IMG/VR virus record: IMGVR_UViG_3300022654_000689
Origin: a virus
Taxonomy: Duplodnaviria > Caudoviricetes
Reading direction: 5' to 3' (one strand)
Length of the DNA: 64,000 nt
Shown: positions 1 through 64,000 of the stretch, piece by piece
How positions within the stretch are numbered: position 1 is the first letter of the stretch
Layout: the number at the start of each line of letters is the position of its first letter
Made by a program: the position numbers and the translations under genes
Notes under the pieces: generated by a model
What the model saw: the letters and a program-made list of their open reading frames with translations, nothing else
Database searches by the model: none
Told to the model about the DNA's origin: nothing

Positions 1-824
1 ATCCCATACATATTAGTTACATTACTAGTATCAAAATTACTTACATCTAATTGAGTTAATTTATTACAATTTTCGAACATACTTAGCATATTAGTTACAT
101 TACTAGTATTAAAATTACTTACGTCTAATGAAGTTAAATTATTACAATTATTGAACATACTAGTCATAGTAGTTACTTTACTAGTATTTAAATACATAAC
201 TTCTAACAAACTATTAGAAAAATTATTTGCAGAACCACTTTCATTACCGAATCTCATTAATGTAGGTAATTCAGTACTATATATAGTTCTAGTAACCATC
301 GAATTTAGAGCTCGTAATTCTGTTATATTCTCTCGTATATTTCCCCCCCAAATTCTAAAGTATTTTGCATTATCAGGCACATCGATTTCATTTACAAGAC
401 TTCTATCCATTTGTGATATAAAAATTTTATTTTCGTCATACCAGTCAATTAACAACTGTCCACTATTAGGTGTTACTCTAATAATAGTATTTGGAATAAC
501 TTCTATATAATTGCCATTTCGATATATAGTGCTATCGGAAAATTCTGTATTTTCACCTGTATTGCCGTCTATACCACCGAGTTCCCAATTGAAATCACTT
601 ATAATTATTTCATATACTGCATTTTCATCTTCATAAGTATAATCCGTAAACTCAGCATTAAACTCAGGTATTAAATCATATAAAGTATTATTGAATTTAT
701 ATTCTGCTATTTTGTATTTGTCGCTTACCGTAATTTCTACTTCAACATCATTAGGTGATATATTTACATTATCTTCATGTTCAAATGTAAATGATATATA
801 AGCTATATCATTATTCGTTGCCAT
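1..824 (-). CDS. BspA/DUF285-type leucine-rich-repeat protein (runs off the window edge; not in ORF track)
   Basis: RBS GAGGTG then ATG at 824 (or 827). Manual translation MATNNDIAYISFTFEH...YKFNNTLYDLIPEFNAEF...SMFNNCNNLTSLDVSNFNTSNVTNM stays open to position 1. Paralogous to the two upstream LRR genes. Confidence 0.85.
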   Translation of the reverse strand, partial: MATNNDIAYISFTFEHEDNVNISPNDVEVEITVSDKYKIAEYKFNNTLYDLIPEFNAEFTDYTYEDENAVYEIIISDFNWELGGIDGNTGENTEFSDSTIYRNGNYIEVIPNTIIRVTPNSGQLLIDWYDENKIFISQMDRSLVNEIDVPDNAKYFRIWGGNIRENITELRALNSMVTRTIYSTELPTLMRFGNESGSANNFSNSLLEVMYLNTSKVTTMTSMFNNCNNLTSLDVSNFNTSNVTNMLSMFENCNKLTQLDVSNFDTSNVTNMYG

Positions 825-3306
825 CATTCATCACCTCATCTATTAATTTTTGTATATCTATTCCAAACATACGTTTTTTCTCTTCAGATATATCAATTAT
901 TTTTACTAATTCTTTATTAGCGTTGTATAAATAGCATTTCAATACATAAACGTTTTCTGTTAATACATTTACAGTGATTTGTTTTTTACCTGATATATCA
1001 ATATATTTAGTTTTTACAACATTTGGAACTTCATCTTCAAAAGCACCAGTACTATCATTTATATCACCTTGTATTAATTCGTTATTATCAGGTTCTTCTG
1101 GCTCTATTGATACTCCAACAATATTCCAGAATTTAGATTGTGCTGTTGTTACATCTACTTGACTAGAATCATCTACTCCTTCAATATTTAAGGTACCTGG
1201 ATCCTCACTAGTTCTAGTAGGAAGATCAGAGATCACTTTATTTACTGATGTATAGTTTGTATTTTTCATTTCAATATTTTTTAAACTACTTGTACCCAAT
1301 GAGAATGATGCACTTACAGTTGCATTACTAAGATCACAACTATTCATTGTTATAGTTTCTAAACTATAACAATCCTGGAATAGATAAGATATGTTTATCG
1401 ATGAATTAATAAATCCATCTAAATTTACAGATGTTAAATTGCTACATCTTCTAAACGCAGACATCATCATGTTTATATTATGATTAGTTAATAAACTAAA
1501 ATCTATAGTTTCTAATTTAGGACAATCAGAGAATAAACAATACATACGTGTTAGTGAACTATTACTAATATCCCATTCATCAATACCATTTACATATTTT
1601 AAATTAGTACAGCCAAGAAATGAACTATCTAAACTAGTAACTGCTGAAGTCACATTTAAATATTCAATGCCTAGTAAATTCGTTTTGTTTTTAAAGCTAA
1701 AAGTACTGAAATCTTCTTCTGAAATTATTTCTACAGTATATATACCGTTATTTTCCGTTTCTGTTAATTCATATGCATATCCACTATTAAATGTTGGGAC
1801 TACTCCTGCGGCATTTGCTGTATATCTAGCTACTAAATTGTTAATTTCAGTTTCTTCAACAACATTCCAGAATTTAGATTGTGCTGTTGTTATATCTACT
1901 TGACTAAAATCATCTACCCCTTCAATATTTAAAGTACCTGGAGAATCGCTTGTTCTAGTTGGTATTTTTTCTATAATTTTATTAACTGAATTATAATCTG
2001 AATTATTCATTATTATAGAAGTTAAATTCGTACAATTTAAGAACATACCAGAGGTATCAGTTACTTTATTCATATTAAACGTGCCTAAATTTATTGTAGC
2101 AAGATTTTTACAACCATAGAACATATAACTCATAGTAGTTACGTTACTAGTATTCCAATTAGATAAGTCTAATTCTGTTATACCAGTCATCCAATAAAAC
2201 ATTTCTCTCATGTTAGTTATGTTATCAACATTCCAATTTTTTATGTCTAGTGTAGTTAGGCTAGTACAATTACTGAACGTATTTTGCATACTAACTATGT
2301 TTGTAGTATTCCAGTTATTTATATTATTTATATTAGTTAAATTTAAACAGTCATTGAACATATATCTTAAAGATGTTAAATTACTTATATCGATATACTC
2401 AACATAAGTTAATTTGTAAGAATTAGTTCCCATGTCCATTGAAGTTGGTAAACTGTTACTATATATGGTTCTAGTTGTTATGTTTCCTTCTACTATATCC
2501 TCATATGTATAAGTAAAACCAGTATTGAACGCAGGTATTACATCTAAAGTATTGTCGAATTTATATTTTACTACCTTAATATCATAAACAACTGTTTCTT
2601 CATATTGGGCAGTAACGGTTAAATCCCTTGTTACATTACTAAAATCAGTGTCCCAACCTATGAATGTATATCCTTCTCTAGTAGGATTAGATGGTGCTGT
2701 CGCACTTTTGCCAATTTCAACAGTTTGAATTCCTAACACTGTTCCATTCCAGTCTTTAAATGTTACTGTAAAATATTGTGTCTCCGCATATTGAGCTGTT
2801 ACAGTTAAATTACTTGTTACATTACTAAAATCAATATCCCAACCTGTAAATACATACCCATCTCTAGTAGGGTTATCAGGTGCTGTTGCACTAGAACCTT
2901 CTTCTACTGTTTGAGTTTTTAATACTGTTCCGTCCCAATCTTTAAATGTTACTGTGTAAGTTGCTGGTTCTGTATAAGTCACAATATATGTCATATCAGT
3001 AAATTTTACATTAATAGTAGTATTTTTAGACGGCGCAGTTCTTGTTACTGTAACATCTGCAGAGCTAGTTATTGTAGTTCCTAAAGAAACACTAAAAGAA
3101 CCTGATGTAGTGGCTATAGACTCGTCATTTATTGTTACTCCAGTAATGCTTCCACCAGGAGTAATTGTACCAGTTAGCATACATGACGTAATTGTTGCGC
3201 CACTAGGTATAGATGGTGCTGTCCATTCAATAGTACCTGAACCTGATGTAAATTTATTTCTAAGCTGAATCGATAAATCGCTCGGTGTACTTGTTACTGT
3301 TGCCAT
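811..3306 (-). CDS. Virion/adhesin-like protein with 2 InlB-B (Listeria-Bacteroides) repeats and two BspA/DUF285 LRR blocks
   Basis: YTVTFKDWDGTVLKTQTVEEG...GYVFTGWD..FSNVT..LTVTAQY repeats; LDLSNWNTSNVTTMSYMFYGC LRRs; no signal peptide. Confidence 0.8.
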   Translation of the reverse strand: MATVTSTPSDLSIQLRNKFTSGSGTIEWTAPSIPSGATITSCMLTGTITPGGSITGVTINDESIATTSGSFSVSLGTTITSSADVTVTRTAPSKNTTINVKFTDMTYIVTYTEPATYTVTFKDWDGTVLKTQTVEEGSSATAPDNPTRDGYVFTGWDIDFSNVTSNLTVTAQYAETQYFTVTFKDWNGTVLGIQTVEIGKSATAPSNPTREGYTFIGWDTDFSNVTRDLTVTAQYEETVVYDIKVVKYKFDNTLDVIPAFNTGFTYTYEDIVEGNITTRTIYSNSLPTSMDMGTNSYKLTYVEYIDISNLTSLRYMFNDCLNLTNINNINNWNTTNIVSMQNTFSNCTSLTTLDIKNWNVDNITNMREMFYWMTGITELDLSNWNTSNVTTMSYMFYGCKNLATINLGTFNMNKVTDTSGMFLNCTNLTSIIMNNSDYNSVNKIIEKIPTRTSDSPGTLNIEGVDDFSQVDITTAQSKFWNVVEETEINNLVARYTANAAGVVPTFNSGYAYELTETENNGIYTVEIISEEDFSTFSFKNKTNLLGIEYLNVTSAVTSLDSSFLGCTNLKYVNGIDEWDISNSSLTRMYCLFSDCPKLETIDFSLLTNHNINMMMSAFRRCSNLTSVNLDGFINSSINISYLFQDCYSLETITMNSCDLSNATVSASFSLGTSSLKNIEMKNTNYTSVNKVISDLPTRTSEDPGTLNIEGVDDSSQVDVTTAQSKFWNIVGVSIEPEEPDNNELIQGDINDSTGAFEDEVPNVVKTKYIDISGKKQITVNVLTENVYVLKCYLYNANKELVKIIDISEEKKRMFGIDIQKLIDEVMNDGNE

Positions 3307-3308
3307 AA

Positions 3309-6269
3309 TTATTCACTCTCCCTTCCAAATTTAACTGGGCAACTTGATACATTAAATTTAATTCTATATTTATCATATATCAATTGTCCAACTGATTGTA
3401 TATCTGATAAATTTGATTTATTTTGAACTGTATTTCCGTACACTTCAGTTATATAAGAATCATGTATATAACATAAATTTTCACTTTCAACAACCATAGG
3501 ATAATTTGTATAAGTTTGATAATAATGATTATATTTTCCAAGATGTCCTATGTCGTCTCCATCTGAATCCTTTTGAATCACCCTTATATAGTTGAATACG
3601 AAATTTAAATTAGCAGCCGTTCCATCGTTACCAACTAATAATGTTGAATATTTTTTAAGTTTTATTATAGTTTTCAATATAGATGAAGAGTTTATAATAA
3701 AATCATCATTAAACGTAATACCATTATTGTTTAACTTTATTTTTATTTCTTTAGCTTCTGACATAGTTACATTACTTAAAAATAATGTTTCATCATTAAC
3801 AGAGTTCCAAATAGCAAAATTTAATTCAGTTTTTTCAGGATAGAAATTAATTTTGATTTGATCTGTTCTAGTTTCATCCATAATTGTTATAAGATTTAAA
3901 GGTCCACTACCTACATTATTTTCCCAACTCATTTTAGCTTCTAAATAGTCACCTCTAGCTAAATTAATAGACGCTGATATGAATAATTCTTCATTTAAAT
4001 GTCTTTCGGATATTAAATTATTTACAGTAATATCGCTTTTAAAGTAATCTTTATAAGGAAATCTAGCAGTCATATTAACTGGTTTTACTTCTTTTTCATT
4101 AGTATATATTTTCATATACGGATTATGTGTATTAAATGCTATTTTTTCAGTTATATCAGTTTCTATAATTTCTGGTGTTGATAAAACTAAAGATTCATTT
4201 ATTTCACCAATATAATCTTCTGGTATATCAATCCATTTTTCTATACAATATTTTTGCTTAGAATTGTCCCAATATAATTTATCTTTAATATTATTTATAG
4301 ACTTTAATTGTTGAGGTATTCTAACTTTTTGTGTTTCAAATGTGTAATTTCTGAATAAAGTATATTCATTAGAAGCACAATCTTCAGCAGATGTGTCCAA
4401 TACCCATATAGTTCTTTGTAAACCTTCTGCATTTGGAAATGCTAGTTGCAACATTTCACATGTTTTTTTATTTGAATAAAGTAAACCTATGTGTTTTAAA
4501 TTTTCACAGTTATAAAACATATTACTCATATCGGTTACATTACTAGTATCAAAATTACTTACGTCTAATGTAGTTAATGATTGACAATTATGGAACATAT
4601 AACTCATATCGGTTACATTACTAGTATCAAAATTACTTACGTCTAATGTAGTTAATGATTGACAATCTTTGAACATACTTTCCATATCAGTTACGTTACT
4701 AGTATTCCAATTACTTACATCTAATGAAGTTAAATTATTACAACCATAGAACATACTTTCCATATCAGTTACTTTACCAGTATTCCAATTACTTACATCT
4801 AATGAAGTTAAATTAGTACAATCAGAGAACATAGCATACATATTGGTTACATTACTAGTATTCCAATTACTTACATCTAATGTTGTTAAATTATTACAAC
4901 CATAGAACATATATTCCATATCAGTTACGTTACTAGTATCCCAATTACTTACATCTAATATAGTTAAATTATTACAACCGCTCATCATTCCATACATATT
5001 AGTGCATTTGTCAGTTATAATAAATGGTGTTATATAATTAATATTACAACATCCATGGAACATTAATTCACATGTTGTTATATTAGTTGCATCTAAATAT
5101 ATTAATTCAATTATTGCCCTGAATTTTGCTTTAGATGCTTCACCTCCACTACCACTACTATCAGGATTACCAAATCTAACCATTGTAGGTAAACTATTAC
5201 TATATATAGTTCTAGTAGTTACTTCTCCGTCCACTATATCTTCATAAGCATAACCTGTAAACTCAGCATTAAATTCTGGTATTAAATCATATAAAGTATT
5301 ATTGAATTTATATTTGACTATAATTTCTTCATACTGAGCTGTTACTAGTAAGTCACTAGTTACATTAGTAAAATCAACATCCCATCCTATGAATATATAA
5401 CCGTTTCTAGTAGGATTAGAAGGAGCAGTTGCAGATTGTCCCTCTTCAACTTGTTCAGTTTTTAACACCGTTCCGTCCCAATCTTTAAATGTTACTATGT
5501 AATGAATTATTTCTTCATACTGAGCTGTTACTAGTAAGTCACTAGTTACATTAGTAAAATCAACATCCCATCCTATGAATATATAACCGTCTCTAGTAGG
5601 ATTATCAGGTGCTGATGCTGGTTGTCCTTCTTCTACAGTTTGAGTTTTTAATACTGTTTCGTCCCAATCTTTAAATGTTACTGTATAATAAATTATTTCT
5701 TCATACTGAGCAGTAACAGTTAAATTGTTAGTTACATTAGTAAAATCAACATCCCATCCTATGAATGTATAACCGTCTCTAGTAGGATTAGAAGGAGCAG
5801 TTGCAGATTGTCCCTCTTCAACTTGTTCAGTTTTTAACACCGTTCCATCCCAATCTTTAAATGTTACTGTATAAGTTGTTGGTTCGGATGAACTATCATC
5901 TATATATAAGTATGCCCCTTCGATAAAACCCTCTATAACATAGTTACTAGTAGAACGTATATAAATCGTTGGGTGAGCAGTGTCGACAATAGTAACGGTA
6001 ATTTCTTTATTATAACTAGTAACAACATCAGGGTTTGAATCTATTTCCATATAAATACCTGAAGGTATAGATGCTACTCCTAATTTTATAGTTTTTCCTG
6101 CAATCATGTCTAGTGTACCAAAACTACTATGTATAGAATAGTCAGCTGTTTCAAAGCATACTTCTACACTATAGTCTTGTTTATCAACAAAATATACCTC
6201 ATTCTCTTCTTCAAAAATCCAATAGCCACTATTAAATTTAGGAAATAAGTTTTCACCAGTTGTTGCCAT
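3309..6269 (-). CDS. Virion/adhesin-like protein with 3 InlB-B repeats and a BspA/DUF285 LRR array
   Basis: Three YxVTFKDWD repeats; about seven 26-aa LDVSNW(N/D)TSNVTDMxxMFxxC repeats; C-terminal module homologous to ORF 6270-6548. Confidence 0.8.
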   Translation of the reverse strand: MATTGENLFPKFNSGYWIFEEENEVYFVDKQDYSVEVCFETADYSIHSSFGTLDMIAGKTIKLGVASIPSGIYMEIDSNPDVVTSYNKEITVTIVDTAHPTIYIRSTSNYVIEGFIEGAYLYIDDSSSEPTTYTVTFKDWDGTVLKTEQVEEGQSATAPSNPTRDGYTFIGWDVDFTNVTNNLTVTAQYEEIIYYTVTFKDWDETVLKTQTVEEGQPASAPDNPTRDGYIFIGWDVDFTNVTSDLLVTAQYEEIIHYIVTFKDWDGTVLKTEQVEEGQSATAPSNPTRNGYIFIGWDVDFTNVTSDLLVTAQYEEIIVKYKFNNTLYDLIPEFNAEFTGYAYEDIVDGEVTTRTIYSNSLPTMVRFGNPDSSGSGGEASKAKFRAIIELIYLDATNITTCELMFHGCCNINYITPFIITDKCTNMYGMMSGCNNLTILDVSNWDTSNVTDMEYMFYGCNNLTTLDVSNWNTSNVTNMYAMFSDCTNLTSLDVSNWNTGKVTDMESMFYGCNNLTSLDVSNWNTSNVTDMESMFKDCQSLTTLDVSNFDTSNVTDMSYMFHNCQSLTTLDVSNFDTSNVTDMSNMFYNCENLKHIGLLYSNKKTCEMLQLAFPNAEGLQRTIWVLDTSAEDCASNEYTLFRNYTFETQKVRIPQQLKSINNIKDKLYWDNSKQKYCIEKWIDIPEDYIGEINESLVLSTPEIIETDITEKIAFNTHNPYMKIYTNEKEVKPVNMTARFPYKDYFKSDITVNNLISERHLNEELFISASINLARGDYLEAKMSWENNVGSGPLNLITIMDETRTDQIKINFYPEKTELNFAIWNSVNDETLFLSNVTMSEAKEIKIKLNNNGITFNDDFIINSSSILKTIIKLKKYSTLLVGNDGTAANLNFVFNYIRVIQKDSDGDDIGHLGKYNHYYQTYTNYPMVVESENLCYIHDSYITEVYGNTVQNKSNLSDIQSVGQLIYDKYRIKFNVSSCPVKFGRESE

Positions 6270-6548
6270 CTATATTCTACCCCCCTTCCCAAATTCATAT
6301 GGACATGCTGACTGTATTATTTCTATTTCATATACTTCATCTAAAGCTTTCTCCCCTACAGAAGATATATCTAATAAATCATTTTCATTTTGTACAGTAT
6401 TTCCTTCTATTTCTTCTATATAGGTTTTTTCTTCTTCATCTAATAATTCTGAAACTATTTCTATCGGATAATTAGTTTTAGTAATAGTAAATTTATTTAT
6501 TACTGGTAATTTTTCTCCTTTTTCATTAAATAATAATTTTTTACTCAT
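6270..6548 (-). CDS. Small fibre-associated module protein
   Basis: RBS GGAGG before ATG 6548. TNYP..V.SE...YIxE.xGNTVQN...L.DI.SVG...CP..FG matches the C-terminus of the 986-aa ORF. Confidence 0.7.
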   Translation of the reverse strand: MSKKLLFNEKGEKLPVINKFTITKTNYPIEIVSELLDEEEKTYIEEIEGNTVQNENDLLDISSVGEKALDEVYEIEIIQSACPYEFGKGGRI

Positions 6549-6560
6549 TCGCAATCCCTC

Positions 6561-8324
6561 CTAATTACCATACTCAATGTAACCTATAAGCCATTCCCCT
6601 ATATAAGTAAAAATAAACTCATAAGTTCTATTAGCATTTATTTCGGGTTGTTTTTGATACTTACCAGGTGGGAATATTAAAGTTAAATCAGCCAATGTTG
6701 AAAAATATAAGTGTATTTCAGTAAAATCTGTTACTGTTGGTAAAACTATTTCAGTTCCATCTGTTATTTCAACTTTTTGATATTTATCAGTAGTCAAATT
6801 AATTACTGAATCATTTACATTAATTATATTTAATGTAGGATTAACTATATTATCTACATATAATTTAGTTGTTAAATCATTATCATTAGTAGGCGTTCCA
6901 TCTACACTTACATTGCCTTGGAACCATGCATTACCATCCCAATCTAATGTATGAGCATTTTTACGATTAGCTTCGCTAGTCCCATTACCAACTATATGAG
7001 CATATGTATTTGCTGCATCTTCAATGTTATATTTACCTTGCACATGTTGATAACTGCTACTTGCTTTTGTATAATATCCTTCTGCGTGTGATGCGTATTG
7101 ACCATTCGCTTCTGTTTTATAGCCTTCTGCATGACCATAATACGTACCTCTTGCAGTTTTAGTATTTGCTCCTTCAGTATGACCTCTTTCCCCATTGGCT
7201 TCTGTTTCATAGCCTTCTGCATGAGATGCTCCACCTATTGCAATTGATCTAATACCTTCGGAATGAGATCCATTACCTAATGCGCTAGTACGGTTTCCTT
7301 CAGCATGAGCTGCATGTCCTAAAGCTTTTGTACCAACACCTTCGGCATGTGCCCCTGTTTCTACAGCCATAGTTTCTGTTCCTTCTGAATGAGAAAAATC
7401 TCCAGTTGCTTTATTATTTTCGTAATCATTAAATATTTCTGAACCTTCTCCGGCTGTTCTTTCAATATTATCGACTTGCTCAGGATAACCATCTGAACCT
7501 GTTTGGGCTATAGACACTACACAAGTCTCGCCTTCAAATTTTTTACCAGTTATATAATCAACAAATTGAGAAGGTAATTCTTTTAATTCTCCTTCCAATA
7601 AAAATGTCATATTGTAATTTTTGACATAGAATTCATAACCATCAACTTGTACTTTAAAAAACCAGATTCCTGGTGTCAGAGTATATTCTTCATCATAATT
7701 AAATAATGTTACAGTAGATTCACTATAAACAAAGATTATATAGTCGTTAAAATTGATATAGGAATCATTCTTATCTACATTTGGATTTTGTATTTGTCTA
7801 GTGGATTCACCTCCGTCAGTATCAAACCCGGTTACTTCAAGGCTAAATAATTCACCATTTACAACTGGCGCTGTGTCAGATACTTTAACAAAATATTCTG
7901 CTGGACTAAGTTCTACAACAGTTTTATCTGTCAAATTTCCATCAAAAACAACTGGAGAAGTTATAGTCTCAAAAACTCTATTATCATAACAAGGTAAATC
8001 TTCTAAATCTACTTTATTATTCCAATACTCCTTTTCCTCTTCAGTTACTTGTATAAATTCTTCATTAGTATCATTTATTTCTAAATACAATGTATTTTCA
8101 TCACGATTTTCTATTTTTTCTAATTCTTCTGTAGTTCCTACCCATAACGAATAACCATTAAGAGTTACTGCATTCACATCGACAAATTTATTGTCTACAT
8201 AATTTATTGTAGCAAAATTTTCTATTATACTGTCTAATGATTCACCATTATTATATACACAATCAATTCTAGTGACAGGAACTATGTTATTCCCATTTTC
8301 TTTAAGTATTTTTTTAATTGCCAT
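6561..8324 (-). CDS. Tail/head fibre protein with YadA-head-like (S/A)HAEG repeats
   Basis: About nine 14-aa xHxEGxxTxAxG repeats, followed by AHIVGNG...RKNAHTLDWDGNAWF. N-terminal KKILKENG..I.P.TR.DCVY module. Confidence 0.75.
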   Translation of the reverse strand: MAIKKILKENGNNIVPVTRIDCVYNNGESLDSIIENFATINYVDNKFVDVNAVTLNGYSLWVGTTEELEKIENRDENTLYLEINDTNEEFIQVTEEEKEYWNNKVDLEDLPCYDNRVFETITSPVVFDGNLTDKTVVELSPAEYFVKVSDTAPVVNGELFSLEVTGFDTDGGESTRQIQNPNVDKNDSYINFNDYIIFVYSESTVTLFNYDEEYTLTPGIWFFKVQVDGYEFYVKNYNMTFLLEGELKELPSQFVDYITGKKFEGETCVVSIAQTGSDGYPEQVDNIERTAGEGSEIFNDYENNKATGDFSHSEGTETMAVETGAHAEGVGTKALGHAAHAEGNRTSALGNGSHSEGIRSIAIGGASHAEGYETEANGERGHTEGANTKTARGTYYGHAEGYKTEANGQYASHAEGYYTKASSSYQHVQGKYNIEDAANTYAHIVGNGTSEANRKNAHTLDWDGNAWFQGNVSVDGTPTNDNDLTTKLYVDNIVNPTLNIINVNDSVINLTTDKYQKVEITDGTEIVLPTVTDFTEIHLYFSTLADLTLIFPPGKYQKQPEINANRTYEFIFTYIGEWLIGYIEYGN

Positions 8325-8357
8325 TGTTTTACCCCTTTCTTATCATAATATACAATA

Positions 8358-8369
8358 TAATTAACTGTT
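8358..8369 (-). promoter_or_regulatory. Late promoter AACA-N6-TA
   Basis: AACAgttaatTA upstream of 8324. Confidence 0.7.
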
Positions 8370-8391
8370 TTCTTAAAAAAATAGAGGATGA

Positions 8392-9231
8392 CTAATCATA
8401 GTCATCCTCTTTTAAAATTTTTCCCATAATATATGCAAATACAGGAGTTTTATAAAGTTTTAAATCTTTATTCATTTTATAAAATTGGTCTATAATATTT
8501 TCGTCTCTATTAATTTTAAGTACTCCGTTTAAATCTTTAGAATACCCTACTATATATTGAAGCAAAAATAACCAATTTCGTATTTCTATAAAATTAATTG
8601 TACCTGGGTGTTGTCTAAATTCTATTGTATTAACATGTCTTCTGTAAGATCTTGCATTAACAACTTTGTGTCTAGTTTTCATAAAGAAACCTATCTGTTC
8701 TTTACTTTTAGCATATCTAACTTTTTCAAGTTGTTCTAATTCAATTTCTTTACAGAATTTACAATTTCTAGCATATCTCTCTTCAGAAAATAAATTATCG
8801 ATTACATATTGATTGTTATAATAAAATACTAGTATATTTTTTATATCAGTATAGTCTAAAAATTCGCTGTCTATATGTACATGCAATCCACAAGTTGAAT
8901 CTACTTTAGCTCCGACTTTATTTAGAACCATACAAACCTTGCGTAATTCTTCTAATCCATCTTCGCCAGTTAAGGGTGGTGATACTACTTCTATTCCTTT
9001 TATTACTGTGTTTCCGTATAAATCTAATATAGGTTCTGTTCCTTCGTTAGTTACAGATCCATCATAAGTAATTTTCCATATTCCTTCTAAATCTATATGG
9101 TTATATGTTTGTATTTCTGCGTTTATTCCTAATTTTGTTAATTCATCTTTAATAATTTGTCTAGTACAACCGAAGCATTCTATTTCTATTCCAAATTTGA
9201 ATCTTAGATCTCGAATATCACCCTTATACAC
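8392..9231 (-). CDS. Putative amidoligase (COOH-NH2 ligase superfamily, Amidoligase_2-like)
   Basis: FGIEIE, WKITYDGSV, IEVVSPPL, STCGLHVHID and TIEFRQHPGT motifs. Start GTG 9231 after AGGTGA (ORF track gives 9240). Confidence 0.85.
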   Translation of the reverse strand: MYKGDIRDLRFKFGIEIECFGCTRQIIKDELTKLGINAEIQTYNHIDLEGIWKITYDGSVTNEGTEPILDLYGNTVIKGIEVVSPPLTGEDGLEELRKVCMVLNKVGAKVDSTCGLHVHIDSEFLDYTDIKNILVFYYNNQYVIDNLFSEERYARNCKFCKEIELEQLEKVRYAKSKEQIGFFMKTRHKVVNARSYRRHVNTIEFRQHPGTINFIEIRNWLFLLQYIVGYSKDLNGVLKINRDENIIDQFYKMNKDLKLYKTPVFAYIMGKILKEDDYD

Positions 9232-9240
9232 ATAAATCAC

Positions 9241-9912
9241 CTACTTATCTTCAATTGTAGACATGATTATCGCTAATGCTAGTTTACCGGCATCGCCATG
9301 TTCATAGCCTGCTTCTTCAAGCATTTTAATTACATGGACTGCTGAATTAGCTTTATCTTCGTTTTTTAAAAAGAAGTCGGATTTTTCTAAAAAACGTTGG
9401 TGCTTTTTTCCAATATCACATTTTCTTTCTTTGTCACATTTACATTCATGAGGTACTTCTACTTCAACTATTTTTTCTACTACTTTTTCTACAACAATTG
9501 GTACTTCTTTTGTTATTTCAATAAATTTTTCTACTGGTACTTCTTTCTCAACAACCTTTTCAACTATTTTTTCTACTTCAACTGGTTCTTTAATTATCAC
9601 TGGTTTTTTATTTAATGCTTTTTTAAGTTCTTTACTAAGTTCTTTTATTTGTTTTTTAAGTTCTTTAATTTGGTCTTTAAGCTCAATTATTTGATCTACA
9701 TGATCACATTCTTCTACTATTTCTTCAAATTCTTCTTCTTGATTTTCTTCATATAAATGTTCTAGAAGATTAGTTAATTCATTTATTGACATTTTATTCA
9801 AATTATCTATCATTAATGGGAATATTACTTCACCCATTTCTTTCTCGATTAACAATATTAAATATTGTTTTTCTTTAAGAAGATCTTCTTTTTTTATTTT
9901 TTTATCAATCAT
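9241..9912 (-). CDS. Coiled-coil protein with VEKIVEVP (alveolin/articulin-like) repeats
   Basis: EPVEVEKIVEKVVEKEVPVEKFIEITKEVPIVVEKVVEKIVEVEVP; RBS GGGGTG; late promoter motif upstream. Confidence 0.65.
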   Translation of the reverse strand: MIDKKIKKEDLLKEKQYLILLIEKEMGEVIFPLMIDNLNKMSINELTNLLEHLYEENQEEEFEEIVEECDHVDQIIELKDQIKELKKQIKELSKELKKALNKKPVIIKEPVEVEKIVEKVVEKEVPVEKFIEITKEVPIVVEKVVEKIVEVEVPHECKCDKERKCDIGKKHQRFLEKSDFFLKNEDKANSAVHVIKMLEEAGYEHGDAGKLALAIIMSTIEDK

Positions 9913-9938
9913 TATTTCTCACCCCGTAATATTTATAT

Positions 9939-9950
9939 TAATATTCTGTT
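9939..9950 (-). promoter_or_regulatory. Late promoter AACA-N6-TA
   Basis: AACAgaatatTA upstream of 9912. Confidence 0.7.
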
Positions 9951-9971
9951 ATTAAAAAATATAAAATAGAA

Positions 9972-10011
9972 ATAATTACAACTATAACATTATAGTTATA
10001 GTTGTAATTAT
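9972..10011. terminator. Inverted repeat, likely intrinsic terminator
   Basis: ATAATTACAACTATAAC / GTTATAGTTGTAATTAT downstream of the 423-aa gene. Confidence 0.6.
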
Positions 10012-10070
10012 AATTTTATAAAAATCAAGACCTACAATAAACGGATATAAATCTCTGGTTCTAAATTTAC

Positions 10071-11342
10071 TTAAAATGAGCATCTTAACGCTGCTGTATA
10101 TAATGCGAAACCATAATAATAACTAGGACTACTATTATCAGCAAATACTCTTATAACATCTCCTTTTTTAACTGTTAACTCTTTTTGTATCAGATATGCC
10201 TGCATGTCATCATTGTCATAAGTAAGTGCATCCCATATTCCAGTATTTGGTATTGTCATAGTCGGTGTATTAGATGTAGTACAGTCATCAGTTGAATATA
10301 AACTATCGTTTATATAACAATATAATTTAGTACCACTACGACCAGTACATAACAATACTGTTTCAAATCTTACTGTACCTGAAACTGGCATTTCAAAACC
10401 TTCAATAAGATTAGCTCCTTCTGCAGCCCATTCACTACCACCATAATAAGCTGCATTAGCATCATAATATATACATACATTAGTATTTTCTGGTATAGGT
10501 GTATTTAATTCACAGCTATTAGCATTCTTTCTATCAAACTCTTCATCTGTTTTAACTATTAAATCAGCCATAGTATCCTCTTCTAAAACCTCTACACCTT
10601 CATCTTCAAGTACAGAAGCAAGAGAGTCTCTAAGAGTAGTATCTTCTTCTCCTACTCCATATGCAACCCAATTACATTTTGTATTAGTACCATAATAACT
10701 AGGTATATCAGCAGATAACGCAAATTCACCTTCTCTAACATAAGTATTAGTTCCATCTAATACGACCGATACTGCCAATTCACTTTTAGATGTTGTAGCA
10801 TAATAATATTCTGACGTAGTTGTAGATTTTAAAGAATTGTACATAAAACGTATAGCACCGCTATTCCATACAAAGATCAAATCAGGTGTAAACGAAAAAC
10901 CTGAAACACTACATATTAAAGGTTTTGATGTATCTGCAGATATTGCGTTTACTGTACCACTAGCCATCTGTATGCCTTTACCTTCATTATCTGCCAATGT
11001 AGCTAACTTATCTATTAAAGCTTTAAACTTATCTCCACTTTCTATAGCAACACCATTAATCATCATATTAGTTTTAAATGTATTTAGAAGACTATTTATA
11101 TCTCCACTCATATCATTAAAAGTATCCTCTGCACTTAGAGGCTCTCCAATAGCGTCAGCTATAAGTTCTTTACCATCATTAACACCTTGATTTAGTTCGT
11201 TAACCGCATTAACTACATTATCTTTATTAGTAGTTTGCAAATTATTAAGTTCACCTATATTACTGCTAGCCACATTATACTTACCATCAACATAATTTTT
11301 AACACGTTCTAATGAATTTCTTAATATTTCCGATATATTCAT
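10071..11342 (-). CDS. Putative fibre tip / receptor-binding protein (paralog 2)
   Basis: The N-terminal ~128 aa and an internal ~50 aa block are near-identical to 11643-13319; other segments are unrelated. Confidence 0.65.
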   Translation of the reverse strand: MNISEILRNSLERVKNYVDGKYNVASSNIGELNNLQTTNKDNVVNAVNELNQGVNDGKELIADAIGEPLSAEDTFNDMSGDINSLLNTFKTNMMINGVAIESGDKFKALIDKLATLADNEGKGIQMASGTVNAISADTSKPLICSVSGFSFTPDLIFVWNSGAIRFMYNSLKSTTTSEYYYATTSKSELAVSVVLDGTNTYVREGEFALSADIPSYYGTNTKCNWVAYGVGEEDTTLRDSLASVLEDEGVEVLEEDTMADLIVKTDEEFDRKNANSCELNTPIPENTNVCIYYDANAAYYGGSEWAAEGANLIEGFEMPVSGTVRFETVLLCTGRSGTKLYCYINDSLYSTDDCTTSNTPTMTIPNTGIWDALTYDNDDMQAYLIQKELTVKKGDVIRVFADNSSPSYYYGFALYTAALRCSF

Positions 11343-11374
11343 TTATATTTCCTCCTTTTATAATATTATCTTAA

Positions 11375-11386
11375 TATTAATTTGTT
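11375..11386 (-). promoter_or_regulatory. Late promoter AACA-N6-TA
   Basis: AACAaattaaTA upstream of 11342. Confidence 0.7.
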
Positions 11387-11420
11387 AATATGCTATTATA
11401 TCTTTAATATAGTTATTTTT

Positions 11421-11579
11421 CTAACTAGATTTTACTTTAACGAGTTGAACTATCATTCTATTACCTGCTTCAGCTACTTCTCATACTCCAGGATTACTAG
11501 ATTTAACACAAAGTCACATTACCTCATCATTTGCATTTTCATCGATATTAACAATTAAATCGACTTTAACAAAATATAC
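11421..11579 (-). pseudogene. Decayed fragment of a tail-protein gene
   Basis: Reads VYFVKVDLIVNIDENANDEVM*LCVKSSNPGV*EVAEAG. The two TGA codons fall where Trp occurs in the WxCxxxGxPGxW motif of phage tail proteins. Confidence 0.5.
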
Positions 11580-11594
11580 TTCTAATATTGTTAA

Positions 11595-11630
11595 AAGAAA
11601 AATAGAATATAGTCAAAGACTATATTCTAT
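11595..11630 (-). terminator. Intrinsic terminator
   Basis: ATAGAATATAGTC-aaa-GACTATATTCTAT with a U-tract on the minus strand, after the 558-aa gene. Confidence 0.7.
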
Positions 11631-11642
11631 AATTAAAAATAA

Positions 11643-13319
11643 TTAGTATAGTTCTATATCAGAGATATATACAGTTCCTGAATGTTGATCCTCTGAATGA
11701 ATAGCAAATCCTAAATAATATGAACCACTCCAATTTGATATATCTATTTCAAATTCTAACGGTTCCATTACACTACGAGCTTCTGTTATTAAAACCTCAC
11801 ATTTATCTACAGCACCTAAACCAGTTAATACTGAATTTATATTAACTGAGTTATGAGTAGAACTACGTGTTCCACTAAATGCTACTATTTTAGTTGGAAG
11901 CTCTCCATAATCATCTGAAGTGAAGAAACTATGTCGAGCTTTAATTCTTATTTTATTAAAATCTGAGAAATTGATCAATGTTTTAAGAGTTGAACCACTT
12001 CTGTTATGACCATCATAATCTCCAACACTACCAGAAAGACCAGAGCCTTTTAATTGTAAACCATCCGTAGTACTGTATAAAACAAATGGGCTTGATGTGT
12101 TAAATATAAAGTTTCCTCCAGTTACATATGCTTTATCTTCCATTATAGATACTGATTTTTGAGTTAATTGTTCCCATTGTGAGTTTCTATAAATATACGA
12201 TGACAATCTTGTAGTATGCCCTTGTAATACTTTATATATATAGTAATTATGTTTAATGTTATTCGTATTAACAGTTACTAAATTACCAAGATGCCCATCA
12301 TGAGTAGTAGAATCTCCTACATATAATGTAATACCATCATCATTGTTATATACATCATCATAATTTGAAGTTATGTAAAATAAATTAACTGGATTATCTG
12401 TTATTACACATATTTGATTTTCTTTACCAGTAGCAGGTAATTCAGTGGCACTTATTATATCTAATCCTTTATTAGCATTTTTTCTATCAAACTCTTCGTC
12501 AGTTTTAACTATTAAATCAGCCATAGTATCTTCTTCTAAAACCTCTACATCTTCATCTTCAAGTACAGAAGCAAGAGAGTCTCTAAGAGTATTATCTTCT
12601 TCTCCTACTCCTATTGCATACCAAGTAAATTCTGTAGCTTCAATTGGTACATCATGTACAGCTAACCTAAATCCATTATCAGATAGTGCATTAGTAAAAT
12701 TAAATCTGTTCCCTTCTTCATAAGAAGTGTTAGTTATTCCTTTAATAAAATAAGTACAAATAACATTATTATCGTAAAAATCTGTTGTTATTCCTATTGC
12801 ATTATAATCATTACCGTCAGTTAATTTAGCGTTTGCAATTACTAAATTTGGTTTAAATGATAAATCTGTTACTACTAAACCGTATGCGTATATACTTCGA
12901 TGCTCAATATCAACTAACTCACCGGTAAATGTACCTGAAGCTAACTGCATTCCTCTGCCTTCATTATCTGCTAATGTAGCTATCTTATCTATAAGTTGTT
13001 TAAACTTATCTCCACTTTCTACTGTTACTCCATTATTCATCATATTAGTCTTAAATGTAGTTAATAATCCATTTATATCTCCACTCATATCATTAAAAGT
13101 ATCCTCTGCGCTTAGAGGTTCTCCAATAGCGTCAGCTATAAGTTCTTTACCATCATTAACACCTTGATTTAGTTCGTTAACCGCATTAACTACATTATCT
13201 TTATTAATAGTTTGCAAATTATTAAGTTCACCTATATTATTACTAGCAGTATTATATTTACCATCAACATAATTTTTAACACATTCTAATGAATTTCTTA
13301 ATATTTCCGATATATTCAT
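11643..13319 (-). CDS. Putative fibre tip / receptor-binding protein (paralog 1)
   Basis: IGELNNLQT.NKDNVVNAVNEL fibre motif; C-terminal IDISNWSGSYYLGF...VYISDIELY domain. Confidence 0.65.
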   Translation of the reverse strand: MNISEILRNSLECVKNYVDGKYNTASNNIGELNNLQTINKDNVVNAVNELNQGVNDGKELIADAIGEPLSAEDTFNDMSGDINGLLTTFKTNMMNNGVTVESGDKFKQLIDKIATLADNEGRGMQLASGTFTGELVDIEHRSIYAYGLVVTDLSFKPNLVIANAKLTDGNDYNAIGITTDFYDNNVICTYFIKGITNTSYEEGNRFNFTNALSDNGFRLAVHDVPIEATEFTWYAIGVGEEDNTLRDSLASVLEDEDVEVLEEDTMADLIVKTDEEFDRKNANKGLDIISATELPATGKENQICVITDNPVNLFYITSNYDDVYNNDDGITLYVGDSTTHDGHLGNLVTVNTNNIKHNYYIYKVLQGHTTRLSSYIYRNSQWEQLTQKSVSIMEDKAYVTGGNFIFNTSSPFVLYSTTDGLQLKGSGLSGSVGDYDGHNRSGSTLKTLINFSDFNKIRIKARHSFFTSDDYGELPTKIVAFSGTRSSTHNSVNINSVLTGLGAVDKCEVLITEARSVMEPLEFEIDISNWSGSYYLGFAIHSEDQHSGTVYISDIELY

Positions 13320-13360
13320 TTATATCTCCTCCTTATTCATTTTTTTTTAAATTCACCAAC

Positions 13361-13510
13361 CTATCCTTCGAATATTGAATTCATTAGTTCATCTAATTCC
13401 TCTTCAGTTATTAATTCAGCTTCAGCCATATTACATTTATTATCAACATATTCTTTAAGAACGCCTAATACGTTTTTTAATTCTTGCATTGATATTGTTT
13501 TTTCTTGCAT
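13361..13510 (-). CDS. 49-aa adaptor-like micro-protein, copy 2 (not in ORF track)
   Basis: RBS AAGGAG; MQEKTISMQELKNVLGVLKEYVDNKCNMAEAELITEEELDELMNSIFEG*; duplicated at 13779-13928. Confidence 0.8.
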   Translation of the reverse strand: MQEKTISMQELKNVLGVLKEYVDNKCNMAEAELITEEELDELMNSIFEG

Positions 13511-13533
13511 TTTAATCGTCTCCTTAATTTATT

Positions 13534-13716
13534 TTATAATTTTGAATGTATTTCATTGATAGCATTTACTAAATTACTTTTGTCATTTGTATTTAATAAT
13601 TCTAAATTACCTATACGATTAGATATACTATCAGCATTACCTTCTAAATTAAATTTATTATCAGTATATAATTTAATTCTTTCTAATGTTTTTTCTAGTA
13701 TTTGTGTTATTGTCAT
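13534..13716 (-). CDS. 60-aa protein similar to the N-terminus of the fibre tip paralogs
   Basis: MTITQILEKTLERIKLYTD...IGNLELLNTNDKSNLVNAINE versus MNISEILRNSLERVKNYVD...IGELNNLQTTNKDNVVNAVNE. Confidence 0.75.
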   Translation of the reverse strand: MTITQILEKTLERIKLYTDNKFNLEGNADSISNRIGNLELLNTNDKSNLVNAINEIHSKL

Positions 13717-13778
13717 TTATATTCACATCCTTTTATTTAGATTTTAGATATATTTACTTCAGCTCCAAATAATTTCGA

Positions 13779-13928
13779 TTATCCTTCAAATATTGAATTC
13801 ATTAGTTCATTTAATTCGTCTTCAGTTATTAGTTCAGCTTCAGCCATATTACATTTATTATCAACATATTCTTTAAGAACACCTAATACGTTTTTTAATT
13901 CTTGCATTGATATTGTTTTTTCTTGCAT
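13779..13928 (-). CDS. 49-aa adaptor-like micro-protein, copy 1 (not in ORF track)
   Basis: RBS GAGGAG; MQEKTISMQELKNVLGVLKEYVDNKCNMAEAELITEDELNELMNSIFEG*; 47/49 aa identical to copy 2. Confidence 0.8.
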   Translation of the reverse strand: MQEKTISMQELKNVLGVLKEYVDNKCNMAEAELITEDELNELMNSIFEG

Positions 13929-13957
13929 TTTAATCGTCTCCTCTTAATTTATTTTAT

Positions 13958-14176
13958 TTAAGATCCAAATACTGATAAAAAGATATTATTTAATTCCTCT
14001 TCAGTCATTGGCTCTATAGGCATTTTAGACTCAATTTTTGTATTAACTTCATTTATTTCTTGTTCCAATACTGTATCTAATGTACTGTTATTATAACCAT
14101 CTACATATACGCAATCTGCTCTAGTTATAGGCCATATTTGATTTCCATTTTCTTTAAGAATTTTTTTGTTGGCCAT
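13958..14176 (-). CDS. 72-aa adaptor-like protein
   Basis: N-terminal KKILKENGNQIWPITRADCVY and C-terminal MTEEELNNIF modules shared with neighbours. Confidence 0.75.
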   Translation of the reverse strand: MANKKILKENGNQIWPITRADCVYVDGYNNSTLDTVLEQEINEVNTKIESKMPIEPMTEEELNNIFLSVFGS

Positions 14177-14197
14177 TTATAACCCCTCCCTTTCATA

Positions 14198-15067
14198 CTA
14201 TATTCCAACTGCTGTAAATATTGCATTTAACTCATCTTCAGTTATATCATCTATTTTAGTATCAAGTTCATTATTTAAATTATTTATTTCTGTTTGTAAT
14301 TCATTAATACATGCAACCATATTATCTTTTGCATCAGTTAATAATTCATCACCATTTCCAATTGAAGTTAATAAAGTGTTTATAGATGTATCAAAATAAC
14401 TTAAATAAGCTGTTAGTTGGGTACCATCATCATCAATTACAGTATTGAAACGTACCATCGGGCTTATTATTCTTTCGCCTTTAATTAATGTATGAGAATC
14501 ATAAACTTCGCCTTCTTGAAATAAGGTACTCTGAATAAAATTAGCTGCTGCAACACTTGTATCTAATTTATTACCATTTAAAACTTCTAACGCTCCCGTT
14601 ATTTCAGCAACTTCCCCATTTATAACTTCATTGATATCTTCTATTTTACCATCGATTTCAGTTTCAGTATAATATCTGTTATCGTGATTATGAGTAGTTA
14701 CATCACCAGTTAACTTAGCTTCTATTTCAGCTTTAGTTATATCACTATTTTTTTGAGCATCAACAGGAGCATGCGCGGCTTGTGAGTGATCATAAGCTAT
14801 TTTCCCTCTATCGCCTCTATAAGCTGTAGTAGAAGTTTCTCCTAATATAGGTGCGAAAGTTGAAGGCTTATTAGTCACATCATTCCAGTTAGGAACCCAA
14901 GTATTAGACCTAGCCCCTACTTCATCAGCAGTATGGGTATGTGATATATCTGATTTTCCAGCCAATGCACTAACTAAAGTATTAGAAGTACCAGGCATAT
15001 ATACAGCATCAGCTCTGGTAATAGGAATTATATTTTCAGTGCCTAATTTAAGTATTTTTTTAGCCAT
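14198..15067 (-). CDS. Short fibre protein
   Basis: HTHTADEVGA, WNDVTNKPSTF, LGETSTTAYRGDRGKIAYDH and HNHDNRYYTETEID phage fibre motifs. Confidence 0.75.
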   Translation of the reverse strand: MAKKILKLGTENIIPITRADAVYMPGTSNTLVSALAGKSDISHTHTADEVGARSNTWVPNWNDVTNKPSTFAPILGETSTTAYRGDRGKIAYDHSQAAHAPVDAQKNSDITKAEIEAKLTGDVTTHNHDNRYYTETEIDGKIEDINEVINGEVAEITGALEVLNGNKLDTSVAAANFIQSTLFQEGEVYDSHTLIKGERIISPMVRFNTVIDDDGTQLTAYLSYFDTSINTLLTSIGNGDELLTDAKDNMVACINELQTEINNLNNELDTKIDDITEDELNAIFTAVGI

Positions 15068-15121
15068 ACTTGTCTATTTCTCCTTTCTATCATATCATAA
15101 TACCTCTTAAAATAAATAACA

Positions 15122-15133
15122 TATAAATTTGTT
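15122..15133 (-). promoter_or_regulatory. Late promoter AACA-N6-TA
   Basis: AACAaatttaTA upstream of 15067. Confidence 0.65.
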
Positions 15134-15218
15134 TTTATAATGTTGGAAAGGTATTACTTTCTTAATCATATAATTATTTTATTAAAACTTTAAATGGTTA
15201 AAGGTAAATAATAAAATA

Positions 15219-15244
15219 GAAGAATAGGTGTACACCTATTCTTC
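15219..15244 (-). terminator. Intrinsic terminator
   Basis: GAAGAATAGGTG-ta-CACCTATTCTTC just after the stop of the Ala-rich gene. Confidence 0.65.
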
Positions 15245-15256
15245 ATTAAATAAATC

Positions 15257-17680
15257 TTATAAATCAGCAAGATTTCCTGTAAAGTCTTCAGCAGTTATAT
15301 GAGTAGCAGCTGCAGTTTCTAAAGCAGATATTCTATTAGCAGCGTCTACGTTTTCTAAAACTTTAACACGTCCCATTAATCCTTTACTATCGTCTCCAAC
15401 TACTACTTCTAAAGCGTCTATTTCTCCTTGAGCAGCATCTGCAGCATCTTGAGCAGCTTTTATAGCAGCATCTTTTCCGTCAGCTTGTTCTTTAGCATAA
15501 GCTTTAGCTTGAGCTAATATACCAGTTGTTTCGTTATTTATAGCAGCTATAGCTTCAGCATTTGCATCAGCATCGTCTTGAGCAGCGTCTGCAGCATCTT
15601 TAGCAGCTTGTATAGCAGCATCTTTTTCGTCAGCATAATCTTTAGCTTGTTTTAATATACCTGTTTCAGCATTGTTTATAGCATCTATAGCAGCTTGTAA
15701 TTGATCATGAGTATGAGCTGCAACGAAACTTTCAACAGCTGAAACTCTTCCAGCTAATGCGTCATCAGCATCTTTTCTAAGTTTAGCTTCATCAGCAACA
15801 GCTTTAGCAACAGATCCTGCTACTTCAGCTCCACCATTTAATACGCCTATAGCAGTTTCATTAGCTCCAACTCTAGCAACTAAAGCTTGAGCAGCAGCTC
15901 CATCATCAGTTATATATTTTTGGATTTCTTTTAATGTATCAACAGCAGCTTCTCCAGTGTCAGCAGCAGCCATGAAAGCATCTATATCCTCTTGAGCAGC
16001 TTTAGCAGCAGCTAATGCACCTGCAGCGTCAGCTTTAGCAGCAGCTTCAGCTTCGTCTATAGCAGCTTGTACAGTAGCTTTCTTTAATCCAACGAATTTA
16101 GCTTCGTTAGCTTCAACTCTGTCTTCTAAGTTTCCAGCAGCAGTATTAACATCAGCAACTAATTCATCAGCATATGCTTTAGCATCAGCTAATGCTTTTT
16201 TAACTGATCCGTCTCCATTTCCTTCTATAACAGCTAATCTGTCATTTTGAGCTTTGTCTTTAGCAGGTTGAGCAGCAACAAATGCTTCGTTAGCAGCTAT
16301 TCTAGTTTCGAATCCGCTTTCTACACCTTTAGCTCTAGTTTCTTCAGCTTTAACAGCTTTAGCAACAGATCCTTCTACGTCAGCTCCACCATTTAATACG
16401 TTTATAGCAGCTAGGTTGTCAGCTATTCCTTGTTCCATAACACTATGGTCATGATTTTGTTTGAAGTCTTCAACAGCTTCTAATCTGTCTACTAATCCAC
16501 CTTCGTCATCTAATCTTTTTTCTACAGCGTCTACTTCACCTTGAGCTTTATCTGCAGCTTGTTGAGCAGCATTAGCTAATCCTGCTATTCTTTCGTCTTC
16601 AGCTTCTAAATCTTCAACAGCTTTGTTAACAGCAGCTTCTATAGCAGCGTCAACACCTTGTTCCCCAACTTTTCCTTCTAACGCAGTGATTCTTCCATCT
16701 AAACCATTTTCTGCACCTGTAGCTCTAGTAACTTCAGCAGCTATTTTATTAGCTAAAGAACCTTCTTTATCAGCATTTTTTTCGTCAGCTAAAGCTTGTT
16801 CTACAGCGTCTACTTCACCTTGAACACCATCTATTCTTCCACCTAAAGCAGTATCAGCAGCAGCAAATTCTCCTCTTATAGCAGCTTCTACACCTTCTGC
16901 TCTTTCTTTTTCAACTTTAACATCAGCATCTATTTCAGCTTGTAATTCAGTTTTTAAAGCAGTATCTGCAGCAGCAAATGCAGCTTCTGCATCGTCTATT
17001 TCTTTTTGTAAAGCAGCTTTTAAAGCATCATCTTTGGCTTTAGCATCTGCAGCAGCTTGAACTAATAAACCATTTTCAGCATTATTTATAGCATCTATAG
17101 CATTTTGTAATTTTAAATCTTCAGCAGCAAATTCGCTTCTTAATTCACCATGATCAGCTTCTAATTCATTAACTCTTTTAATTAATCCACCTTCAGCATT
17201 TCCTACTACACCTTCTAAAGTGTCTACTTCACCTTGAGCTTTATCTGCAGCTTGTTGAGCAGCATCTGCAGCATCTGCAGCAGCTTTTATAGCGTTAGCA
17301 ACAGCTCCGCCTTCTTTATTAGCATTTTCTAATGCTAATATTTTAGCATCTTGAGCAGAGTCTATAGCAGGTTGAGCTTTAACAAATGCTTCGTTAGCAG
17401 CAACTCTTCCTTCTAAGTTTTCATCTTTAGCTTTTAAATCAGCAACATCTTTAACTAATCCCTTAGAAGCATCTCCAACTGTACCTTCTAAAGCATCTAA
17501 TCTACCATCAGTAGCAGTCATATAATTTTTTAAAGCTGAACCTTCTCCACCGCCTATGTCAGCTTTCATAGCTTCAAGGACTTCATTTAATAATTTTCCT
17601 TCTTCACAAACAACACAGTCCATTTTCGTAATAGGTAATATTTGTTCTTCACCTATTTTAAGTATTTTTTTGCTCGCCAT
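15257..17680 (-). CDS. Ala-rich coiled-coil fibre shaft protein (~807 aa)
   Basis: Heptad-rich AADAAQ/EVDALE repeats, DTLKEIQKYI and GSVAKAV motifs. Start MASKK at 17680 after AAGGAG. Strongly biased GCT/GAA codons suggest high expression. Confidence 0.75.
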   Translation of the reverse strand: MASKKILKIGEEQILPITKMDCVVCEEGKLLNEVLEAMKADIGGGEGSALKNYMTATDGRLDALEGTVGDASKGLVKDVADLKAKDENLEGRVAANEAFVKAQPAIDSAQDAKILALENANKEGGAVANAIKAAADAADAAQQAADKAQGEVDTLEGVVGNAEGGLIKRVNELEADHGELRSEFAAEDLKLQNAIDAINNAENGLLVQAAADAKAKDDALKAALQKEIDDAEAAFAAADTALKTELQAEIDADVKVEKERAEGVEAAIRGEFAAADTALGGRIDGVQGEVDAVEQALADEKNADKEGSLANKIAAEVTRATGAENGLDGRITALEGKVGEQGVDAAIEAAVNKAVEDLEAEDERIAGLANAAQQAADKAQGEVDAVEKRLDDEGGLVDRLEAVEDFKQNHDHSVMEQGIADNLAAINVLNGGADVEGSVAKAVKAEETRAKGVESGFETRIAANEAFVAAQPAKDKAQNDRLAVIEGNGDGSVKKALADAKAYADELVADVNTAAGNLEDRVEANEAKFVGLKKATVQAAIDEAEAAAKADAAGALAAAKAAQEDIDAFMAAADTGEAAVDTLKEIQKYITDDGAAAQALVARVGANETAIGVLNGGAEVAGSVAKAVADEAKLRKDADDALAGRVSAVESFVAAHTHDQLQAAIDAINNAETGILKQAKDYADEKDAAIQAAKDAADAAQDDADANAEAIAAINNETTGILAQAKAYAKEQADGKDAAIKAAQDAADAAQGEIDALEVVVGDDSKGLMGRVKVLENVDAANRISALETAAATHITAEDFTGNLADL

Positions 17681-17718
17681 TACAATATCTCTCCTTTTCA
17701 TATAAGTTTTATTTTCAA

Positions 17719-17730
17719 TATTAATTTGTT
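17719..17730 (-). promoter_or_regulatory. Late promoter AACA-N6-TA
   Basis: AACAaattaaTA upstream of 17680. Confidence 0.7.
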
Positions 17731-17735
17731 ATCGA

Positions 17736-17758
17736 AAGCGGGAATAATATTCCCGCTT
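17736..17758. terminator. Hairpin, likely terminator
   Basis: AAGCGGGAATA-a-TATTCCCGCTT after the 1328-aa gene. Confidence 0.6.
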
Positions 17759-17770
17759 CATTAATCTGTT

Positions 17771-20700
17771 TTATATATCTAAATCAGGGTATACTGTTGT
17801 ATCTTTAGTTGGTACAGCAGTTATATAATAAAGAGTTAATGTAGGATATGCAGGATCTTTAGCAGGTACATCTGCTTTAGTAGCTAATAAGTTTTCTAAT
17901 TCTTGAAGTTCATCCTTAGTAGCTAATCCTGTCATGTCTAATGATCCACCAGGTAATTGAGCTTCTGTTATTTTGTTATTAACGTAGTTCTCAGTAGCTA
18001 ATCCTTCTAAATCAGTTTTATCAGCTTTAGTAGCTAATGTATTAGTCATAGTTGTAGCAAAGTTAGGATCATTACCTAAAGCTTGAGCTAACTCATTTAA
18101 AGCATTTAATGTATCAGGAGCTTGCCCTACTAAATCTCCTATTTTAGTATCTACATATTCAGTAGTAGCTTTATTATCCCAAAGTGTAACTCTATCAGCA
18201 TTGATGTTATCTAATACTTCTTTATTAGCATGAGTATGAAGATCAGTTTTATCAGCTTTTAATTCTAATGCAGCGTCAACATCAGATTGATTAGCTTTTT
18301 TACTAACTTCTTCTTTAGTTTCATATACTGTTAAGTCAGGCTTTTCAGTTAATTCATTATAAGAACCGCTAAATTCTGATTTACTATCCCAAGCAGCTAC
18401 TTTAGCAGCATCTATTCCATCTAACACTTGTTTATTAGCATGCTCATGAGTATCAGCTTCAAGTGTTTCAAGTCTTTCTTTTACATCAGTATCATCGTAA
18501 TTATCAACATTAGCTAATCTTGCTATTTCAGTATCAGCAACTAATGATTTTCCTTCTACTTTATCTACTTTAAGATCTAAATCAGCTTTATCAGCTTTAA
18601 CATCTAACGCAGTATTCATTTCGTCAACCATAACTATTTCTTCAGGCACGTCTGATAAATCGTTAAATGAACCACTGAATAGTACTGGTAAATCCTCTAA
18701 GTCATTATATGAACCACTGAATTCTGATTTTTCATCCCAAGCAGCAACTTTAGCAGCGTCGATATTATCAAGAACTTGTTTATTAGCATGTTCATGAGTA
18801 TCCGCTTCAAGAGCAACAAGTCTATTTTTCACATCAGTATCATCATAGTTTTGTAACTCAGCTAATCTTGCTATTTCAGTGTCAGCTACTAATGATTTTC
18901 CTTCTAATTTATCTACTTTCTTATCTAAATCAGCTTTAGCAGCATAATCTTCATCATGATTATGATCTCCAGCTGCTTTATTATCCCAAGCAGTTATTTT
19001 TTCAGCAGTTAAAGCATCTAATAAATCTTTATTAGCATGTTCATGAAGATCAGTTTTGTCAGCTTTTAATTGTAAAGCATTATCAACATCAGTTGTATTA
19101 GCTTTGTCTTTTATAGCTGTTGATAATTCTTCGTCAGTAACAAATATTTCTAAGTTAGCTCCATCACTTTCTAATTGAGCTTTTTGTATTGCTTCATCTA
19201 TATATCCTTTAGTACCATAATTATCTAATTCAGTAGATAACATTCCAGTAGTAACATGATCAGTTGGTTTACCTTCTAGGTCTTCATATTTTCCACTGAA
19301 GTTAGATTTCGCATTCCAAGAATCTATTAAATCTTGATTTATTTGGTCTAACGCATCTTTATTTTCATGTTCATGAAGATCAGTTTTATCAGCTTTAAGA
19401 GATAATGCTTGGTCTACGTCTTCTTTTTTAGCTAATGGCTCTAAATCAGTAGATTTAGCTAATCCTTCTATAGATGGTATTTCAGGAGTATCAGTTAAAT
19501 CAGTATATGAACCACTGAATTCTGATTTACTATCCCATGCAGCAACTTTAGCAGCGTCGATATTATCTAGTACAGCTTTATTAGCATGACTATGTAAATC
19601 TCCAGAATTAGCTTTTCCGTCGATTAATTCTCTTAATTCAGAATCGTCATAGTTTTGTAATTCAGCTAATCTTGCAATTTCAGTATCAGCTATTAATGAT
19701 TTACCTTCAACTTTATCTACTTTTCCATCTAAATCAGCTTTAGCGGCATAATCTTCGTCATGATTATGATCAGCTTCAGCTTTATTATCCCAAGCAGCTA
19801 TTTTTTCAGCATTTATTCCATCTAAAGCTTCTTTATTTTCATGGTTATGTAATTCAGATTTATCAGCTTTTAATGCTAATGTCGCATCAACATCTGCCTG
19901 ATTAGCTAGAGGTCTTATAGCATCAGCTAATTCAGAATCAGTAACAAATCCTGAAAGGTCTACTTCTTCTCCTTCTAATTTAGCTTTTGCTATTTCTTCT
20001 GTAACATATTCTTTAGAAGCATAGCTTTCTAATTCAGTAGATAACATTCCAGTAGTAACATGATCAGTTGGTTTACCTTCTAAATCTTCATATTTTCCAC
20101 TGAAATTAGATTTAGCATTCCATGCATCTATTTGATCTTGATTAATTTGAGCTAACGCGTCTGCATTTTCATGGTTATGTAATTCAGATTTATCAGCTTT
20201 TAATGCTAATGCTTGATTTACATCTTCTGATTTAGCTAATGGTTCTAAGTCAGTAGATTTAGCTAATCCTTCTATACTAGGTATTTCAGGTTTATCAGTT
20301 AAATCATTATAAGAACCACTGAATTCTGATTTTTCATCCCAAGCAGCAATTTTAGCATCATCGATTTTGTCAAGAACTGCTTTATTATTATGAGTATGTA
20401 AATCAGTTTTATCAGCTTTTAATCCTAAAGCATTATCAACATCAGTTTGATTAGCTTTTGCATTTACTTCTTCTTTAGTAGCAAATCCAACTAAATCATT
20501 TTGTTCTACTTTAGCATTTAAAGCTTCTCGTATTTCAGAATCATCATAGTTATCAACTTTGGATAATCTTTCAATTTCTTCGTCATCTACTAAAGATTTA
20601 CCTTCAATTTTATCTACTTTTCCATCTAAATCAGTTTTATCAGCTTTTAATCCTATTTGATTAGAAACAGTAGTAGCAAAACTTGCATCGTCTTTTAATG

Positions 20701-21757
20701 CAGCTGCTAACTCATTTAACGTATTTAAAGTTTCAGGTGCAGAATCTACTAAATTAGCAACTTCGTCTTTAACGAAAGCTTCAGTAGCTAATCCTTCTAT
20801 ACTAGGTATTTCAGGAGTATCAGTTAAATCTTTATATGACCCAGTGAAATTTGATTTTTCATCCCAAGAAGCAATTTTAGCATCATCGATTTGATCAAGA
20901 ACTGCTTTATTACTATGAGTATGTAAATCAGTTTTATCAGCTTTTGCGTCTAACATAGAAACGTCAGCTTTAGCATCAAGCATTGATATATCGGCTTTAG
21001 CGTCTAATGCAGTTTTATCAGCTTTAAGATCTACTGCATCTTGAGTAGCTAATCCTTCTATAGATGGTATTTCAGGTAAGTTTTCTAAGCTGTTATAGTC
21101 ACCATCGAAATCTGATTTTGCATCCCATAATGCCATTCTAGCAGCATCTATTTTGTCAAGATCATCTTTATTAGCGTGTTGATGTAGTTCAGTTCTATCA
21201 GCTTTATAACTTAATTCATCTTTAGTTGCATATCCAGATAAATCTACTTCTTGATCTCCACCATTTAATTCAGCTTCAGCTATTGCATTTCTAACGAAAG
21301 TTTCAGTAGCTAAACCATCAACTGAAGGTATTTCATCTTTAGTAGCATAGTTAGCTAATTCAGCACCTAACATTCCAGTAGTTACATGATCAACTGGCTT
21401 ACCTTGTAAGTCTTCATAATTTCCACTGAAGTTAGATTTTGCATTCCAAGATTCTATATGATCTTGAGTAATTTGGTCTAATACATCTTTATTATCGTGT
21501 TCGTGTGAATCTCCAGCAGCGGTTTCTCCCCCACCTACACCAAACTCTTTCCATTCAGTTCCATTGTATTGGTATGTCTTATCTTCACTGATTACGTATA
21601 CAATTAACCCTGGATAAGCACGGTTACCTGTAACATGAGCGTCACGTTCTTCTATAGTATTAGCTACTAAACGTGCGTCTAATGGTGCTTTAGCACCTAG
21701 ATCAAATCCAGATGCTAAAGGAATTCCCCTACCAAAGAAAGTGTTATTATCTGCCAT
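17771..21757 (-). CDS. Long repeat-shaft fibre protein
   Basis: Many KADK.DLHxHxNK.VLD.I....I..W..KS.FSG.Y.DL..KP.IPSIEGLA repeats, two APETLNTLNELAAAL motifs, and an N-terminal PLDAR...YPGLIVYV module. Confidence 0.8.
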   Translation of the reverse strand: MADNNTFFGRGIPLASGFDLGAKAPLDARLVANTIEERDAHVTGNRAYPGLIVYVISEDKTYQYNGTEWKEFGVGGGETAAGDSHEHDNKDVLDQITQDHIESWNAKSNFSGNYEDLQGKPVDHVTTGMLGAELANYATKDEIPSVDGLATETFVRNAIAEAELNGGDQEVDLSGYATKDELSYKADRTELHQHANKDDLDKIDAARMALWDAKSDFDGDYNSLENLPEIPSIEGLATQDAVDLKADKTALDAKADISMLDAKADVSMLDAKADKTDLHTHSNKAVLDQIDDAKIASWDEKSNFTGSYKDLTDTPEIPSIEGLATEAFVKDEVANLVDSAPETLNTLNELAAALKDDASFATTVSNQIGLKADKTDLDGKVDKIEGKSLVDDEEIERLSKVDNYDDSEIREALNAKVEQNDLVGFATKEEVNAKANQTDVDNALGLKADKTDLHTHNNKAVLDKIDDAKIAAWDEKSEFSGSYNDLTDKPEIPSIEGLAKSTDLEPLAKSEDVNQALALKADKSELHNHENADALAQINQDQIDAWNAKSNFSGKYEDLEGKPTDHVTTGMLSTELESYASKEYVTEEIAKAKLEGEEVDLSGFVTDSELADAIRPLANQADVDATLALKADKSELHNHENKEALDGINAEKIAAWDNKAEADHNHDEDYAAKADLDGKVDKVEGKSLIADTEIARLAELQNYDDSELRELIDGKANSGDLHSHANKAVLDNIDAAKVAAWDSKSEFSGSYTDLTDTPEIPSIEGLAKSTDLEPLAKKEDVDQALSLKADKTDLHEHENKDALDQINQDLIDSWNAKSNFSGKYEDLEGKPTDHVTTGMLSTELDNYGTKGYIDEAIQKAQLESDGANLEIFVTDEELSTAIKDKANTTDVDNALQLKADKTDLHEHANKDLLDALTAEKITAWDNKAAGDHNHDEDYAAKADLDKKVDKLEGKSLVADTEIARLAELQNYDDTDVKNRLVALEADTHEHANKQVLDNIDAAKVAAWDEKSEFSGSYNDLEDLPVLFSGSFNDLSDVPEEIVMVDEMNTALDVKADKADLDLKVDKVEGKSLVADTEIARLANVDNYDDTDVKERLETLEADTHEHANKQVLDGIDAAKVAAWDSKSEFSGSYNELTEKPDLTVYETKEEVSKKANQSDVDAALELKADKTDLHTHANKEVLDNINADRVTLWDNKATTEYVDTKIGDLVGQAPDTLNALNELAQALGNDPNFATTMTNTLATKADKTDLEGLATENYVNNKITEAQLPGGSLDMTGLATKDELQELENLLATKADVPAKDPAYPTLTLYYITAVPTKDTTVYPDLDI

Positions 21758-21776
21758 TTAATTCCATCTCCCTTTC

Positions 21777-22895
21777 TTAGTATTTAAATGTCATATTGAA
21801 GTTAGTATTTGTATTAGCTCCATTAGCATATACATAATATGCTTGAGCTGTTCCATCTAAACCTACTACAGAAACTTCAGTTCTAGTGAAAGTTCCTATT
21901 TGTTCGAATCCATTAGGGTCTAATATTGATTTTAGAACACCATAAGATTTAGGATAAGCTATAACCATACGTTGATTGTCTGATGTAAATGAATATGTTT
22001 TATTACCTTTTGCAACAACTTGTTTAGTTAGTCCTTTAACTACGTCAGCTGTTATTTCAACACCATCTGCAACTACTCCATAATAATATGGATAATAGAA
22101 ATTAAGAGCTACAGTATTAGCTGTAACTGATTTTCCACTTGCATCAGTTGCTACAACTTTAAAGTAACTAGTTGACGCAGTTTTAATAACTTGTTGAGCT
22201 GGATCGAATTCGTGTACAAAACTACCACCACCTGCAACGTCTTCAGTTACTTCTTCAACAACCGCATTATTTACATAAAATTTAACACTAGTTATATTTT
22301 CTGATTTTTTAATAACATTTGCAGTTATTCTGCTAACTTCAATAGTTTGACCAAATTCATATACTCCACCAGTTGGAGTGTATCCTAATGATGCAGATAC
22401 AGTTGGCTGAACGTAAGGATATAATAATTTAGTTAAAACTTGTTGTATTGACATACCATTTAAATCAGTTCCGGCTGGTATTCCGCCTAACGCAGATACA
22501 GTTTTCATATCAGCTTTGAATACATCATTTTCAGCAACTTCTTCTAGTTCTTCTTTAGTTGCTAATCCAGATATATCAACACTTCCTCCGCCTACTCCAG
22601 CTTCAGCTATCGCGTCTTCAACAAACTCTTTAGTTACATATGGCAATTCTTGATACGTATCAACTAAAGCATTTTTTATAGTAGATAAACCAGATTTACC
22701 ATCTTTCAATGTTAATACTTCAAATCTTTTGCCAGTATCTTTAACATATACAATCATACCAATATATGGTTTTGGTATTGACATAATATCTGCTTCTGTT
22801 TCTACTCTACATCTAACGTCTAAAGGTGTATCAGTAGTAGATGGTTTAAAACCGCCTTTAGATGCTGATGCATTAAGATTAAAATCTGTAGCCAT
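21777..22895 (-). CDS. Fibre connector protein with probable Ig-like domain
   Basis: N-terminal MATDFNLN..ASKGGFKPS.TDTPLD.RCRVETE module; LGGIPAGT...LLYPYVQPT; C-terminal YYPYYYG...YYVY domain. Confidence 0.7.
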   Translation of the reverse strand: MATDFNLNASASKGGFKPSTTDTPLDVRCRVETEADIMSIPKPYIGMIVYVKDTGKRFEVLTLKDGKSGLSTIKNALVDTYQELPYVTKEFVEDAIAEAGVGGGSVDISGLATKEELEEVAENDVFKADMKTVSALGGIPAGTDLNGMSIQQVLTKLLYPYVQPTVSASLGYTPTGGVYEFGQTIEVSRITANVIKKSENITSVKFYVNNAVVEEVTEDVAGGGSFVHEFDPAQQVIKTASTSYFKVVATDASGKSVTANTVALNFYYPYYYGVVADGVEITADVVKGLTKQVVAKGNKTYSFTSDNQRMVIAYPKSYGVLKSILDPNGFEQIGTFTRTEVSVVGLDGTAQAYYVYANGANTNTNFNMTFKY

Positions 22896-22918
22896 TAATT
22901 ATCAACTCCTTTTTTAAA

Positions 22919-24412
22919 TTAATTTTCATCGATGTGGATTGTATAATTTGCTCCACCATTAGTATCATACATTCCTGATAGTCTATATTTGATACCGTCT
23001 ATTTCATTTACTAATTCAACATTGTCTAATGATAACCCAGACACTGTATCAAATTCTGTGAAACTACATTTTTTACCATTACCTTCATCCATTGAAGCTA
23101 CTAAAGTACTATCTACAGGTAATATTACACATATAAATCCATTAGCTGGTACTTCTAACTCAACAGAACCTACAGCTTCAGGTTCAGCTTCTATTAATGA
23201 TCCATTATCTATACCAAATTTCATTATATCATAAGTCATATTTCCATTTATATGATTAGTTTCAGAGAATCCAGCAACTCCAGTTTCATCGTATGGTATA
23301 TATCCATACCACATTTTTGAATTAGCAGGGCCAGCCATAACAGGATAACACTTAGGTAAATTGAATATTACTGTTATATTAGGGAATTCTCCTACCATTT
23401 CAACTGAAGGTTCAAATCCATTTTCAATCATATTTACTTGGAATTGATAATTAGCACCATTAATAACTCCATCTTGAGTTATTTGAATATTAGAACCTGC
23501 TTTAACACCACCTAATTCTTCATTAGTAGCAACTGGAAGTTCATAATTGTCAACGTTAGCTAATCTTTCTATTTCAGCATCATCTACAAGAGATTTTCCT
23601 TCTACTTTATCTACTTTAGCACCTAGTCCTTCATTAACAAAGTTTTCAGTAGCTAGTCCTTCTATAGATGGTATTTCAGGTTTATTAGTTAAATCATTGT
23701 AATCTTTACTAAATAATTCTGATTTATCAGCTTTATTAGCTAATATTCCTCTTATTTCAGCGTCATCATAATTGTCAACGTTAGCTAATCTTGCTATTTC
23801 AGCATCATCAACAAGAGATTTACCTTCCACTTTATCTACTTTGTTAGTTAACCCTTCATTAACAAAGTTTTCGCTAGCTAAACCTTCTATACTAGGTATT
23901 TCAGGTTTATTAACTAAGTCATTATAATCTTTATTGAATAATTCAGATTTATCAGCTTTATTAGCTAATATTCCTCTTATTTCAGCGTCATCATAGTTAT
24001 CAACATCTGCTAATCTTGCTATTTCAGCATCATCAATTAATGATTTACCTTCTGCCTTATCTACTTTGTTAGCTAACCCTTCATTAACAAAGTTTTCAGT
24101 AGCTAATCCTTCTATATTAGGTATTTCAGGCTTATCAGCTAAGTCATTATAAGAAACTATTAATTCTCTATATTCATTAACTGCAGCGTTTTTAACAACA
24201 GATAATCCAGCTTTAATATCTTTTAATGATAATACTTCAAATCTTTTACCAGTATCTTTAACATATATTACCATACCAATATATGGTTTTGGTATTGACA
24301 TAATGTCTGCTTCTGTTTCTACTCTACATCTAATATCCAAAGGTGTATCAGTAGAGGACGGTTTAAAACCGCCCTTAGAAGCAGATGAGTTAAGATTAAA
24401 ATCTGTAGCCAT
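22919..24412 (-). CDS. Fibre protein
   Basis: N-terminus near-identical to 21777-22895; shaft KVDKVEGKSLVDDAEIARL repeats; YELPVAT.EELGGVK motif; C-terminus near-identical to that of 24441-27899. Confidence 0.75.
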   Translation of the reverse strand: MATDFNLNSSASKGGFKPSSTDTPLDIRCRVETEADIMSIPKPYIGMVIYVKDTGKRFEVLSLKDIKAGLSVVKNAAVNEYRELIVSYNDLADKPEIPNIEGLATENFVNEGLANKVDKAEGKSLIDDAEIARLADVDNYDDAEIRGILANKADKSELFNKDYNDLVNKPEIPSIEGLASENFVNEGLTNKVDKVEGKSLVDDAEIARLANVDNYDDAEIRGILANKADKSELFSKDYNDLTNKPEIPSIEGLATENFVNEGLGAKVDKVEGKSLVDDAEIERLANVDNYELPVATNEELGGVKAGSNIQITQDGVINGANYQFQVNMIENGFEPSVEMVGEFPNITVIFNLPKCYPVMAGPANSKMWYGYIPYDETGVAGFSETNHINGNMTYDIMKFGIDNGSLIEAEPEAVGSVELEVPANGFICVILPVDSTLVASMDEGNGKKCSFTEFDTVSGLSLDNVELVNEIDGIKYRLSGMYDTNGGANYTIHIDEN

Positions 24413-24440
24413 TATAACATCCCCTTCTTATTATATTAAA

Positions 24441-27400
24441 TTATTTTTCTTGAACATAAATTGTATATCTTGCTCCACCATTAGTATCATACATTCCTGA
24501 AAGTTTATATGTAACACCATTTATTTTGTTAACTAGTGTACGATCATCTAATGATAATCCAGAAACTGTATCAAAGTCACTAAATGTTCCAGCATTTCCT
24601 ATACCATCATCTATAAGTCCTATTAAATTACTATCTAATGGTAGTATTGTACATAAGAAACCATTTGCTCCTACTAAAAATTCTGTAGCTCCTAAAACTC
24701 CTGGTTCAGCTTCAATTAAAGTTCCATTGTCTATACCGAATTTCATTATATCATAAGTCATATTTTCATTTATATGATCTACTTCAGAGAATCCTGCTAC
24801 TCCACTTTCGTCATATGGTATCCATCCATACCACATTTTTGGAGTCCCTGGTTCTTCCTCTTCTCCTTCTCCACCGCCTTCAACAACGCTTCCAGCAGGT
24901 ATGTTAAATACAACAGTAATATTTGGATAATCTCCTTGCATAGAAACAGATGCAGCTTCTCCAGCAGCTATCATATTAATTTTGAATTGATAGTTTGCAT
25001 TGAATACTCCAGCTAGTCTTTCTATTTCAGCATCATCTACAAGAGATTTATTTTCAACTTTATCTACTTTACCAGATATATCAACTTGAGGATGTTCTAT
25101 TGCAGCTATTTGTTGATTAACGAATTCTTCACTAGCTAATCCTTCAACAGATGGTATTTCAGACTTATCAGCTTTATCAGCTATCATTTCTCTTAATTCA
25201 GAATCATCATAAGCTAAATCTTCGTCAACTGGTCTTTCTACTTTTTCTAACATAGAAATATCACCATTGTTGACAACACAGTCCATTATAGAACCTTTAA
25301 CGTCTTCAGCAATCATTTCAACTCCATTGTCAGTACCAAATTTGAAATTATTAACTGTTCCTCCGTTTAATTCTACAAATCCGTCTTCTATTATACCATT
25401 AACAGTAGCGTCTTCAGTTTCTCCACCGAAGTATAGATTTTGAACAATACCGTCATTTAATACAAATCTAGCTTTGAATACAACACCTCTGTTTGTTGAT
25501 TGAGCTACTTTAACAGAACCTCCGTTTAGAACTATTTCAGCATTTCTTGTCATACCATTAGAACCACCAGCTGTTACCCAACCGATTTCACAATTGTTAA
25601 ATTCTGCATAAACATCATCTGCAACACCATTTCCTTGTGATCCACCGAAGAATGTAGAAGATATTTTACAATTAGTCATTTTAATATTTATATCGTCTAC
25701 TACGTTCATTCTAGTTGCTTTACCGTTAACAGATGCACCACACCAACCAGCACCCATAACAGAAACAAATTCGCAGTTTTCAGCTTCCATGTTAACATGG
25801 CCTACCATACCTTCGAAATAGCATCCACCAACTAAACCTTTGATTTTAACATCTCTAACAATCATATTAGTTTGAGGTATGGAACGTCTAGCTCCAATAT
25901 TTCTATCTCCAAAACCACCAACTAAATAAACTTTAGCAGCTTCTTCTTTTTCAACTACTATAGCTTCAAATCCTTCCGCCCATCTATAAACGAATGCTAC
26001 TGCATCTTCAGGTTTTTCAGCATCATACTTATGTCCTATATTAGGTTCAACTGTCATTGGTTGACCACAAGCAAATAAGAATTTACTAGTTGGATACGCT
26101 GCAACATCAGTTAGATAAGGTTTTTCTTCATCTATTAATACTCTCAATTCAGAATCATCATAGTTATCAACATTTGCTAGTCTAGCTATTTCTTCATCAG
26201 CTACTAGTGATTTCCCTTCAACTTTATCTACTTTAGCATCTAAATCTTCTTTAGTAGCAAAACCTGACAAATCAATTCCTTCACCGTTTTCGCCGCCACC
26301 TAATTGAGCTTCAGCTATTTTTTGATTAACAAAATCTTCACTAGCTAGTCCATCTATAGATGGTATTTCAGGTTTGTTAACTAAGTCATTATAATCTTTA
26401 CTGAATAGTTCGTCTTTTCCAGCTTTACCATCTATCATTTCTCTTAATTCAGTATCATCGTAATTATCTACATTAGCTAGTCTAGCTATTTCAGCGTCGT
26501 CAACTAAAGATTTACCTTCTACTTTATCTACTTTATTATCAATTAATCCTCTTAATTCAGCATCATCGTAATTTTTAAATTGATCTAAATCATCTTTAGT
26601 AGCTAAATTACTTAAATCAGGAACTTTATATAGTTCAGGACGAATTAAATTATCATCACCAAATATATGAATTCCTTGGACTGCATTATTTATTTTATCT
26701 CTTACAGCTTGATGAAGATCTTCTTCAGGAATTCCATCATCAGGTTTGTTATATTTTGCATTCCATATGTCTCTTTCACCTGAAAGAACATGAGCATCGT
26801 TGTCGTCTCTATGAATTCCCCATTCGTTATTTATGAAATCTTCATAATCTTCTTTTGATACATAATCACCTGATATACTTCCTTCTCTTTCAGGTAATAA
26901 TTCATCTCTCACCTTACCAGATAAAGGATCAACTATATCGCTAAATGGGAATATTTTAGCCATTTCATCTTTTATGTCATTTCCTAAATGAGAAAATTTT
27001 AAACCGTCAGCAGGCATATCAAATTTATTATCCCATTCAATTATTTTAGCATCATTTATTGTATCTAATAGTGCTTTATTTTCATGAACATGGAAATCAG
27101 TCTTATCAGCCTTTTCAGATATAAGATCTCTTAATAAAGAATCGTCATAGTTATCAACATTTGCTAGTCTAGCTATTTCAGCGTCGTCAACTAAAGATTT
27201 ACCTTCTACTTTATCTACTTTATTAGCTAATTCGTCTTTAGTAGCTAATCCTGATAGATCTATTTCTTGGTCTCCACCACCTAATTCAGCTTCAGCTATA
27301 GCATTTCTAACAAAATTTTCAGTAGCTAAACCTTCTATAGAAGGTATTTCTGATTTATCTGCTTTAAGAGCAAGTTTAGCATCTATAACCGCTAATTCTT

Positions 27401-27899
27401 CAGGATCGACTCCCCCAATTTTCTTTAACTCTTCTTGTACATATTTTTTACTAGCAAATTCCTCAACATTAACAATAACATCTAAGAAATTACCATTAAG
27501 AGTTATTATCTGTTTCATATCTTTTAATACTACTTCAAATCCGTCAGCTGAGATATTAAATACAAACATTACTTGGTCATTTATTCCAAAACAAACAACT
27601 TCAATTCTGTCATTATTATTTTCGGCAAGTCCTCTACCAATGTTTAATATTCTAGCTAAATTTGGATTAATATCAGTATATCCGAATATTTTTCCATCTT
27701 TTAATTGAAAATCTTCTTTGAAATCAACAGTTATATAATTATAAATTGCATTTTTTACGCCATCATTATCTAATAGTTTAAATGAATCTTCATAAACTAC
27801 ATAGCTGTCTCTAATTATTTCTAAATAGTTTTCCATATTAATTTTACCTAATAACGCATTAATTTCGTCACCAGTATAATGAATGTTATAGTAATTCAA
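24441..27899 (-). CDS. Large fibre protein with Gly-rich beta-helix-like domain
   Basis: N-terminal YTGDEINALL motif, shaft repeats, repeated (L/V/F)xGG motifs at ~aa 660-870, and a C-terminal KMWYGWIPYDE...YDTNGG domain. Confidence 0.75.
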   Translation of the reverse strand: MNYYNIHYTGDEINALLGKINMENYLEIIRDSYVVYEDSFKLLDNDGVKNAIYNYITVDFKEDFQLKDGKIFGYTDINPNLARILNIGRGLAENNNDRIEVVCFGINDQVMFVFNISADGFEVVLKDMKQIITLNGNFLDVIVNVEEFASKKYVQEELKKIGGVDPEELAVIDAKLALKADKSEIPSIEGLATENFVRNAIAEAELGGGDQEIDLSGLATKDELANKVDKVEGKSLVDDAEIARLANVDNYDDSLLRDLISEKADKTDFHVHENKALLDTINDAKIIEWDNKFDMPADGLKFSHLGNDIKDEMAKIFPFSDIVDPLSGKVRDELLPEREGSISGDYVSKEDYEDFINNEWGIHRDDNDAHVLSGERDIWNAKYNKPDDGIPEEDLHQAVRDKINNAVQGIHIFGDDNLIRPELYKVPDLSNLATKDDLDQFKNYDDAELRGLIDNKVDKVEGKSLVDDAEIARLANVDNYDDTELREMIDGKAGKDELFSKDYNDLVNKPEIPSIDGLASEDFVNQKIAEAQLGGGENGEGIDLSGFATKEDLDAKVDKVEGKSLVADEEIARLANVDNYDDSELRVLIDEEKPYLTDVAAYPTSKFLFACGQPMTVEPNIGHKYDAEKPEDAVAFVYRWAEGFEAIVVEKEEAAKVYLVGGFGDRNIGARRSIPQTNMIVRDVKIKGLVGGCYFEGMVGHVNMEAENCEFVSVMGAGWCGASVNGKATRMNVVDDINIKMTNCKISSTFFGGSQGNGVADDVYAEFNNCEIGWVTAGGSNGMTRNAEIVLNGGSVKVAQSTNRGVVFKARFVLNDGIVQNLYFGGETEDATVNGIIEDGFVELNGGTVNNFKFGTDNGVEMIAEDVKGSIMDCVVNNGDISMLEKVERPVDEDLAYDDSELREMIADKADKSEIPSVEGLASEEFVNQQIAAIEHPQVDISGKVDKVENKSLVDDAEIERLAGVFNANYQFKINMIAAGEAASVSMQGDYPNITVVFNIPAGSVVEGGGEGEEEEPGTPKMWYGWIPYDESGVAGFSEVDHINENMTYDIMKFGIDNGTLIEAEPGVLGATEFLVGANGFLCTILPLDSNLIGLIDDGIGNAGTFSDFDTVSGLSLDDRTLVNKINGVTYKLSGMYDTNGGARYTIYVQEK

Positions 27900-27934
27900 A
27901 TTCTTCTCCTCCTTTATTTATTTGATATGACGCA

Positions 27935-27946
27935 TAAATATTTGTT
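27935..27946 (-). promoter_or_regulatory. AR9-type late promoter AACA-N6-TA (head of fibre cluster)
   Basis: AACAaatattTA about 35 nt upstream of the start. The same motif occurs on the minus strand at 8358, 9939, 11375, 15122, 17719, 40154, 41167 and 48694. Confidence 0.75.
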
Positions 27947-28012
27947 CACTGATGATTGATTTGAACGCCGATTTATATTGTCATAAATTTTTTAAATACA
28001 AATTAACAATAC

Positions 28013-28036
28013 TTTTATATGCATATTATAATAATG
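28013..28036 (+). promoter_or_regulatory. Early-type promoter TTTT-N5-CATATTAT-N5-TG
   Basis: Same motif at 31269, 33421, 49381, 53206, 56143 and 60620 (+), with a variant at 42969-42993 (-). Confidence 0.7.
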
Positions 28037-28072
28037 GTAATAGATTATATTTAAATTTAGGAGGTAGATATA

Positions 28073-30355
28073 ATGGCTAAGAAAGAACAATTAAATTCAC
28101 AAGTGTATAATGACGATTCGATTAATGTATTACAAGGATTAGAAGGTATAAGACAACGCTTTCACATGTATGTGGGTTCACAGCCGATATTCCATTGTCT
28201 AAAAGAAGTATTAGATAACAGTATAGATGAGGTTATGAATGGGTATGCAGATTTAATTACAGTTAATATAGATACTAAAAAGAATAAAGCAATTATACAA
28301 GATAATGGTAGAGGATTACCGAATGGACATAATAAAAAAATTAATAAGAATAATATTGAGATATTACACTGTATGCTCCATTCTGGTGCTAAATTCGATG
28401 GTAATAAAGAATTTAAAACTTCAGGTGGACAAAATGGTGTTGGTTTAAAAGCTTTATGTGCATTAACTAAGTACCTTAAAGTTACATCTGAAAGAGATGA
28501 TAATACTAGACGATATATGGAATTCAGTAAAGGTAAAGCAACATCAGAAGCAATAGACGAAAAGATTACAGGCAAAACTGGTACTAGAACCGAATTTATA
28601 CCAGATAAAGATTTACTTGGAGAGTTAGCTATATTTAATGTAGATCAAATTAAAGAAACTTGCAAATTAAGATGTTATCTTAATAAAGGGCTAAAGATAC
28701 AATTAGTCATAGATAATGCTCAACCGATTGAATATTACGCTGAAGAAGGTTTAGTTGACTATATAAATGATTTAATAGATAAACCATTATATAACGCTGA
28801 ATCTGTATATATGTCAGGAGAATTTGATGGAAATCAATATGAATTAGCATTTAATTTTGAAAACTCTACAGAAGAGAATATACAAGGTTTCTGTAATAGT
28901 ATAATACTAAGTAGAGGTACTCATGAAACTGGTTTCAGAAGAGCTATGACTACATTCTTTAGTAATTATATTAAAGAAAAAGGATTGTTAAGTAAAAAAG
29001 ATGAAAAGTTAGATATCAAAGGTGAAGATATTCGTAAAGGCGTTAGATGTATAATCAATATGAAAATTGATTCTCCAAGTTACCAGGGTCAAACAAAGGA
29101 TGAACTAACTAATAAAGAAGTTGTAGGTCATATCATATCATTATTAAATGCAAATTTATCAACATGGGCAGCTGAAAACGAAGGATTAATGAAAAAATTA
29201 TGTACTCGTATAATCCAATTTGCTAGAGCTACCGAAAACATCAAAAAGCAACAAGATAAGATAATAAAAGGTTCTACTACTTCGTTAATGACACTATCTG
29301 ATAAATTTATAGATTGTGTAACTGAAGATCCTGATAAAGCTGAGTTATTTATCGTTGAGGGGAAATCGGCTTCAGGCAGTGTCAAGAGAGGTAGAGACGC
29401 TGATTTCCAAGCAATATACGCATTAAAAGGTAAAATTCTTAATACAGTAGGGTCTTCAAGTAAAACTATAATGGCAAATCAAGAGATATCCGAATTGATA
29501 CAAATCCTATTTGGAGTTAGTAATTTTAAGGATATTAATATAGATAAAATTAAATTTAAGAAAGTAATTATTCTTAGTGATGCTGATGATGATGGAAATC
29601 ACATAGCTTCATTAGTAACATCTTTCTTTTTAGAACATTTACCTGAAGTTATAGAAAGAGGTTATTTATATATAGGAGTTGCACCTTTGTATAGAATAAC
29701 TTTAAGCAAAGATAAATTTAAGTATTTTAAAAATGATAGAGAATATAATACATTTAAAGTTAAGTATTTAGAAGAAAAATTTATAATAGGTAAATGTAAT
29801 ATTGATATGAATCATATTGTAAGTAACACTGATCAATTTTTAGAATTAGCTAATATAATAAGAGTCAAGTATAATATCAATAATGATATAATAAGCATAT
29901 TTATGCGTCAATCTTTAGAAGAAGCTTTAACAGAATGTGTAGACTTGGGATTAGAAGTTAATGGAAATTATATACAAGGATTATACGAAGATATTTGGAT
30001 AGATTTAACAGCGGATGAAGAATTTAAAAAAGATATACAAACACTTAGAAGCATTATGAATGAAGAAACAACGATAATATTTGGAGATATTGTTGAACAA
30101 GAAGAGTATGAATGTGACATACTTGATCTGGTGTTACATCTAGAAGACTCATTTAAATTTACTCGCTATCGCTATAAAGGTCTTGGGGAGTGCAACCCAG
30201 ACGAACTAGCTGCAACAACGCTAGAACCTAATAAAAGAGATCTACTTCAAGTAACTATGGAAGAATTAGAGTCTGCTAGAGAAGTTAGTAAATTATTCTT
30301 CGGAAACAATGCAGATAATCGTAAAGTGTTTATACAAGATAATATATGTAACTAA
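28073..30355 (+). CDS. gyrB: Type IIA topoisomerase / DNA gyrase B subunit
   Basis: SINVLQGLEGIRQR.HMYVG, EVLDNSIDE, DNGRGLP, SGGQNGVG, LFIVEGKSA, LKGKILN, DADDDGNHI and RYKGLGE motifs. Confidence 0.95.
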   Translation: MAKKEQLNSQVYNDDSINVLQGLEGIRQRFHMYVGSQPIFHCLKEVLDNSIDEVMNGYADLITVNIDTKKNKAIIQDNGRGLPNGHNKKINKNNIEILHCMLHSGAKFDGNKEFKTSGGQNGVGLKALCALTKYLKVTSERDDNTRRYMEFSKGKATSEAIDEKITGKTGTRTEFIPDKDLLGELAIFNVDQIKETCKLRCYLNKGLKIQLVIDNAQPIEYYAEEGLVDYINDLIDKPLYNAESVYMSGEFDGNQYELAFNFENSTEENIQGFCNSIILSRGTHETGFRRAMTTFFSNYIKEKGLLSKKDEKLDIKGEDIRKGVRCIINMKIDSPSYQGQTKDELTNKEVVGHIISLLNANLSTWAAENEGLMKKLCTRIIQFARATENIKKQQDKIIKGSTTSLMTLSDKFIDCVTEDPDKAELFIVEGKSASGSVKRGRDADFQAIYALKGKILNTVGSSSKTIMANQEISELIQILFGVSNFKDINIDKIKFKKVIILSDADDDGNHIASLVTSFFLEHLPEVIERGYLYIGVAPLYRITLSKDKFKYFKNDREYNTFKVKYLEEKFIIGKCNIDMNHIVSNTDQFLELANIIRVKYNINNDIISIFMRQSLEEALTECVDLGLEVNGNYIQGLYEDIWIDLTADEEFKKDIQTLRSIMNEETTIIFGDIVEQEEYECDILDLVLHLEDSFKFTRYRYKGLGECNPDELAATTLEPNKRDLLQVTMEELESAREVSKLFFGNNADNRKVFIQDNICN

Positions 30356-30367
30356 GGGGACAATTTA

Positions 30368-30664
30368 ATGAGTAATATAAATGTAAAGGATGTAATTAAT
30401 GGTAGCAAAGGTAAAACAGAAAAACAGGGGGAACAGCTTGCAAAGGCTGTTCTTCTTGAAATGGAAAAGAATGAAAAAGTTGTAATAGATATGTCTAAAT
30501 TAATACTTATTAGAATTAAATTTTTTAAAACATTTGTAACAAAATTAAAGGAAAGATACCCTGACATTGATATTATTTTAGATAAATTAGAAATTGAGTA
30601 TAGCATTGACAATGATAAAGACATTATGCAAATGGTTTTTGAAAATGTATATGGAGGTATGTAA
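30368..30664 (+). CDS. Hypothetical protein (weak STAS/DUF4325-like pattern)
   Basis: RBS GGGGA; GEQL...EKVVIDMS.L...FF pattern. Confidence 0.55.
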   Translation: MSNINVKDVINGSKGKTEKQGEQLAKAVLLEMEKNEKVVIDMSKLILIRIKFFKTFVTKLKERYPDIDIILDKLEIEYSIDNDKDIMQMVFENVYGGM

Positions 30665-30665
30665 T

Positions 30666-31274
30666 ATGAATGAATTAAAGATAGTTTTAAAAGATAAATT
30701 CGCATTTATACCTAAAAAAGTTAAAGATCATAAAGATAATTTAAAATGGATATGGATGAGAAAGTATACTGAAATTCTTGTAGACGGTGAAAAAGTATGG
30801 AAAAATGTTAATGGGTGCATGATATATAAACCTGATATAGTTTCTCATGGTTACTATCTTCCAGTAATAGGGCATAGCGAAAGAGTTAAAAAAACTATTT
30901 TAGAAAACGTTAAAGATAGAATGAAAGGTGCAGAAGCGCCAGCACCTAAACCAAAGCCTCAGCATTCATCATATGAAATTGTATTAACAAGCGAAGAGTA
31001 CTATAATAAATTAGTTGAATTAGACGATATACGAGACGATACAGTTTATAAAATCCATAGACAAAATGGTCCAATACAAATTATCTATGTTCCAACAGAA
31101 AGAGCTATATATAATATATTTGGTGCTGATCCTGGAGACTTAATACTAGAAGAAATTGGAATTAAACTATACAAAGTTTATAAAGTTGATATGGTTAAAG
31201 GTAAAGACAAACAGATAATGCATATAACTTACCAATATATGTCTGATGGTAGTAGAGATTCAATACTATTTTAA
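30666..31274 (+). CDS. Hypothetical protein
   Basis: RBS GGAGG before ATG 30666, in frame with ORF-track 30594. Confidence 0.65.
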   Translation: MNELKIVLKDKFAFIPKKVKDHKDNLKWIWMRKYTEILVDGEKVWKNVNGCMIYKPDIVSHGYYLPVIGHSERVKKTILENVKDRMKGAEAPAPKPKPQHSSYEIVLTSEEYYNKLVELDDIRDDTVYKIHRQNGPIQIIYVPTERAIYNIFGADPGDLILEEIGIKLYKVYKVDMVKGKDKQIMHITYQYMSDGSRDSILF

Positions 31275-31292
31275 ACACATATTATAAAACTG
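31269..31292 (+). promoter_or_regulatory. Early-type promoter
   Basis: TTTTaaacaCATATTATaaaacTG upstream of the RNAP subunit gene. Confidence 0.7.
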
Positions 31293-31322
31293 CAGTATCA
31301 AATTAAATTAGGAGGTAATAAA

Positions 31323-33372
31323 ATGGCAGCTACTATTAAGTATGATATGAACCACTTATTAACAGATAAAGAAGAATATGCAGAAGTAAGAGATTCGATA
31401 TTTGATTCAATACAAATTAATGTAGAAAACAGAAGAAAACCAGTAATAGTCATAGTTGATGGTGAAGAATATGAAATGACAAGAGGTAATTTATTAACTC
31501 TATTAATATGCTATAGAGTATTCTTAGAAACTAAATGTACATTTAGCGAAGATTTCTTATTCGATCCATCAGACGGAGTAGATGAAATTAACAAGTTTAT
31601 GGACCACGTACTAGAATGGACATTATATCATTTGGAAGAAGAAGATTTCCAAATGGTTAAAGAAGTAATAACTCTAATCATATCAGATTTAGCAAATGTG
31701 TCAGGAGTTATAAACACAATCTATGGTAATACAATATCCATTAAATCATTAATAGATTTAGGGAAAAGAAATCCTGAATTTCATGATTTAATGAGAATGA
31801 AGTTACCAGAAGGTAATTTACAATTTAACGAAATTGAAGGTTATATTAAACATTCTTTAGATAGAACTACAGAGATATTATCGGAAGAAGAAAATGTACT
31901 ACAAACATTTATAGCAAGTGGATCTGGTATTAACTTAAAACAATTAGGGCAAGTTGTTAACATGATAGGTAATAAACCAGATTTGGACGGTACAATAATA
32001 CCAATCCCTATAGAAAGTTCATTTATAAGAGGAATAGATATACCTAGCTATTTCATAGTAAGTAAAGGGTGTCGCAAAGCGTTAATAACGAACAGTACTC
32101 AAGTTAAGTCATCAGGATATCTAAACAGAAAAGCAACTATAGCATGTCTTGATGAGCATAGTATAAGTAAAACTAAAGCTTGTGATACAAAGCATCTAGT
32201 ACCAATACACATATTTAATAAAAGCGTATTAAAACGTTTAAATGGTAGATGGTATAGAGACGCTGTAGGGCAAGACCAACTAATAACGCCAGAATGTACA
32301 TTTTTAGTAGGAAAAACTTTAGATTTTTATTCTCCAGCAACTTGTGCATGTGACGATGGTATATGTGAAAGATGTTACGGATCTTTAAGTAAATTCAATA
32401 GAGATATTAATATAGGAGTTGTAGCTGTTTTATTATTAACGGAACCGCTTACTCAACGCTTAAACTATTAGGTGTTGTAAAACTTCTTTAATTGCTGGGA
32501 AGTCCCATTGGGATAATCAGCAGCCAGGTCATTATGACAAGGTTCAACGACTATCGAAACCGTTAATAAGGGAGTAGAGTACACTCGGAATGAGTGGAAA
32601 CAAGAAGCACCAGAAATGGTGAAGATATAGTCTGCTCTGCATAGAAATATGCAGTTAACACAAGGTATTAAGTTCTAAACACCTTTTAACAACTAAATCA
32701 CGTAAAGTTGAATGGGGAGACACATTTGAGCAATATTTCCAAATTAATATAGATAATGTTTCATATACAAACCCTAAAATTAAGATAAGAATTGATAGCA
32801 TGGAATTTGATGAAATGACAGATTTATATAGTTTTAAAGAAATGACAATAATAGATGCTCATGAAAAAGAACATGTTATAGAGTTACCATTACCGTTAAC
32901 TGTTAATAATAATGAGATAGATATAGATAGATACTATAATGAAGATGAAGATTATTATTTAATATCAGATAAAGCGGACACTGATATATTCTATTATACA
33001 ATGGCTAATATAGAATTATCAAATGCATTAATGAGATTAAAAGACGTTTTAGATAAAAATGATTATCTAAAAGAACATACTAACGTAGAAGTTGTAAATC
33101 ACTTAATGGAACTAATAGAAGAATCAGGAATAAACATTAATGCAGTTCATTTAGAATTAATAGTTAGATGTTTAACAATAATGAATAGTCGTAGTGAATG
33201 GGCCAATGAAGAAACACCAGATTATTATATGTGTAAGATAAAAGACAGTATTCTTAACGGAAAATCGTTAACTAAATCAATAGTCTTTGAAGAGCTAAGT
33301 AAACAATTAACTACACTTAAGTATGGAATTTATGATAAATCTGGTAATTCATTATTGGATAATCTAATATAA
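31323..33372 (+). CDS. Phage multisubunit RNA polymerase, beta' C-terminal-like subunit (exons 31323-32460 and 32666-33372; 614 aa spliced)
   Basis: GQVVNMIGNKPDLDG, bridge helix VKSSGYLNRK, Zn motif SPATC...GICERCYG. Splicing restores trigger-loop-like EPLTQRLLSSKHLL; VHLELIVR occurs near the C-terminus. Confidence 0.9.
32461..32665 (+). ncRNA. Group I intron (205 nt, no ORF) in RNAP subunit gene
   Basis: P1: exon CAACGCU pairs with GGUGUUG, giving a U.G splice pair. Core AATTGCTGGGAA, AATCAGCAG, TTCAACGACTA, AAGATATAGTC. Terminal G at 32665; the frame is restored. Confidence 0.92.
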
Positions 33373-33376
33373 TACA

Positions 33377-33406
33377 ATGGGAATAGTGAAATCTCACTAT
33401 TCCCAT
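33377..33406 (+). terminator. Intrinsic terminator
   Basis: ATGGGAATAGTGA-aatc-TCACTATTCCCAT followed by a T-rich tract. Confidence 0.75.
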
Positions 33407-33420
33407 AATTTTATCTTAAC

Positions 33421-33444
33421 TTTTATTAGCATATTATTAATATG
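33421..33444 (+). promoter_or_regulatory. Early-type promoter
   Basis: TTTTattagCATATTATtaataTG. Confidence 0.7.
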
Positions 33445-33476
33445 GTAATAAAAAATTAAATTTGGAGGTAGTGTGT

Positions 33477-34118
33477 ATGATATTAGGTATAATTTTAGGA
33501 CTTTTAATAGGAGTATGTGGAATAGGTGTAACTCTAATAATTTCAGGAAATGGTCAAAAGTCTTATGGTAAAGTATATACCGGCTTTGGAATTATAATAG
33601 CGTCATTAGTAATTTCAGTAATCATAATTACATTTGCAATGATTAACGAAAAGGATAATGTAGAATCTGTAACACCTCCAAGTATAAATGAACAAGTAAT
33701 TCCTAACGAAGAACAAACACCTAATAACAACATCACAGAAGAACCTCAAAATGAATACGAAGATAGCAGAATAACAGCAATGAAAAACACAGTAATAGAT
33801 GATAATAGTGGATTAACTTGGGGTAGTGCAATAACATTTATCGAAAATCAACAATGGGAGATAGTAGAAGCGACAGGTGGAGATGTTGCATATCATGTAA
33901 CAGTTACAGGTACTTTTGTAGATGAAGAACTAGGAGCACTTCCAGTAGTACTTGAATTCACTTACACTCTAGATGAAGCTATCTCTTATGCAGATATAAG
34001 AGTGCTACACATGACTATTGCAGATATAGAATATTCAGCACAAGAAACATTAGATATAATAAATGAGATAATATTAGAGTATAATAATTATATCAATAAT
34101 TTACAATATAATTTATAG
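33477..34118 (+). CDS. Membrane protein (2 N-terminal TM helices, extracellular domain)
   Basis: Two hydrophobic segments; RBS GGAGG before ATG 33477. Confidence 0.7.
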   Translation: MILGIILGLLIGVCGIGVTLIISGNGQKSYGKVYTGFGIIIASLVISVIIITFAMINEKDNVESVTPPSINEQVIPNEEQTPNNNITEEPQNEYEDSRITAMKNTVIDDNSGLTWGSAITFIENQQWEIVEATGGDVAYHVTVTGTFVDEELGALPVVLEFTYTLDEAISYADIRVLHMTIADIEYSAQETLDIINEIILEYNNYINNLQYNL

Positions 34119-34131
34119 GAGGTAATTATAT

Positions 34132-34791
34132 ATGAAAAAATTAATTCCAATATTCTTAATATCTACTATGCTATGTGCTTGTAGTAACACTAATCAAACA
34201 GAAGTTACTATAAGACCTAATTTTTCAAATGCACCATCAATTAACAATCATGATAATCATGTCCATTCTGATTTTACGCCATCAATAAATCTCAAAGATA
34301 AAGAACAAAAAGTAGAAGAAAAACAACCGGAAGAAACAAAGAAACAAGAGCCAAAGAAAGAAGAGCCAAAGAAAGAAGAAAAATTTGAAGCAACTTGCAT
34401 ATACTGTAATGGGCCGCTAAAAGATTCTGATAAGAAAAGTGTATGTCAGAATTGTGTTGAAAGAATTAAACAAGAACAAGAACAAGAGCAAGAAAGAGAA
34501 CTTACTTTTAAATGTAGATGGTGTGGAAAAACTATAAATGAAGATCAATACGATACATGGGGAGGGTGTTGTAGTGAAGGTTGTGCCGTAAGCGCTGAAG
34601 GGACAGCTTATGAAAATTACGAACGAGATGAACTTGGAATGGTTCCGGAAAAAGATGAAAACTTATATCAAGGAGTAGTACCAGACGGCGGATGTACTAT
34701 ATGTGGTTGGTGTGGTGCCAGAGTAATGGATGATAGAGCTTTCTGTTCTAATATATGTGAAAAAGCTCATAAAGATTATTATAATAATTAG
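34132..34791 (+). CDS. Lipoprotein with three Cys-rich zinc-ribbon-like motifs
   Basis: MKK + hydrophobic stretch + LCAC lipobox; CIYC..CQNC, CRWC..CCSEGC, CGWC..FCSNIC. Confidence 0.7.
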   Translation: MKKLIPIFLISTMLCACSNTNQTEVTIRPNFSNAPSINNHDNHVHSDFTPSINLKDKEQKVEEKQPEETKKQEPKKEEPKKEEKFEATCIYCNGPLKDSDKKSVCQNCVERIKQEQEQEQERELTFKCRWCGKTINEDQYDTWGGCCSEGCAVSAEGTAYENYERDELGMVPEKDENLYQGVVPDGGCTICGWCGARVMDDRAFCSNICEKAHKDYYNN

Positions 34792-34804
34792 GAGGTAATT
34801 TATT

Positions 34805-35047
34805 ATGGATATGTATTTAGAGTTTATATCAGGTTTAATACCATCAGTTGTAATGGCTTTAATTATGTATAGATATGGAGTTAGTTTAAGTAAAAAACAT
34901 CCGTCTGTAGACATAAGTCCATTAATATTTGCAGCAGTTACATTTGCATTTGGTATACTTGGTTTCTTGATATATAATAGCATTATACATTCTAAAATTA
35001 AAAAAGAAGAAAAAACTAGAATAGAAGGAGAACGCAATGATAAATGA
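34805..35047 (+). CDS. Small membrane protein
   Basis: Two hydrophobic helices; RBS GGAGG. Confidence 0.65.
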   Translation: MDMYLEFISGLIPSVVMALIMYRYGVSLSKKHPSVDISPLIFAAVTFAFGILGFLIYNSIIHSKIKKEEKTRIEGERNDK

Positions 35048-35420
35048 TGGAGGAGCAGCTAGACTTGTTTCATTTATTACAGCTGACAAGCCTAGCATTC
35101 AAGTAAAATTTGTTCATATATTGATTAAATTACAAGAGTTTGAATATAATGGTAAAAGTTATGATAGCTTAGTTTATAGTGAAGACGATTCAGCTAAAGC
35201 ATTTAATAGAAGAAAACCAGAATTTTTAGATGATATGTTATATAGTACTGAATTTAACATGGATAAACTAACTATGATTGACTCAAATGGAAAATTTATA
35301 GGAAGAATATTTGAAGTTATGAAAGATGATGAAGAAGATAAAAAACGTTTAGTAAGAGCTTTAAGAAAACTAATAATAGATTATAGAATAGATGGAAATT
35401 TATCAATTGTTGATATTTGA
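35037..35420 (+). CDS. Hypothetical protein
   Basis: RBS AAGGAG; overlaps the upstream stop codon. Confidence 0.6.
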   Translation: MINDGGAARLVSFITADKPSIQVKFVHILIKLQEFEYNGKSYDSLVYSEDDSAKAFNRRKPEFLDDMLYSTEFNMDKLTMIDSNGKFIGRIFEVMKDDEEDKKRLVRALRKLIIDYRIDGNLSIVDI

Positions 35421-35439
35421 TTAGTAGGAGTGATTATAT

Positions 35440-35664
35440 ATGGTTGGAAGCAATTATTGGTATTTTTGGATGGTGACATCGTTAATACTTGCTGGATTGA
35501 ACGCGTGGTTAGACAATGACATGTGGGCATGGTTTTCAATAGGATTAGCTTTTTATTATAGACTAAAATTTAAAGAAGAATTGAATAAGGAAAAACTAAT
35601 TTTAGAAATTAAAAACGAACTAAACAAAAAAGACAATAATGCTGAAAACTCTGATGATGAATAA
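35440..35664 (+). CDS. Small membrane protein
   Basis: Trp-rich hydrophobic hairpin; RBS AGGAG. Confidence 0.6.
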   Translation: MVGSNYWYFWMVTSLILAGLNAWLDNDMWAWFSIGLAFYYRLKFKEELNKEKLILEIKNELNKKDNNAENSDDE

Positions 35665-35715
35665 TTTTAAAATTAAATTAATAAAAAATTATATTAAATT
35701 AGGGAGGATTTATTT

Positions 35716-38130
35716 ATGATGAAAACTGTTAATTTTGTAGAGAATATAGAAAGTACCATGAGAAGTATGTATTTTAAAGATGCTAAAAGTAGTAATGTCG
35801 CTGAAAGATTTAATGTATTAGCTAAAGTACTTAAAGATTCAATGACAGAAAGTTGGTATGAAAGAGAAAAGAATGAAAACAATGAAAAAGAAGTACATTA
35901 TTTCTCAATGGAATTCTTACTAGGTAAACAGCTTAAATCAATGATCCTCAACCTAGGAGTAACAACAGAGATAAACGATGCAATGGAAGAACTTGGTTGG
36001 AATTTAGATGAGTTAATAGAATACGAACCAGAACCTTCAACCGGTAATGGTGGTTTAGGAAGATTAGCTGCATGTTTCATAGATAGTATGTCTTCAAATG
36101 GTATAAGAGGATATGGACAAGGTCTTCGTTATAAATCAGGACTATTCAAACAAAAGATAGTTAATGGGTATCAAAAAGAATTACCAGATTTATGGTTACA
36201 AAATGGAATATATGCATGGGATGTAAGAAGAGAAGAACATTTCATAGTTAAGTTTAGAGGAAATGTAAGATTTGAAACTATAAACGGAAGATTAGAAGCC
36301 ATAACAGAAAACTATAAACCAGTAGTCGCAGTTCCTTATGATGTACCAACACCAGGTTATGAAAATGGAGTTGTAAACTATTTAAGATTATGGAATGCAG
36401 AATGCCCAAGTTATGAAATTCTAGATGAATGTGGAATAAACTTTACAAATTATCATGATGTATTAAAAACTAAGAATTCAATAGATGAAATTTGTGATGT
36501 ACTGTATCCAGATGATTCTCATTTCCGTGGTAAAGAATTAAGATTAAAACAAGAATACTTTATGTGTTCCGCTGGTGTTCAATCATTAGTTAAGAAATTT
36601 AAAGATAAAGGAATAAACTTAGAACACTTAGATAAGCATTTAGCAATTCATATAAATGATACTCATCCAACTTTATGTATACCTGAAATGATGAGAATAT
36701 TAGTTGACGAAGAAAAAATGGATTGGGATAAAGCTTGGGAAGTAACAACTAAAGTTATGTCTTATACAAACCATACAATAATGGCTGAAGCATTAGAAAA
36801 ATGGCCTGGATTTATGTTACAATCATTATTACCAAGAATATACATGATAATACAAGAGATAGACAGAAGATATATTGAAGATTTAAGAAATGACAAAGGA
36901 TATAGTTCTGAAAAGATAGACAGAATGAAGATAATAGATAATAATGGTAATATTAGAATGGCTAACTTATGTATAGTAGGAAGTCATAGTGTAAATGGTG
37001 TTGCAGCGTTACACACTGAAATCCTTAAAAAGGATACACTTAGAGATTTCTATAAAGATGAACCTCACAAATTCAATAATAAAACTAATGGTATAGCTCA
37101 TAGAAGATGGTTATTTAGCGCCAACCCAGATCTAACAGAATTTATAGATACATTAATTCCTAATAGCAATTGGAAAAATGATTTAAGTCAATTAAAACAA
37201 TTACACAATTATGTAGAAGATCCTAATGTTTATGATACACTAGGTTCTATCAAGTATATTAATAAAGTTAATTTAGCTAATATGATAGAAAAAGATAGTG
37301 GTATTAAGGTAGACCCTAATTCAATATTTGATATACAAGTAAAACGTTTACATGCCTATAAACGTCAATTAATGAACTTATTAGGAATATTAATGATATA
37401 CAATGATTTAATAAATGACCCTAATAAAGATTTCTATCCAATGACATTTATATTTGGTGCTAAGGCTGCAGCTGGATATCACGAAGCTAAATGCACAATA
37501 AAAGCAATATATGCAGTAGCAGATTTAGTAAACAATGATCCTAGAGTAAACGATAAGATGAAAGTTGTATTCATAGAAAACTACAATGTAAGTAAAGCTG
37601 AAAGAATAGTAACAGCAGCTGATATAAGTGAACAAATTAGTACAGCGTCTAAAGAAGCGAGTGGTACTAGCTGTTTCAAATTTGCATTGAATGGAGCGTT
37701 AACATTAGGAACATTAGACGGCGCAAATGTTGAGATAGCTGAAAATGTTGGATCTCAAAACATATTTATTTTCGGGCTACAATCAGATGAAGTAATTCAT
37801 AGATATAATACTTGGACTGATCTTGGTGGAAAATTTATGATGGATAGAAACTGCAATATTAGAAGAGCTATGGATATGCTAATAAATGGAAGCTTACCAG
37901 GAATAGGATCTGCAGGATTTGACTTATACAGAACATTAGTCAATAATGACCATTACTTTGTGTTATCTGATTTACAAGATTATGTAGACACTAAGTATCG
38001 TATGAATCAATTATATAGAACTAATAAAAATGAATGGAATAAAAAATGTTTTATTAATATAATGAATGTTTATAATTTTACAACAGACAGAACTATAAGA
38101 GAATATAGCAATGACATATGGTTTAAGTAA
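35716..38130 (+). CDS. glgP: Glycogen/alpha-glucan phosphorylase
   Basis: YFSMEFLLG, GNGGLGRLAACF, LRLKQEYF, HINDTHP, YTNHT, NGVAALH, NKTNG, VKRLHAYKRQ and the PLP-Lys motif EASGTSCFKFALNG...GTLDGANVE. Confidence 0.96.
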   Translation: MMKTVNFVENIESTMRSMYFKDAKSSNVAERFNVLAKVLKDSMTESWYEREKNENNEKEVHYFSMEFLLGKQLKSMILNLGVTTEINDAMEELGWNLDELIEYEPEPSTGNGGLGRLAACFIDSMSSNGIRGYGQGLRYKSGLFKQKIVNGYQKELPDLWLQNGIYAWDVRREEHFIVKFRGNVRFETINGRLEAITENYKPVVAVPYDVPTPGYENGVVNYLRLWNAECPSYEILDECGINFTNYHDVLKTKNSIDEICDVLYPDDSHFRGKELRLKQEYFMCSAGVQSLVKKFKDKGINLEHLDKHLAIHINDTHPTLCIPEMMRILVDEEKMDWDKAWEVTTKVMSYTNHTIMAEALEKWPGFMLQSLLPRIYMIIQEIDRRYIEDLRNDKGYSSEKIDRMKIIDNNGNIRMANLCIVGSHSVNGVAALHTEILKKDTLRDFYKDEPHKFNNKTNGIAHRRWLFSANPDLTEFIDTLIPNSNWKNDLSQLKQLHNYVEDPNVYDTLGSIKYINKVNLANMIEKDSGIKVDPNSIFDIQVKRLHAYKRQLMNLLGILMIYNDLINDPNKDFYPMTFIFGAKAAAGYHEAKCTIKAIYAVADLVNNDPRVNDKMKVVFIENYNVSKAERIVTAADISEQISTASKEASGTSCFKFALNGALTLGTLDGANVEIAENVGSQNIFIFGLQSDEVIHRYNTWTDLGGKFMMDRNCNIRRAMDMLINGSLPGIGSAGFDLYRTLVNNDHYFVLSDLQDYVDTKYRMNQLYRTNKNEWNKKCFINIMNVYNFTTDRTIREYSNDIWFK

Positions 38131-38178
38131 TATAAAAAGAGGTGATAGTTTGGCTACTAAAACAGAATTGGTGAATCA

Positions 38179-38907
38179 ATGACAAACAGGCACGGTAACG
38201 AATATACAATTGTTGAGTATAATAGCTGCTTTGATCTAACTGTTGAATTTAAAGAATTTGGTTATATAAAAGAACACATAAGATATGAACAATTTAAGTC
38301 AGGAAGTATAAAATGTCCGATGGATAGAACAGTTCTATCCATCGGTTATATTGGAATTGGCCCTTATGATCCTTTAGAGAATAAAAATAACAACTATGAC
38401 AGATGGAATAATATGTTAAAAAGATGTTATAGTAAAAGATATAAGAATAATAAAAAATCGTATAATGGTTGTTCTGTATGCGATGAATGGCAAAATTATC
38501 AAAATTTCGCCAGATGGTTTGATGAAAATTATTATCAAATTGAAGGCTGTGAAATGCATATAGATAAAGATATTCTAATAAAAAACAATAAAGTTTATAG
38601 TCCTGATACTTGCATCATAGTACCAGAATTTATAAACAGCATGTTCACTAATAGAAAAGCTGAGCGAGGAGCTTTGCCTCTAGGTGTAAATTGGAACGAA
38701 GATCATCAAAAGTATCAATCAGCATGTTGCGATCCTCTAGGTAAACGACATAGACTAGGTTATTTTGATACACCTGAAAAGGCATTCGACGCATACAAAA
38801 GAAAAAAAGAAGAAGTAATTAAAAAAGTAGCAGACAAGTATAAAAATCAAATTCCAGAAAAATTGTACCACGCACTTTATTCGTATAAAATTGAGATTAC
38901 TGATTAA
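38179..38907 (+). CDS. Free-standing HNH-like homing endonuclease with AP2-like C-terminal domain
   Basis: RWNNMLKRCY, CSVCDEWQNYQNFARW, HIDKDIL..NKVYSPDTC, LPLGV...RLGYFDTPEKAF. Confidence 0.85.
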   Translation: MTNRHGNEYTIVEYNSCFDLTVEFKEFGYIKEHIRYEQFKSGSIKCPMDRTVLSIGYIGIGPYDPLENKNNNYDRWNNMLKRCYSKRYKNNKKSYNGCSVCDEWQNYQNFARWFDENYYQIEGCEMHIDKDILIKNNKVYSPDTCIIVPEFINSMFTNRKAERGALPLGVNWNEDHQKYQSACCDPLGKRHRLGYFDTPEKAFDAYKRKKEEVIKKVADKYKNQIPEKLYHALYSYKIEITD

Positions 38908-38914
38908 GTAATAC

Positions 38915-38953
38915 AAAAAAAGAATAAGAGACATTTGTCTCTTATTCTTTTTC
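38915..38953. terminator. Bidirectional intrinsic terminator
   Basis: A-tract, AGAATAAGAGACA-tt-TGTCTCTTATTCT, T-tract, between convergent genes. Confidence 0.75.
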
Positions 38954-40747
38954 ATATATAGATATAAATGAATCTATATTTTTTTGCTTAAGTTCATTCA
39001 TAACTTTATTAGCATCATTTTTATCAGTAGAAGAATTTGCAATTACTCTATAAAAAGATTTTCCGCCAACTTTAGCAGCTACCATAAATGCAGAATAACC
39101 TAGTTTTTTCAATTTAGATATCTCTGCTTCAGCATTTTTCTTATCAGCAAAAGACCCTGTAATTACTCTATAATAAGTTAATTTTTCTTTTTTTACAGGT
39201 TTATCATCTTCAACTATAGGTTTAACCACTTTTGATCCTTCAGGTAAATATGCAATTTTAAAATATTCACATATACCCTTAACTGTATATTCAGCTAATT
39301 GATATTTATAATTTTTTAATAATTTTATATCTGATTTATTATCATAAAATGCGTATTCGATTAATCATTTATATTAACTATATATTTCTACATAGATTGG
39401 ACTATATCTTTGTTATTTCTAACATGATCCTTTTCGAATAATATATTAATTACCCTACTCTACTTCCTTATTAACGGTTTCGATAGTCTCTGAACCTTTC
39501 TTTTTATTTTTATAAAAATACACATATCCGTACGCAGATTTTTTCTTTTTAGTAAGAATTTTAAGAATTTCAATTTCAATAGTTCGACATTTTCCTTTAC
39601 TTTTTCCAATAGATTGTATCCATCGTGCTGTATCTGCTATACTTTTAAATTCTGCTACAAAATTATTATTTTTATCATAAACTTCAATGGGAGAAAAAAT
39701 GCTTTCAGGACATTTCATTTTATCTTTCACTTTTTCCCAATGTTCTTTTGGTTTCATTAAATTATTTTTTATAGCATGATCTGTATTTTCTTTTGCCGAA
39801 CACCATTCTAAATTTAATACATTATTATTCGTTTTATCTCCATCCTTATGATTAACATATGGTAAATTATCAGGATTTGGAATGAATATTTCAGCAACTA
39901 ATCTATGCACTCTTAATGTGTATCCTTTTCCATCTTCTGAATAACTCACATACTTATAACCATGAGATTCATGCAAAGAATATATCTTATTTCGTGGAGT
40001 AAGACTTCTTTCTTTTGTTTTTAAATTACTTTGAACTGAATAAGGTTTACAATTTCTAACTTGTCCAAAATTAGAAACTTCCATGTATTTAAACTTAGGA
40101 TGTTTTTTCCATACTTCATATGTATTCATAAAATTCACCTTCCCATTAAAATATAGGGATTTGTTTATGAATTTTTAAATAAAAAGATTTGGCTGCTGAT
40201 TGTCCACATAGGAGTTTCCAGCAATTAAGATCATTTTACATCGACATTAATATTTTTTATTTATCGATGGACATGCAGCTTTGTATATAACTGTAAAATT
40301 TGCAGCTTTACGTCCTCTATTTTTAAATCCTTTATCTATATTTTTATAAACGCCATTAAATATTTCGTTACATATGATTAACGCAGCGTTTTTACTTTTT
40401 TGGGATGCATTATTTGCATGATATACTTCGACACCTCTTGCATTAAGCCATTGGCTGCAACTGCCTGCTGCATTTGCATGTAATGATACAAACAATGCTT
40501 CAGGTTTTCCTAAATCTTTCCATTTTTTGTTAGCATCATTTGCACGAGCAGTTAGTCCTATATCCTTGACAGTTCCAGGATCTGGGTTAGTTAAATGTAC
40601 TATTATACCATGAGCTTCTAATCTTTTCTTAATTAAATATTGCATTTCATTATTAAACTTCCATTCTAATAAAGAACTATCTGGTGATCTCTTACCCGGT
40701 GTTGTTTTTGCATGACCTGAATCAAGTATTACCAATTTTTTACTCAT
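38942..40747 (-). CDS. Endolysin: N-acetylmuramoyl-L-alanine amidase (Amidase_3) + SPOR domains (exons 40747-40263 and 39365-38942; 302 aa spliced)
   Basis: ILDSGH, LLEWKFN and FVSLHANA; splicing restores CPSILIEYAFYDN; two YRVI.(G/N)S..DK..A SPOR repeats. Confidence 0.92.
39455..40138 (-). CDS. Intron-encoded NUMOD4-HNH homing endonuclease
   Basis: EVWK....YMEVSNFGQVRN (NUMOD4), VHRLVAEIFIPNPDNLPYVNHKDGDKTNNNVLNLEW (HNH), and a NUMOD1-like tail. Confidence 0.92.
   Translation of the reverse strand: MNFMNTYEVWKKHPKFKYMEVSNFGQVRNCKPYSVQSNLKTKERSLTPRNKIYSLHESHGYKYVSYSEDGKGYTLRVHRLVAEIFIPNPDNLPYVNHKDGDKTNNNVLNLEWCSAKENTDHAIKNNLMKPKEHWEKVKDKMKCPESIFSPIEVYDKNNNFVAEFKSIADTARWIQSIGKSKGKCRTIEIEILKILTKKKKSAYGYVYFYKNKKKGSETIETVNKEVE
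40154..40165 (-). promoter_or_regulatory. Late promoter inside intron, driving the HNH ORF
   Basis: AACAaatcccTA 16 nt upstream of ATG 40138. Confidence 0.65.
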
Positions 40748-41153
40748 AATATTCTTCATTCCCTTCTTCAATTTCTTCTTCAATACCACATTCATTTAAT
40801 AATGCTTCTAAATCTTCTTGTAATTTGCCTATTAAAATATCTTTTTCAAATGCAACGTCATCTTTTATATTAGTTTTAGTAAGAGTTGCAACGTTATCTT
40901 TAAGACCTTTACTATCAAAATTGACAGTTGCATTTAAAATAGCAATAAATTCAGTAAGTAACACATATGGACTAGTTACAACTGTTTTAAACAAATCGCC
41001 CAATGCTTGCCATGAATTTAAATCTGAAAGTTCCATTCCATTTGCAGTTAACATTGGAAGGATTATAGATAATAATACAGTTAGTATGTAATAAATATTT
41101 TGAGCGCGTAGCTTAATATTAATACCAACAATTTTTTGTAATTTATTCCACAT
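40740..41153 (-). CDS. Holin (phi LC3-like)
   Basis: NIKLRAQN..., SDLNSWQALGDLF...SPYVL..., DSKGLKD; two TM segments; immediately upstream of the endolysin. Confidence 0.8.
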   Translation of the reverse strand: MWNKLQKIVGINIKLRAQNIYYILTVLLSIILPMLTANGMELSDLNSWQALGDLFKTVVTSPYVLLTEFIAILNATVNFDSKGLKDNVATLTKTNIKDDVAFEKDILIGKLQEDLEALLNECGIEEEIEEGNEEYYE

Positions 41154-41166
41154 AATATACCTCCTT

Positions 41167-41178
41167 TAATTAATTGTT
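41167..41178 (-). promoter_or_regulatory. Late promoter of lysis cassette
   Basis: AACAattaatTA directly before the RBS AAGGAGG. Confidence 0.75.
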
Positions 41179-41190
41179 GGCGGAACATAC

Positions 41191-41219
41191 AAAAAAATAA
41201 AGGCTATAGTAGCCTTTAT
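41191..41219 (-). terminator. Intrinsic terminator
   Basis: ATAAAGGCTA-tag-TAGCCTTTAT with a minus-strand U-tract. Confidence 0.65.
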
Positions 41220-41917
41220 CTTATTATGCTTATTGCTAAAAGTTCATCTAAACTATAGCCATTGCTTATTAACCATTGGTCATAAACTTCAGGTAAATCT
41301 ACAGGTATTCCATGTCTTTCCATTAAAACTGGATTCACCATTACTATTGTCATTACTCTTTCATTAGTACTTGCTGGTAATCCTAATTCACGTTTCATAC
41401 AATCTAATAAGTTTACTAATTCTTCATAACTATTATAAGTGTATCCAGAATAGTTGTTTAATACTGCAGGAAGATCTTGATATCTAACTTTTATAGTAAC
41501 ATTATATTCATATCCATTATTACTATTAACTTCTAATACTTCTACGTCTCCTATTGTTTTCCAATATAAATCAATTACATCTAATGCCATTAATTCGTCT
41601 TCTGAAAAATCTCCTTCTAGGTTTTGCATTCCATAGCTTAACATTCCTGCTGTTTCAGGATGTAAATAATAATTAAATAAATCTGCTTCATATAATCCTT
41701 TTCTTACTTCATTAAAATAATCTTCTATTACGTCTTCAGGTTTTGTTAATATGAATTGGTCGTCAGCCCATTGTTTATCTTTTTCTTCTTGTTCTTCTAT
41801 CATTTCTTGTACTTGTTGAGTATCTTGTATGTCTATAGGTTCTACTTCTTTTTCACATCCTATTATAGCTCCTGCCACTACTAATACTAATCCTAACATT
41901 TTTATTCTTTTTAACAT
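41216..41917 (-). CDS. Lipoprotein, unknown function
   Basis: MLKRIK + hydrophobic stretch + IIGC lipobox. Confidence 0.7.
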   Translation of the reverse strand: MLKRIKMLGLVLVVAGAIIGCEKEVEPIDIQDTQQVQEMIEEQEEKDKQWADDQFILTKPEDVIEDYFNEVRKGLYEADLFNYYLHPETAGMLSYGMQNLEGDFSEDELMALDVIDLYWKTIGDVEVLEVNSNNGYEYNVTIKVRYQDLPAVLNNYSGYTYNSYEELVNLLDCMKRELGLPASTNERVMTIVMVNPVLMERHGIPVDLPEVYDQWLISNGYSLDELLAISIIR

Positions 41918-41966
41918 AATAATTTCCTCCTCAAATTTAATTTTATAATTTTTATTAATTTAATTT

Positions 41967-42371
41967 TTAAGCTTCTGCTTTTTCTAATTTGATTAAATTG
42001 TTCATTATATCTGCTTGTTGTAAATAAGCATAAGGATGATCATTTCTTAATCCAGTTTTTAATACTTTTATCTTTATCCATACACCTGTAGCATTTTTTC
42101 CCATATCTAGTACTTCAGCTTTTATCTCATTTCCATAATTCTCAGGATCTCTAAATAATACTACATCATGATACTGTAATATATACTTATTATTAAATCT
42201 CTTTTGTTCAGCTTCAAATCTATCTTGTTCTTTTAGGTTTTCTAAACCTTGTAAAAATTTTTCTTTTATGTCTTGATAGTTTAATAATTTTTTAGCTTCT
42301 TGATATCCTCCTTTAACTTCAGCTTTTAACATTCTCCATTGATAAACTAATTCATTTTTTAAATTTTTCAT
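41967..42371 (-). CDS. Hypothetical protein
   Basis: Strong RBS GAGGAGG. Confidence 0.65.
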   Translation of the reverse strand: MKNLKNELVYQWRMLKAEVKGGYQEAKKLLNYQDIKEKFLQGLENLKEQDRFEAEQKRFNNKYILQYHDVVLFRDPENYGNEIKAEVLDMGKNATGVWIKIKVLKTGLRNDHPYAYLQQADIMNNLIKLEKAEA

Positions 42372-42410
42372 AAATATTACCTCCTCAAATTTAATTTAAA
42401 TTTATATATA

Positions 42411-42435
42411 AAAGAGCTTATTATTTAAGCTCTTT
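42411..42435. terminator. Hairpin, likely terminator
   Basis: AAAGAGCTTA-ttatt-TAAGCTCTTT. Confidence 0.55.
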
Positions 42436-42932
42436 TATTTTCTAAGGTTTTCTATTCTTATTTTTATCTCTTCTATACCTTTTTCGTTAGTTCCAAAACT
42501 TGTTTCTTCTATTAATTCTATTGCATCACATAAACCTTTTATTGCATTTTCTTTTCCAACTATACTCATGCTATATTCATCAGCTTCAAATTCATCATTA
42601 AGGTCTCTATCTAATGCTACTCCATTATTTAATGCTGCTACAGTTTTGTCATATTGTTTATAGAAATGTCCTAGTTCATGATATATTAAGAATTCTTGTG
42701 CTTCTTTAGTTAAGTCTTCAAAATCAAAATCTACTATTATTAAAGGTCTTATTTCATTATCTTTTTTTACTGGTGTAAAAGCTATCATACTAAAACCATA
42801 GTTTGTTAACATTTCAGTACTTTTTATTGCCATGAATCCTAATTCATTTACTTCAAGATTATTTATTATTTCGTCATTTATACAATCTACTTCATAACTG
42901 TCATTTAATTTTTCTATTATATTATTTAACAT
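42435..42932 (-). CDS. HExxH zinc metallopeptidase-like protein
   Basis: FLIYHELGH ... EFEADEYS zincin pattern. Confidence 0.7.
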   Translation of the reverse strand: MLNNIIEKLNDSYEVDCINDEIINNLEVNELGFMAIKSTEMLTNYGFSMIAFTPVKKDNEIRPLIIVDFDFEDLTKEAQEFLIYHELGHFYKQYDKTVAALNNGVALDRDLNDEFEADEYSMSIVGKENAIKGLCDAIELIEETSFGTNEKGIEEIKIRIENLRK

Positions 42933-42968
42933 AAAAATACCTCCACAAATTTAAATTTATTTTTATTT

Positions 42969-42993
42969 CACAGATATAGTATATGAATGAAAA
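42969..42993 (-). promoter_or_regulatory. Early-type promoter (variant TATACTAT)
   Basis: TTTTcattcaTATACTATatctgTG on the minus strand. Confidence 0.6.
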
Positions 42994-43017
42994 ATTTATA
43001 AATACGGTTAAAAAAGT

Positions 43018-43048
43018 ATCCATATAGACTATGATAGTCTATATGGAT
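43018..43048. repeat. Perfect 15-bp inverted repeat with 1-nt spacer
   Basis: ATCCATATAGACTAT-g-ATAGTCTATATGGAT between divergent genes. Confidence 0.8.
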
Positions 43049-43186
43049 TAAAGTATAGTATTAAATAATATAATGTGGATAAATTATATCATCAAGTTGA
43101 AATTATCGTACATAAACAATACGTTATATTGTATTGTAATTATTTGTTAATTAATTACAAATCTAAAAAGAAAAAGGTGTCTTATT

Positions 43187-43804
43187 GTGGATATAATAGA
43201 TTTTAATAGCATGTATAACACATTCATTAAAAATAATGACGACTTTACAATATGTGAAGAAATATTAAATAAATTATATAAAAAAGATCCAATAACTTAT
43301 AATCATTGTTATAGAGTTGGCTGTCTAGCTTGTAGTTTTTCTATGTTCCTGGGTAATAGTGACGATTATAACAAAAAAATATTCAATTCAGCAATATTAC
43401 ATGATATAGGAAAACTTAAAATATCTAATGATATTATGAATAAAAATGCAAAAAATCTTACACATGAAGACAGAATAATACTTAAAAAACATCCTTTATA
43501 CGGTGTTGAATTTATATTGAAAAATAACTACGAACAAATTTATTATGTTACACCGGTATTAGCACTTCATCACGAAACAACAAGTGGAACAGGATGCTTC
43601 AATCTTGATTATTTGGATCTATCTAATTTTATTATTACTGTTAAAATTTGCGATTGCTTTGATGCAATTAGAGTTGCTAGGAGACCAGATGATATTAATA
43701 GAACTGTAGATGAAGCGCTTAATATACTTAATACTAATTGTTTTCATAATCTTATACCTACATGGATTGAAAAATTTAATAAGTATATTAAATACATATT
43801 ATAA
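43187..43804 (+). CDS. HD-GYP-like metal-dependent phosphohydrolase
   Basis: KDPITYNHCYRV, AILHDIGK, KKHPLYG, LHHET.SGTGCF and ICDCFDAI; late motif at 43115-43126. Confidence 0.8.
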   Translation: MDIIDFNSMYNTFIKNNDDFTICEEILNKLYKKDPITYNHCYRVGCLACSFSMFLGNSDDYNKKIFNSAILHDIGKLKISNDIMNKNAKNLTHEDRIILKKHPLYGVEFILKNNYEQIYYVTPVLALHHETTSGTGCFNLDYLDLSNFIITVKICDCFDAIRVARRPDDINRTVDEALNILNTNCFHNLIPTWIEKFNKYIKYIL

Positions 43805-43829
43805 AATTGATGAAAATAAGGAGGTTATT

Positions 43830-44672
43830 ATGATCGATTATAAAAAATTTAATGATGCTATGAAAGCAAAAGATACACTTAAAGGACACTTTATTTTAAA
43901 GGATGAAAATGGTAATATTCTTGAAGAAAAAGATAATTTAATCGTTTTAAGATCTAGATTATTCGTATTATTGCATTTATTTAAGCCAGATGATGAGACG
44001 CGTAATGAGATGGAACAATCATATATAAAAAATGACAGAAGAAGAATATGTTTATTCAAAATTGGTATGGGAGGAGCTGATACGCAATCTGCACCATTTC
44101 AACCATTTGTGCCTAAATTTACAGATAGAGATTTAGCTAATCCTATTCCATTTGTAGTAACAAATTCTATCAAAGAGTTAGATCCTGAATTGGATGCAAA
44201 TCCTAGTGTATTTTTACCAGATAAACATAATTTTAATAAAGCTAAACGTGAAGTATATCATTGGGCTGAAGAGAACGCAGATGATAGTGTTAGTTATTTT
44301 GCTAAAACTTTTGATAATATTAAATTTAATTTTAATACTGAAAGTAATGAAATGTATGCTGAGTTACAACTAACTATTGAAAACTGGGACGCTAGAGGCT
44401 TCTTCTTTAATGAATTGGGATTGTTACTGGCTGAAGAGTACTATATTAAAATCGACTCAGATCTAAATTATTTAAAAGACGAAAATGGAGAATTAATAAC
44501 AATATCTGAATCCGAGTTTAAAGAAGAAATGGCAGCTACTAAAGGAGCATGCGAAGATAATTATATAAAACAATATAAAGATATGGAATTATTTAGCAGA
44601 GTGACATTTGGTACTAAATCTTTAAAAACTCTTAATAATAAACTAATAATGGAATATAGAATATATGTGTAA
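43830..44672 (+). CDS. Putative baseplate/tail-fibre attachment protein
   Basis: GHFILKDENGNILEEKDNLIV ... FNELGL ... LFSRVTF ... MEYRIY pattern; RBS AAGGAGG before ATG 43830. Confidence 0.55.
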   Translation: MIDYKKFNDAMKAKDTLKGHFILKDENGNILEEKDNLIVLRSRLFVLLHLFKPDDETRNEMEQSYIKNDRRRICLFKIGMGGADTQSAPFQPFVPKFTDRDLANPIPFVVTNSIKELDPELDANPSVFLPDKHNFNKAKREVYHWAEENADDSVSYFAKTFDNIKFNFNTESNEMYAELQLTIENWDARGFFFNELGLLLAEEYYIKIDSDLNYLKDENGELITISESEFKEEMAATKGACEDNYIKQYKDMELFSRVTFGTKSLKTLNNKLIMEYRIYV

Positions 44673-44694
44673 AGCATTTGCTTTACACATATAT
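44661..44694 (+). terminator. Hairpin, likely terminator
   Basis: ATATATGTGTAAAGCA-tt-TGCTTTACACATATAT. Confidence 0.6.
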
Positions 44695-44725
44695 TTATTA
44701 AATTTAAATTTATGGGAGGTATTTT

Positions 44726-45934
44726 ATGAATACAAATTTAGTAAACCAATTAAACAACGTTACAAATTCTATTAAATGCAAGTCTATATATGATTACTGT
44801 TTTATGACAAAAGCAATAATGTCTACAATAGCTAATATAACAAGTGATGAAAAGTCATTCATTGTATCTTTAGATTATTATAAAGAATCTATAAAATTTG
44901 AAAATTATTTAGGATTAGAGTACACATCATTTATTAAAACTAAAGTTAAGAAAAGACATAGTGGTGAATTAGTTGATGCATTTAAACCGGATAAAGTAGT
45001 ACTTATCAATGAAGATAATATAAAAGATCCTTTATTTAGAGCAGCTTTAGTAACTGTCATGAATGTAGAACTAGTACAAAAATTTTCAATTCCTGATAAG
45101 TTTGATTCGTATGATGTTAAAAGAAACGCAAGGAATACAAATCTATGGAGTGTATTATTGAATAATATAATAGAAGATAGTACATTAGACTCTGATACTG
45201 TTTATTGGATTATGATATTTGCATTGTTACTTAAAGAAGCAAATTATGATAGAAATGTTACAATTTCGAAGTTTGCATCTGATGAATACAAAGAACTACT
45301 AGATACCCATCTAAAATCAATTCAACAATATCATTATCTAATAAATGATATTATGGATAAAACTGGAATAACAAACTACTGTCAAAGATTTTATTCATTT
45401 GATAATGTTTGTAATTATCTAACTAATTTGAATCATCAGAAAAAAGAACTTTTATCTGTATTAAAAATGTTAGATTGCTATAAAAATTCAAAGTATTACA
45501 ATGAAACTGTATCTACATTATATTTAGGTATTCCTATATTTGACTCTGTTAAAACAGATAAAGGTTATAGTAGTGTATTTGAACCTAGATATAAATGGGC
45601 AACAGATGCTAGTAGTTTCAAGAGCTGTATTTCTTCTTTAGCTGAAATCAATTTAGCTCTTATAGAAATTGCCAATGAGACTGAACATTACAAGGACTTT
45701 ATTAATAATATTAATATTATCTTCATAGATAATTGTGTTAAACTAATTAATAATGAATATTCCGAACTATTTTCAACTAGAACTATAGGAGCTATGAAAC
45801 GTGTTAAGTACGGACGTTCAATTTCAAAAAGTGAAATTGAAGGTTTTAAATTCATAACCGAGATTAGTGATAAGTTTGAAGATAGGAAATTTGCTAAAAG
45901 TATCAAAAAGTATTATACAGATACAATACTATAA
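44726..45934 (+). CDS. Hypothetical protein
   Basis: 402-aa ORF; RBS GGGAGG. Confidence 0.7.
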   Translation: MNTNLVNQLNNVTNSIKCKSIYDYCFMTKAIMSTIANITSDEKSFIVSLDYYKESIKFENYLGLEYTSFIKTKVKKRHSGELVDAFKPDKVVLINEDNIKDPLFRAALVTVMNVELVQKFSIPDKFDSYDVKRNARNTNLWSVLLNNIIEDSTLDSDTVYWIMIFALLLKEANYDRNVTISKFASDEYKELLDTHLKSIQQYHYLINDIMDKTGITNYCQRFYSFDNVCNYLTNLNHQKKELLSVLKMLDCYKNSKYYNETVSTLYLGIPIFDSVKTDKGYSSVFEPRYKWATDASSFKSCISSLAEINLALIEIANETEHYKDFINNINIIFIDNCVKLINNEYSELFSTRTIGAMKRVKYGRSISKSEIEGFKFITEISDKFEDRKFAKSIKKYYTDTIL

Positions 45935-45970
45935 AAGAAGTGTCCCATATCTGGGACACTTCTTTTTTTT
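45933..45970. terminator. Bidirectional intrinsic terminator
   Basis: AAAAGAAGTGTCCCA-tatc-TGGGACACTTCTTTTT between convergent genes. Confidence 0.8.
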
Positions 45971-48662
45971 ACCAATTTATATTATATCTAGTGTCACATG
46001 AAATTTCATCTTCGTCATATGAATATTTTTCTATATAATCTCCATTCACGTCTAGTATTAATTCACCATTTTCATTAGTTTCAAGTATAATATTTTTAAA
46101 TTTAATATTTTCACTATAAGTTAATTGTTCAGCTAGATTAAATATTTCAGTTTCAGAATGTGTTTCTTGTAAATCAAAACAATCTGTATCTATTGATTCT
46201 TCAGATGAAATAACAAATTCATCAAACATTCTAACTGTATTAAATACTGGCTCATCATATATATAATTATATTCATTGTCAAGAATGTCAGTAGTATATG
46301 CTTTAAAAACCATTAATGTAATAGTTATATATTTTTTAACAAAATCACTAATTCCTATAAATTCATTTTCTATAAAATAGTTGCACGCAGGATCGTTTAC
46401 GAAAATATCCAAAGTTTCAGTTAATTCAAAAATTGTTTTATCGTACCATTCTTGTTCTTTAATTTCATCTCCAGCAACTGATATTGGAATTTTTATATGG
46501 TTATATAATTCTATATCATTTTTCATTAAATAGTCATCCCATGTTTTACATTCATTAATCATATATAAATTCATATTTTGAGGCTCTGTAAAGGCAGTTT
46601 CCCATAATTCCATATAATTTTTATATAAAGTATAATTATTCGTATCTAATATAAATTTTTCTAATTGTTCTTTTAAACCAATATTATATTTTAATATTGA
46701 CATAAATTCATCAATACTGTAATACTCATCTTGTTGAATATTAAATTGAGTGAACATTTCAAAATAACAATTAAGATCATCATAGTATAAAATATCTGCC
46801 GGGTTTTTCTTTAATACAGAACGGTAACGATCTATATTATCGGCAGTTAATATATCTCTACGGTTATAATCTATAATATCTTTTAATAATACGAAACAAC
46901 GTATATCAAAACCATTTTTAACATAAAGTTGATTTAATTCTATATTATTTATATTGTTTAGTAACATTTCAAGTTGTATTTCAACATTAACATTATTTTC
47001 AATTATTCTTTTGAAATTTTCAAATGGTTTAGTATCATTATTATATTTGTATATATTATATTTTATTAAATAGTCATATAAGTTTGGGAAACGTTTTTTA
47101 AAATCAGTAATACTGAGATTGTTACGTATCAATTTTTCACTATAAAATTGTAAACAATCAAAAAGTATATATTCAGAATCACCTTTTCCAACTTTAATTT
47201 TTTCATATATATTATTAAATTTGTAATAGTGACTAGATCTTAATAATTGTTCATATATTTCATCATGTTGCTGGTAATACGATTTTATATAATCTCTAGT
47301 ATATACGCTTGCTTGTGTAAATGATTCTAAAGCGAATGTATCAAAGAATTCATATAATAATGTGTATTTACCTTCCTTATCCAACCAATATCGACTATTT
47401 ATTATTTCATATTGCAATTCTTTTAAAAATTTCTCAATTTTTTCATTAGAACTTAGTGACCCGAATCCCCATATGCCTTTACCTATATTGGTGTAATTAA
47501 TTTTAGTACTAAGCTTATTACGTTTTAGAATCATTATAGTTATTGCAATAATCGCATTAAATACATCAATTGGTTGTGGCGATATATTTTTATTAACAAA
47601 TTTAAATCTTTCTTTATCTTTATAAATATTAAATCTAGATTCAATCGCATATATTAATGAAGCAAAATACGCAGTATTCGTTGTATTTTTTACAATATCA
47701 CTAAAAATATTTATTGATAGATACTTAGAATCAACTATATTAAAATCATGTTGTAATACTTCTTCTTTGGTTGCCTGCCATAATGCGTCTCCACCTACAA
47801 CATTTTCAAATGAAACAATTTCATCTGTTTCAACGTTTGTTACCTGATCTATTGGCGTTTTATAGAAAAAAACATCATCATTATTCCAATCTTTAGCTAA
47901 AACGTATTTATTTATTTTAATATTATTAAAACCAAATGCATCTAGTATTACTTCAAAACATTTATTAGTTCCTTTATATTGTATAATGGTATTTATTTTT
48001 TTAATTAATTTACGCTGATAAGTAAGTGGCAATCCATCAAAATAATCTAATCCATAACTTATAAATGTATTTTTACAATCAGTTTTGGTATATCGATCTA
48101 CATCAAAAAATCTTTCCATTTTTTTAGTCAAATACTTTTGAATTGCAAAAAATATAACTAATTCTCTAAAATATTCCTTATATAGAGGCTCTCCATTAAG
48201 GCCTGATGTGTGAATAACTTGGAAGTAATAATTTACTGTGTCATGATAGGCTTGAAGAAATATGGCTTTGTCACTATCTCCAAGCGAGTTATTTGTTGCT
48301 TTAAGTATGTCGAAATCTTTAGCTTGTCTAGCTGTAAAGTAATCAATATTATATTCCGAATTTAATTTTAAATAATACTTATTTTTTTCTTTATATGTTT
48401 TAAGTATTGTTTGTTTCTCTAAATCAGTAAGCCCGCTAACCCCTATATCCATCACTATTGACGTGTAAGTATCGGCAGCTGTACTTATTTCTAAAGTTTC
48501 ATATTTCATTGCTTCGTCATAATCTTTAATTACTAATCCTTCTGCAAAATCTATTACATTTTTAATATCATTAATATCTTCTTGAGATACAATTTCATAC
48601 GTTAAATTATCTAATTTCATGTATTTGTCTAAATAACGAGTCTTGTTATAATCTATTTCCAT
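45969..48662 (-). CDS. Putative virion structural (baseplate wedge-like) protein
   Basis: YQRKLIKKINTIIQYKGT...ILDAFG resembles the KGT motif of baseplate proteins; late promoter at 48694. Confidence 0.5.
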   Translation of the reverse strand: MEIDYNKTRYLDKYMKLDNLTYEIVSQEDINDIKNVIDFAEGLVIKDYDEAMKYETLEISTAADTYTSIVMDIGVSGLTDLEKQTILKTYKEKNKYYLKLNSEYNIDYFTARQAKDFDILKATNNSLGDSDKAIFLQAYHDTVNYYFQVIHTSGLNGEPLYKEYFRELVIFFAIQKYLTKKMERFFDVDRYTKTDCKNTFISYGLDYFDGLPLTYQRKLIKKINTIIQYKGTNKCFEVILDAFGFNNIKINKYVLAKDWNNDDVFFYKTPIDQVTNVETDEIVSFENVVGGDALWQATKEEVLQHDFNIVDSKYLSINIFSDIVKNTTNTAYFASLIYAIESRFNIYKDKERFKFVNKNISPQPIDVFNAIIAITIMILKRNKLSTKINYTNIGKGIWGFGSLSSNEKIEKFLKELQYEIINSRYWLDKEGKYTLLYEFFDTFALESFTQASVYTRDYIKSYYQQHDEIYEQLLRSSHYYKFNNIYEKIKVGKGDSEYILFDCLQFYSEKLIRNNLSITDFKKRFPNLYDYLIKYNIYKYNNDTKPFENFKRIIENNVNVEIQLEMLLNNINNIELNQLYVKNGFDIRCFVLLKDIIDYNRRDILTADNIDRYRSVLKKNPADILYYDDLNCYFEMFTQFNIQQDEYYSIDEFMSILKYNIGLKEQLEKFILDTNNYTLYKNYMELWETAFTEPQNMNLYMINECKTWDDYLMKNDIELYNHIKIPISVAGDEIKEQEWYDKTIFELTETLDIFVNDPACNYFIENEFIGISDFVKKYITITLMVFKAYTTDILDNEYNYIYDEPVFNTVRMFDEFVISSEESIDTDCFDLQETHSETEIFNLAEQLTYSENIKFKNIILETNENGELILDVNGDYIEKYSYDEDEISCDTRYNINW

Positions 48663-48693
48663 TGTGTTACCCCCTATTCATTTCCGTTTATCA

Positions 48694-48727
48694 TACTTAG
48701 TTGTTTTTTCAGTCAAACAACCTAATA
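48694..48727. promoter_or_regulatory. Back-to-back late promoters
   Basis: AACAactaagTA (minus, 48694-48705) and AACAacctaaTA (plus, 48716-48727). Confidence 0.7.
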
Positions 48728-48770
48728 TAATGTAAATAAAATCGAACAAATAGAGGAGGAACACATAAAA

Positions 48771-49379
48771 ATGGAAGGAATGTACATCGGGATAAAAATT
48801 AATAATAATGAATTATATAGAGTTGATTGTAGACGCTCATTAGTTCAAAAAGGTGCAGTAGATCTTACAGGTGTTGCTCTATTTGCTGATATTGGTTCTG
48901 CTTTCATTAGACAAAATGTAGAATCACTAAAAGGTGTTTCACAACTGTCATTTAAAGATTATGAAACAGGAATGGTATTTGAAATAGAAATGCATCAAGC
49001 TACAAGAAATGTAAATATATTGATGACTGATTCTGTAACTGGATTAAGTCGTTTGTTATTACCTAGTGAATTTAAAGTTATAATAGACACTAGCTGGTTT
49101 AATGTAATTGATGAAAATGGTAATTTAGCAGTATCTACTATATTTGAAGTTAATTCAATAGATCTTTCAAGATTATGCAATATGTCTAAAGATATTCTTA
49201 ATATAGGATTATTACATTATATTAAAGTTGGAGGATCTGCAACTGATATAAGAATTAATATGGCTCAAATAATACCTATTATTATAGCTCATGACGATTA
49301 TATAGCTACAATACAAATGAATGAAAATACACCTATATTAATACAACAATGGTATGAAAATGGTTGTCCATTAGAATAA
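48771..49379 (+). CDS. Hypothetical protein (late)
   Basis: RBS GAGGAGG; late motif upstream. Confidence 0.7.
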   Translation: MEGMYIGIKINNNELYRVDCRRSLVQKGAVDLTGVALFADIGSAFIRQNVESLKGVSQLSFKDYETGMVFEIEMHQATRNVNILMTDSVTGLSRLLLPSEFKVIIDTSWFNVIDENGNLAVSTIFEVNSIDLSRLCNMSKDILNIGLLHYIKVGGSATDIRINMAQIIPIIIAHDDYIATIQMNENTPILIQQWYENGCPLE

Positions 49380-49380
49380 G

Positions 49381-49460
49381 TTTTAAGAGTATATTATAAT
49401 AATGCAGTGAATGACTAAATTTAGTCATTCACTTTTTAATTTATAAGTAACATCAAATTA
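49381..49460 (+). promoter_or_regulatory. Early motif + 28-bp palindrome + late motif upstream of DNA polymerase
   Basis: TTTTaagagTATATTATaataaTG (49381-49404); AGTGAATGACTAAA/TTTAGTCATTCACT (49406-49433); AACAtcaaatTA (49449-49460). Confidence 0.65.
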
Positions 49461-49484
49461 AATTAATTTAAATGGGAGGTATTT

Positions 49485-51904
49485 ATGAATATATTAACAG
49501 AATACAAAGAAAGAATGATAAAGAATATCAAACGATTAAGACCTGATGTTCCTGATGAAAAGATTGAAAAGATAGTTGTTAAGAAGATGAAAGAACAAAT
49601 GAAGATACCTGAATGTGAATTAGAAGGTACTAGAACAAATGTGTTTAAATTAGTTCAATTTATAAGAGAAAAAGATTTAATAATAACTCCATTTGGCGCT
49701 TTATATCGATCACATGAAAATGCTCCTAATGAATTGGCTGGAATGGTCGATATGCTTCTTAAAGAACGTAAAGTTGCTAAAAAGCAAATGTTCAAGTATG
49801 CAGATACAGATCCAGTATTACACAATAACTACAAGATGATACAGCTAACACTAAAATTATTAGCAAACTCATTCTATGGAGCAAGTATAGAAGCTAATAG
49901 TATATTTTATCATCCATACTTCGGCCCCTCTATCACTTTCAGTGGCCAACGTATAATAATGACGGCAGTTAATATATTTGAGAAGTTCTGCGGTAATAAC
50001 ATCATGTTCCGTTCTCAAGATGATGTACTTCAATATATGATTAATATATTAGAAGAAGATTATATAGATATTGAAATTGATGACGTTGATATGAAAGATT
50101 TATATTTCTATCTAGTTGATAAAACAGACAACAATCCAGAAATGGTACAAGTTGCTAAGTTTATAAAATCATTATCTCAAGTTGAATTGAATAGAATTTA
50201 TTATCGTAACAATCTTCTTGAAATTGTAAAACATAGTAAGACAGTTCAAGATTTAATGTCTGGTATCTTAGGAAATGACAAATTTCTAGATCCAAATGAG
50301 CCGCCTGAAGAAATGAAAGAGAATATAGATAGACTTTGGGAGATTCTTGAAAACTGGGTATACTATAATAATCAAGATTTCTATTGTTGGGATAACGCAG
50401 ATGTAAGAGAAAGAAAAACAGTATTAACGATTAATTAATTAGTCCTTCATATTAGTGATAATATGTCGAAAGCATTCTAATTGCTGGGAACCCCTTAGAG
50501 CCTGATTAACTACAACGTGATCCGTGAGGATGAGCGTGAATGTTTGAAAATAATCAGGATTGGGCAATCAGCAGCTAAGATTTGTATTAAAATTTGAAGA
50601 TACCGATAACAATTTCGTATTACTATTAAAAATTTGGAGTGATACTACATGACAAGAAAATTAACACATGAAGAATTTTTAGAAAAAACATTTCAGAATT
50701 AGAAGAAACTAAAAAAAGAGACGCAGCAAAGAATAAATTTTGCGAGGATAATAATTTAAAATTGTTAAGAATTGGATACGAAAGTTATAAGAATATTAAT
50801 TCGGTATTAGATTCATATTTTAATACATTTAAAGTTCAACGACCAGTCGTAATGACGTACACTCTAAGCCAATAATGAGAGTGGAAATGGGTGCCATCTT
50901 ATTTTATTAAGATGTTGATATGGTCTGGCCTAACTAGAAATAGTTAGATCCATTGGGTCGGTCTGGCGAGCCGGCTTAAACATTTGCGTGATACTGATTC
51001 AAATTTCCTTTATCTACAACCATTTGTTAAAACATGCTTTGATATGTTCAATCTTAAAGATAACGACCTAAACAGAATGACAACTACTAATGTGTGTGGT
51101 TATTTGTTAGGAAAAGTTATAGCAAAACAATATTGGGAAATGACTACTAGTTTAGGAATACCTACAGCCAAACGTCCTATTATTGCGATGAAAAATGAAT
51201 TTTTCTATAAACGTATCATGTTAACTAAGAATAAGAAAAACTATGGAGGAATGGTTGCACTTCAAGAAGGTAACTTAGTACCACCTGAAAGAGGACTAGA
51301 TATTAAAGGTTTACCTATTAAGAAAGTTTCTGTAAACAAAGATGTAAGAGAACATTTTACAGATATACTACAAAATGATATTCTATTAGCAGATGATATA
51401 AGACTTAGCAGAGTAGTTTACAAGTATCAACAATTAGAAAGTGAGATAAGAGAATCACTTGCAAAAGGTGAAACTAGATTTACAAAACCAGATAAAATTA
51501 ATATGATTGAAACTTATAAATTACCATTTGGTATACAATCAGTAAGGGGGACTTTATTATGGAATGCAATATATCCAGAAAAAGAAATTAGTATACCAAC
51601 TAAAGTAAACACTGTTAAACTTGCAATAGACAATATATTTGAAGATCCAACAATACCTGACTTTGTTAAAGAAGCGACAGAAAAATTATTTAAAGAATTT
51701 CCAGATTTAGAATCTAAAGGTACAACAGTAATATGTGTACCAAAAGATTTAGATAAGTTAGACGATTGGATAATAGAACATCTTGATATTGATACTATAG
51801 TAAATGACAATATGAAACCGGGACTTCCAATATTAGAAGCTATAGGATTTAGACCAGTTACCGCTAATAAAACTCAAATTGCAAGTAACATTATCCATCT
51901 TTAG
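49485..51904 (+). CDS. Family-B DNA polymerase, split jumbo-phage-type subunit (exons 49485-50431 and 50989-51904; 620 aa spliced)
   Basis: Motif B QLTLKLLANSFYGA, ITFSGQ; splicing restores motif C VLTIDTDSNF; KNKKNYG and LDIKGLPIKK. Confidence 0.9.
50432..50988 (+). ncRNA. Group I intron (557 nt) in DNA polymerase gene
   Basis: P1 GAU|UAA-uuaa-UUAGUC. Core AATTGCTGGGAA, AATCAGCAGC, TTCAACGACCA, GATATGGTCT. Terminal G at 50988 restores ATT-GAT-ACT-GAT. Confidence 0.88.
50649..50875 (+). pseudogene. Internally deleted homing endonuclease remnant within intron
   Basis: Late motif (50608-50619) and RBS GGAGTG, then MTRKLTHEEFLEK, then out-of-frame ETKKRDAAKNKFCEDNNLKLLRIGY (Vsr/EDxHD-like C-terminus). 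Confidence 0.7.
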
Positions 51905-51940
51905 GATAATGTTACTATTTTAAAAAAGGAGAATAGGCCT

Positions 51941-52666
51941 ATGGGAAACAAATTTCAAGAAACACAAGCTATAAAATTATATATAATATGCGATATAGAC
52001 GATATATTAGTATTACAAACACCAAAATGGTGTAAAATGTTATACGAACAATATAAAGACGATCCAATAATGAATAAGTATTTGGCACTAGATAAACTAT
52101 TATGTAATAAGGATATAGTTCTTGAAAGAGGGGAATATTATTTAAACAAATGGCTCGCAAATCCTGATATTCCATTAGACAAAGTTCCTAAAGAAATTAA
52201 TGAAGCAATATTAGATGTTTGCGATGTTATAGATTTTTATGATGACTTAGAACCTACAAAAATGGGAATTGCCATAAGAGACTTATGTCAAACAACAAAA
52301 GTCGCTAAGATATATTTTGTAAGCAAAAATGATGAAGGCCCTGCATGGGAAAGTAAAAAAAGATTTATGGATAAACATTTTAATTTTGGAGATAAATCGG
52401 AGTTAATACGTGTTCCTTTAAAAGAACGCAAGAGTGATTATATTAATAAGTATATAAAAGATAAAGATAAAATCAATATTATATTTGAAGATCACCCTAA
52501 AAATGTAATAGACATTTTAGATAACTCGCTTCAAAACAATAAAGAAGTTGCGGCAATGTGTCCTGATTTTGGATACGTGCTATTTTCAGAAGATTTTTCA
52601 GATGAAAAACTTCAAGAATATGACGACAATTTTAGAGAAATTCGTATTTATGAAACATTAGATTAA
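51941..52666 (+). CDS. HAD-superfamily 5'(3')-deoxyribonucleotidase-like protein
   Basis: ICDIDDIL (DxD), FYDDLEP, FVSK and IIFEDHPKN. Confidence 0.7.
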   Translation: MGNKFQETQAIKLYIICDIDDILVLQTPKWCKMLYEQYKDDPIMNKYLALDKLLCNKDIVLERGEYYLNKWLANPDIPLDKVPKEINEAILDVCDVIDFYDDLEPTKMGIAIRDLCQTTKVAKIYFVSKNDEGPAWESKKRFMDKHFNFGDKSELIRVPLKERKSDYINKYIKDKDKINIIFEDHPKNVIDILDNSLQNNKEVAAMCPDFGYVLFSEDFSDEKLQEYDDNFREIRIYETLD

Positions 52667-52710
52667 TAAAACATACCATCATGATAATAAAAGGATGGGA
52701 GCGAAAAAAA

Positions 52711-53190
52711 ATGAGCCAATCACTTAATAATTTAAACATATATAATGAATTTGGAGCTGACGTTAGTTCTTCTCAGGCCAAACAAGTTGTACAAACGACG
52801 TATGATAGACAATTAGATACTCTTACAAAATTATTCAAATTAATAGTAACTACGATAAAAGAGAAATGGTCTAAATTTATGGCAACTATAGATGATAATT
52901 TAGCTAAACTAAAAAATCGTATAGATGTCTCTGGCAATGGAGGAGGGTCTAACCTATTAAGACAAGCATATTTTAAAATGGAACAAGTTAAAAAATTTGA
53001 TAACCCCATGAAAAGAGTTTTAATGAAAGCTAATATGATATTTTCTAAAGCTAGAAACTCATCCAACCCTCAATTAATAATGCAGGCTAAAGAACAGCTT
53101 AAAGAACAACGTCAAATCCAAAAAAACACAATAGATAGCGCAAAAACAGTTTTAGAAGAATCTAAAGCAATGTTAAAGAATAAACGATAA
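52711..53190 (+). CDS. Hypothetical helical protein (possible internal virion protein)
   Basis: RBS GGGAG before ATG 52711; AACA-N6-CA at 52670-52681. Confidence 0.55.
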   Translation: MSQSLNNLNIYNEFGADVSSSQAKQVVQTTYDRQLDTLTKLFKLIVTTIKEKWSKFMATIDDNLAKLKNRIDVSGNGGGSNLLRQAYFKMEQVKKFDNPMKRVLMKANMIFSKARNSSNPQLIMQAKEQLKEQRQIQKNTIDSAKTVLEESKAMLKNKR

Positions 53191-53223
53191 ACCGTATCTA
53201 TAAAATTTTAAATTATATATTAT

Positions 53224-53265
53224 AATTGTGAATAAAGATAAAATATTTTATCTTTATTCACAATT
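53224..53265. repeat. Perfect 42-bp palindrome overlapping the early promoter start
   Basis: AATTGTGAATAAAGATAAAAT|ATTTTATCTTTATTCACAATT, plus a third half-site TATCTTTATTCA at ~53273-53284. Promoter TATATTAT at 53216-53223. Confidence 0.85.
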
Positions 53266-53334
53266 TATCAATATCTTTATTCATCTAAGTTAATTAAAAA
53301 AATTAAATTAAATATGGTGAAAGGTGGTAATTAT

Positions 53335-54015
53335 ATGTTAGATAATAATGGTTTAGTAAGAGCGACTAGAGGAGAAATATACCAAGCAGATCTTGGTATG
53401 AATAGTTTTGGAATAGAAATTAAACCTTTCGTAGTTGTTATACAAAATGATACAGGCAACCATTATGCTGAAAATGTTATAATTGTTCCATTATACGAAG
53501 CAACTAATTATAACAAAGATAAATTTAAAAATTACCCAATGATAAAATTATTCAATAGAAACTATTTCATAAATTATAAAGACATAAACACAATAGATAG
53601 AATAAGATTAATACCTACACCAAAACCTTATGGACAATTAACTAAAGAAGAAGATATAGAATTAAACAAAAAACTAACAGAATTCTTAATAACAGAAAAA
53701 GAATTTAAAAGAGGACAAGTAAGATGGCTAAATGTTGATGACGGAAAACTAGAAGAATATGAACTACATGGAGAAAGACCTGCAGCTATATTAAGATATA
53801 ACAAAGATACAAATGAATATATAGTTGCATTAACAACAAAAAGTAAAAAACGTGGAATAGATACACATGTTCATTTAGAAACAGAAGCTACATTATTCTT
53901 AGAGCATATTAGAACTGTTCCAGCTAATGAATTAGGATTAAATGCAGATTATATATTAAACAAAAAAGAAATGAAAGAGATGGAAGAATGTTTAAGAATT
54001 AGTTTAGCTATATAG
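53335..54015 (+). CDS. Tandem two-domain PemK/MazF-family endoribonuclease
   Basis: Domain 1: RGEIYQADLG...PFVVVIQND.GN....VIIVPL...INTIDRIRL. Domain 2: KRGQVRW...ELHGERPAAIL...VALTT...LEHIRTV...MEECLRISL. Confidence 0.8.
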   Translation: MLDNNGLVRATRGEIYQADLGMNSFGIEIKPFVVVIQNDTGNHYAENVIIVPLYEATNYNKDKFKNYPMIKLFNRNYFINYKDINTIDRIRLIPTPKPYGQLTKEEDIELNKKLTEFLITEKEFKRGQVRWLNVDDGKLEEYELHGERPAAILRYNKDTNEYIVALTTKSKKRGIDTHVHLETEATLFLEHIRTVPANELGLNADYILNKKEMKEMEECLRISLAI

Positions 54016-54017
54016 TT

Positions 54018-54064
54018 AAACTAAAAAAAGAAAGTATTATTAAAATACTTTCTTTTTTTAGTTT
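54018..54064. terminator. Perfect 21-bp inverted repeat / terminator
   Basis: AAACTAAAAAAAGAAAGTATT-attaa-AATACTTTCTTTTTTTAGTTT. Confidence 0.7.
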
Positions 54065-54119
54065 CACAGTTTATTTTATAAACAAATAATTAATCATAAT
54101 AAATACCTCCTATTTTTTA

Positions 54120-54155
54120 ATCCCATACGATCTACTCAGTCGTATGGGATCTTTT
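54120..54155. terminator. Intrinsic terminator after helicase
   Basis: ATCCCATACGA-tctactcag-TCGTATGGGAT. Confidence 0.65.
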
Positions 54156-54160
54156 CAGTG

Positions 54161-56098
54161 TTATTGTTCCATAAATCCGGTAAACATTATATCACTCCAG
54201 TTTAATATGTCATCCATTCTAGTACTTAGGTTAGATTTAGCAGATTTTAATATAGTTATGTATATATGCACATCTGTAGTTTGCCCTATACGATATATTC
54301 TATCTTCGCATTGCGACTGATCTGCCTGTCTCCAAGGAGTACCAAAGAAAAACATTTGGTTCGCTTCAATTAATGTAACTCCGGTACTAAGTGTTTGAGA
54401 TGTAGCTAATAATACTTCACAGTTATCATCTTTTTTCCATTTATCTATTAAGTCCATTCTATTAGCAGTACCACCTACAATAGCTACGTTTCCTATTCCT
54501 TCTTTTTCTAAACTTTCTTGTAAATATTTAATTACTGGTAAACTAGATGAGAATATAACTGTTTTCTTATCATTATTTACAATCATATCTATTAATTTCT
54601 TTTTATTTTCTTCGAACATAGTTATAAACATTTCAGCACGTCTACTAGATAATATTTGTCCCACAGCTCTACCCATACAACTTTCTTTAAGTCTGATGGA
54701 CATAGTTTCTGCTTTTTTAAATACTTTTAATTCAGCAGGGGACATTCTAGGATATATATTAGTTTTTGTAAATTCTTCAATTTTTATTTGTTCCACTTCA
54801 TGATAATCTTCTAATCCTTTATCAGGGAAATTATTGACAAATTTCATATATAAATTAAATTCATCACTTGGGCAGTACATTTTATGTTGATTAAGCATCT
54901 CTATATATTCACGTTTATATCTTTCAAAATTAGGTTGTTCTTCTTTCATATATTTTTCAAATAAAGCTTTTACTTCTGCAGTTACAGATTCAACTTCATA
55001 TAAACCAGGTTTTTTAACTGTTAATGGCATTCTCAATACATGTTTAGTTGGTAATTTTAGTACTTCATCTTTAGTACGACGATGTATTATACGTTTAAAA
55101 CGGTTCTTAACTATATTACTACTTGATAGTGAGTCAACGTTAAACATTCTGTTATATACTACTGCAGCCTCCATATCAAAATATGGATCTATTAATAACA
55201 TTGAAGGTATAATTTCATTAGGTAAAGCTTTTATAGGTGTACCTGACATTAATAGAATATCTTTACATTTTATTTTTTTAGCAAATTGTATTAACTCTAT
55301 TACACGTTTACCTTTAAAATTACGGAAATTATGAGATTCATCGACAATTATCATATTTGATTTGTTATCTACATATGGGCCAAGTTTTGCAATAGCTTCT
55401 TGATTTACTATTACATATTTAGTTGTATCTGCATTATATTGAAATTTCTTTTTACCACCTACTATGAAAACTTCGTCATAGTATAATTTATCATTATTTT
55501 CATATTTATAGAAATACTGTTTTATCTCAACTGCCCAGTTTTCTTTTAATGAATTTGGACATACGATATATACTTTTTGAACCTTCAGACATTCAGCAAG
55601 TGCTATTGATGTAAGAGTTTTTCCTAAACCTTGATCAAAGCTTAATATTAGACCACGAAGTGAGTTATTTATTTTACGAGTATTGTAAGTTTTTATAAAT
55701 TCTGATTGATAATTTTTAAGATCGTATCTAATTCCGTTTAATGGTGACATATCTATCGGTCTTTCTTGCCAATCTTCTTTTTTTCCAACCCATGTTTTTT
55801 GTCTAATTTCAGACATAATTATTCGATATTGATAAGAATTATATTTCATGTCTAATTCTTCAAACAATGTTAATATCTCTAATGCAAAAAATAAATGACA
55901 TTCAAGAGTTGCTATTTTCATTTTTTCTTTAGATTTAATTATTTTCATGTTATAAAGCATTAAATCTTTTTTACTATATTGCTGATCAAATATCTTAGCA
56001 ATATTTTTTTCTTCATATAGGTTTTTTATTCTAGCTAACAGTTTTGTCATATTCATATTCTTAATACGTATTTTATTATCTTTTACCTCTACGAACAT
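54161..56098 (-). CDS. SNF2/SF2 DExH helicase
   Basis: DQGLGKT, VCPNSL, IVDESH, MSGTP, STGVTL and QCEDRIYRIGQ. Start MFVEV at 56098 after AAGGAGG; AACA-N6-CA at 56128-56139. Confidence 0.9.
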   Translation of the reverse strand: MFVEVKDNKIRIKNMNMTKLLARIKNLYEEKNIAKIFDQQYSKKDLMLYNMKIIKSKEKMKIATLECHLFFALEILTLFEELDMKYNSYQYRIIMSEIRQKTWVGKKEDWQERPIDMSPLNGIRYDLKNYQSEFIKTYNTRKINNSLRGLILSFDQGLGKTLTSIALAECLKVQKVYIVCPNSLKENWAVEIKQYFYKYENNDKLYYDEVFIVGGKKKFQYNADTTKYVIVNQEAIAKLGPYVDNKSNMIIVDESHNFRNFKGKRVIELIQFAKKIKCKDILLMSGTPIKALPNEIIPSMLLIDPYFDMEAAVVYNRMFNVDSLSSSNIVKNRFKRIIHRRTKDEVLKLPTKHVLRMPLTVKKPGLYEVESVTAEVKALFEKYMKEEQPNFERYKREYIEMLNQHKMYCPSDEFNLYMKFVNNFPDKGLEDYHEVEQIKIEEFTKTNIYPRMSPAELKVFKKAETMSIRLKESCMGRAVGQILSSRRAEMFITMFEENKKKLIDMIVNNDKKTVIFSSSLPVIKYLQESLEKEGIGNVAIVGGTANRMDLIDKWKKDDNCEVLLATSQTLSTGVTLIEANQMFFFGTPWRQADQSQCEDRIYRIGQTTDVHIYITILKSAKSNLSTRMDDILNWSDIMFTGFMEQ

Positions 56099-56142
56099 AT
56101 TGAACCTCCTTATTTCAAAAAATATCATGATATTCTGTTCTT

Positions 56143-56167
56143 TTTTCATTTGCATATTATAAGTTTG
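56143..56167 (+). promoter_or_regulatory. Early-type promoter
   Basis: TTTTcatttgCATATTATaagttTG, back-to-back with the helicase late promoter. Confidence 0.65.
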
Positions 56168-56220
56168 AGTAACAATTTAAAAATTACTCAAAATCAAATT
56201 AAATTTTAGGAGGTAGTTTT

Positions 56221-56811
56221 ATGAATAATGTTGTTAGAAATGATATGGCTAAATTATTACAAAGATCTTTAAACGCTATATGGGAAAGTAGAATAATATA
56301 TCATATAGAACATTCTGATGAAATTGATATATCTTATTTAAATTCGCTAGTTGAAGCTTATATTAGAGTTGAAAATGCATTTAAAGATATTATATTTGAA
56401 CATAGACTAAAGGTTGAAGGATCTAATTTCTTAAAGAAATCTAAATTTAATAGTTTACCTAGACGTATGAGAGTTGAATTGTTAGACGATGGTGATCAAG
56501 CTACAAGAATGGGATATATTACAAAATCTATGAAAGAATTTTATCAAGGTAAATGTAGTGGAATTTCTTTCTATTTAGTATACAATATGTTTAGTAGAAA
56601 GATACCACTAGATTTTAACAAAGATTGGGCTACACCAGGATATGCGACTGGAGAATACAGAAGAATGAACTTATTAGTTGAAAGATTTTATGTGAAAGAT
56701 GGTGAATCATTCGTATTATTTAAAAACAACTGGGATGTGCAAATTACTGAGAAATCATTCTTTGCAATGAATTTAAAAGGTTTAGAAAATTTATTTGAGG
56801 AGGTAAAGTAA
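56221..56811 (+). CDS. Hypothetical protein
   Basis: RBS AGGAGG. Confidence 0.7.
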   Translation: MNNVVRNDMAKLLQRSLNAIWESRIIYHIEHSDEIDISYLNSLVEAYIRVENAFKDIIFEHRLKVEGSNFLKKSKFNSLPRRMRVELLDDGDQATRMGYITKSMKEFYQGKCSGISFYLVYNMFSRKIPLDFNKDWATPGYATGEYRRMNLLVERFYVKDGESFVLFKNNWDVQITEKSFFAMNLKGLENLFEEVK

Positions 56812-56812
56812 T

Positions 56813-58849
56813 ATGAATAATATGAAAGAGATAATGTCTTTATTAAAAATGCATCAAAATTGCATTGCTGAATTAAATTTAAAGAATAGTTTTAAAAAGT
56901 ATGAAAAAGACATTAAAGCTTTATTGGAAAAAGCGTCCGATTTGTATTACAATACTGACGAAAGAATAATAGATGATCAAACTTATGATGACTTATATAA
57001 AATGTACCGTAAGTATACTAATCAAACTATAATAGGAGCTGCACCTAGAACTAATCAAGTAGATGTTGATCATGAATTTATAGATTTAGTAGGAACATTA
57101 GATAAAGTTAATAATTTAAAAGAAACTAAAGAATGGTTAAAAGGTATATTTGGTGATAAAGAGGTTGAAGTTGTTATAACATGGAAGTATGATGGTAACT
57201 CTGTTGTTGAAACAATGCACGATGGTGAGTGTACAATGGGGTTAACAAGAGGTAGAGACGGAAAAGGAAAAGATGTAACAGCATTGTTAAAAGCAATACC
57301 TAGAACATTTCCTAAAGAAATGAAAGGTGATTTTGGTATCAAGTATGAAATCATTATGACTTATAAAAACTTTGAACAATATTTGAAAGATACTGAAAAA
57401 GATTATAAGAACCCTCGTAGTGTTGTTGGCGGTATATTTAGTATGGATGATGGTGTTAAGTATGCTAAGTATTTAACAGCTGTTCCATTATGGATACGTA
57501 AGAAAGGACAAAGAATAAGCAGATTTGATGAAATTCAATTAATGGAACAATATATACCTGATAATATTAACATGAATAATATGTATCAATCTGTTGGAAC
57601 GCTAGATGAAGTAATGAGTGATATAGAGTGGTTATATAATGATTTACAACAAAAACGTGTGTCAGACAGTATGGAATGTATGATAGATGGAATAGTAATA
57701 GAAGTATTAGACCAAGGATTGAGAGATAAATTAGGATATACAAATGATAGTAAAGACATACCTAAGTTTGCAATAGCATTAAAATTCCCATATATGGAAA
57801 AGACAAGTGAAGTAGAAAGAATAGAATTTTGGCTGTCTAAAAATGGTACAGGAATAATAACACCTGTATGCTATTATAAACCAGTACATTTTATAGGAGC
57901 TACACATGAAAAACAATCGTTACAAAACTATAAGAGATTTAAAGAGCTTAATTTAGGTGTAGGATCTCCTATAACAGTACAATTTAGAAATGATGTTTTA
58001 ACTTATATAGAACCATTAGCAACTGACAAAATTATAGAACCAATCCCATTTATAGATCATTGTCCTGAATGTAATGGTGATGTTGAGATAGTTGTTAACG
58101 AATTTGGAGAAGAAACTTATGTAAAATGTGGCAATCCTTTATGTCCTAGTAAAATGGAAGGTCAGATAATGAACTGGATTAATAAACTAGATTTAAAAGG
58201 AATAGGTGCGGCATATGTTCACATGATGTTTGAAAAAGGAGTAGTTACATCTATACCTGATTTATATAGTTGCAGTGAAAAAGACATGGCATTAGCTGTT
58301 AACAGTGAAATTATGGCTAAGAAATTTAAAAAAGCTATAAACGACAAATTAGATGTATTTGACTATGAACTTATAGGTGGACTTGGAATTGATGAGATAT
58401 CTAGAGATACCGCTAAGCTAATATTTAAAGTTATGACATTTGACGAATTCATAGATATATACAATGCTGGTGAACTTAAGACTAAATTAATCAGTATTAA
58501 CGGAATAGGAGATAAGACAATTAAGTATTTAGAAGAAGGTTTAACTGTTAGAGAAGATATGATAAGTGAGTTGTTAGAGCATATAAACATTAAGAATTTT
58601 AAAGATACAATAAAAACAGCTTCTAAAGTATATACGTTTGTAGTTACAGGAAAACTTAATAACTTCACAAGAGACAGTGTAAAAGAATATATAGAAACTA
58701 GAGGATATAAATTAGTAGGAAGTGTAACAAGTAAAACAGACTATCTTGTTAACAATGATATTAATTCTGTATCCGGTAAGAATAAAAAAGCAAAAGAATT
58801 AGGAATACCTATAATAACAGAAGAAGAATTAATAAAAATTTTAGAATAA
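56813..58849 (+). CDS. ligA: NAD-dependent DNA ligase
   Basis: LYYN....IDDQTYDDL, KYDG adenylation motif, NPRS, IDGIVI, AIALKF, Zn finger CPEC...CGNPLC, HhH, BRCT (FVVTG...SVTSKTDYLV). Confidence 0.95.
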   Translation: MNNMKEIMSLLKMHQNCIAELNLKNSFKKYEKDIKALLEKASDLYYNTDERIIDDQTYDDLYKMYRKYTNQTIIGAAPRTNQVDVDHEFIDLVGTLDKVNNLKETKEWLKGIFGDKEVEVVITWKYDGNSVVETMHDGECTMGLTRGRDGKGKDVTALLKAIPRTFPKEMKGDFGIKYEIIMTYKNFEQYLKDTEKDYKNPRSVVGGIFSMDDGVKYAKYLTAVPLWIRKKGQRISRFDEIQLMEQYIPDNINMNNMYQSVGTLDEVMSDIEWLYNDLQQKRVSDSMECMIDGIVIEVLDQGLRDKLGYTNDSKDIPKFAIALKFPYMEKTSEVERIEFWLSKNGTGIITPVCYYKPVHFIGATHEKQSLQNYKRFKELNLGVGSPITVQFRNDVLTYIEPLATDKIIEPIPFIDHCPECNGDVEIVVNEFGEETYVKCGNPLCPSKMEGQIMNWINKLDLKGIGAAYVHMMFEKGVVTSIPDLYSCSEKDMALAVNSEIMAKKFKKAINDKLDVFDYELIGGLGIDEISRDTAKLIFKVMTFDEFIDIYNAGELKTKLISINGIGDKTIKYLEEGLTVREDMISELLEHINIKNFKDTIKTASKVYTFVVTGKLNNFTRDSVKEYIETRGYKLVGSVTSKTDYLVNNDINSVSGKNKKAKELGIPIITEEELIKILE

Positions 58850-58861
58850 AGGAGGAATTAA

Positions 58862-59284
58862 GTGTTTACATTAGGAAAATTTAATTTTCAATTAGACGAA
58901 GAAGCATCGGAAGTAGATGGTGGATATTTAATGTTCACTATTTATAAACGAAATGCCTATAATTGTAACAACGTTCATAATATAAGCGTATTAATACATT
59001 CAGAAACATACGAACTAGAACCATTCTTTTTCTATTATGGAAATCGATTTGGCAATTTTAAATCATGCACAATAAATGACTCTGATATGTGGTATTATGG
59101 TAAAGATAAAGAAGGATGGAAATTTGTAATACCTAAATCTGAAAAATTAGATGATTACATTATAGAATATCCTATCAGTAGAGAATCTGCTTTGACATTA
59201 ATAAAAGTAGTATGTACAATTAGAGATAATTATGAAGAATATGTCAAGAAGATGAATAAAGAAGTAGTAGAATTACAATTATAA
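58862..59284 (+). CDS. Hypothetical protein
   Basis: RBS GGAGG; GTG start. Confidence 0.6.
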   Translation: MFTLGKFNFQLDEEASEVDGGYLMFTIYKRNAYNCNNVHNISVLIHSETYELEPFFFYYGNRFGNFKSCTINDSDMWYYGKDKEGWKFVIPKSEKLDDYIIEYPISRESALTLIKVVCTIRDNYEEYVKKMNKEVVELQL

Positions 59285-59306
59285 AATGTAAAAAACATAC
59301 AATTAT

Positions 59307-59337
59307 AGAAGGGAAATATATTTCCCTTCTTTTTTTT
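59307..59337 (+). terminator. Intrinsic terminator
   Basis: AGAAGGGAAATA/TATTTCCCTTCT followed by a T-tract; late motif AACAtacaatTA immediately upstream (59294-59305). Confidence 0.7.
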
Positions 59338-59367
59338 GAAATTAACTATATAAGGGGGCTGATTATA

Positions 59368-59895
59368 TTGGAAGACAAACGAATGACGAGTCGAGAGTTT
59401 ACTGACTTAGTAGGAATATCATTAAAAACGTTAGAAAGAATGGAAAAAGCTGGAAAAATAACACCTTATAGAGAGGGAAGAACTAGATACTATTTTCATG
59501 AACAAGTTAGACAATTTGAAGAATCAGAAGGTAAATTTATATTAGGTATAGGTATTCAAAAAGATGTTGTAGCTACATTAGCATATAGTGAAAAACCAGA
59601 TGGAGAAATACTTAAAATACTTAGTTTTTGTTTAGACAATAGTATTGCTATTGATGATACTTTTGAAGTCAAATGTAAAGATATCAAACAGGATATAATT
59701 CAATTAGTAGACATATGTAGAAACCCAAAAATTGCCAAGATAATATATAGTGGTAAAGAAAGCGTTTATCCTATACTTAAAGAAGAGTGTCAAGCTTATG
59801 GAGTTATATTAGTTAAAGCTGAAGAACAAGAGAAACCTAAAAAAAGTTGGTGGAGAAGGTGGTTAGATGGCAGACGAAAAAAGAAAAATAGATGA
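59368..59895 (+). CDS. MerR/excisionase-like HTH DNA-binding protein
   Basis: MTSREFTDLVGISLKTLERMEKAGKITPYREGRTRYY. Confidence 0.7.
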   Translation: MEDKRMTSREFTDLVGISLKTLERMEKAGKITPYREGRTRYYFHEQVRQFEESEGKFILGIGIQKDVVATLAYSEKPDGEILKILSFCLDNSIAIDDTFEVKCKDIKQDIIQLVDICRNPKIAKIIYSGKESVYPILKEECQAYGVILVKAEEQEKPKKSWWRRWLDGRRKKKNR

Positions 59896-60613
59896 GATAG
59901 GATTATCTGATATTGATGAACTGTACCAAGAAGATATTGATTTATTAAATGCAGAAATGAATGCCATGCAAGAATTATATGACGAAATGAAAATCCACTA
60001 CGATAATGTAAAAAACAAAACTAAAACACAAGCTGGTAGTGGAGCGTACAATTTCTTATTGCAACAGTCTGAAACACTAGTCAAACTAAAAGAAGTCAAA
60101 ATGAAAATGGCTAAAGAAAGAGTTAATACTAAAAAAATTATGATGGATACTAAATTAAGTATTATACGTAATCGTAAAGACGTTGGTAACGAAGAATATA
60201 CTCTTGAAGTCGCTAAGCAAATGTATGATATGGTTATGAAAGGTAAAGTTGGTATGGAAGAACTTAAGAATCCTACTAATTTTATGGATCACGTTTCAAA
60301 TGAAGAAGAAGCCGATAAAGCATTAGCTAAAAAATTGGGTCTAGAAATTGATGAAGATATTGACTATGAAGCTGAATTAGAAGTTTTTGAATTAATTGAT
60401 GAAGAAATAATTGAAGAATCACTCATTCCAGAAGGTATTAAATTTATATGTAATATGCAAGGTGATGTAATAGCGGTTGATGAAGATTACAATGAAGTTT
60501 TAAATGTAGAAATACCAGATGCCTACAAAAAAATTGTATTTAGCTTAAATGACGATGACGAATATATAGCATTAAACATTGATGGTGACGAAGTAGAAAT
60601 TGCAGATTTCTAA
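59867..60613 (+). CDS. Hypothetical protein (coiled-coil N-half, acidic C-half)
   Basis: 248-aa ORF overlapping the upstream gene. Confidence 0.65.
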   Translation: MADEKRKIDEIGLSDIDELYQEDIDLLNAEMNAMQELYDEMKIHYDNVKNKTKTQAGSGAYNFLLQQSETLVKLKEVKMKMAKERVNTKKIMMDTKLSIIRNRKDVGNEEYTLEVAKQMYDMVMKGKVGMEELKNPTNFMDHVSNEEEADKALAKKLGLEIDEDIDYEAELEVFELIDEEIIEESLIPEGIKFICNMQGDVIAVDEDYNEVLNVEIPDAYKKIVFSLNDDDEYIALNIDGDEVEIADF

Positions 60614-60619
60614 TAAGCA

Positions 60620-60643
60620 TTTTGTTTACATATTATATCAATG
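60620..60643 (+). promoter_or_regulatory. Early-type promoter
   Basis: TTTTgtttaCATATTATatcaaTG. Confidence 0.7.
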
Positions 60644-60661
60644 GAAGGAGTGTGAAGTTAA

Positions 60662-63283
60662 ATGCGTATAACACGTATAAAATTAAAAAACTTTGCGGGT
60701 ATTTATGCAGGAACAGGGTTGAAAGAAATTGATATTGAATTTAATTCAGAGAATACGATGAATATGTTTTTAGCAGCCAATGGTAAAGGTAAGAGTGTTT
60801 TAATGTCATGCCTTACACCATTTAGAGAAACATTTGATGATAGAAAAGATTTAATTATCAAAGAAACTGTTGGGGTAAAAGAACTATGGTTAGAAGACGG
60901 TTCAGATGAATACAAGATAACTCATTACTATGAACCTAAGAACAATAAGTCATTTATTGAAAAGAATGGTGTAGAACTAAATGATAATGGAGGAGTTAAA
61001 TCATTTTTAAATGTACTAAAAGATGAATTAAATTTAGACACGGAATATATTAAAATTGGTAAACTAGGCGCTGGTATTGATAGTTTCGTGTCTATGAACA
61101 GTTCAGATCGCAAGAAGTATATTGGAAATTTTATACCTAATATAGACGATGTATTACAAGCATATGAAGTTGCTAATAGTAATTTTAATGTTAAGAAAAA
61201 AGAACTAAAGAAATTAGAAGGGGAGTTTGAAAAACTCGGAGATATTGACGTAATGAAAGCTAACAGAGATACAATAGAATCAGAAATTAATGAATTAAAT
61301 GGTTCTATTGTATTTAATACTGGCAAAAAGGTACAATTAGAAAAAGAAGCCAAAGATATACATGCTGATGAATTAAATGATAAATTAGATGAATATGGTA
61401 ATATATTAAAGATAGCAGAAAAAGAATATAAGCAAAACCAAGCTGAACTGGATAAACTTTACAATAAGTATGCAAATTTAAAAGACTATGATGATAAACG
61501 CATTAATGATAGTATAATGGTAGAAAGCAATGTAGCAATTGAATGCAAAACCAAAGTTGATATGCTAAATGAAAGAAAAAATGAATTAGTTAAAGAGTAT
61601 AATAATACAATAGATTTAATTAATAATATGACATCTGTCGAATATAGTGAAGAAGATTTAAAAGAGATGTTAAAGCAAAAAAGAGATTTAGAAATTGATA
61701 TTGAAGATGCAGATGTAATAATAGATTCTTATATAAAAACAAATGAAAGCGCTGAATCAATATTATTAAAAATTAATAATACTAATAATTATTGGGATAC
61801 ACTGTCGTCTATCGATACACATACAGAACGACATATAATAATGAAAGCATCAGCACCAATATATAAAACATTTGATGAGATAACTTACATGCAAGTAACT
61901 GAAGAATTAAATGATATTAAAAAAGAAATTATGAGGCTAGAACAATTAAAATCTTTAACTAATGTTTTAGCGGATAGACCCAAAAATTGTATTATACCGA
62001 CTTGTGCTTTCATTAAAACTGCTTTAGAAGCTCAAAATGAAATTGACTCTAAATCAAAAATTTATGATGAAGAAATTAGATTAGCTAAAGCCATAGAAGA
62101 ATTAGATAACAGAAAAAGTTCAATAGACGAATATAATGAGTATATACAAAAAATTATTAATTTCAGTCAACAATGGAAAGTTGATCCTACAGATGTATTA
62201 GAACAAATGAAATCTAATCTTGGAGAATTAAAACATAGAGAAATTAAGAAATTAGAGTCTATGCAAATGTATGTAATGATGAAAGATATGATTGCAAACA
62301 ATAAATCTAAATTAGAATTAGTAAATGCTAAGATAGATAATTTAATGAAAGATAAACAATTGGCAGAAGACGCTCAGAATAAGTATAACGATTCAAATGT
62401 AAAGCTTTCAATACTTGAATCAGAAATTGAAAAGATAAATCTTGAAGCTGAAAAACTAATTAAAAGAATGAATGTTGCTAATGCTAAATTAAAAATCTTA
62501 AATTCAGTAAAAGATGCAAGAAAAGTAGTGACTGATAGTTTAGAAAAAGTTAATGAATCTAATGAATTTGTAACTAACAATAAAAAACTTATTCAGCGTT
62601 CTAAAGAAATTAGTAATGAACTAGGTATTATTAATAAAGAAATTGAAAAACTTACGCAATCTATTACAATCCATAAAAGTAATGTTAAAGAATTAGACCG
62701 CAAAATTATACTAGCCGAAGATATAACTGAAAGATATAATACACTTAATAAAGATTTTAGTAAGTATAAAGCATTAAGAGATACCCTAGATCCAAAACAA
62801 GGATTCCCGGTATTATTTATTAAGACATATTTAGAAGATATTAGTGATAGAGTAAACGAATTATTAAATGTTGCATACGATGGAGCATTCCAAATTAAAT
62901 TCAATATTACAGCTAGAGATTTTTTAATAGAAGTCTACAAAAGTGATGGAACGATGCTTAATGATATTAAACAAGCAAGTCAAGGAGAATTATCCATGAC
63001 TACAGTTTCATTATCATTAGCAATTATGGAAAAAAGTATAGATAGATATAATATCTTATACCTAGACGAAGTTGATGCAACGTTAAGTTCTGAGAATAGA
63101 CGATTGTTCATAGATATAATTCAAAAACAAATTGAGAAAATGGGTATAGAACAAGTATTCATTATAAGTCATAATAACGAGTATTTTAGTTATCCAATGA
63201 ATTTAGTATTACTAGAAGGTCATGATTTAGATACCGATGATGAGGATTTAATGAGTAATAAAAAAATTGTGTATGAATTATAG
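60662..63283 (+). CDS. sbcC: SbcC/Rad50-like SMC ATPase
   Basis: IKLKNF, Walker A ANGKGKS, long coiled coil with central CIIPTC hook, ASQGE signature, LYLDEVD and IISH. Confidence 0.92.
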   Translation: MRITRIKLKNFAGIYAGTGLKEIDIEFNSENTMNMFLAANGKGKSVLMSCLTPFRETFDDRKDLIIKETVGVKELWLEDGSDEYKITHYYEPKNNKSFIEKNGVELNDNGGVKSFLNVLKDELNLDTEYIKIGKLGAGIDSFVSMNSSDRKKYIGNFIPNIDDVLQAYEVANSNFNVKKKELKKLEGEFEKLGDIDVMKANRDTIESEINELNGSIVFNTGKKVQLEKEAKDIHADELNDKLDEYGNILKIAEKEYKQNQAELDKLYNKYANLKDYDDKRINDSIMVESNVAIECKTKVDMLNERKNELVKEYNNTIDLINNMTSVEYSEEDLKEMLKQKRDLEIDIEDADVIIDSYIKTNESAESILLKINNTNNYWDTLSSIDTHTERHIIMKASAPIYKTFDEITYMQVTEELNDIKKEIMRLEQLKSLTNVLADRPKNCIIPTCAFIKTALEAQNEIDSKSKIYDEEIRLAKAIEELDNRKSSIDEYNEYIQKIINFSQQWKVDPTDVLEQMKSNLGELKHREIKKLESMQMYVMMKDMIANNKSKLELVNAKIDNLMKDKQLAEDAQNKYNDSNVKLSILESEIEKINLEAEKLIKRMNVANAKLKILNSVKDARKVVTDSLEKVNESNEFVTNNKKLIQRSKEISNELGIINKEIEKLTQSITIHKSNVKELDRKIILAEDITERYNTLNKDFSKYKALRDTLDPKQGFPVLFIKTYLEDISDRVNELLNVAYDGAFQIKFNITARDFLIEVYKSDGTMLNDIKQASQGELSMTTVSLSLAIMEKSIDRYNILYLDEVDATLSSENRRLFIDIIQKQIEKMGIEQVFIISHNNEYFSYPMNLVLLEGHDLDTDDEDLMSNKKIVYEL

Positions 63284-63296
63284 GAGGTAATTTAAA

Positions 63297-63644
63297 ATGG
63301 CTAGAATAGTTGAAAGCATTGAAAAATTTATTGGAATAATCTATAATAGAACCGATAATATATATCAAGAATTTAGAATATGTAACCGAGAAGAATTTGT
63401 ACAAAAAGTAATAGATTTTACAATAGACAATAAAAAGATAGAAGGAAGAATTATTGATACTGAAATTGAAGTAGAATCTATCTCGGATCCAATGTCATAT
63501 TTTGGTTCTTATGATCCTGTATTAAAAGTAAAAATTGAATTTACTAAAAGTGAAAGTTCACATTTTATATTGTCTGAGTATGTTTCAACTTACTATTATT
63601 TTGATATTATAACTGAAAAAGATTATGTTGAAAGATTATTATAG
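63297..63644 (+). CDS. Hypothetical protein
   Basis: RBS AGGAGG. Confidence 0.65.
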   Translation: MARIVESIEKFIGIIYNRTDNIYQEFRICNREEFVQKVIDFTIDNKKIEGRIIDTEIEVESISDPMSYFGSYDPVLKVKIEFTKSESSHFILSEYVSTYYYFDIITEKDYVERLL

Positions 63645-63657
63645 GGAGGCATTTTTT

Positions 63658-63948
63658 ATGTACATTGTAGCATGGAAGAAAAAAACTAAAGAAACAAAAG
63701 AACATTATGAAGTTGAAAATGTAGAAGAATTTATAGACCACATTTCATCTATAATGAAGCATGAGTTTGTAAGTAAACAGCCAAACTGTTCTATAGAAGA
63801 TATTACATGGAGTCAATCAGATTGGATGTTTATACCAGAAGATGTTAAATTTATAGGAATAAGTAAAAAAGACGAGGAATATTTATTCCTCGATTATAGG
63901 TATTTTAAAGAAGTGAATGAAAAAGAATTTTATGAAAGTATGTTATAG
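63658..63948 (+). CDS. Hypothetical protein
   Basis: RBS GGGAGG before ATG 63658. Confidence 0.6.
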   Translation: MYIVAWKKKTKETKEHYEVENVEEFIDHISSIMKHEFVSKQPNCSIEDITWSQSDWMFIPEDVKFIGISKKDEEYLFLDYRYFKEVNEKEFYESML

Positions 63949-63959
63949 GAGGTAGTACA

Positions 63960-64000
63960 ATGAAATTTGGAAGAGAAGATATAATATTTTTAGCAATAAC
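63960..64000 (+). CDS. Start of a gene truncated by the window edge
   Basis: RBS AGGAGG; MKFGREDIIFLAI... Confidence 0.55.
   Translation, partial: MKFGREDIIFLAI

Follow-up and report, generated by a model that had tools for sequence, protein, structure and literature searches.

A small jelly-roll domain probably divided between two adjacent proteins of a phage tail-fibre cluster

The window analysed here is a stretch of 64,000 nt from a virus of the Caudoviricetes (IMG/VR record IMGVR_UViG_3300022654_000689). Two overlapping genes for LRR proteins lie at its beginning, both on the minus strand, and the features that concern us are the following.

811..3306, minus strand: upstream gene, encoding an 831-aa LRR protein (ORF list; Pfam PF03382, PF09479)
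814..1098, minus strand: C-terminal split module of that protein, aa 737-831 (EEPDNNEL...MNDGNE), about 95 aa (conserved C-terminal position; dN/dS)
901..1083, minus strand: module portion with homology to strands 1-5 of the intact family, aa 742-802 (family HMM; hhalign)
814..900, minus strand: module tail, aa 803-831 (29 aa), a short strand region and a predicted amphipathic helix (AlphaFold2; complex contacts)
830..837, minus strand: Shine-Dalgarno element GAGGTGAT for the downstream gene, within the coding sequence of the upstream one (read directly)
811..824, minus strand: overlap of upstream stop and downstream start, 14 nt (read from sequence)
1..827, minus strand: downstream gene, encoding a DUF285 LRR protein that runs off the window and has 622 aa in the parent record (ORF list; Pfam)
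726..824, minus strand: N-terminal candidate donor peptide of the downstream protein, 33 aa (conservation across loci; model contacts)
312..608, minus strand: intact paralogous domain in the downstream protein, aa 74-172, core about 78-163 (relatives; AlphaFold2; structure matches)

Besides its C-terminal split module, the 831-aa protein has a domain at the N-terminus, two Flg_new repeats and two LRR blocks of the DUF285/BspA type. An earlier note on this DNA had pointed to an intact domain inside the downstream protein, and such a domain is indeed present there. It has 254 relatives at E ≤ 1e-3 in an exhaustive search, with the consensus WDEEWE.G.I ... YD.NK.FIS ... P.NA.Y.RF, and its AlphaFold2 model is a beta-sandwich of eight strands (pLDDT 86.4, pTM 0.80). 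Among known structures, the domain most resembles jelly-rolls of the CBM type and domains of phage tailspikes; Z in VIA-align goes up to 6.4, a middling value at which other sandwiches are also possible. Foldseek returned no match for the intact paralogue in the PDB at E ≤ 0.001, and a profile search found one PDB relative of the family, the tail protein 9wwc_B (E 1.6e-6). The module, the peptide and the intact domain all lack a named family in Pfam and PHROGs, and an Atlas search with the module was uninformative, all scores being below 0.9.

The upstream C-terminus resembles this domain, as the earlier note had claimed, and it covers only part of it. With the window's own copy left out of its construction, a family HMM aligns with the module of the 831-aa protein at positions 20-79 only (26 bits), the core of the family extending roughly from 18 to 102. 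Compared profile to profile with hhalign, the module matches family columns 14-73 only (E 2.5e-5). By both methods the five N-terminal strands of the family, including the E.G.I and YD.NK motifs, are present in the module, and both alignments stop at strand 5; the last strands (P.NA.Y.RF and the strand after it) are absent from the polypeptide. The module thus lacks the last two or three strands and not, as first supposed, the last one only. In their place stands the module tail, with a helix at segment residues 87-96 in the AlphaFold2 secondary structure. BLASTP offers another alignment (E 0.008), in which the tail (KKRMFGIDIQKLIDEV) falls on the region of the intact domain that holds its last strand; if it is right, the module would miss a different strand. 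This alignment also favours the reading that the module is a complete, though divergent and shortened, domain, to which the peptide adds an edge strand by ordinary beta-augmentation docking, like that of the docking peptides in branched receptor-binding proteins, or in which it completes no fold at all. That reading is at odds with the family HMM and hhalign, both of which end at module strand 5, and we consider it unlikely. The module is probably an incomplete jelly-roll that would form the socket of a predicted joint.

The next protein begins with a peptide that may supply the missing part. In the peptide alignment 33 residues are conserved before the sequences diverge, and they comprise two amphipathic strands, YISFTF and VEVEITV, in which the alternate hydrophobic positions are the invariant ones. 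The resemblance of the downstream N-terminus to the missing strands, also proposed earlier, is borne out by the family HMM and is faint: the segment MATNNDIAYISFTF...ISPNDVEVEITV aligns with positions 90-133, corresponding to the part that the module lacks, at a weak 7.9 bits. This was the top score among the 107 ORF N-termini of the genome (the runner-up reached 4.1), and 11 of 2000 shuffled sequences scored as high. The peptide profile did not match the family profile significantly in hhalign, and the type-2 peptide, from the second of two junction types described below, is out of register with the family HMM. Such weak homology to the last strands of the family also speaks for a module that is complete by itself. 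The two profile alignments nevertheless cover complementary parts of one domain, one on each side of the gene boundary.

The boundary itself was read at nucleotide level. The upstream gene stops with TAA at 811-813 and the downstream gene starts with ATG at 822-824, which gives the 14-nt overlap that had been reported; another ATG lies at 825-827, from which the overlap is 17 nt. In the downstream frame, two TGA codons directly precede the start, and the ribosome-binding site of the downstream gene in the window is strong. Two types of junction occur across the related loci, one with the 14-nt overlap in the +1 frame and one with TAATG in the +2 frame. The Shine-Dalgarno element as in the window is present at all type-1 junctions, and every downstream gene has a Shine-Dalgarno element and an ATG of its own.

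These signals bear on the possibility that the two genes are really one, fused by a sequencing indel or, as the earlier note had suggested as its alternative, by a +1 ribosomal frameshift. The overlap of the genes and the collinearity of the domain pieces across the boundary would fit a fusion. However, the split is present in 11 independent assemblies, which answers the question of an indel, and the two junction types would need shifts in opposite directions, which effectively excludes both sequencing error and programmed frameshifting. In 10 of 11 loci the interval from the last stop in the downstream frame to the upstream stop measures only 4-17 nt, and by-eye inspection found no slippery heptamer in these permissive intervals. 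In a fused chain, moreover, strand F and the H-like strand would be separated by the 29-aa tail. With a Shine-Dalgarno element and an ATG at all loci, and none of 43 module proteins running past the module, a single gene is the least probable of the explanations considered here and hardly credible. Stop-codon reassignment was likewise rejected, the upstream stop being TAA in every junction read and the downstream frame differing between the two junction types.

Whether the split is conserved in related phages had been raised as a check on the idea, and it proved to be so. Relatives were gathered from the protein database and by exact-protein look-ups; neither the single proteins nor the module alignment, used as queries against the viral and JGI metagenome collections, brought up related loci. 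A protein search with the peptide alone returned two proteins, probably owing to a word-index limit, and this number is no measure of rarity. The module lies at the extreme C-terminus in all 43 database proteins that carry it, which range from 184 to 1910 aa, and neither a fused form nor an extension past the module was found among them. In 11 of 12 distinct loci the donor peptide opens the next gene, a recurrence that places the arrangement beyond chance. At the exception (L024/L025) the gene that comes after the one with the module has no peptide, and its product itself ends in a module. The downstream proteins have 75 to 1153 aa, mini-proteins of 75-77 aa among them, and the complete peptide-carrying ones end in other sequences than the module. 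The proposal that the LRR proteins are linked into chains finds no backing, the downstream proteins, with this one locus excepted, having no module to pass on and the predicted joint being pairwise.

The module has a mean column identity of 77%, and the bodies of the proteins differ. A block much more conserved than the bodies that flank it, and joined to many bodies on both sides, could be mainly a DNA-level recombination linker for cassette swaps, with protein ends that do not bind. The substitution pattern argues otherwise. The module is under purifying selection, with dN/dS of 0.15-0.32 at dS of 0.13-1.1; its synonymous sites have diverged (dS 0.4-1.1) and its protein sequence has been kept, and high dS together with low dN/dS indicates selection on the protein and not on the DNA. 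The amphipathic strands of the peptide, with their invariant hydrophobic positions, also speak against a mere linker, as does a complex model that beats its controls (below). We therefore regard this account as improbable in its exclusive form. A role as a recombination linker is, however, compatible with the predicted binding and probably holds as well.

Modelling the C-terminus of the upstream protein together with the N-terminus of the downstream one, a further check put forward in the earlier note, gave a complex score of 0.70, compared with 0.00 for the best of three controls. The score is the model's own confidence; 58 of 80 solved complexes attain this level, as do 2 of 110 mismatched pairs, counts that hold only roughly because our own alignments were used. 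At least 91% of the contacts agree between runs, and the partner pLDDT is at least 69. Paired with the peptide, the module reaches a pLDDT of 73-74; unrelated partners leave it at 42-46. Modelled alone by AlphaFold2, the module (pLDDT 62.5, pTM 0.50) is poorer than the intact paralogue. With 35 rows at 77% identity, the module alignment is shallow, and a shortage of information may explain part of the poor quality of the monomer model, as it would if the module were a complete domain. Against a complete domain stands the gain in module confidence, which occurs only with the true partner.

The contacts in the complex model indicate where the peptide would lie. Peptide residues 9-14 contact module residues 32-38 as well as 55-63, an interior and not an edge position, which again disfavours docking onto a finished domain. 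Peptide residues 27-33 contact module residues 45-51, with 46-47 among the closest pairs; residues 76-94, in the tail, also contact the peptide, and the interface list further has module residues 10-18. The two sheets of a jelly-roll follow the BIDG/CHEF topology. Based on the contact list and this textbook topology, the two peptide strands are predicted to lie between module strands, at the places of jelly-roll strands H and I.

Taken with the complementary profile coverage and the conserved split, the complex model supports the central proposal of the earlier note, that the N-terminal peptide of one protein completes the fold of its neighbour. We consider it likely that the module and the first 33 or so residues of the next protein are two halves of one small CBM-like jelly-roll that joins the two proteins; we infer that the proteins bind physically, fold together and are present in the virion. 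The split domain probably descends from the intact one, which many phage tail proteins contain. The upstream half would give strands B to F, perhaps also G, and the extra helix, and the downstream peptide would give the interior strands H and I, one to each sheet. Each half would be unstable by itself, in which case two separately translated proteins would join, probably during folding, as a non-covalent heterocomplex. Their synthesis would be coupled in place and amount by the overlapping stop and start and the internal Shine-Dalgarno element. As plug and socket occur on many different bodies, the pair probably works as a standard connector, which would let adhesin-like cassettes (LRR, Flg_new) of the tail-fibre cluster be swapped on either side. 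A bolder form of the proposal, on which we are evenly divided, is that the pair, made next to each other by translational coupling, constitutes an obligate co-folding device and a universal, exchangeable connector in a lineage of large gut-type phages, by which any upstream adaptor or adhesin of 184-1910 aa could carry any LRR adhesin or 75-77-aa mini-protein.

Several known systems invite comparison. In chaperone-usher pili (Fim, Pap), an incomplete sandwich is filled by the N-terminal extension of the neighbouring subunit; the pilins have an Ig-like fold without one strand, and with the help of a periplasmic chaperone and an usher they form polymers by strand exchange. The likeness is that an incomplete beta-sandwich would be filled by the N-terminus of a neighbour, here by prediction. 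The earlier analogy does not hold in its particulars, since two strands and not one would be donated, into the interior of jelly-roll sheets and not at an Ig edge, and the joint would be pairwise and formed in the cytoplasm of a phage-infected cell. No pilus chaperone or usher family appears in the Pfam tables of the neighbouring genes in the related loci, where the setting is a phage tail-fibre cluster.

A second parallel is offered by the docking peptides of Klebsiella phages, in which a conserved, portable N-terminal peptide of about 30 aa docks a second protein, encoded by an adjacent gene, onto the first. In those phages the peptide is received by a complete domain close to the N-terminus of RBP1, and the proteins carried are depolymerases. 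In the present case the receiving domain is incomplete and stands at the very C-terminus, the peptide seems to provide what this domain lacks, and the proteins carried are LRR and Flg_new proteins. Branched receptor-binding proteins of this type have a T4gp10-like branching domain in the first protein; Pfam and PHROGs assign the module to no family.

A literature search found no account of donor-strand complementation in phage tail fibres. The closest structural case is the baseplate of the Lactococcus phage Tuc2009, for which a crystal structure shows that a C-terminal hairpin of BppU completes a sheet in domain 2 of BppA, a joint that mounts an accessory protein bearing a carbohydrate-binding module (PMC4742702). 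In both systems a terminal two-strand hairpin would complete the sheet of a partner to yield a beta-sandwich, here by prediction. The donor in Tuc2009, however, is a C-terminal extension, and here it would be the N-terminal end of the protein encoded next; the composite there is Ig/titin-like, and here it would be a CBM-like jelly-roll with intact relatives and with the donated strands predicted to be interior. When all PDB sequences were searched with profiles of the module and the intact family, no BppU or BppA chain came up at E ≤ 1.

If the proposal is correct, uncultured phages of very large size assemble modular adhesion devices from parts that separate genes encode, and a naturally split domain serves as a standard plug and socket by which receptor-binding cassettes can be swapped by recombination while assembly is kept. 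It would also extend the one structurally proven case, BppU-BppA of Tuc2009, to another fold and to N-terminal donation. A rule of a C-terminal module followed by a peptide at the next N-terminus would then help to annotate hypothetical proteins of these phages as virion-associated partners. In addition, the 95-aa module together with its 33-aa peptide is a candidate for joining proteins orthogonally, or for use as a portable heterodimerisation tag. Very small carriers of both halves occur among the natural proteins: the downstream proteins of 75-77 aa consist of the peptide, a linker and a conserved C-terminal motif, and a 222-aa upstream protein has little beyond the N-terminal domain and the module.

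The observation in the earlier note that a domain is split at a gene boundary was confirmed. The proteins concerned lie in a cluster on the minus strand, given here in transcription order and followed by the two halves of the split domain.

Window 6561-8324, minus strand: 587-aa fibre-like protein with weak YadA_head repeats, first in the cluster
Window 6270-6554, minus strand: 94-aa ORF, second
Next after the 94-aa ORF, minus strand: the 986-aa, 831-aa and 622-aa proteins
Window 814-1098, minus strand: the module, the C-terminal ~95 aa (aa 737-831) of the 831-aa protein, a predicted incomplete jelly-roll
Window 726-824, minus strand: the peptide, the N-terminal 33 aa of the 622-aa protein, a putative strand donor

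DUF285/BspA-type LRRs are present in all three large proteins, and Flg_new repeats in the 986-aa and 831-aa proteins. The 622-aa gene extends past the window start, and its full length was taken from the parent IMG/VR virus record (113.6 kb; estimated completeness 44%; GC ~29%), of which the window is a part. A near-identical phage from another assembly has the same two proteins at the split, one with a single substitution and the other differing by exactly one 26-aa LRR unit. A database protein from a 180-kb contig equals the 622-aa protein minus exactly one such unit (window 1-100, minus strand; L009:9781-11649, L009 being a part of the parent record), reflecting either repeat copy-number variation or assembly collapse in near-identical 78-bp repeats. 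Upstream of the window in that record, a 489-aa ORF (L009:4356-5825, plus strand) resembles by eye a 4-alpha-glucanotransferase (amylomaltase).

The intact domain of the 622-aa protein (about aa 74-172) is real and a member of a large family. With aa 72-185 as the query, an exhaustive HMMER search yielded 254 proteins (E<=1e-3), several domain copies being present in many of them, and the family consensus is N.WDEEWE.G.I..TG.N...IRSKNYI.V.PNT.YY...YD.NK.FIS...T.P.NA.Y.RF. AlphaFold2 modelled the domain as an eight-strand sandwich (68-row alignment; pLDDT 86.4, pTM 0.80), and its structural matches, which are middling (Z up to 6.4), are CBM-type jelly-rolls and phage tailspike/fibre domains. 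At the sequence level, the family aligns with residues 28-95 in chain B of PDB 9wwc, a solved phage 'Tail protein' (E 1.6e-6); none of the Pfam or PHROGs models searched covers the domain. Comparison of ..YEDENAVYEIIISDF[domain]MVTRTIYSTELPT in the 622-aa protein with ..YEDIVDGEVTTRTIYSNSLPT in the 986-aa paralogue places it as an insertion (window 339-596, minus strand) within a conserved pre-LRR module.

Based on the HMM, hhalign and shuffle results, it is well supported that the 831-aa protein ends in a truncated copy of this domain, while by sequence the homology of the peptide to the strands that the module has lost is no more than suggestive. With the window's own copy left out of its construction, a family HMM matched the protein's end over positions 20-79 only, from the E.G.I motif to YD.NK.FIS (26 bits), and the module profile aligned by hhalign with family columns 14-73 only (E 2.5e-5). 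Beyond the matched part lie 29 further module residues (IIDISEEKKRMFGIDIQKLIDEVMNDGNE) that are absent from the family, part of them a helix as predicted by AlphaFold2. The missing part, positions 90-133, was matched by the N-terminal 48 residues of the following protein at a weak 7.9 bits. This was the top score when the N-termini of 107 ORFs from the genome were compared (runner-up 4.1), and 11 of 2000 peptide shuffles reached it. A second peptide subtype did not align in register with the family HMM, and hhalign gave no significant match between the peptide and family profiles.

The module was found in 43 database proteins of 184-1910 aa (identity 61-100%), always at the extreme C-terminus; none of the 43 extends beyond it (0 residues past the aligned end in one subtype, 5 in the other), and the remainder of each protein differs. 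At the protein level it shows purifying selection (dN/dS 0.15-0.32 at dS 0.13-1.1); for the peptide, so short a sequence gives no firm dN/dS. When the DNA of 12 distinct loci was compared, the window included, the next gene started with the same 33-residue peptide in 11 (M..NNDI.YI.F.F.E.....I.P..VEVEI). Its invariant residues include I10, F12, F14, V27, V29 and I31, alternate positions of two amphipathic strands. Module and peptide fall into two co-varying subtypes. In type 1, a module ending in GNE or GDE (typically MNDGNE) precedes MATNNDI.YI[SA]FTF; the two genes overlap by 14 nt, and the second is read in the +1 frame. In type 2, a module ending in EDEG[SG]DQ precedes MDNNI.YIAFDF (MTNDVKYIAFDF in the related locus L017); here the overlap is TAATG, and the second gene is read in the +2 frame. 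Every junction carries a Shine-Dalgarno sequence of its own, GAGGTGAT in type 1 and GAAGGGAG or a close variant in type 2. At the exceptional locus (L024:4001-6738, L025:1659-2920), a 212-aa module protein is followed, across a TAATG overlap, by a gene starting MSTIYKLPTP without the canonical peptide; at the end of the contig, this second gene finishes with a module belonging to the other subtype.

As an alternative to two separate proteins, the earlier note had proposed a +1 frameshift fusion. The stretch in which a ribosome would need to shift frame is only 4-17 nt long in 10 of 11 loci, no slippery site was seen in these stretches by eye, and the two junction types would need shifts in opposite directions. 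A conserved programmed frameshift, and equally a sequencing indel, is thereby ruled out.

The module alone was poorly modelled (35-row alignment; pLDDT 62.5, pTM 0.50), with few defined strands. Module and peptide (residues 2-42), each with its own alignment, gave a complex score of 0.70 in three runs, the best of three controls scoring 0.00; in the tool's calibration, 58 of 80 solved complexes attained this level, as did 2 of 110 mismatched pairs, counts that are only approximate here because our own alignments were used. Contact agreement between runs was at least 91% and partner pLDDT at least 69, and the module reached a pLDDT of 73-74 with the peptide versus 42-46 with unrelated proteins in its place. 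Among the least-error contacts, peptide residues 9-14 (YISFTF) run antiparallel to module residues 55-63 (VYVLKCYLY) and also lie against 32-38 (VVKTKYI), and peptide residues 27-33 (VEVEITV) contact module residues 45-51, a strand whose residues 46-47 are in some of the closest pairs; module residues 10-18 are also in the interface list. If the module strands are lettered B to F along the chain, strands C and E would flank the first peptide strand and strands D and B the second, the H and I places in a jelly-roll, whose classical sheets are BIDG and CHEF. This topology is inferred from the contact list together with the textbook jelly-roll. If it holds, one interior strand per sheet would be supplied in trans, which would account for the lack of a stable fold when the module is modelled alone.

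It is likely, in our judgement, that the peptide completes the module's domain. The two proteins would be translated separately from overlapping, coupled cistrons and would join by rebuilding the domain. The core of this reading, already put forward in the earlier note, holds up computationally, while its details and its analogy need adjusting. The bodies on both sides of the joint vary widely, which argues for a role as a connector: the smallest upstream proteins consist of an N-terminal domain and the module (222 aa in the related locus L022; another has 184 aa), and the downstream proteins extend from 365-1153-aa LRR proteins down to 75-77-aa mini-proteins, which comprise only the peptide, an acidic linker and the C-terminal motif common to most downstream proteins. 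A gene or small ORF matching Phage_tail_C regularly precedes the module-bearing gene, and the clusters also hold collagen-repeat fibre genes; this neighbourhood places the split joint in the tail-fibre apparatus.

The closest experimentally proven case is Tuc2009 BppU-BppA, in which a 25-residue C-terminal hairpin of BppU completes a sheet of BppA domain 2, the composite being like an Ig/titin domain (PMC4742702). The closest functional parallel is found in the docking peptides of Klebsiella podophages. Chaperone-usher pili have the principle in common with it but differ in fold and machinery and in forming a polymer. The split joint differs from these systems in its jelly-roll fold with known intact relatives, in having as its donor the N-terminus of the following gene product, which is predicted to give two strands, in an acceptor at the extreme C-terminus, and in carrying BspA-type LRR proteins.

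Most peptide-bearing downstream proteins end in a ~25-aa motif of the type ..LG...I..(I/M)Y(I/L)GD..I...Y, which may be a second docking element. The regions concerned in the related loci are:

L013:10922-11155
L019:7196-7423
C-termini in L010, L016, L017, L020, L021 and L022

In the window's own genome, a 695-aa LRR protein ends in a looser version (L009:7283-9370, C-terminus). Matching C-terminal and N-terminal modules recur at other junctions of the fibre cluster: 1152-aa and 497-aa proteins (window 21777-27899, minus strand) have a common ~70-aa C-terminal module (..FDTVSGLSLD..LSGMYDTNGGA.YTI), and the gene after each starts MATDFNLN.SASKGGFKPS. The 94-aa ORF (window 6270-6554, minus strand) and the C-terminal ~70 aa of the 986-aa protein (window 3309-3530, minus strand) also have a module in common (EGNTVQN...DI.SVG...CP..FG), and in both cases a gene starting MAT begins within 0-2 nt. 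A Pfam search of the window's own 94-aa ORF gave no match; in relatives, the position of this ORF or of the 986-aa protein's end is held by a small gene or C-terminus that does match PF24243 (Phage_tail_C).

Follow-up and report, generated by a model that had tools for sequence, protein, structure and literature searches.

The window analyzed here is a stretch of 64,000 nucleotides, which belongs to a 113.6-kb contig covering about a third of the ~330-kb genome of an uncultured phage. All 16 AACA-N6-YA sites proposed by a sequence-only reading of the window as AR9-type late promoters were located, with position and strand confirmed. The set held for the 14 sites of the form AACA-N6-TA, but two AACA-N6-CA sites (52670, plus strand; 56128, minus strand) fall outside the AR9 consensus, which ends in T-A/G. 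The predicted promoter sites and associated genes were as follows.

8358..8369 (-), late-type promoter AACA-N6-TA, preceded by a terminator hairpin; predicted +1 at 8358, 34 nt before tail-fibre-cluster gene 6561-8324
9939..9950 (-), late-type promoter; gene 9241-9912 starts 27 nt past its +1
11375..11386 (-), late-type promoter; gene 10071-11342 starts 33 nt past its +1
15122..15133 (-), late-type promoter; gene 14198-15067 starts 55 nt past its +1
17719..17730 (-), late-type promoter immediately past a terminator hairpin; gene 15257-17680 starts 39 nt past its +1; a second, TG-type motif copy lies nearby at 17759-17770
27935..27946 (-), late-type promoter; the gene for a 1152-aa tail protein (24441-27899) starts 36 nt past its +1
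28022..28036 (+), early-type promoter CATATTAT-N6-G before gyrB (28073-30355)
31278..31292 (+), early-type promoter before the gene for the non-virion RNA polymerase (nvRNAP) beta'-C subunit
31323..32460 (+), nvRNAP beta'-C exon 1, 46% identical to AR9 gp154
32461..32665 (+), ORF-less 205-nt insert between the beta'-C exons, its junction read from the sequence
32666..33372 (+), nvRNAP beta'-C exon 2, matching AR9 gp154 residues 387-631 at 37%
33430..33444 (+), early-type promoter before gene 33471-34118
40154..40165 (-), late-type promoter before HNH homing-endonuclease gene 39455-40129 (AR9 g271-like)
41167..41178 (-), late-type promoter 14 nt before ORF 40740-41153 and upstream of Amidase_3 ORF 40247-40795
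43115..43126 (+), late-type promoter; +1 61 nt before HD-domain gene 43187-43804
48694..48705 (-), late-type promoter before virion protein gene 45969-48662 (AR9 g260-like)
48716..48727 (+), late-type promoter divergent from the preceding one, before gene 48771-49379
49390..49404 (+), early-type motif TATATTAT-N6-G before the DNA polymerase gene, adjoining hairpin 49406-49433
49449..49460 (+), late-type promoter before DNA polymerase exon 1 (49485-50422)
50608..50619 (+), late motif within the DNA polymerase intron (about 50423-50989)
51941..52666 (+), NT5C-like HAD phosphatase, homologous to AR9 g151 (35%); its gene follows that for DNA polymerase directly, an arrangement shared with AR9
52654..52665 (+), strict AACA-N6-TA site; gene 52711-53190 starts 46 nt further on
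53216..53230 (+), early-type motif before tandem MazF gene 53335-54015
56128..56139 (-), AACA-N6-CA variant, not strict consensus, before helicase gene 54161-56098
56153..56167 (+), early-type promoter before operon 56221-56811 and NAD-dependent ligase gene 56813-58849
59294..59305 (+), motif match; a terminator hairpin (59307-59330) with T-run begins 2 nt past the predicted +1
60629..60643 (+), early-type promoter before SbcC gene 60662-63283

The CA variant at 52670 lies 16 nt downstream of the strict site at 52654-52665. The match at 59294 is doubtful as a promoter because the terminator hairpin comes straight after it. Downstream of the motif at 50608 there was no sizeable ORF, just a short frame of about 17 codons (the listing limit was 20 aa). 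The portal gene had no late-motif site within 130 nt.

The rpoC model TIGR02386 matched the beta'-C subunit at E=1.9e-19. At the borders of the insert in its gene, T is the last base of the 5' exon and G that of the insert; once the exons are joined, the conserved PLTQRLLS.KHLL block is restored. The insert is probably a mini group I intron, judging from these features, and it was not recognised by Rfam. The virion RNAP beta'-N subunit was encoded at 106025-107735 of the contig, with 52% identity to AR9 g145. Counterparts of the other three nvRNAP subunits (AR9 gp089, gp105 and gp270) were not present on the 113-kb contig, and a search beyond the contig identified no gp226-like protein as belonging to this phage.

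The loose AACA-N6-YA pattern occurred 123 times in the window, compared with 134.9 +/- 12.7 in shuffled sequences, and the chance rate of about one per kb per strand given by the sequence-only reading was thus correct. Therefore, the loose motif is not globally enriched in the window and the signal is positional. For 100 genes called on the 113.6-kb contig, the 100 nt upstream in the sense direction contained 31 copies of AACA-N6-TA, where the genome rate predicts 5.95 (Poisson p=4e-13), and in the window alone the late motif was found 16 times against 4.8 (p=4e-5). Among AACA-Nk-TA words, only k=6 gave 31 sense-upstream matches, while all other k in 0-12 gave 3-14, and the antisense control for the upstream regions of the contig gave six. 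In an enumeration of about 30,000 4mer-Nk-2mer words, AACA-N6-TA ranked top after exclusion of RBS and A/T-rich low-complexity words. The extended word AACA-N6-TAT had 22 of its 58 genome-wide copies sense-upstream, a region making up 4.4% of the sequence space. An origin as a short AT-rich word recurring by chance in AT-rich intergenic DNA would fit the lack of window-wide enrichment, but is contradicted by the spacing scan, the antisense control, the unbiased enumeration and the distribution over gene functions described below; the spacing and strand controls refute it, and we give it practically no credence. The repeated AACA-N6-TA word is a genuine signal.

The predicted transcription start sites (TSS) lay a median of 37.5 nt before the start codons, which depend on the simple home-made ORF/RBS caller used for gene calling. 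The predicted +1 was A in 86% of the late sites, and the spacer was AT-rich, resembling that of AR9. TAT followed the spacer directly in 22 of the 31 upstream sites, in an AT-rich region, and sigma-70-like matches were common in the window (177 versus 153 +/- 12). This could indicate a host-RNAP promoter, with TAT as the beginning of a -10 box and AACA as an element upstream of it; the host core enzyme would then be directed there by a sigma factor of host or phage origin. However, past T(-1) A(+1) T(+2) the next three positions showed only A at 28%, A at 47% and T at 36%, so that a -10 hexamer was absent, and no positions were conserved around -35. The sigma-70-like matches scarcely exceeded the shuffles, and the phage has its own RNAP subunits and parallels AR9 in every measured respect. 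Recognition by the host polymerase is therefore very improbable.

A second motif, [C/T]ATATTAT-N6-G, echoed the AR9 early consensus AAATATATATTAT-(6N)-G. It had 13 sense-upstream matches among 14 copies genome-wide, with 0.8 expected, and was also N6-specific. The gyrB gene of AR9 likewise carries an annotated early promoter, AR9 g154 has one at the relative position equivalent to 31278..31292, and the early motif before DNA polymerase agrees with the AR9 annotation. With both an early-type and a late-type motif, DNA polymerase falls into the "continuous" class known from AR9. Among 14 structural units, 12 were late-only, one was early-only and one had neither motif, while the replication units comprised no late-only, five early-only, two with both and three with neither (Fisher p=1e-4). 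The virion RNAP gene was of the late class and the non-virion RNAP gene of the early class, as a two-polymerase model requires.

Late promoters of AR9 and PBS1 have the form 5'-A(-11)ACA-N6-T-A/G(+1), the final base being the TSS, and are read by an nvRNAP-gp226 holoenzyme (PMC5312081, PMC5449584, PMC9209446). The AR9-type assignment made by the sequence-only reading was borne out, since motif, spacing, start distance and flanks all match AR9 and a beta'-C homologue and an early promoter are present; the upstream enrichment analysis it had suggested found the motif enriched at N6 only. We consider it very likely that AACA-N6-T-A/G marks late promoters in this uncultured gut jumbo phage, as part of a two-polymerase programme like that of AR9/PBS1. 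Extrapolating from the homologous AR9 system, early genes, including those for the non-virion RNAP, would be transcribed from [C/T]ATATTAT-N6-G(+1) by a multisubunit RNAP packaged in the virion. A putative sigma-like gp226-type subunit would then direct the non-virion RNAP to the complement of AACA (-11 to -8) in the template strand, and transcription would start at A/G after T. Such starts would precede genes for virion proteins, lysis and homing endonucleases by about 25-60 nt. DnaB and DNA polymerase, which have both motifs, may be expressed through the whole infection.

Sequence comparison identifies the phage as a distant relative of AR9/PBS1. Among 50,697 records, its portal and one virion protein matched only AR9/PBS1, BpSp, LPJP1, S6-like and phiR1-37 phages. 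In the beta'-C tree, the phage and three uncultured sisters fell into an 18-row group with AR9/BpSp and S6/LPJP1 (SH-aLRT 94). The portal tree gave the same grouping (SH-aLRT 96) and excluded from it the relatives bearing ThyX or dUTPase; both were quick single-gene searches, and the portal branch of this phage was long. The phage comes from animal faeces metagenomes, and was complete in assemblies from at least 11 ordinary faecal runs. Related sequences also occurred as contigs in RNA runs. Its 4-alpha-glucanotransferase was nearest (52-56%) to proteins of Intestinibacter, Romboutsia and Peptostreptococcaceae. Together with the faecal source, this fits the earlier description as a clostridial phage in the broad sense only, and the host is probably a member of the Peptostreptococcaceae.

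The sequence-only reading had also derived uracil-DNA (U-DNA) from the motif. This step did not hold: two uncultured AR9-like relatives from IMG/VR, G009 (L030; with ThyX) and G006 (L026; with dUTPase), share the upstream enrichment of AACA-N6-T(A/G) at N6 only (22 versus 7.1 and 14 versus 3.0, respectively), and the late motif is therefore not diagnostic of U-DNA. U-DNA itself remains plausible on other grounds, and in our view there is a slightly better than even chance that the virion DNA has deoxyuridine for thymidine and that, as in AR9, uracils at -11/-10 of the template strand mediate recognition of the late promoter. Both marker trees group the phage with AR9/BpSp and S6/LPJP1. U-DNA has been reported for PBS1/AR9 and for S6, and amplification of LPJP1 DNA required a uracil-tolerant polymerase (PMC8460666). 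ThyA, ThyX and dUTPase were absent from five of five searched cultured clade members (AR9, BpSp, LPJP1, phiR1-37 and S6). Here too, none of these genes, of which dUTPase and thymidylate synthase had been named as evidence against U-DNA, was found in the 113 kb searched of ~330 kb. The NT5C-like protein encoded beside DNA polymerase, a candidate dTMP/dNMP phosphatase, had matches in AR9, BpSp, LPJP1, S6 and phiR1-37 (weak in the last, E=7e-4), and no homologue in G006, G009, G010, RisingSun or Fnp4. Against U-DNA, homologues of Ugi and gp226, both suggested as search targets by the earlier reading, and of dCMP deaminase were not seen on the 113-kb contig (about a third of the genome). The assembly from ordinary faecal runs also counts against it, as PCR-based library preparation can fail on U-DNA (PMC8460666), though this is a weak point.

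Ordinary thymine DNA, or another modification, with a non-virion RNAP reading AACA-N6-TA without a uracil requirement, is a serious alternative, to which we assign somewhat below an even chance. Relatives that carry thymidylate or dUTP-removal genes share this promoter word and seemingly do without uracil. Clustering at 50% identity divides the very large gp226 family into 510 clusters, and its distant members have S or T at the position of AR9 V206, the thymine-excluding residue (PMC9209446). On the other side, the marker trees place the phage among known or probable U-DNA phages and apart from the ThyX/dUTPase relatives, the NT5C-like gene tracks U-DNA phages, and thymidylate genes were lacking in the 113 kb searched.

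Among known systems, phiKZ shares split beta/beta' multisubunit RNAPs with a sigma-like fifth subunit and both virion and non-virion polymerases (PMC7598289, PMC9209446), but its nvRNAP with gp68 uses the late promoter TATG on thymine DNA, and the beta'-C of phiKZ-like records is at most about 26% identical to that found here. G009 and G006 have a homologous beta'-C, but branch outside the AR9/S6 group, have no detectable NT5C-like homologue and carry ThyX or dUTPase. The Staphylococcus S6 group, Listeria LPJP1 and Yersinia phiR1-37, with U-DNA or probable U-DNA, belong to the same clade by portal, virion protein and beta'-C, and are likewise without ThyA, ThyX or dUTPase and with an NT5C-like match. 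However, they are more distant than AR9 (beta'-C 33-34% versus 46%), phiR1-37 lies outside the tree group holding this phage, and its late promoter consensus was not derivable (PMC5312081). AR9/PBS1 differ in genome size (AR9 251 kb versus about 330 kb), in the host (Bacillus versus probably Peptostreptococcaceae, with an animal gut source here), in the longer early core (AAATATATATTAT versus C/T-ATATTAT) and in gp226, Ugi and dCMP deaminase, none of which was seen in the searched third of this genome; protein identity is only 30-50%. They share the late consensus with its N6 spacing, the nvRNAP beta'-C and virion RNAP beta'-N, the ATATTAT-N6-G early core, the early/late/both partition, the promoter class of the gyrB, beta'-C and DNA polymerase orthologues, and the NT5C-like gene beside DNA polymerase. 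Analyzed with the same script, AR9 gave 90 versus 23.8 at k=6 only, a median TSS-to-start distance of 32 nt versus 37.5 nt here, and A at +1 in 82% versus 86%.

The window corresponds to bases 18822-82821 of a 113,632-bp IMG/VR virus record of about 29% G+C, and AACA-N6-TA was strongly enriched upstream of genes on this contig. Within the 100 nt sense-strand upstream of 100 genes called by a simple home-made caller on the 113.6-kb contig, AACA-Nk-TA displayed 31 matches at k=6, against 5.95 expected from the genome-wide rate (p=4e-13). The other spacings among k=0-12 gave 3-14 matches each, and the antisense control for AACA-N6-TA gave six. When parts of the ribosome-binding site and A/T-rich low-complexity words were set aside, AACA-N6-TA ranked best among about 30,000 gapped words. 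The window by itself held 16 upstream matches with 4.8 expected (p=4e-5). The signal appeared only in such positional tests; the loose pattern AACA-N6-YA occurred 123 times across the window against 135 expected and was not enriched, which agrees with the chance rate of about one per kb per strand estimated in the sequence-only reading. The upstream enrichment analysis proposed there showed the motif to be enriched and specific both to N6 and to the sense strand.

All of the 16 sites listed in that reading were found at the positions given there. Two of them (52670 and 56128) were present as AACA-N6-YA and ended in CA, not in TA; a strict TA site was located at 52654, 16 nt upstream of 52670. 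At site 59294, a terminator hairpin and T-run began 2 bases past the predicted start, therefore this site is probably not a working promoter. Site 50608 was located within the putative DNA-polymerase intron, before a frame of about 17 codons (our own reading) that is below listing size.

The late promoters of Bacillus phage AR9 were defined as AACA-(6N)-TA/G with the start site at the last base, and its early promoters as AAATATATATTAT-(6N)-G (Lavysh et al., PMC5312081). AR9 served as positive control with the same script, and 90 late sites were detected against 23.8 expected, at N6 only. Start codons followed the predicted start site at a median of 32 nt in AR9 and 37.5 nt in the studied phage, the +1 base was A in 82 and 86% of the sites, respectively, and both genomes displayed an AT-rich spacer poor in C and G. 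In the AR9 record, 34 early promoters are annotated, which have ATATTAT-N6-G in common. On our contig, (C/T)ATATTAT-N6-G showed 13 sense-upstream matches (14 copies overall, 0.8 expected) with a peak at N6. It was located upstream of gyrB, the gene for the beta'-C subunit of the non-virion RNA polymerase (nvRNAP) and DNA polymerase, the same genes that carry annotated early promoters in AR9. The predicted early promoter is conserved between AR9 and the studied phage.

The two promoter classes were distributed according to gene function (Fisher p=1e-4). The late word only was identified in 12 of 14 structural, lysis or virion-RNAP units and in none of the ten replication or nvRNAP units; five of these ten had the early word only, and two (DnaB and DNA polymerase) had both words. 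The virion polymerase gene thus carried the late motif and the non-virion polymerase gene the early motif, as the AR9 scheme requires. Taken together, the motif statistics, the AR9 control, the conserved early word and the split by function indicate that the sites are very probably late promoters of an AR9-type nvRNAP. The AR9-type late promoter reading made from the sequence alone was in this respect well supported, with AR9 matched in spacing, start distance and flanks. The RNA runs with related sequence yielded contigs only, with a small share of the sampled words; RNA-library contigs spanned DNA-polymerase exons of a relative, which is not proof of transcription.

The CheckV completeness of the record was 44%. 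One protein encoded on it recurred on a 330,661-bp contig, so the studied phage belongs to the jumbo phages, with a genome of about 330 kb, of which about one third is readable. Its called genes were compared with the annotated AR9 genome by systematic tblastn. AR9 homologues at 30-52% identity included gyrB, DnaB, RecD, SbcC/SbcD and NAD-dependent ligase, both DNA-polymerase parts (g132 and g152), and the portal and virion proteins g153, g259, g260, g277 and g281. Scans of sequence collections excluded the window's own records. Matches of the portal and a large virion protein were confined to 21 of 50,697 phage records, which comprised the AR9/PBS1 group, BpSp, Listeria phage LPJP1, the Staphylococcus phage S6 group and Yersinia phage phiR1-37. 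Window 28000-52000 had no megablast match among phage records, and nothing was found by exact words from the contig ends against viral contigs other than the own record, or by related-locus searches seeded by the single beta'-C protein or by the glucanotransferase.

Two polymerase subunits were identified. Window 31323-33372 encoded the nvRNAP beta'-C subunit (homologue of AR9 gp154) and contig 106025-107735 the virion RNAP beta'-N subunit (homologue of AR9 g145, 52%), and the NCBIfam rpoC model detected them independently (E=1.9e-19 and 9e-8, respectively). Homologues of gp089, gp105 and gp270 were absent from the accessible 113 kb of the about 330-kb genome. The contig, about one third of the genome, also had no homologue of gp226, the sigma-like promoter-specificity subunit of AR9 (best E=0.07). 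A word search with AR9 gp226 gave 18 matches, none traceable to the studied genome, and a gp226 profile search gave 510 clusters, of which 20 were checked and none had a member on the 330,661-bp contig. In public data, the gp226 family falls into these 510 clusters when grouped at 50% identity, and its size suggests that AR9-like transcription is widespread among uncultured phages.

Three short inserts without ORFs interrupted the genes of nvRNAP beta'-C, the g132-like DNA polymerase and virion RNAP beta'-N:

Window 32461-32665: insert in nvRNAP beta'-C
About window 66400-66490 (contig 85220-85310): insert in the DNA polymerase g132-like gene
About window 88650-88730 (contig 107470-107550): insert in virion RNAP beta'-N

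All three had a GA(A/T)GATATAGTCT core with a short hairpin behind it and are therefore probable mini group I introns. They were not detected by Rfam, which had no match at gathering score anywhere on the contig and, in window 31000-52000, no intron family with E<=0.5. The insert at 50423-50989 in the g152-like DNA-polymerase gene was missing from a diverged relative in a bovine gut metagenome; in one DNA contig, 50422 and 50990 were only 10 other letters apart. This distribution fits a mobile intron.

Some further arrangements were observed in the upstream regions. At 49390-49433, the early-type motif before DNA polymerase put the predicted G(+1) 2 nt ahead of a 12-bp hairpin, which also resembled a terminator for the preceding gene. 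The arrangement may reflect overlapping signals or attenuation. A third word found upstream of genes, AAATTAAATT or one closely similar to it, directly abutted the GGAGG ribosome-binding site of many genes without the late word, with nine sense-upstream copies against 1.1 expected. It may act as a signal in the leader or in translation, or represent a further class of promoters, and was located as follows:

Window 31300, 35690, 44700, 49470, 53310 and 56200: AAATTAAATT-type word
Window 41930(-), 42385(-) and 42945(-): AAATTAAATT-type word

Two PemK/MazF toxin domains were found in a single-chain protein at window 53335-54015 (+) under an early-type motif, with no obvious antitoxin neighbour. 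An HD-domain phosphohydrolase, a possible nucleotide hydrolase, was encoded at window 43187-43804 (+). Its gene had a late-type promoter and shortly preceded two genes for homologues of virion proteins. The two ends of phrog_9915, a PHROG family of 1813 positions, were matched by two ORFs at contig 89929-92109 and 94628-97384 (-), i.e., window 71108-78563. This pair (918 and 726 aa) was considered as a possible RNAP and rejected, being a CotH/LRR virion-type protein with a CotH kinase-like domain and LRR/DUF285 repeats. The roughly 2.5 kb between the ORFs contained a homing-endonuclease-like ORF, which was preceded by a late-type motif of its own.

At least 11 faeces metagenome runs of 2018 contained the full stretch (96-100% of sampled words), and bovine gut runs contained diverged relatives; animals were the source of the listed gut and faeces runs. 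A 4-alpha-glucanotransferase (Glyco_hydro_77, 565 bits) was encoded at L003:12355-13824 (+), and its nearest named homologues, at 52-56% identity, were proteins named Intestinibacter, Romboutsia, Peptostreptococcaceae and Lachnoclostridium. This single acquired gene makes a host of the class Clostridia plausible. A full-length glycogen/starch phosphorylase was located at window 35716-38130 (+), so that the phage encodes two auxiliary glycogen-metabolism genes. The match to phrog_23782 (804 aa), considered as a possible RNAP, proved to be this type of enzyme, glycogen phosphorylase, and was rejected.

In AR9, uracils at -11 and -10 of the template are necessary and sufficient for promoter recognition (PMC5449584), and V206 of gp226 together with gp105 selects those uracils (PMC9209446). 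At the position equivalent to V206, V was kept in the gp226 homologues near to AR9, and S or T was found in two distant ones. Relatives were gathered via the beta'-C alignment and their whole records were searched for ThyA, ThyX and dUTPase. All three were absent in AR9, BpSp, LPJP1, phiR1-37 and S6, the five cultured phages of the clade that were included; AR9, S6 and phiR1-37 count among the deoxyuridine-DNA jumbo phages. ThyX was encoded by the uncultured relative G009 and dUTPase by the uncultured relative G006. Both displayed an N6-specific enrichment of AACA-N6-T(A/G) upstream of genes (22 against 7.1 expected in G009 and 14 against 3.0 in G006, 80 kb of each record), so the motif also serves phages in which thymidylate is probably made or dUTP removed. 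The promoter word alone is therefore unfit for calling uracil DNA, and the step from motif to uracil DNA taken in the sequence-only reading did not hold.

The position of the studied phage was examined in two quick single-gene trees. In the beta'-C tree, it grouped, together with three uncultured sisters (56-69% identity), with AR9/BpSp and S6/LPJP1 (SH-aLRT 94), and the relatives with ThyX and dUTPase fell outside the AR9/S6 group. The portal tree gave the same group with AR9/BpSp and S6/LPJP1 (SH-aLRT 96), and G006, G009 and phiR1-37 were outside. The gene at 51941-52666, directly 3' of DNA polymerase, is a homologue of AR9 g151 with HAD motif I (DIDDIL), and its product displayed an NT5C-like feature profile and the DxD motif. 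This NT5C-like protein had a match in each of the five cultured phages of the clade, the one in phiR1-37 being weak, and none in G006, G009, G010, RisingSun and Fnp4. Among the classical activities induced by PBS2 is a dTMP phosphatase; like dCMP/dCTP deaminase, such an enzyme would shift the precursor pool from dT to dU. On the 113.6-kb contig, about one third of the genome, no ThyA, ThyX or dUTPase was found, nor homologues of Ugi and dCMP deaminase. An FAD oxidoreductase (contig 109386-110774), considered as a flavin-dependent methylase or ThyX-like enzyme, matched only generic FAD/NAD-binding proteins and was rejected.

The two trees and the NT5C-like gene lean towards uracil DNA, which we consider slightly the better supposition for the studied phage. 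The lack of ThyA, ThyX and dUTPase on the accessible third of the genome points the same way, and the lack of Ugi and dCMP deaminase homologues there counts against it. Alternatively, it may carry thymine DNA within an otherwise uracil-DNA AR9/S6 group, which would imply a reversion and a uracil-independent gp226. With uracil DNA as the preferred reading, there is a little better than an even chance of an about 330-kb uracil-DNA phage of strictly anaerobic gut Clostridia (Peptostreptococcaceae) whose late genes are read through template-strand uracils. To our knowledge, this would be the largest uracil-DNA genome and the first from an obligate anaerobe. Uracil DNA in this lineage is a testable question, and another is the point in the clade at which the sigma-like subunit gained or lost its need for uracil.

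The motifs provide promoter and timing annotation for a genome of mostly unknown genes. The transcription system is already known, and the studied phage is a new, distant member. Both promoter words are almost unchanged in this 330-kb gut phage at 30-50% protein identity, and the two-polymerase scheme of AR9/PBS1 is extended beyond soil Bacillus phages to an uncultured and much larger phage lineage of the animal gut.

Follow-up and report, generated by a model that had tools for sequence, protein, structure and literature searches.

A putative modular tail-fibre kit with matching terminal modules on successive genes of a tailed phage

The long tail fibre of phage T4 consists of gp34, gp35, gp36 and gp37, rods that are joined end to end with their N-termini proximal. 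The fibre locus analysed here lies in a window of 64,000 nucleotides from a large uncultured virus of the Caudoviricetes (IMG/VR record IMGVR_UViG_3300022654_000689). It is reminiscent of T4 in that several rod-like proteins would be placed end to end, with gene order following assembly order. Whereas the T4 fibre is one fixed chain with four unlike joints, the present locus would reuse a few junction types within and between phages, and includes putative self-compatible extensions and adaptors of 49–100 aa. No sequence relation to the T4 fibre was found.

For Klebsiella phages and Ackermannviridae, branched receptor-binding proteins (RBPs) have been described, including an anchor-branch model, a branching domain of the KP32 type that has a conserved docking peptide, and the RaK2/phiK64-1 and phiKp24 systems (PMC6872550, PMC13352976, PMC11414711, PMC10253068, PMC9700779). 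As proposed here, the conserved N-terminus of one RBP docks on a domain of another, and modules are exchangeable between phages. However, these tailspikes dock sideways on an anchor protein, adding depolymerases, whereas the joints inferred here would be end-on, each linking a C-terminus to the following N-terminus, and serially repeated.

In the BppU-BppL pair of TP901-1 and Tuc2009, one trimer uses its C-terminal part to hold the N-terminus of the trimer encoded by the next gene. This is likewise a C-to-next-N joint, and fused relatives of the Y fibres described below bear BppU_N (Pfam), but TP901-1 has a single joint and no reusable set. The fibres of Pseudomonas podophage A1002 are also chains of different proteins (PMC13730344), although only two proteins are involved and there is no evidence for a shared junction family. 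In polyketide and non-ribosomal peptide synthases, docking domains set assembly order via short terminal modules. Cognate classes, colinearity and C/N modules on successive polypeptides make these a parallel by analogy only, as the proteins are unrelated and are enzymes, not structural rods.

Terminal modules of the fibre locus

All genes of the fibre stretch lie on the minus strand. The first transcription unit runs from g1152 to g814; plug and socket denote putative N- and C-terminal docking modules.

24441..27899, minus strand: g1152, opening the operon; N-terminal domain of its own, shaft repeats, central beta-helix-like block, X1
about 24444-24986, minus strand: C-terminal X1 socket of g1152, from the X1 alignment
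22919..24412, minus strand: g497; Y1 plug (24158-24412), three shaft repeats, X1 socket (22922-23455)
21777..22895, minus strand: g372; Y1 plug (22641-22895), X2 socket domain (21780-22148)
17771..21757, minus strand: g1328; Y2 plug (21533-21757), long repetitive shaft, short conserved C-terminal tail "V" (17774-17863)
15257..17680, minus strand: g807/814; K plug (17591-17680), Ala-rich coiled coil, E-like end (15260-15304)
15219..15244, minus strand: terminator-like hairpin 3' of g814, closing transcription unit 1

The C-termini of g1152 and g497 share X1 (64% identity over ~180 aa), and the N-termini of g497 and g372 share Y1 (61% identity over 133 aa, 84% in the first 80 aa). g1328 begins with Y2, which is homologous to Y1 but diverged (23% identity) and has the invariant residues P24, D26, R28, G46, V51 and K56 in common with Y1. 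No relation was detected between X2, the C-terminus of g372, and X1 (hhalign probability 0.2%). This record contains exactly three X sockets and three Y plugs and is balanced in this respect. The N-terminus of g1152 is neither a Y nor a K plug; its start carries an E-like motif (HYTGDEINALL), and a further E-like motif (ITAEDF..L) ends g814. g1328 has tail-fibre matches in PHROG, and its V tail is kept in P0122.

Downstream lie the second unit and its neighbours.

14198..15067, minus strand: g289; K plug (14978-15067), short shaft, Z-like/NELQ motif, E end (14201-14248)
13958..14176, minus strand: g72, mini-adaptor layout; K plug and E end
13779..13928, minus strand: g49a, mini-adaptor layout; Z plug and E end
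13534..13716, minus strand: g60; Z plug alone, without E and without body
13361..13510, minus strand: g49b, second copy of the Z and E mini-adaptor layout; 96% aa identity to g49a
11643..13319, minus strand: g558; Z plug (13230-13319), globular C-terminal body, candidate distal tip
11602..11630, minus strand: terminator-like hairpin 3' of g558
10071..11342, minus strand: g423; Z plug as in g558, different C-terminal body, candidate alternative tip
6561..8324, minus strand: g587; K plug (8235-8324), YadA-head-like repeats, "W" C-terminal module
6270..6554, minus strand: g94, small; K-like start, C-terminus homologous to that of g986

The K motif (MAxKKILK..G...I.P.T..D.V) opens the 807/814-, 289-, 72- and 587-aa proteins; blastp E-values of 1e-10 to 6e-4 in a small local set and the alignments agree. 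The E motif, (I/M)TE(E/D)EL..(I/L)(F/M), closes the 289-, 72-, 49- and 49-aa proteins. The Z motif, I..L...L...K.Y(V/T)D, opens g60, g558 and g423 and is internal in both 49-aa proteins. In this phage E is followed by K twice and by Z three times. The N-terminal parts of g423 and g558 show 88-92% nt identity, and g423 is preceded by a terminator, not by E. The second transcription unit has more plugs than sockets. g60 matches tail-fibre PHROG 26419 and could be a blank plug or stub, while g94 might be a further adaptor. The W module of g587 also closes the first gene of L010 and several Y proteins. The modules are absent from Pfam (no match at E <= 0.01-0.1), PHROGs and PDB, and their recurrence far exceeds what chance alone would produce.

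The 72-, 49-, 60- and 49-aa ORFs could alternatively be debris, that is, duplication or deletion remnants of a recombination-prone locus rather than adaptors. In line with this, the 49-aa cassette is a recent duplicate (163 nt, 97% nt identity), g60 resembles a truncated fibre N-terminus, and a word-based search in the 26-86-aa range found no g49 homologue except its own twin. Against it, a separate Shine-Dalgarno sequence precedes each small ORF, and 24/24 contigs read with g497 keep the same arrangement. Moreover, the Z and E layout recurs at matching places in 70- and 77-aa proteins (L023, L015), and for the 72-aa ORF an analogous two-module layout, the only one found, occurs in 100-101-aa Y3 and E proteins of the same contigs. 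We consider the debris explanation highly improbable.

An earlier note, made from the sequence alone, had placed shared modules at these termini, and X1, Y1, K, E and Z were all found there. Its claim that four proteins end in E held, with E-like sequences on g814 and g1152 in addition; its 807-aa protein with a K start also held, being an 814-aa ORF read from the second ATG (the gene call likewise gives 807 aa). That the last three E proteins precede Z-type genes held, with the addition that E precedes K as well. The description of the 72- and 49-aa ORFs as pure adaptors held for the two-module layout, which is better matched elsewhere for the 49-aa ORFs; an adaptor function is inferred.

Junctions across phages

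Our census took in this window together with 12 further contigs (L010, L012-L015, L018-L020, L022-L025), which represent six or more different gene neighbourhoods. Among them are a locus of siphophage type that carries Dit and Tal, a contig encoding a P22-type portal, and contigs ranging from 35 to 104 kb, the 104-kb one having an upstream gene layout that looks myophage-like by eye. X1 was followed by Y1 at 16 junctions, X2 by Y2 at 6 and X3 by Y3 at 3; the remaining classes were E to Z (13), E to K (6) and R to S (3). No cross-pairing occurred, and the sole rule-breaking consisted of two junctions from X1 to something else, L014 carrying X1 twice without Y1 behind. The claim in the earlier note that Y1 follows X1 twice held here, and its claim that Y changes when X changes held here and across the other contigs. 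Conservation of the modules and of their adjacency across phages is shown.

As a blind test, two contigs (L024 and L025) were added only once the rules had been fixed in writing; 7/7 of their junctions obey, including a Y2..X2 extension segment as the grammar predicts. With 19 lineage-collapsed junctions, 0/200,000 label shuffles reached the observed association; with the nine X/Y junctions alone, 560/200,000 did so. The orthologue of g372 in L013 is split into two genes (gene 3 resembling g372 residues 1-148, gene 4 residues 118-372), and the break coincides precisely with an inserted E|Z joint that adds E as an end and Z as a start. Natural BppU_N-collagen-Y-shaft fusions exist (P0138, BppU_N E = 2.6e-10) and put Y at a joint with a baseplate protein; none of the window proteins that were scanned gave a BppU_N match.

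A rival reading is that of parallel anchors and mosaic evolution: Y, K and Z would each bind a baseplate or hub site, X1 and X2 would be receptor-binding heads, and the C|N junctions would reflect tandem paralogues and linked DNA co-carried by recombination within repetitive shafts. In favour of this reading, X1 sits at the extreme C-terminus in all 12 proteins that the X1 search comprised, 10 of which are homologues on other contigs, as is usual for receptor-binding heads. Within one genome, both X1 copies, and likewise both Y1 copies, are closer to each other than to their counterparts elsewhere, which fits gene conversion or duplication. Y is combined with very many different C-termini, L014 has X1 without Y1, Y1' genes come first after a gap in L021 and L024, and the Y core is weakly like tailspike N-terminal anchor domains (score Z 3.3-4.3, unrelated to the Z module). 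Linkage of stop codon and next start (12-45 nt at X/Y junctions) might also by itself keep C and N modules together through recombination. However, X and Y types co-vary in unrelated neighbourhoods without cross-pairing, and there is no globular head on proteins such as the 208-257-aa Y1..E pieces or on g72, g49 or g1328. In L018 a standalone 123-aa X1 core adjoins, upstream, the sole Y1 fibre seen in the locus, and in L020 a 357-aa X1 protein with no recognisable fibre-like features directly precedes the sole Y1 fibre seen there, both odd for a receptor head. The X1:Y1 prediction described below also beat its controls. We regard parallel anchors as unlikely.

Predicted X1:Y1 complex

Three copies of X1 (g497 residues 320-497, chain 1) were modelled with three copies of Y1 (g372 residues 1-100, partner). 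The 3+3 score was 0.74 (runs 0.74, 0.82 and 0.74) against 0.00 for the best control. The 0.74 mark is attained by 58/80 solved complexes and 2/110 mismatched pairs, counts that apply only approximately here, as the job was of the 3+3 type and relied on own alignments. The partner chain reached a pLDDT of 89 or more, and contact agreement between runs was at least 94%. The predicted interface is threefold symmetric, comprises 241-266 contacts and contains the conserved motifs YDTNGG (X1) and FNLN..GGFKPS (Y1). The Y arm, with a pLDDT of about 50 by itself (residues 1-27), becomes confident in the complex. X1 and Y have no sequence relative in PDB, so the pass is unlikely to stem from a memorised solved complex. 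X1:Y1 docking is thus predicted by the model, the score being the model's own confidence; there are no binding data, and specificity against X1+Y2 and X2+Y1 was not covered. Across phages, the closest predicted contact columns show stronger covariation than non-interface columns of matched entropy (mean percentile 0.70), a weak signal from 12 non-independent junctions. Of the tests suggested in the earlier note, the cognate prediction beat its controls without a non-cognate comparison, and adjacency across phages held while co-evolution remained weak.

X1 and E might instead be assembly helpers that bind the next N-terminus transiently, templating trimerisation during translation or chaperoning the downstream fibre, with mature fibres separate. 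The 12-45 nt gene spacing would favour coupled translation, the Y arm is disordered by itself, and standalone X1 proteins are known (L018, 123 aa; L014, 189 aa). On the other hand, known fibre chaperones mostly have their genes downstream of the client gene, and the predicted interface, besides being threefold symmetric, is large. This reading also leaves unexplained the headless shaft proteins and the split orthologue, whose halves need to be held together. This alternative appears very unlikely.

Proposed assembly

On balance we favour, without experimental support, the view that the operon is a colinear modular tail-fibre kit in which each socket docks the plug of the next gene. The same matching rules apply in twelve other contigs, and fibres are thus probably built in gene order from interchangeable segments. 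That a socket binds the next trimer's cognate plug, as the earlier note had claimed, is supported by the census, the blind test, the X1:Y1 prediction and the split gene; binding itself and presence in the virion are only inferred.

In this model, each protein would be a trimeric rod whose C-terminal module receives the N-terminal plug of the next-encoded protein, and assembly would therefore proceed outward from the virion, following gene order. At least four cognate junction classes would operate here (X1:Y1, X2:Y2, E:Z and E:K), to which relatives would add X3:Y3 and R:S. The Y plug would comprise a flexible N-terminal arm (residues 5-21) ahead of a small beta core with a P-L-D-x-R motif; in the modelled joint, three arms and core loops grip the distal face of an X1 beta-sandwich trimer, the YDTNGG loop included.

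E:Z and E:K docking is inferred, as are the trimer state, the polarity, the location in the virion and any choice between linear and branched geometry. E precedes two unlike plugs, strand-like K and helical Z, and no E subtypes are visible; a one-to-one E code is not established. For some plugs, the socket expected upstream is missing: g49b comes after g60, g423 after a terminator, g814 after the V tail and g587 after an amidoligase gene. Endless polymerisation would be possible for self-compatible segments, g497 among them, and the model offers no length control. The evidence does not decide between one very long chain and a set of alternative or branched fibres; the very long, possibly branched fibres of the earlier note are not established.

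The docking model assigns putative roles to the segments. g372 (Y1..X2) and g72 (K..E) would act as converters that switch junction type, and g558 and g423 as tips with globular ends; these two have one plug in common and are probably rivals for a single socket, each offering an alternative receptor-binding tip. g497 (Y1..X1) and g49 (Z..E), whose plugs would fit their own socket type, may serve as extension pieces, the gain or loss of which would leave the chain intact. Fibres made of several proteins, and docking peptides, have precedents in T4 and Klebsiella phages; the junction set seen here is unusually systematic.

End modules of the fibre operon

The window covers bases 18822-82821 of a 113.6-kb IMG/VR virus record with a CheckV completeness of 44%; the G+C content is about 29%. 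Since the 497-aa fibre-region protein (g497; proteins of the region are named by their length in amino acids) is found without change on contigs as long as 330 kb, the virus is a jumbo phage. The fibre operon runs on the minus strand from position 27899, where it lies back to back with a GyrB-like topoisomerase gene, and continues beyond the window's first base. Its gene order, small ORFs included, is identical in 24 of 24 contigs read that carry g497. Pfam recognises almost no operon protein, and the matches of g1152, g497, g1328, g289, g558, g423 and g60 to the PHROG families 'tail fiber protein' and 'tail protein' are mostly owed to shaft repeats and an NxVxAINEL region.

The operon's only long intergenic gaps hold the following hairpins:

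15219-15244, minus strand, strong terminator-like hairpin
11602-11630, minus strand, strong terminator-like hairpin
9972-10011, minus strand, strong terminator-like hairpin

Terminator-like hairpins follow g814 (the 807-aa ORF read from its first ATG), g558 and g423 and thereby split the region into transcription units; the whole region contains 13, versus 5.4 expected. Introns in the 189-nt and 300-nt gaps were rejected; both gaps contain terminator-like hairpins instead. Rfam at gathering thresholds found no RNA family in the whole window, and a sigma-70 promoter scan showed no enrichment (98 found versus 97.6 expected from shuffles).

An earlier note, made from sequence alone, had described C-terminal modules ('sockets') and N-terminal modules ('plugs') that recur from gene to gene, and had proposed that the socket of one trimer binds the cognate plug of the next gene's product. 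The observation is confirmed, as all modules listed were recovered by local blastp and MAFFT. X1 (about 180 aa) is C-terminal in g1152 and g497, at 64% identity, and Y1 (about 85 aa) is N-terminal in g497 and g372, at 84% identity over the first 80 aa. Y2, at the start of g1328, is a diverged Y1 homologue that keeps P24, D26, R28, G46, V51 and K56, and X2 ends g372. K begins the 807-, 289-, 72- and 587-aa proteins, E ends the 289-, 72-, 49- and 49-aa proteins, and Z begins g60, g558 and g423 and makes up the first half of both 49-aa proteins. The description was incomplete in that an E-like motif also ends g814, E precedes K as well as Z, and g60 is without E. A homology between X1 and X2, suspected by eye, is unsupported by hhalign (probability 0.2%).

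The start codon of g1152 is TTG and an E-like motif lies within its first 20 residues (27837-27899, minus strand; HYTGDEINALLGKI), so that such motifs can be N-terminal too; a 601-aa protein of the related contig L014 has a similar start. The operon also includes an amidoligase-family gene (8392-9240, minus strand; PF12224, E = 1e-37; PHROG 2443). It directly follows the gene for an acidic, coiled-coil-like protein of 223 aa and precedes g587, a fibre gene of the K type. The fibre genes are followed by a series of large proteins of the DUF285 type (BspA-like leucine-rich repeat), which contain Listeria-Bacteroides repeats (g986, g831, 622 aa and 695 aa; window 3-6269, minus strand, and record positions 15282-19648), and g986 has a C-terminal module in common with g94 (45% identity over 71 aa), another recurring end module. 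An 804-aa glycogen/starch phosphorylase homologue (35716-38130, plus strand), with 43-47% identity to annotated glycogen/starch/alpha-glucan or carbohydrate phosphorylases and to unannotated human-faeces phage contigs, is probably an auxiliary metabolic gene.

Junction classes in related phages

The relatives compared here are 12 other contigs, reached by protein searches and then look-ups by identity. When whole collections were scanned for X1 or Y, using either single pieces or alignments, viral_contigs and metagenome_contigs yielded nothing and genome_contigs one locus. A megablast search with the region matched no GenBank phage, and the sole tblastn matches of g497 were shaft repeats of an uncultured crAss-like phage. 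Y was not found when 400 further genomes were searched from the same order as the Clostridium MAG harbouring L015 and L018; these elements are not common prophages there.

Writing gene junctions with a slash, L012 has the order of the window, X1/Y1..X1/Y1..X2/Y2, and L013 has X1/Y1..X1/Y1..E/Z..X2/Y2. In L013 the g372 orthologue is split into two genes (residues 1-148 of g372 match gene 3, residues 118-372 gene 4); precisely where the protein is divided, an E end and a Z start have been gained. The smaller phages L010 and L024 read Y1'..X1/Y1..E/Z..E/Z.., a holin gene directly following the fibre genes in L010. The array X3/Y3-E/K..X1/(Y1..X1/)Y1..E/Z..E/Z-E/K..R/S.. is that of L015, L022 and L023, and L019 reads X3/Y3..X2/Y2..R/S. 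At the siphophage-type locus L018, which has Dit and Tal genes, a standalone 123-aa X1 core sits directly upstream of a 1100-aa Y1 fibre; on L020, which encodes a P22-type portal, the 994-aa Y1 fibre is preceded by a 357-aa protein with an X1-like end.

Gene junctions in the census, by C-terminal end module and following N-terminal start module
X1 to Y1: 16
X2 to Y2: 6
X3 to Y3: 3
E to Z: 13
E to K: 6
R to S: 3
X1 to other: 2 (both in L014)

The census contains no cross-pairing among the junction classes. Random pairing of modules in other genomes, which would have refuted the socket-plug proposal, was not seen in these contigs, and cognate adjacency is kept in them. L024 and L025 were fetched as a blind test after the rules had been set down, and seven of seven classifiable junctions obey them; these include a 670-aa Y2..X2 segment, a self-compatible extension piece as the grammar predicts. 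With related contigs collapsed to lineages, 19 junctions remained, and an association as strong as theirs arose in none of 200,000 label shuffles; with only the nine X/Y junctions, 560 of 200,000 shuffles matched it. These statistics ignore the physical linkage of adjacent modules, and they therefore speak for association, not for binding.

The R/S class occurs in relatives (L015 11342-14692; L023 9017-12442; L019 3592-5030). R ends are rich in 'LLLEDG..LLLE' repeats and S starts read 'M..KISEL.E'; the S protein of L015 and L023 has a metallophosphoesterase domain.

The sole exception to the X1-Y1 rule lies at L014 2941-6928, where two adjacent proteins end in X1, one of them a 189-aa near-standalone X1, and each is followed by a gene starting MIK(S/N)(F/L)YK(N/D)KKI, possibly another plug type. 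This exception is accounted for by a rival explanation, parallel anchors with mosaic evolution, in which N-modules are anchors, C-modules are receptor heads and junctions are kept by linkage and tandem paralogy. The rival also accounts for the within-genome similarity of paralogous modules. It leaves unexplained why a lone Y1 fibre should follow a 123-aa protein consisting of X1 alone, as well as the head-less segments, the split orthologue and the strict co-variation of module types, and we consider it unlikely. A transient chaperone-like role of the C-modules is possible but less economical, and more improbable still.

The smallest genes bear on the socket-plug reading as well. All small ORFs have their own ribosome-binding sites. 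The g49 gene and its ribosome-binding site are duplicated (13362-13524 and 13780-13942; 163 nt, 97% nucleotide identity), with the diverged Z-only stub g60 between the two copies. A word-based search for small g49 homologues found only its own twin. Alignment revealed Z+E counterparts in L023 (70 aa) and L015 (77 aa), which align along the length of g49 and occupy corresponding places; proteins of 100-101 aa with a Y3 core and an E end also recur. The 49-aa ORFs are thus members of a conserved two-module adaptor class, and this conservation contradicts the reading of the small ORFs as debris, which is very unlikely. By analogy, g72 has the layout of such an adaptor, and g60, a Z plug with nothing behind it, may act as a blank plug.

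The predicted X1:Y1 joint and its module families

The 3+3 complex job combined three X1 modules (alignment A2, first row g497 320-497) with three Y1 modules (alignment A3, first row g372 1-100). X1:Y1 scored 0.74 (runs 0.74, 0.82 and 0.74) versus 0.00 for the best of three controls. Among solved complexes 58 of 80 attain the 0.74 mark, and among mismatched pairs 2 of 110; the tool warns that this calibration holds only roughly for a 3+3 job with user-made alignments. Partner pLDDT is at least 89, contact agreement between runs at least 94%, and the predicted interface is threefold symmetric. X1 contributes piece residues 134-141 and 163-172 (the latter YDTNGGANYT), Y1 residues 5-21 (FNLNASASKGGFKPSTT) and loops 41-42 and 68-76. 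The motifs that the earlier note had picked by eye are those at this predicted interface, and the cognate-pair complex check it had proposed, run for X1:Y1 only, passed its controls; specificity against non-cognate pairs is not covered. Memory of a solved complex is an unlikely source of this result because PDB sequence searches with X1 and Y returned nothing at E <= 1.

When Y is folded alone, the arm has a pLDDT of about 50 (residues 1-27) and the core about 80, in keeping with a predicted arm that orders upon docking. In 12 junction pairs, the columns in closest predicted contact show more covariation than entropy-matched non-interface columns (mean percentile 0.70), weak support given that the sample is small and not independent. 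An end-to-end X1:Y1 joint is thus supported by model prediction and conserved adjacency, without binding data.

X1, X2, Y1, g72 and g49 match no Pfam or PHROG family, and these searches thus give no sign of a T4gp10-like domain or another established branching domain. No Pfam family at E <= 0.01 indicated homology to T4 gp34-gp37, a missing match that does not exclude remote homology. The X1 model, a beta-sandwich after a small beta domain, is confident (pLDDT 87), and its fold has no convincing PDB match (Foldseek E >= 0.1; VIA Z <= 4.7, rmsd 3.2 Å over 74 residues). VIA-align matches of the Y core are weak: the collagen XV trimerisation domain (Z 5.2, rmsd 4.8 Å, 51 aligned), Geobacillus virus E2 ORF18 (Z 4.3), Acinetobacter phage tailspikes (Z 3.6-3.9) and Mtd (Z 3.3). 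All lie under the level that the tool's notes call meaningful, for a model of mean pLDDT 67. The resemblance of the Y core to the trimerisation domain of collagen XV/XVIII and to N-terminal domains of several tailspikes (Z 3.3-5.2) is weak and no more than a lead.

The Y family comprises 2,154 representative clusters at E <= 0.001 (clustered at 50% identity), and the domain begins at residue 1 in nearly all of the best 150 representatives. The Y arm (residues 5-21), which forms the predicted interface, is conserved, meeting the N-terminal docking-peptide criterion of anchor-branch systems. Internal Y domains are rare and occur in fusions starting with a BppU_N baseplate domain and a collagen stretch, which places Y at the joint between baseplate protein and fibre. 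BppU_N (PF10651) scores 40.6 bits against a cut-off of 23.1 in one such relative from elsewhere, P0138, and has no match in the window proteins scanned. Y proteins bear many unlike C-termini, including X1, X2, E and W (a further C-terminal module) ends.

A proposed plug-and-socket kit

The operon is best read as a colinear plug-and-socket kit in which unit 1, from g1152 to g814, would form the stem, g1152-X1:Y1-g497-X1:Y1-g372-X2:Y2-g1328, then a K-type coiled coil. Unit 2 would supply converters and extensions (g289, g72 and g49) and the Z-type tip g558; g423, behind its own terminator, would be a second tip with the same plug as g558 (88-92% nucleotide identity) and a different body. Across the record, Y plugs and X sockets are exactly equal in number, at three each. 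The count for E with its K and Z partners is uneven in this phage, at nine plugs versus five sockets, an excess that suggests competition between alternative tips, or branching; in other phages plug and socket numbers balance one to one. The socket-plug interpretation is thus supported in silico only, and we favour the mechanism by a modest margin, with binding, virion presence and trimeric state all inferred.

A bolder reading is that these phages share a general orthogonal 'docking code' of at least five cognate C-end/N-end classes. Under such a code, fibre segments could be gained, lost or exchanged gene by gene, and fibre length would be set or varied by the self-compatible segments (Y1..X1, Y2..X2, Z..E). 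Tips with a common plug, namely g558, g423 and the stub g60, would be rivals for a single socket, so that one burst would yield virions of mixed receptor specificities. Taken as a whole, this reading is tentative, and we incline slightly against it.

Serial fibres are established in T4 (gp34-37), as are end-on joints in BppU-BppL. Docking peptides on branching domains are established in Klebsiella and Ackermannviridae phages (PMC6872550, PMC13352976, PMC11414711, PMC10253068, PMC9700779). The principle is therefore known. What appears new is the small set of reusable, seemingly orthogonal junction classes common to very different phages, together with self-compatible extension genes, adaptor genes of 49-100 aa and a module family missing from reference libraries. 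The modules are probably undescribed, having no Pfam, PHROGs v4 or PDB match despite the abundance of Y-plug clusters. The literature searched holds no description of the junction system, which does not prove it unpublished.

Should the junction rules prove right, gene order by itself could reveal how the fibres of a very large group of uncultured phages are built: the proteins that make up one fibre, the one at its tip, and those that serve as spacers. The same rules would offer a natural orthogonal connector set for fibres of chosen length and tips in laboratory phage-host systems.
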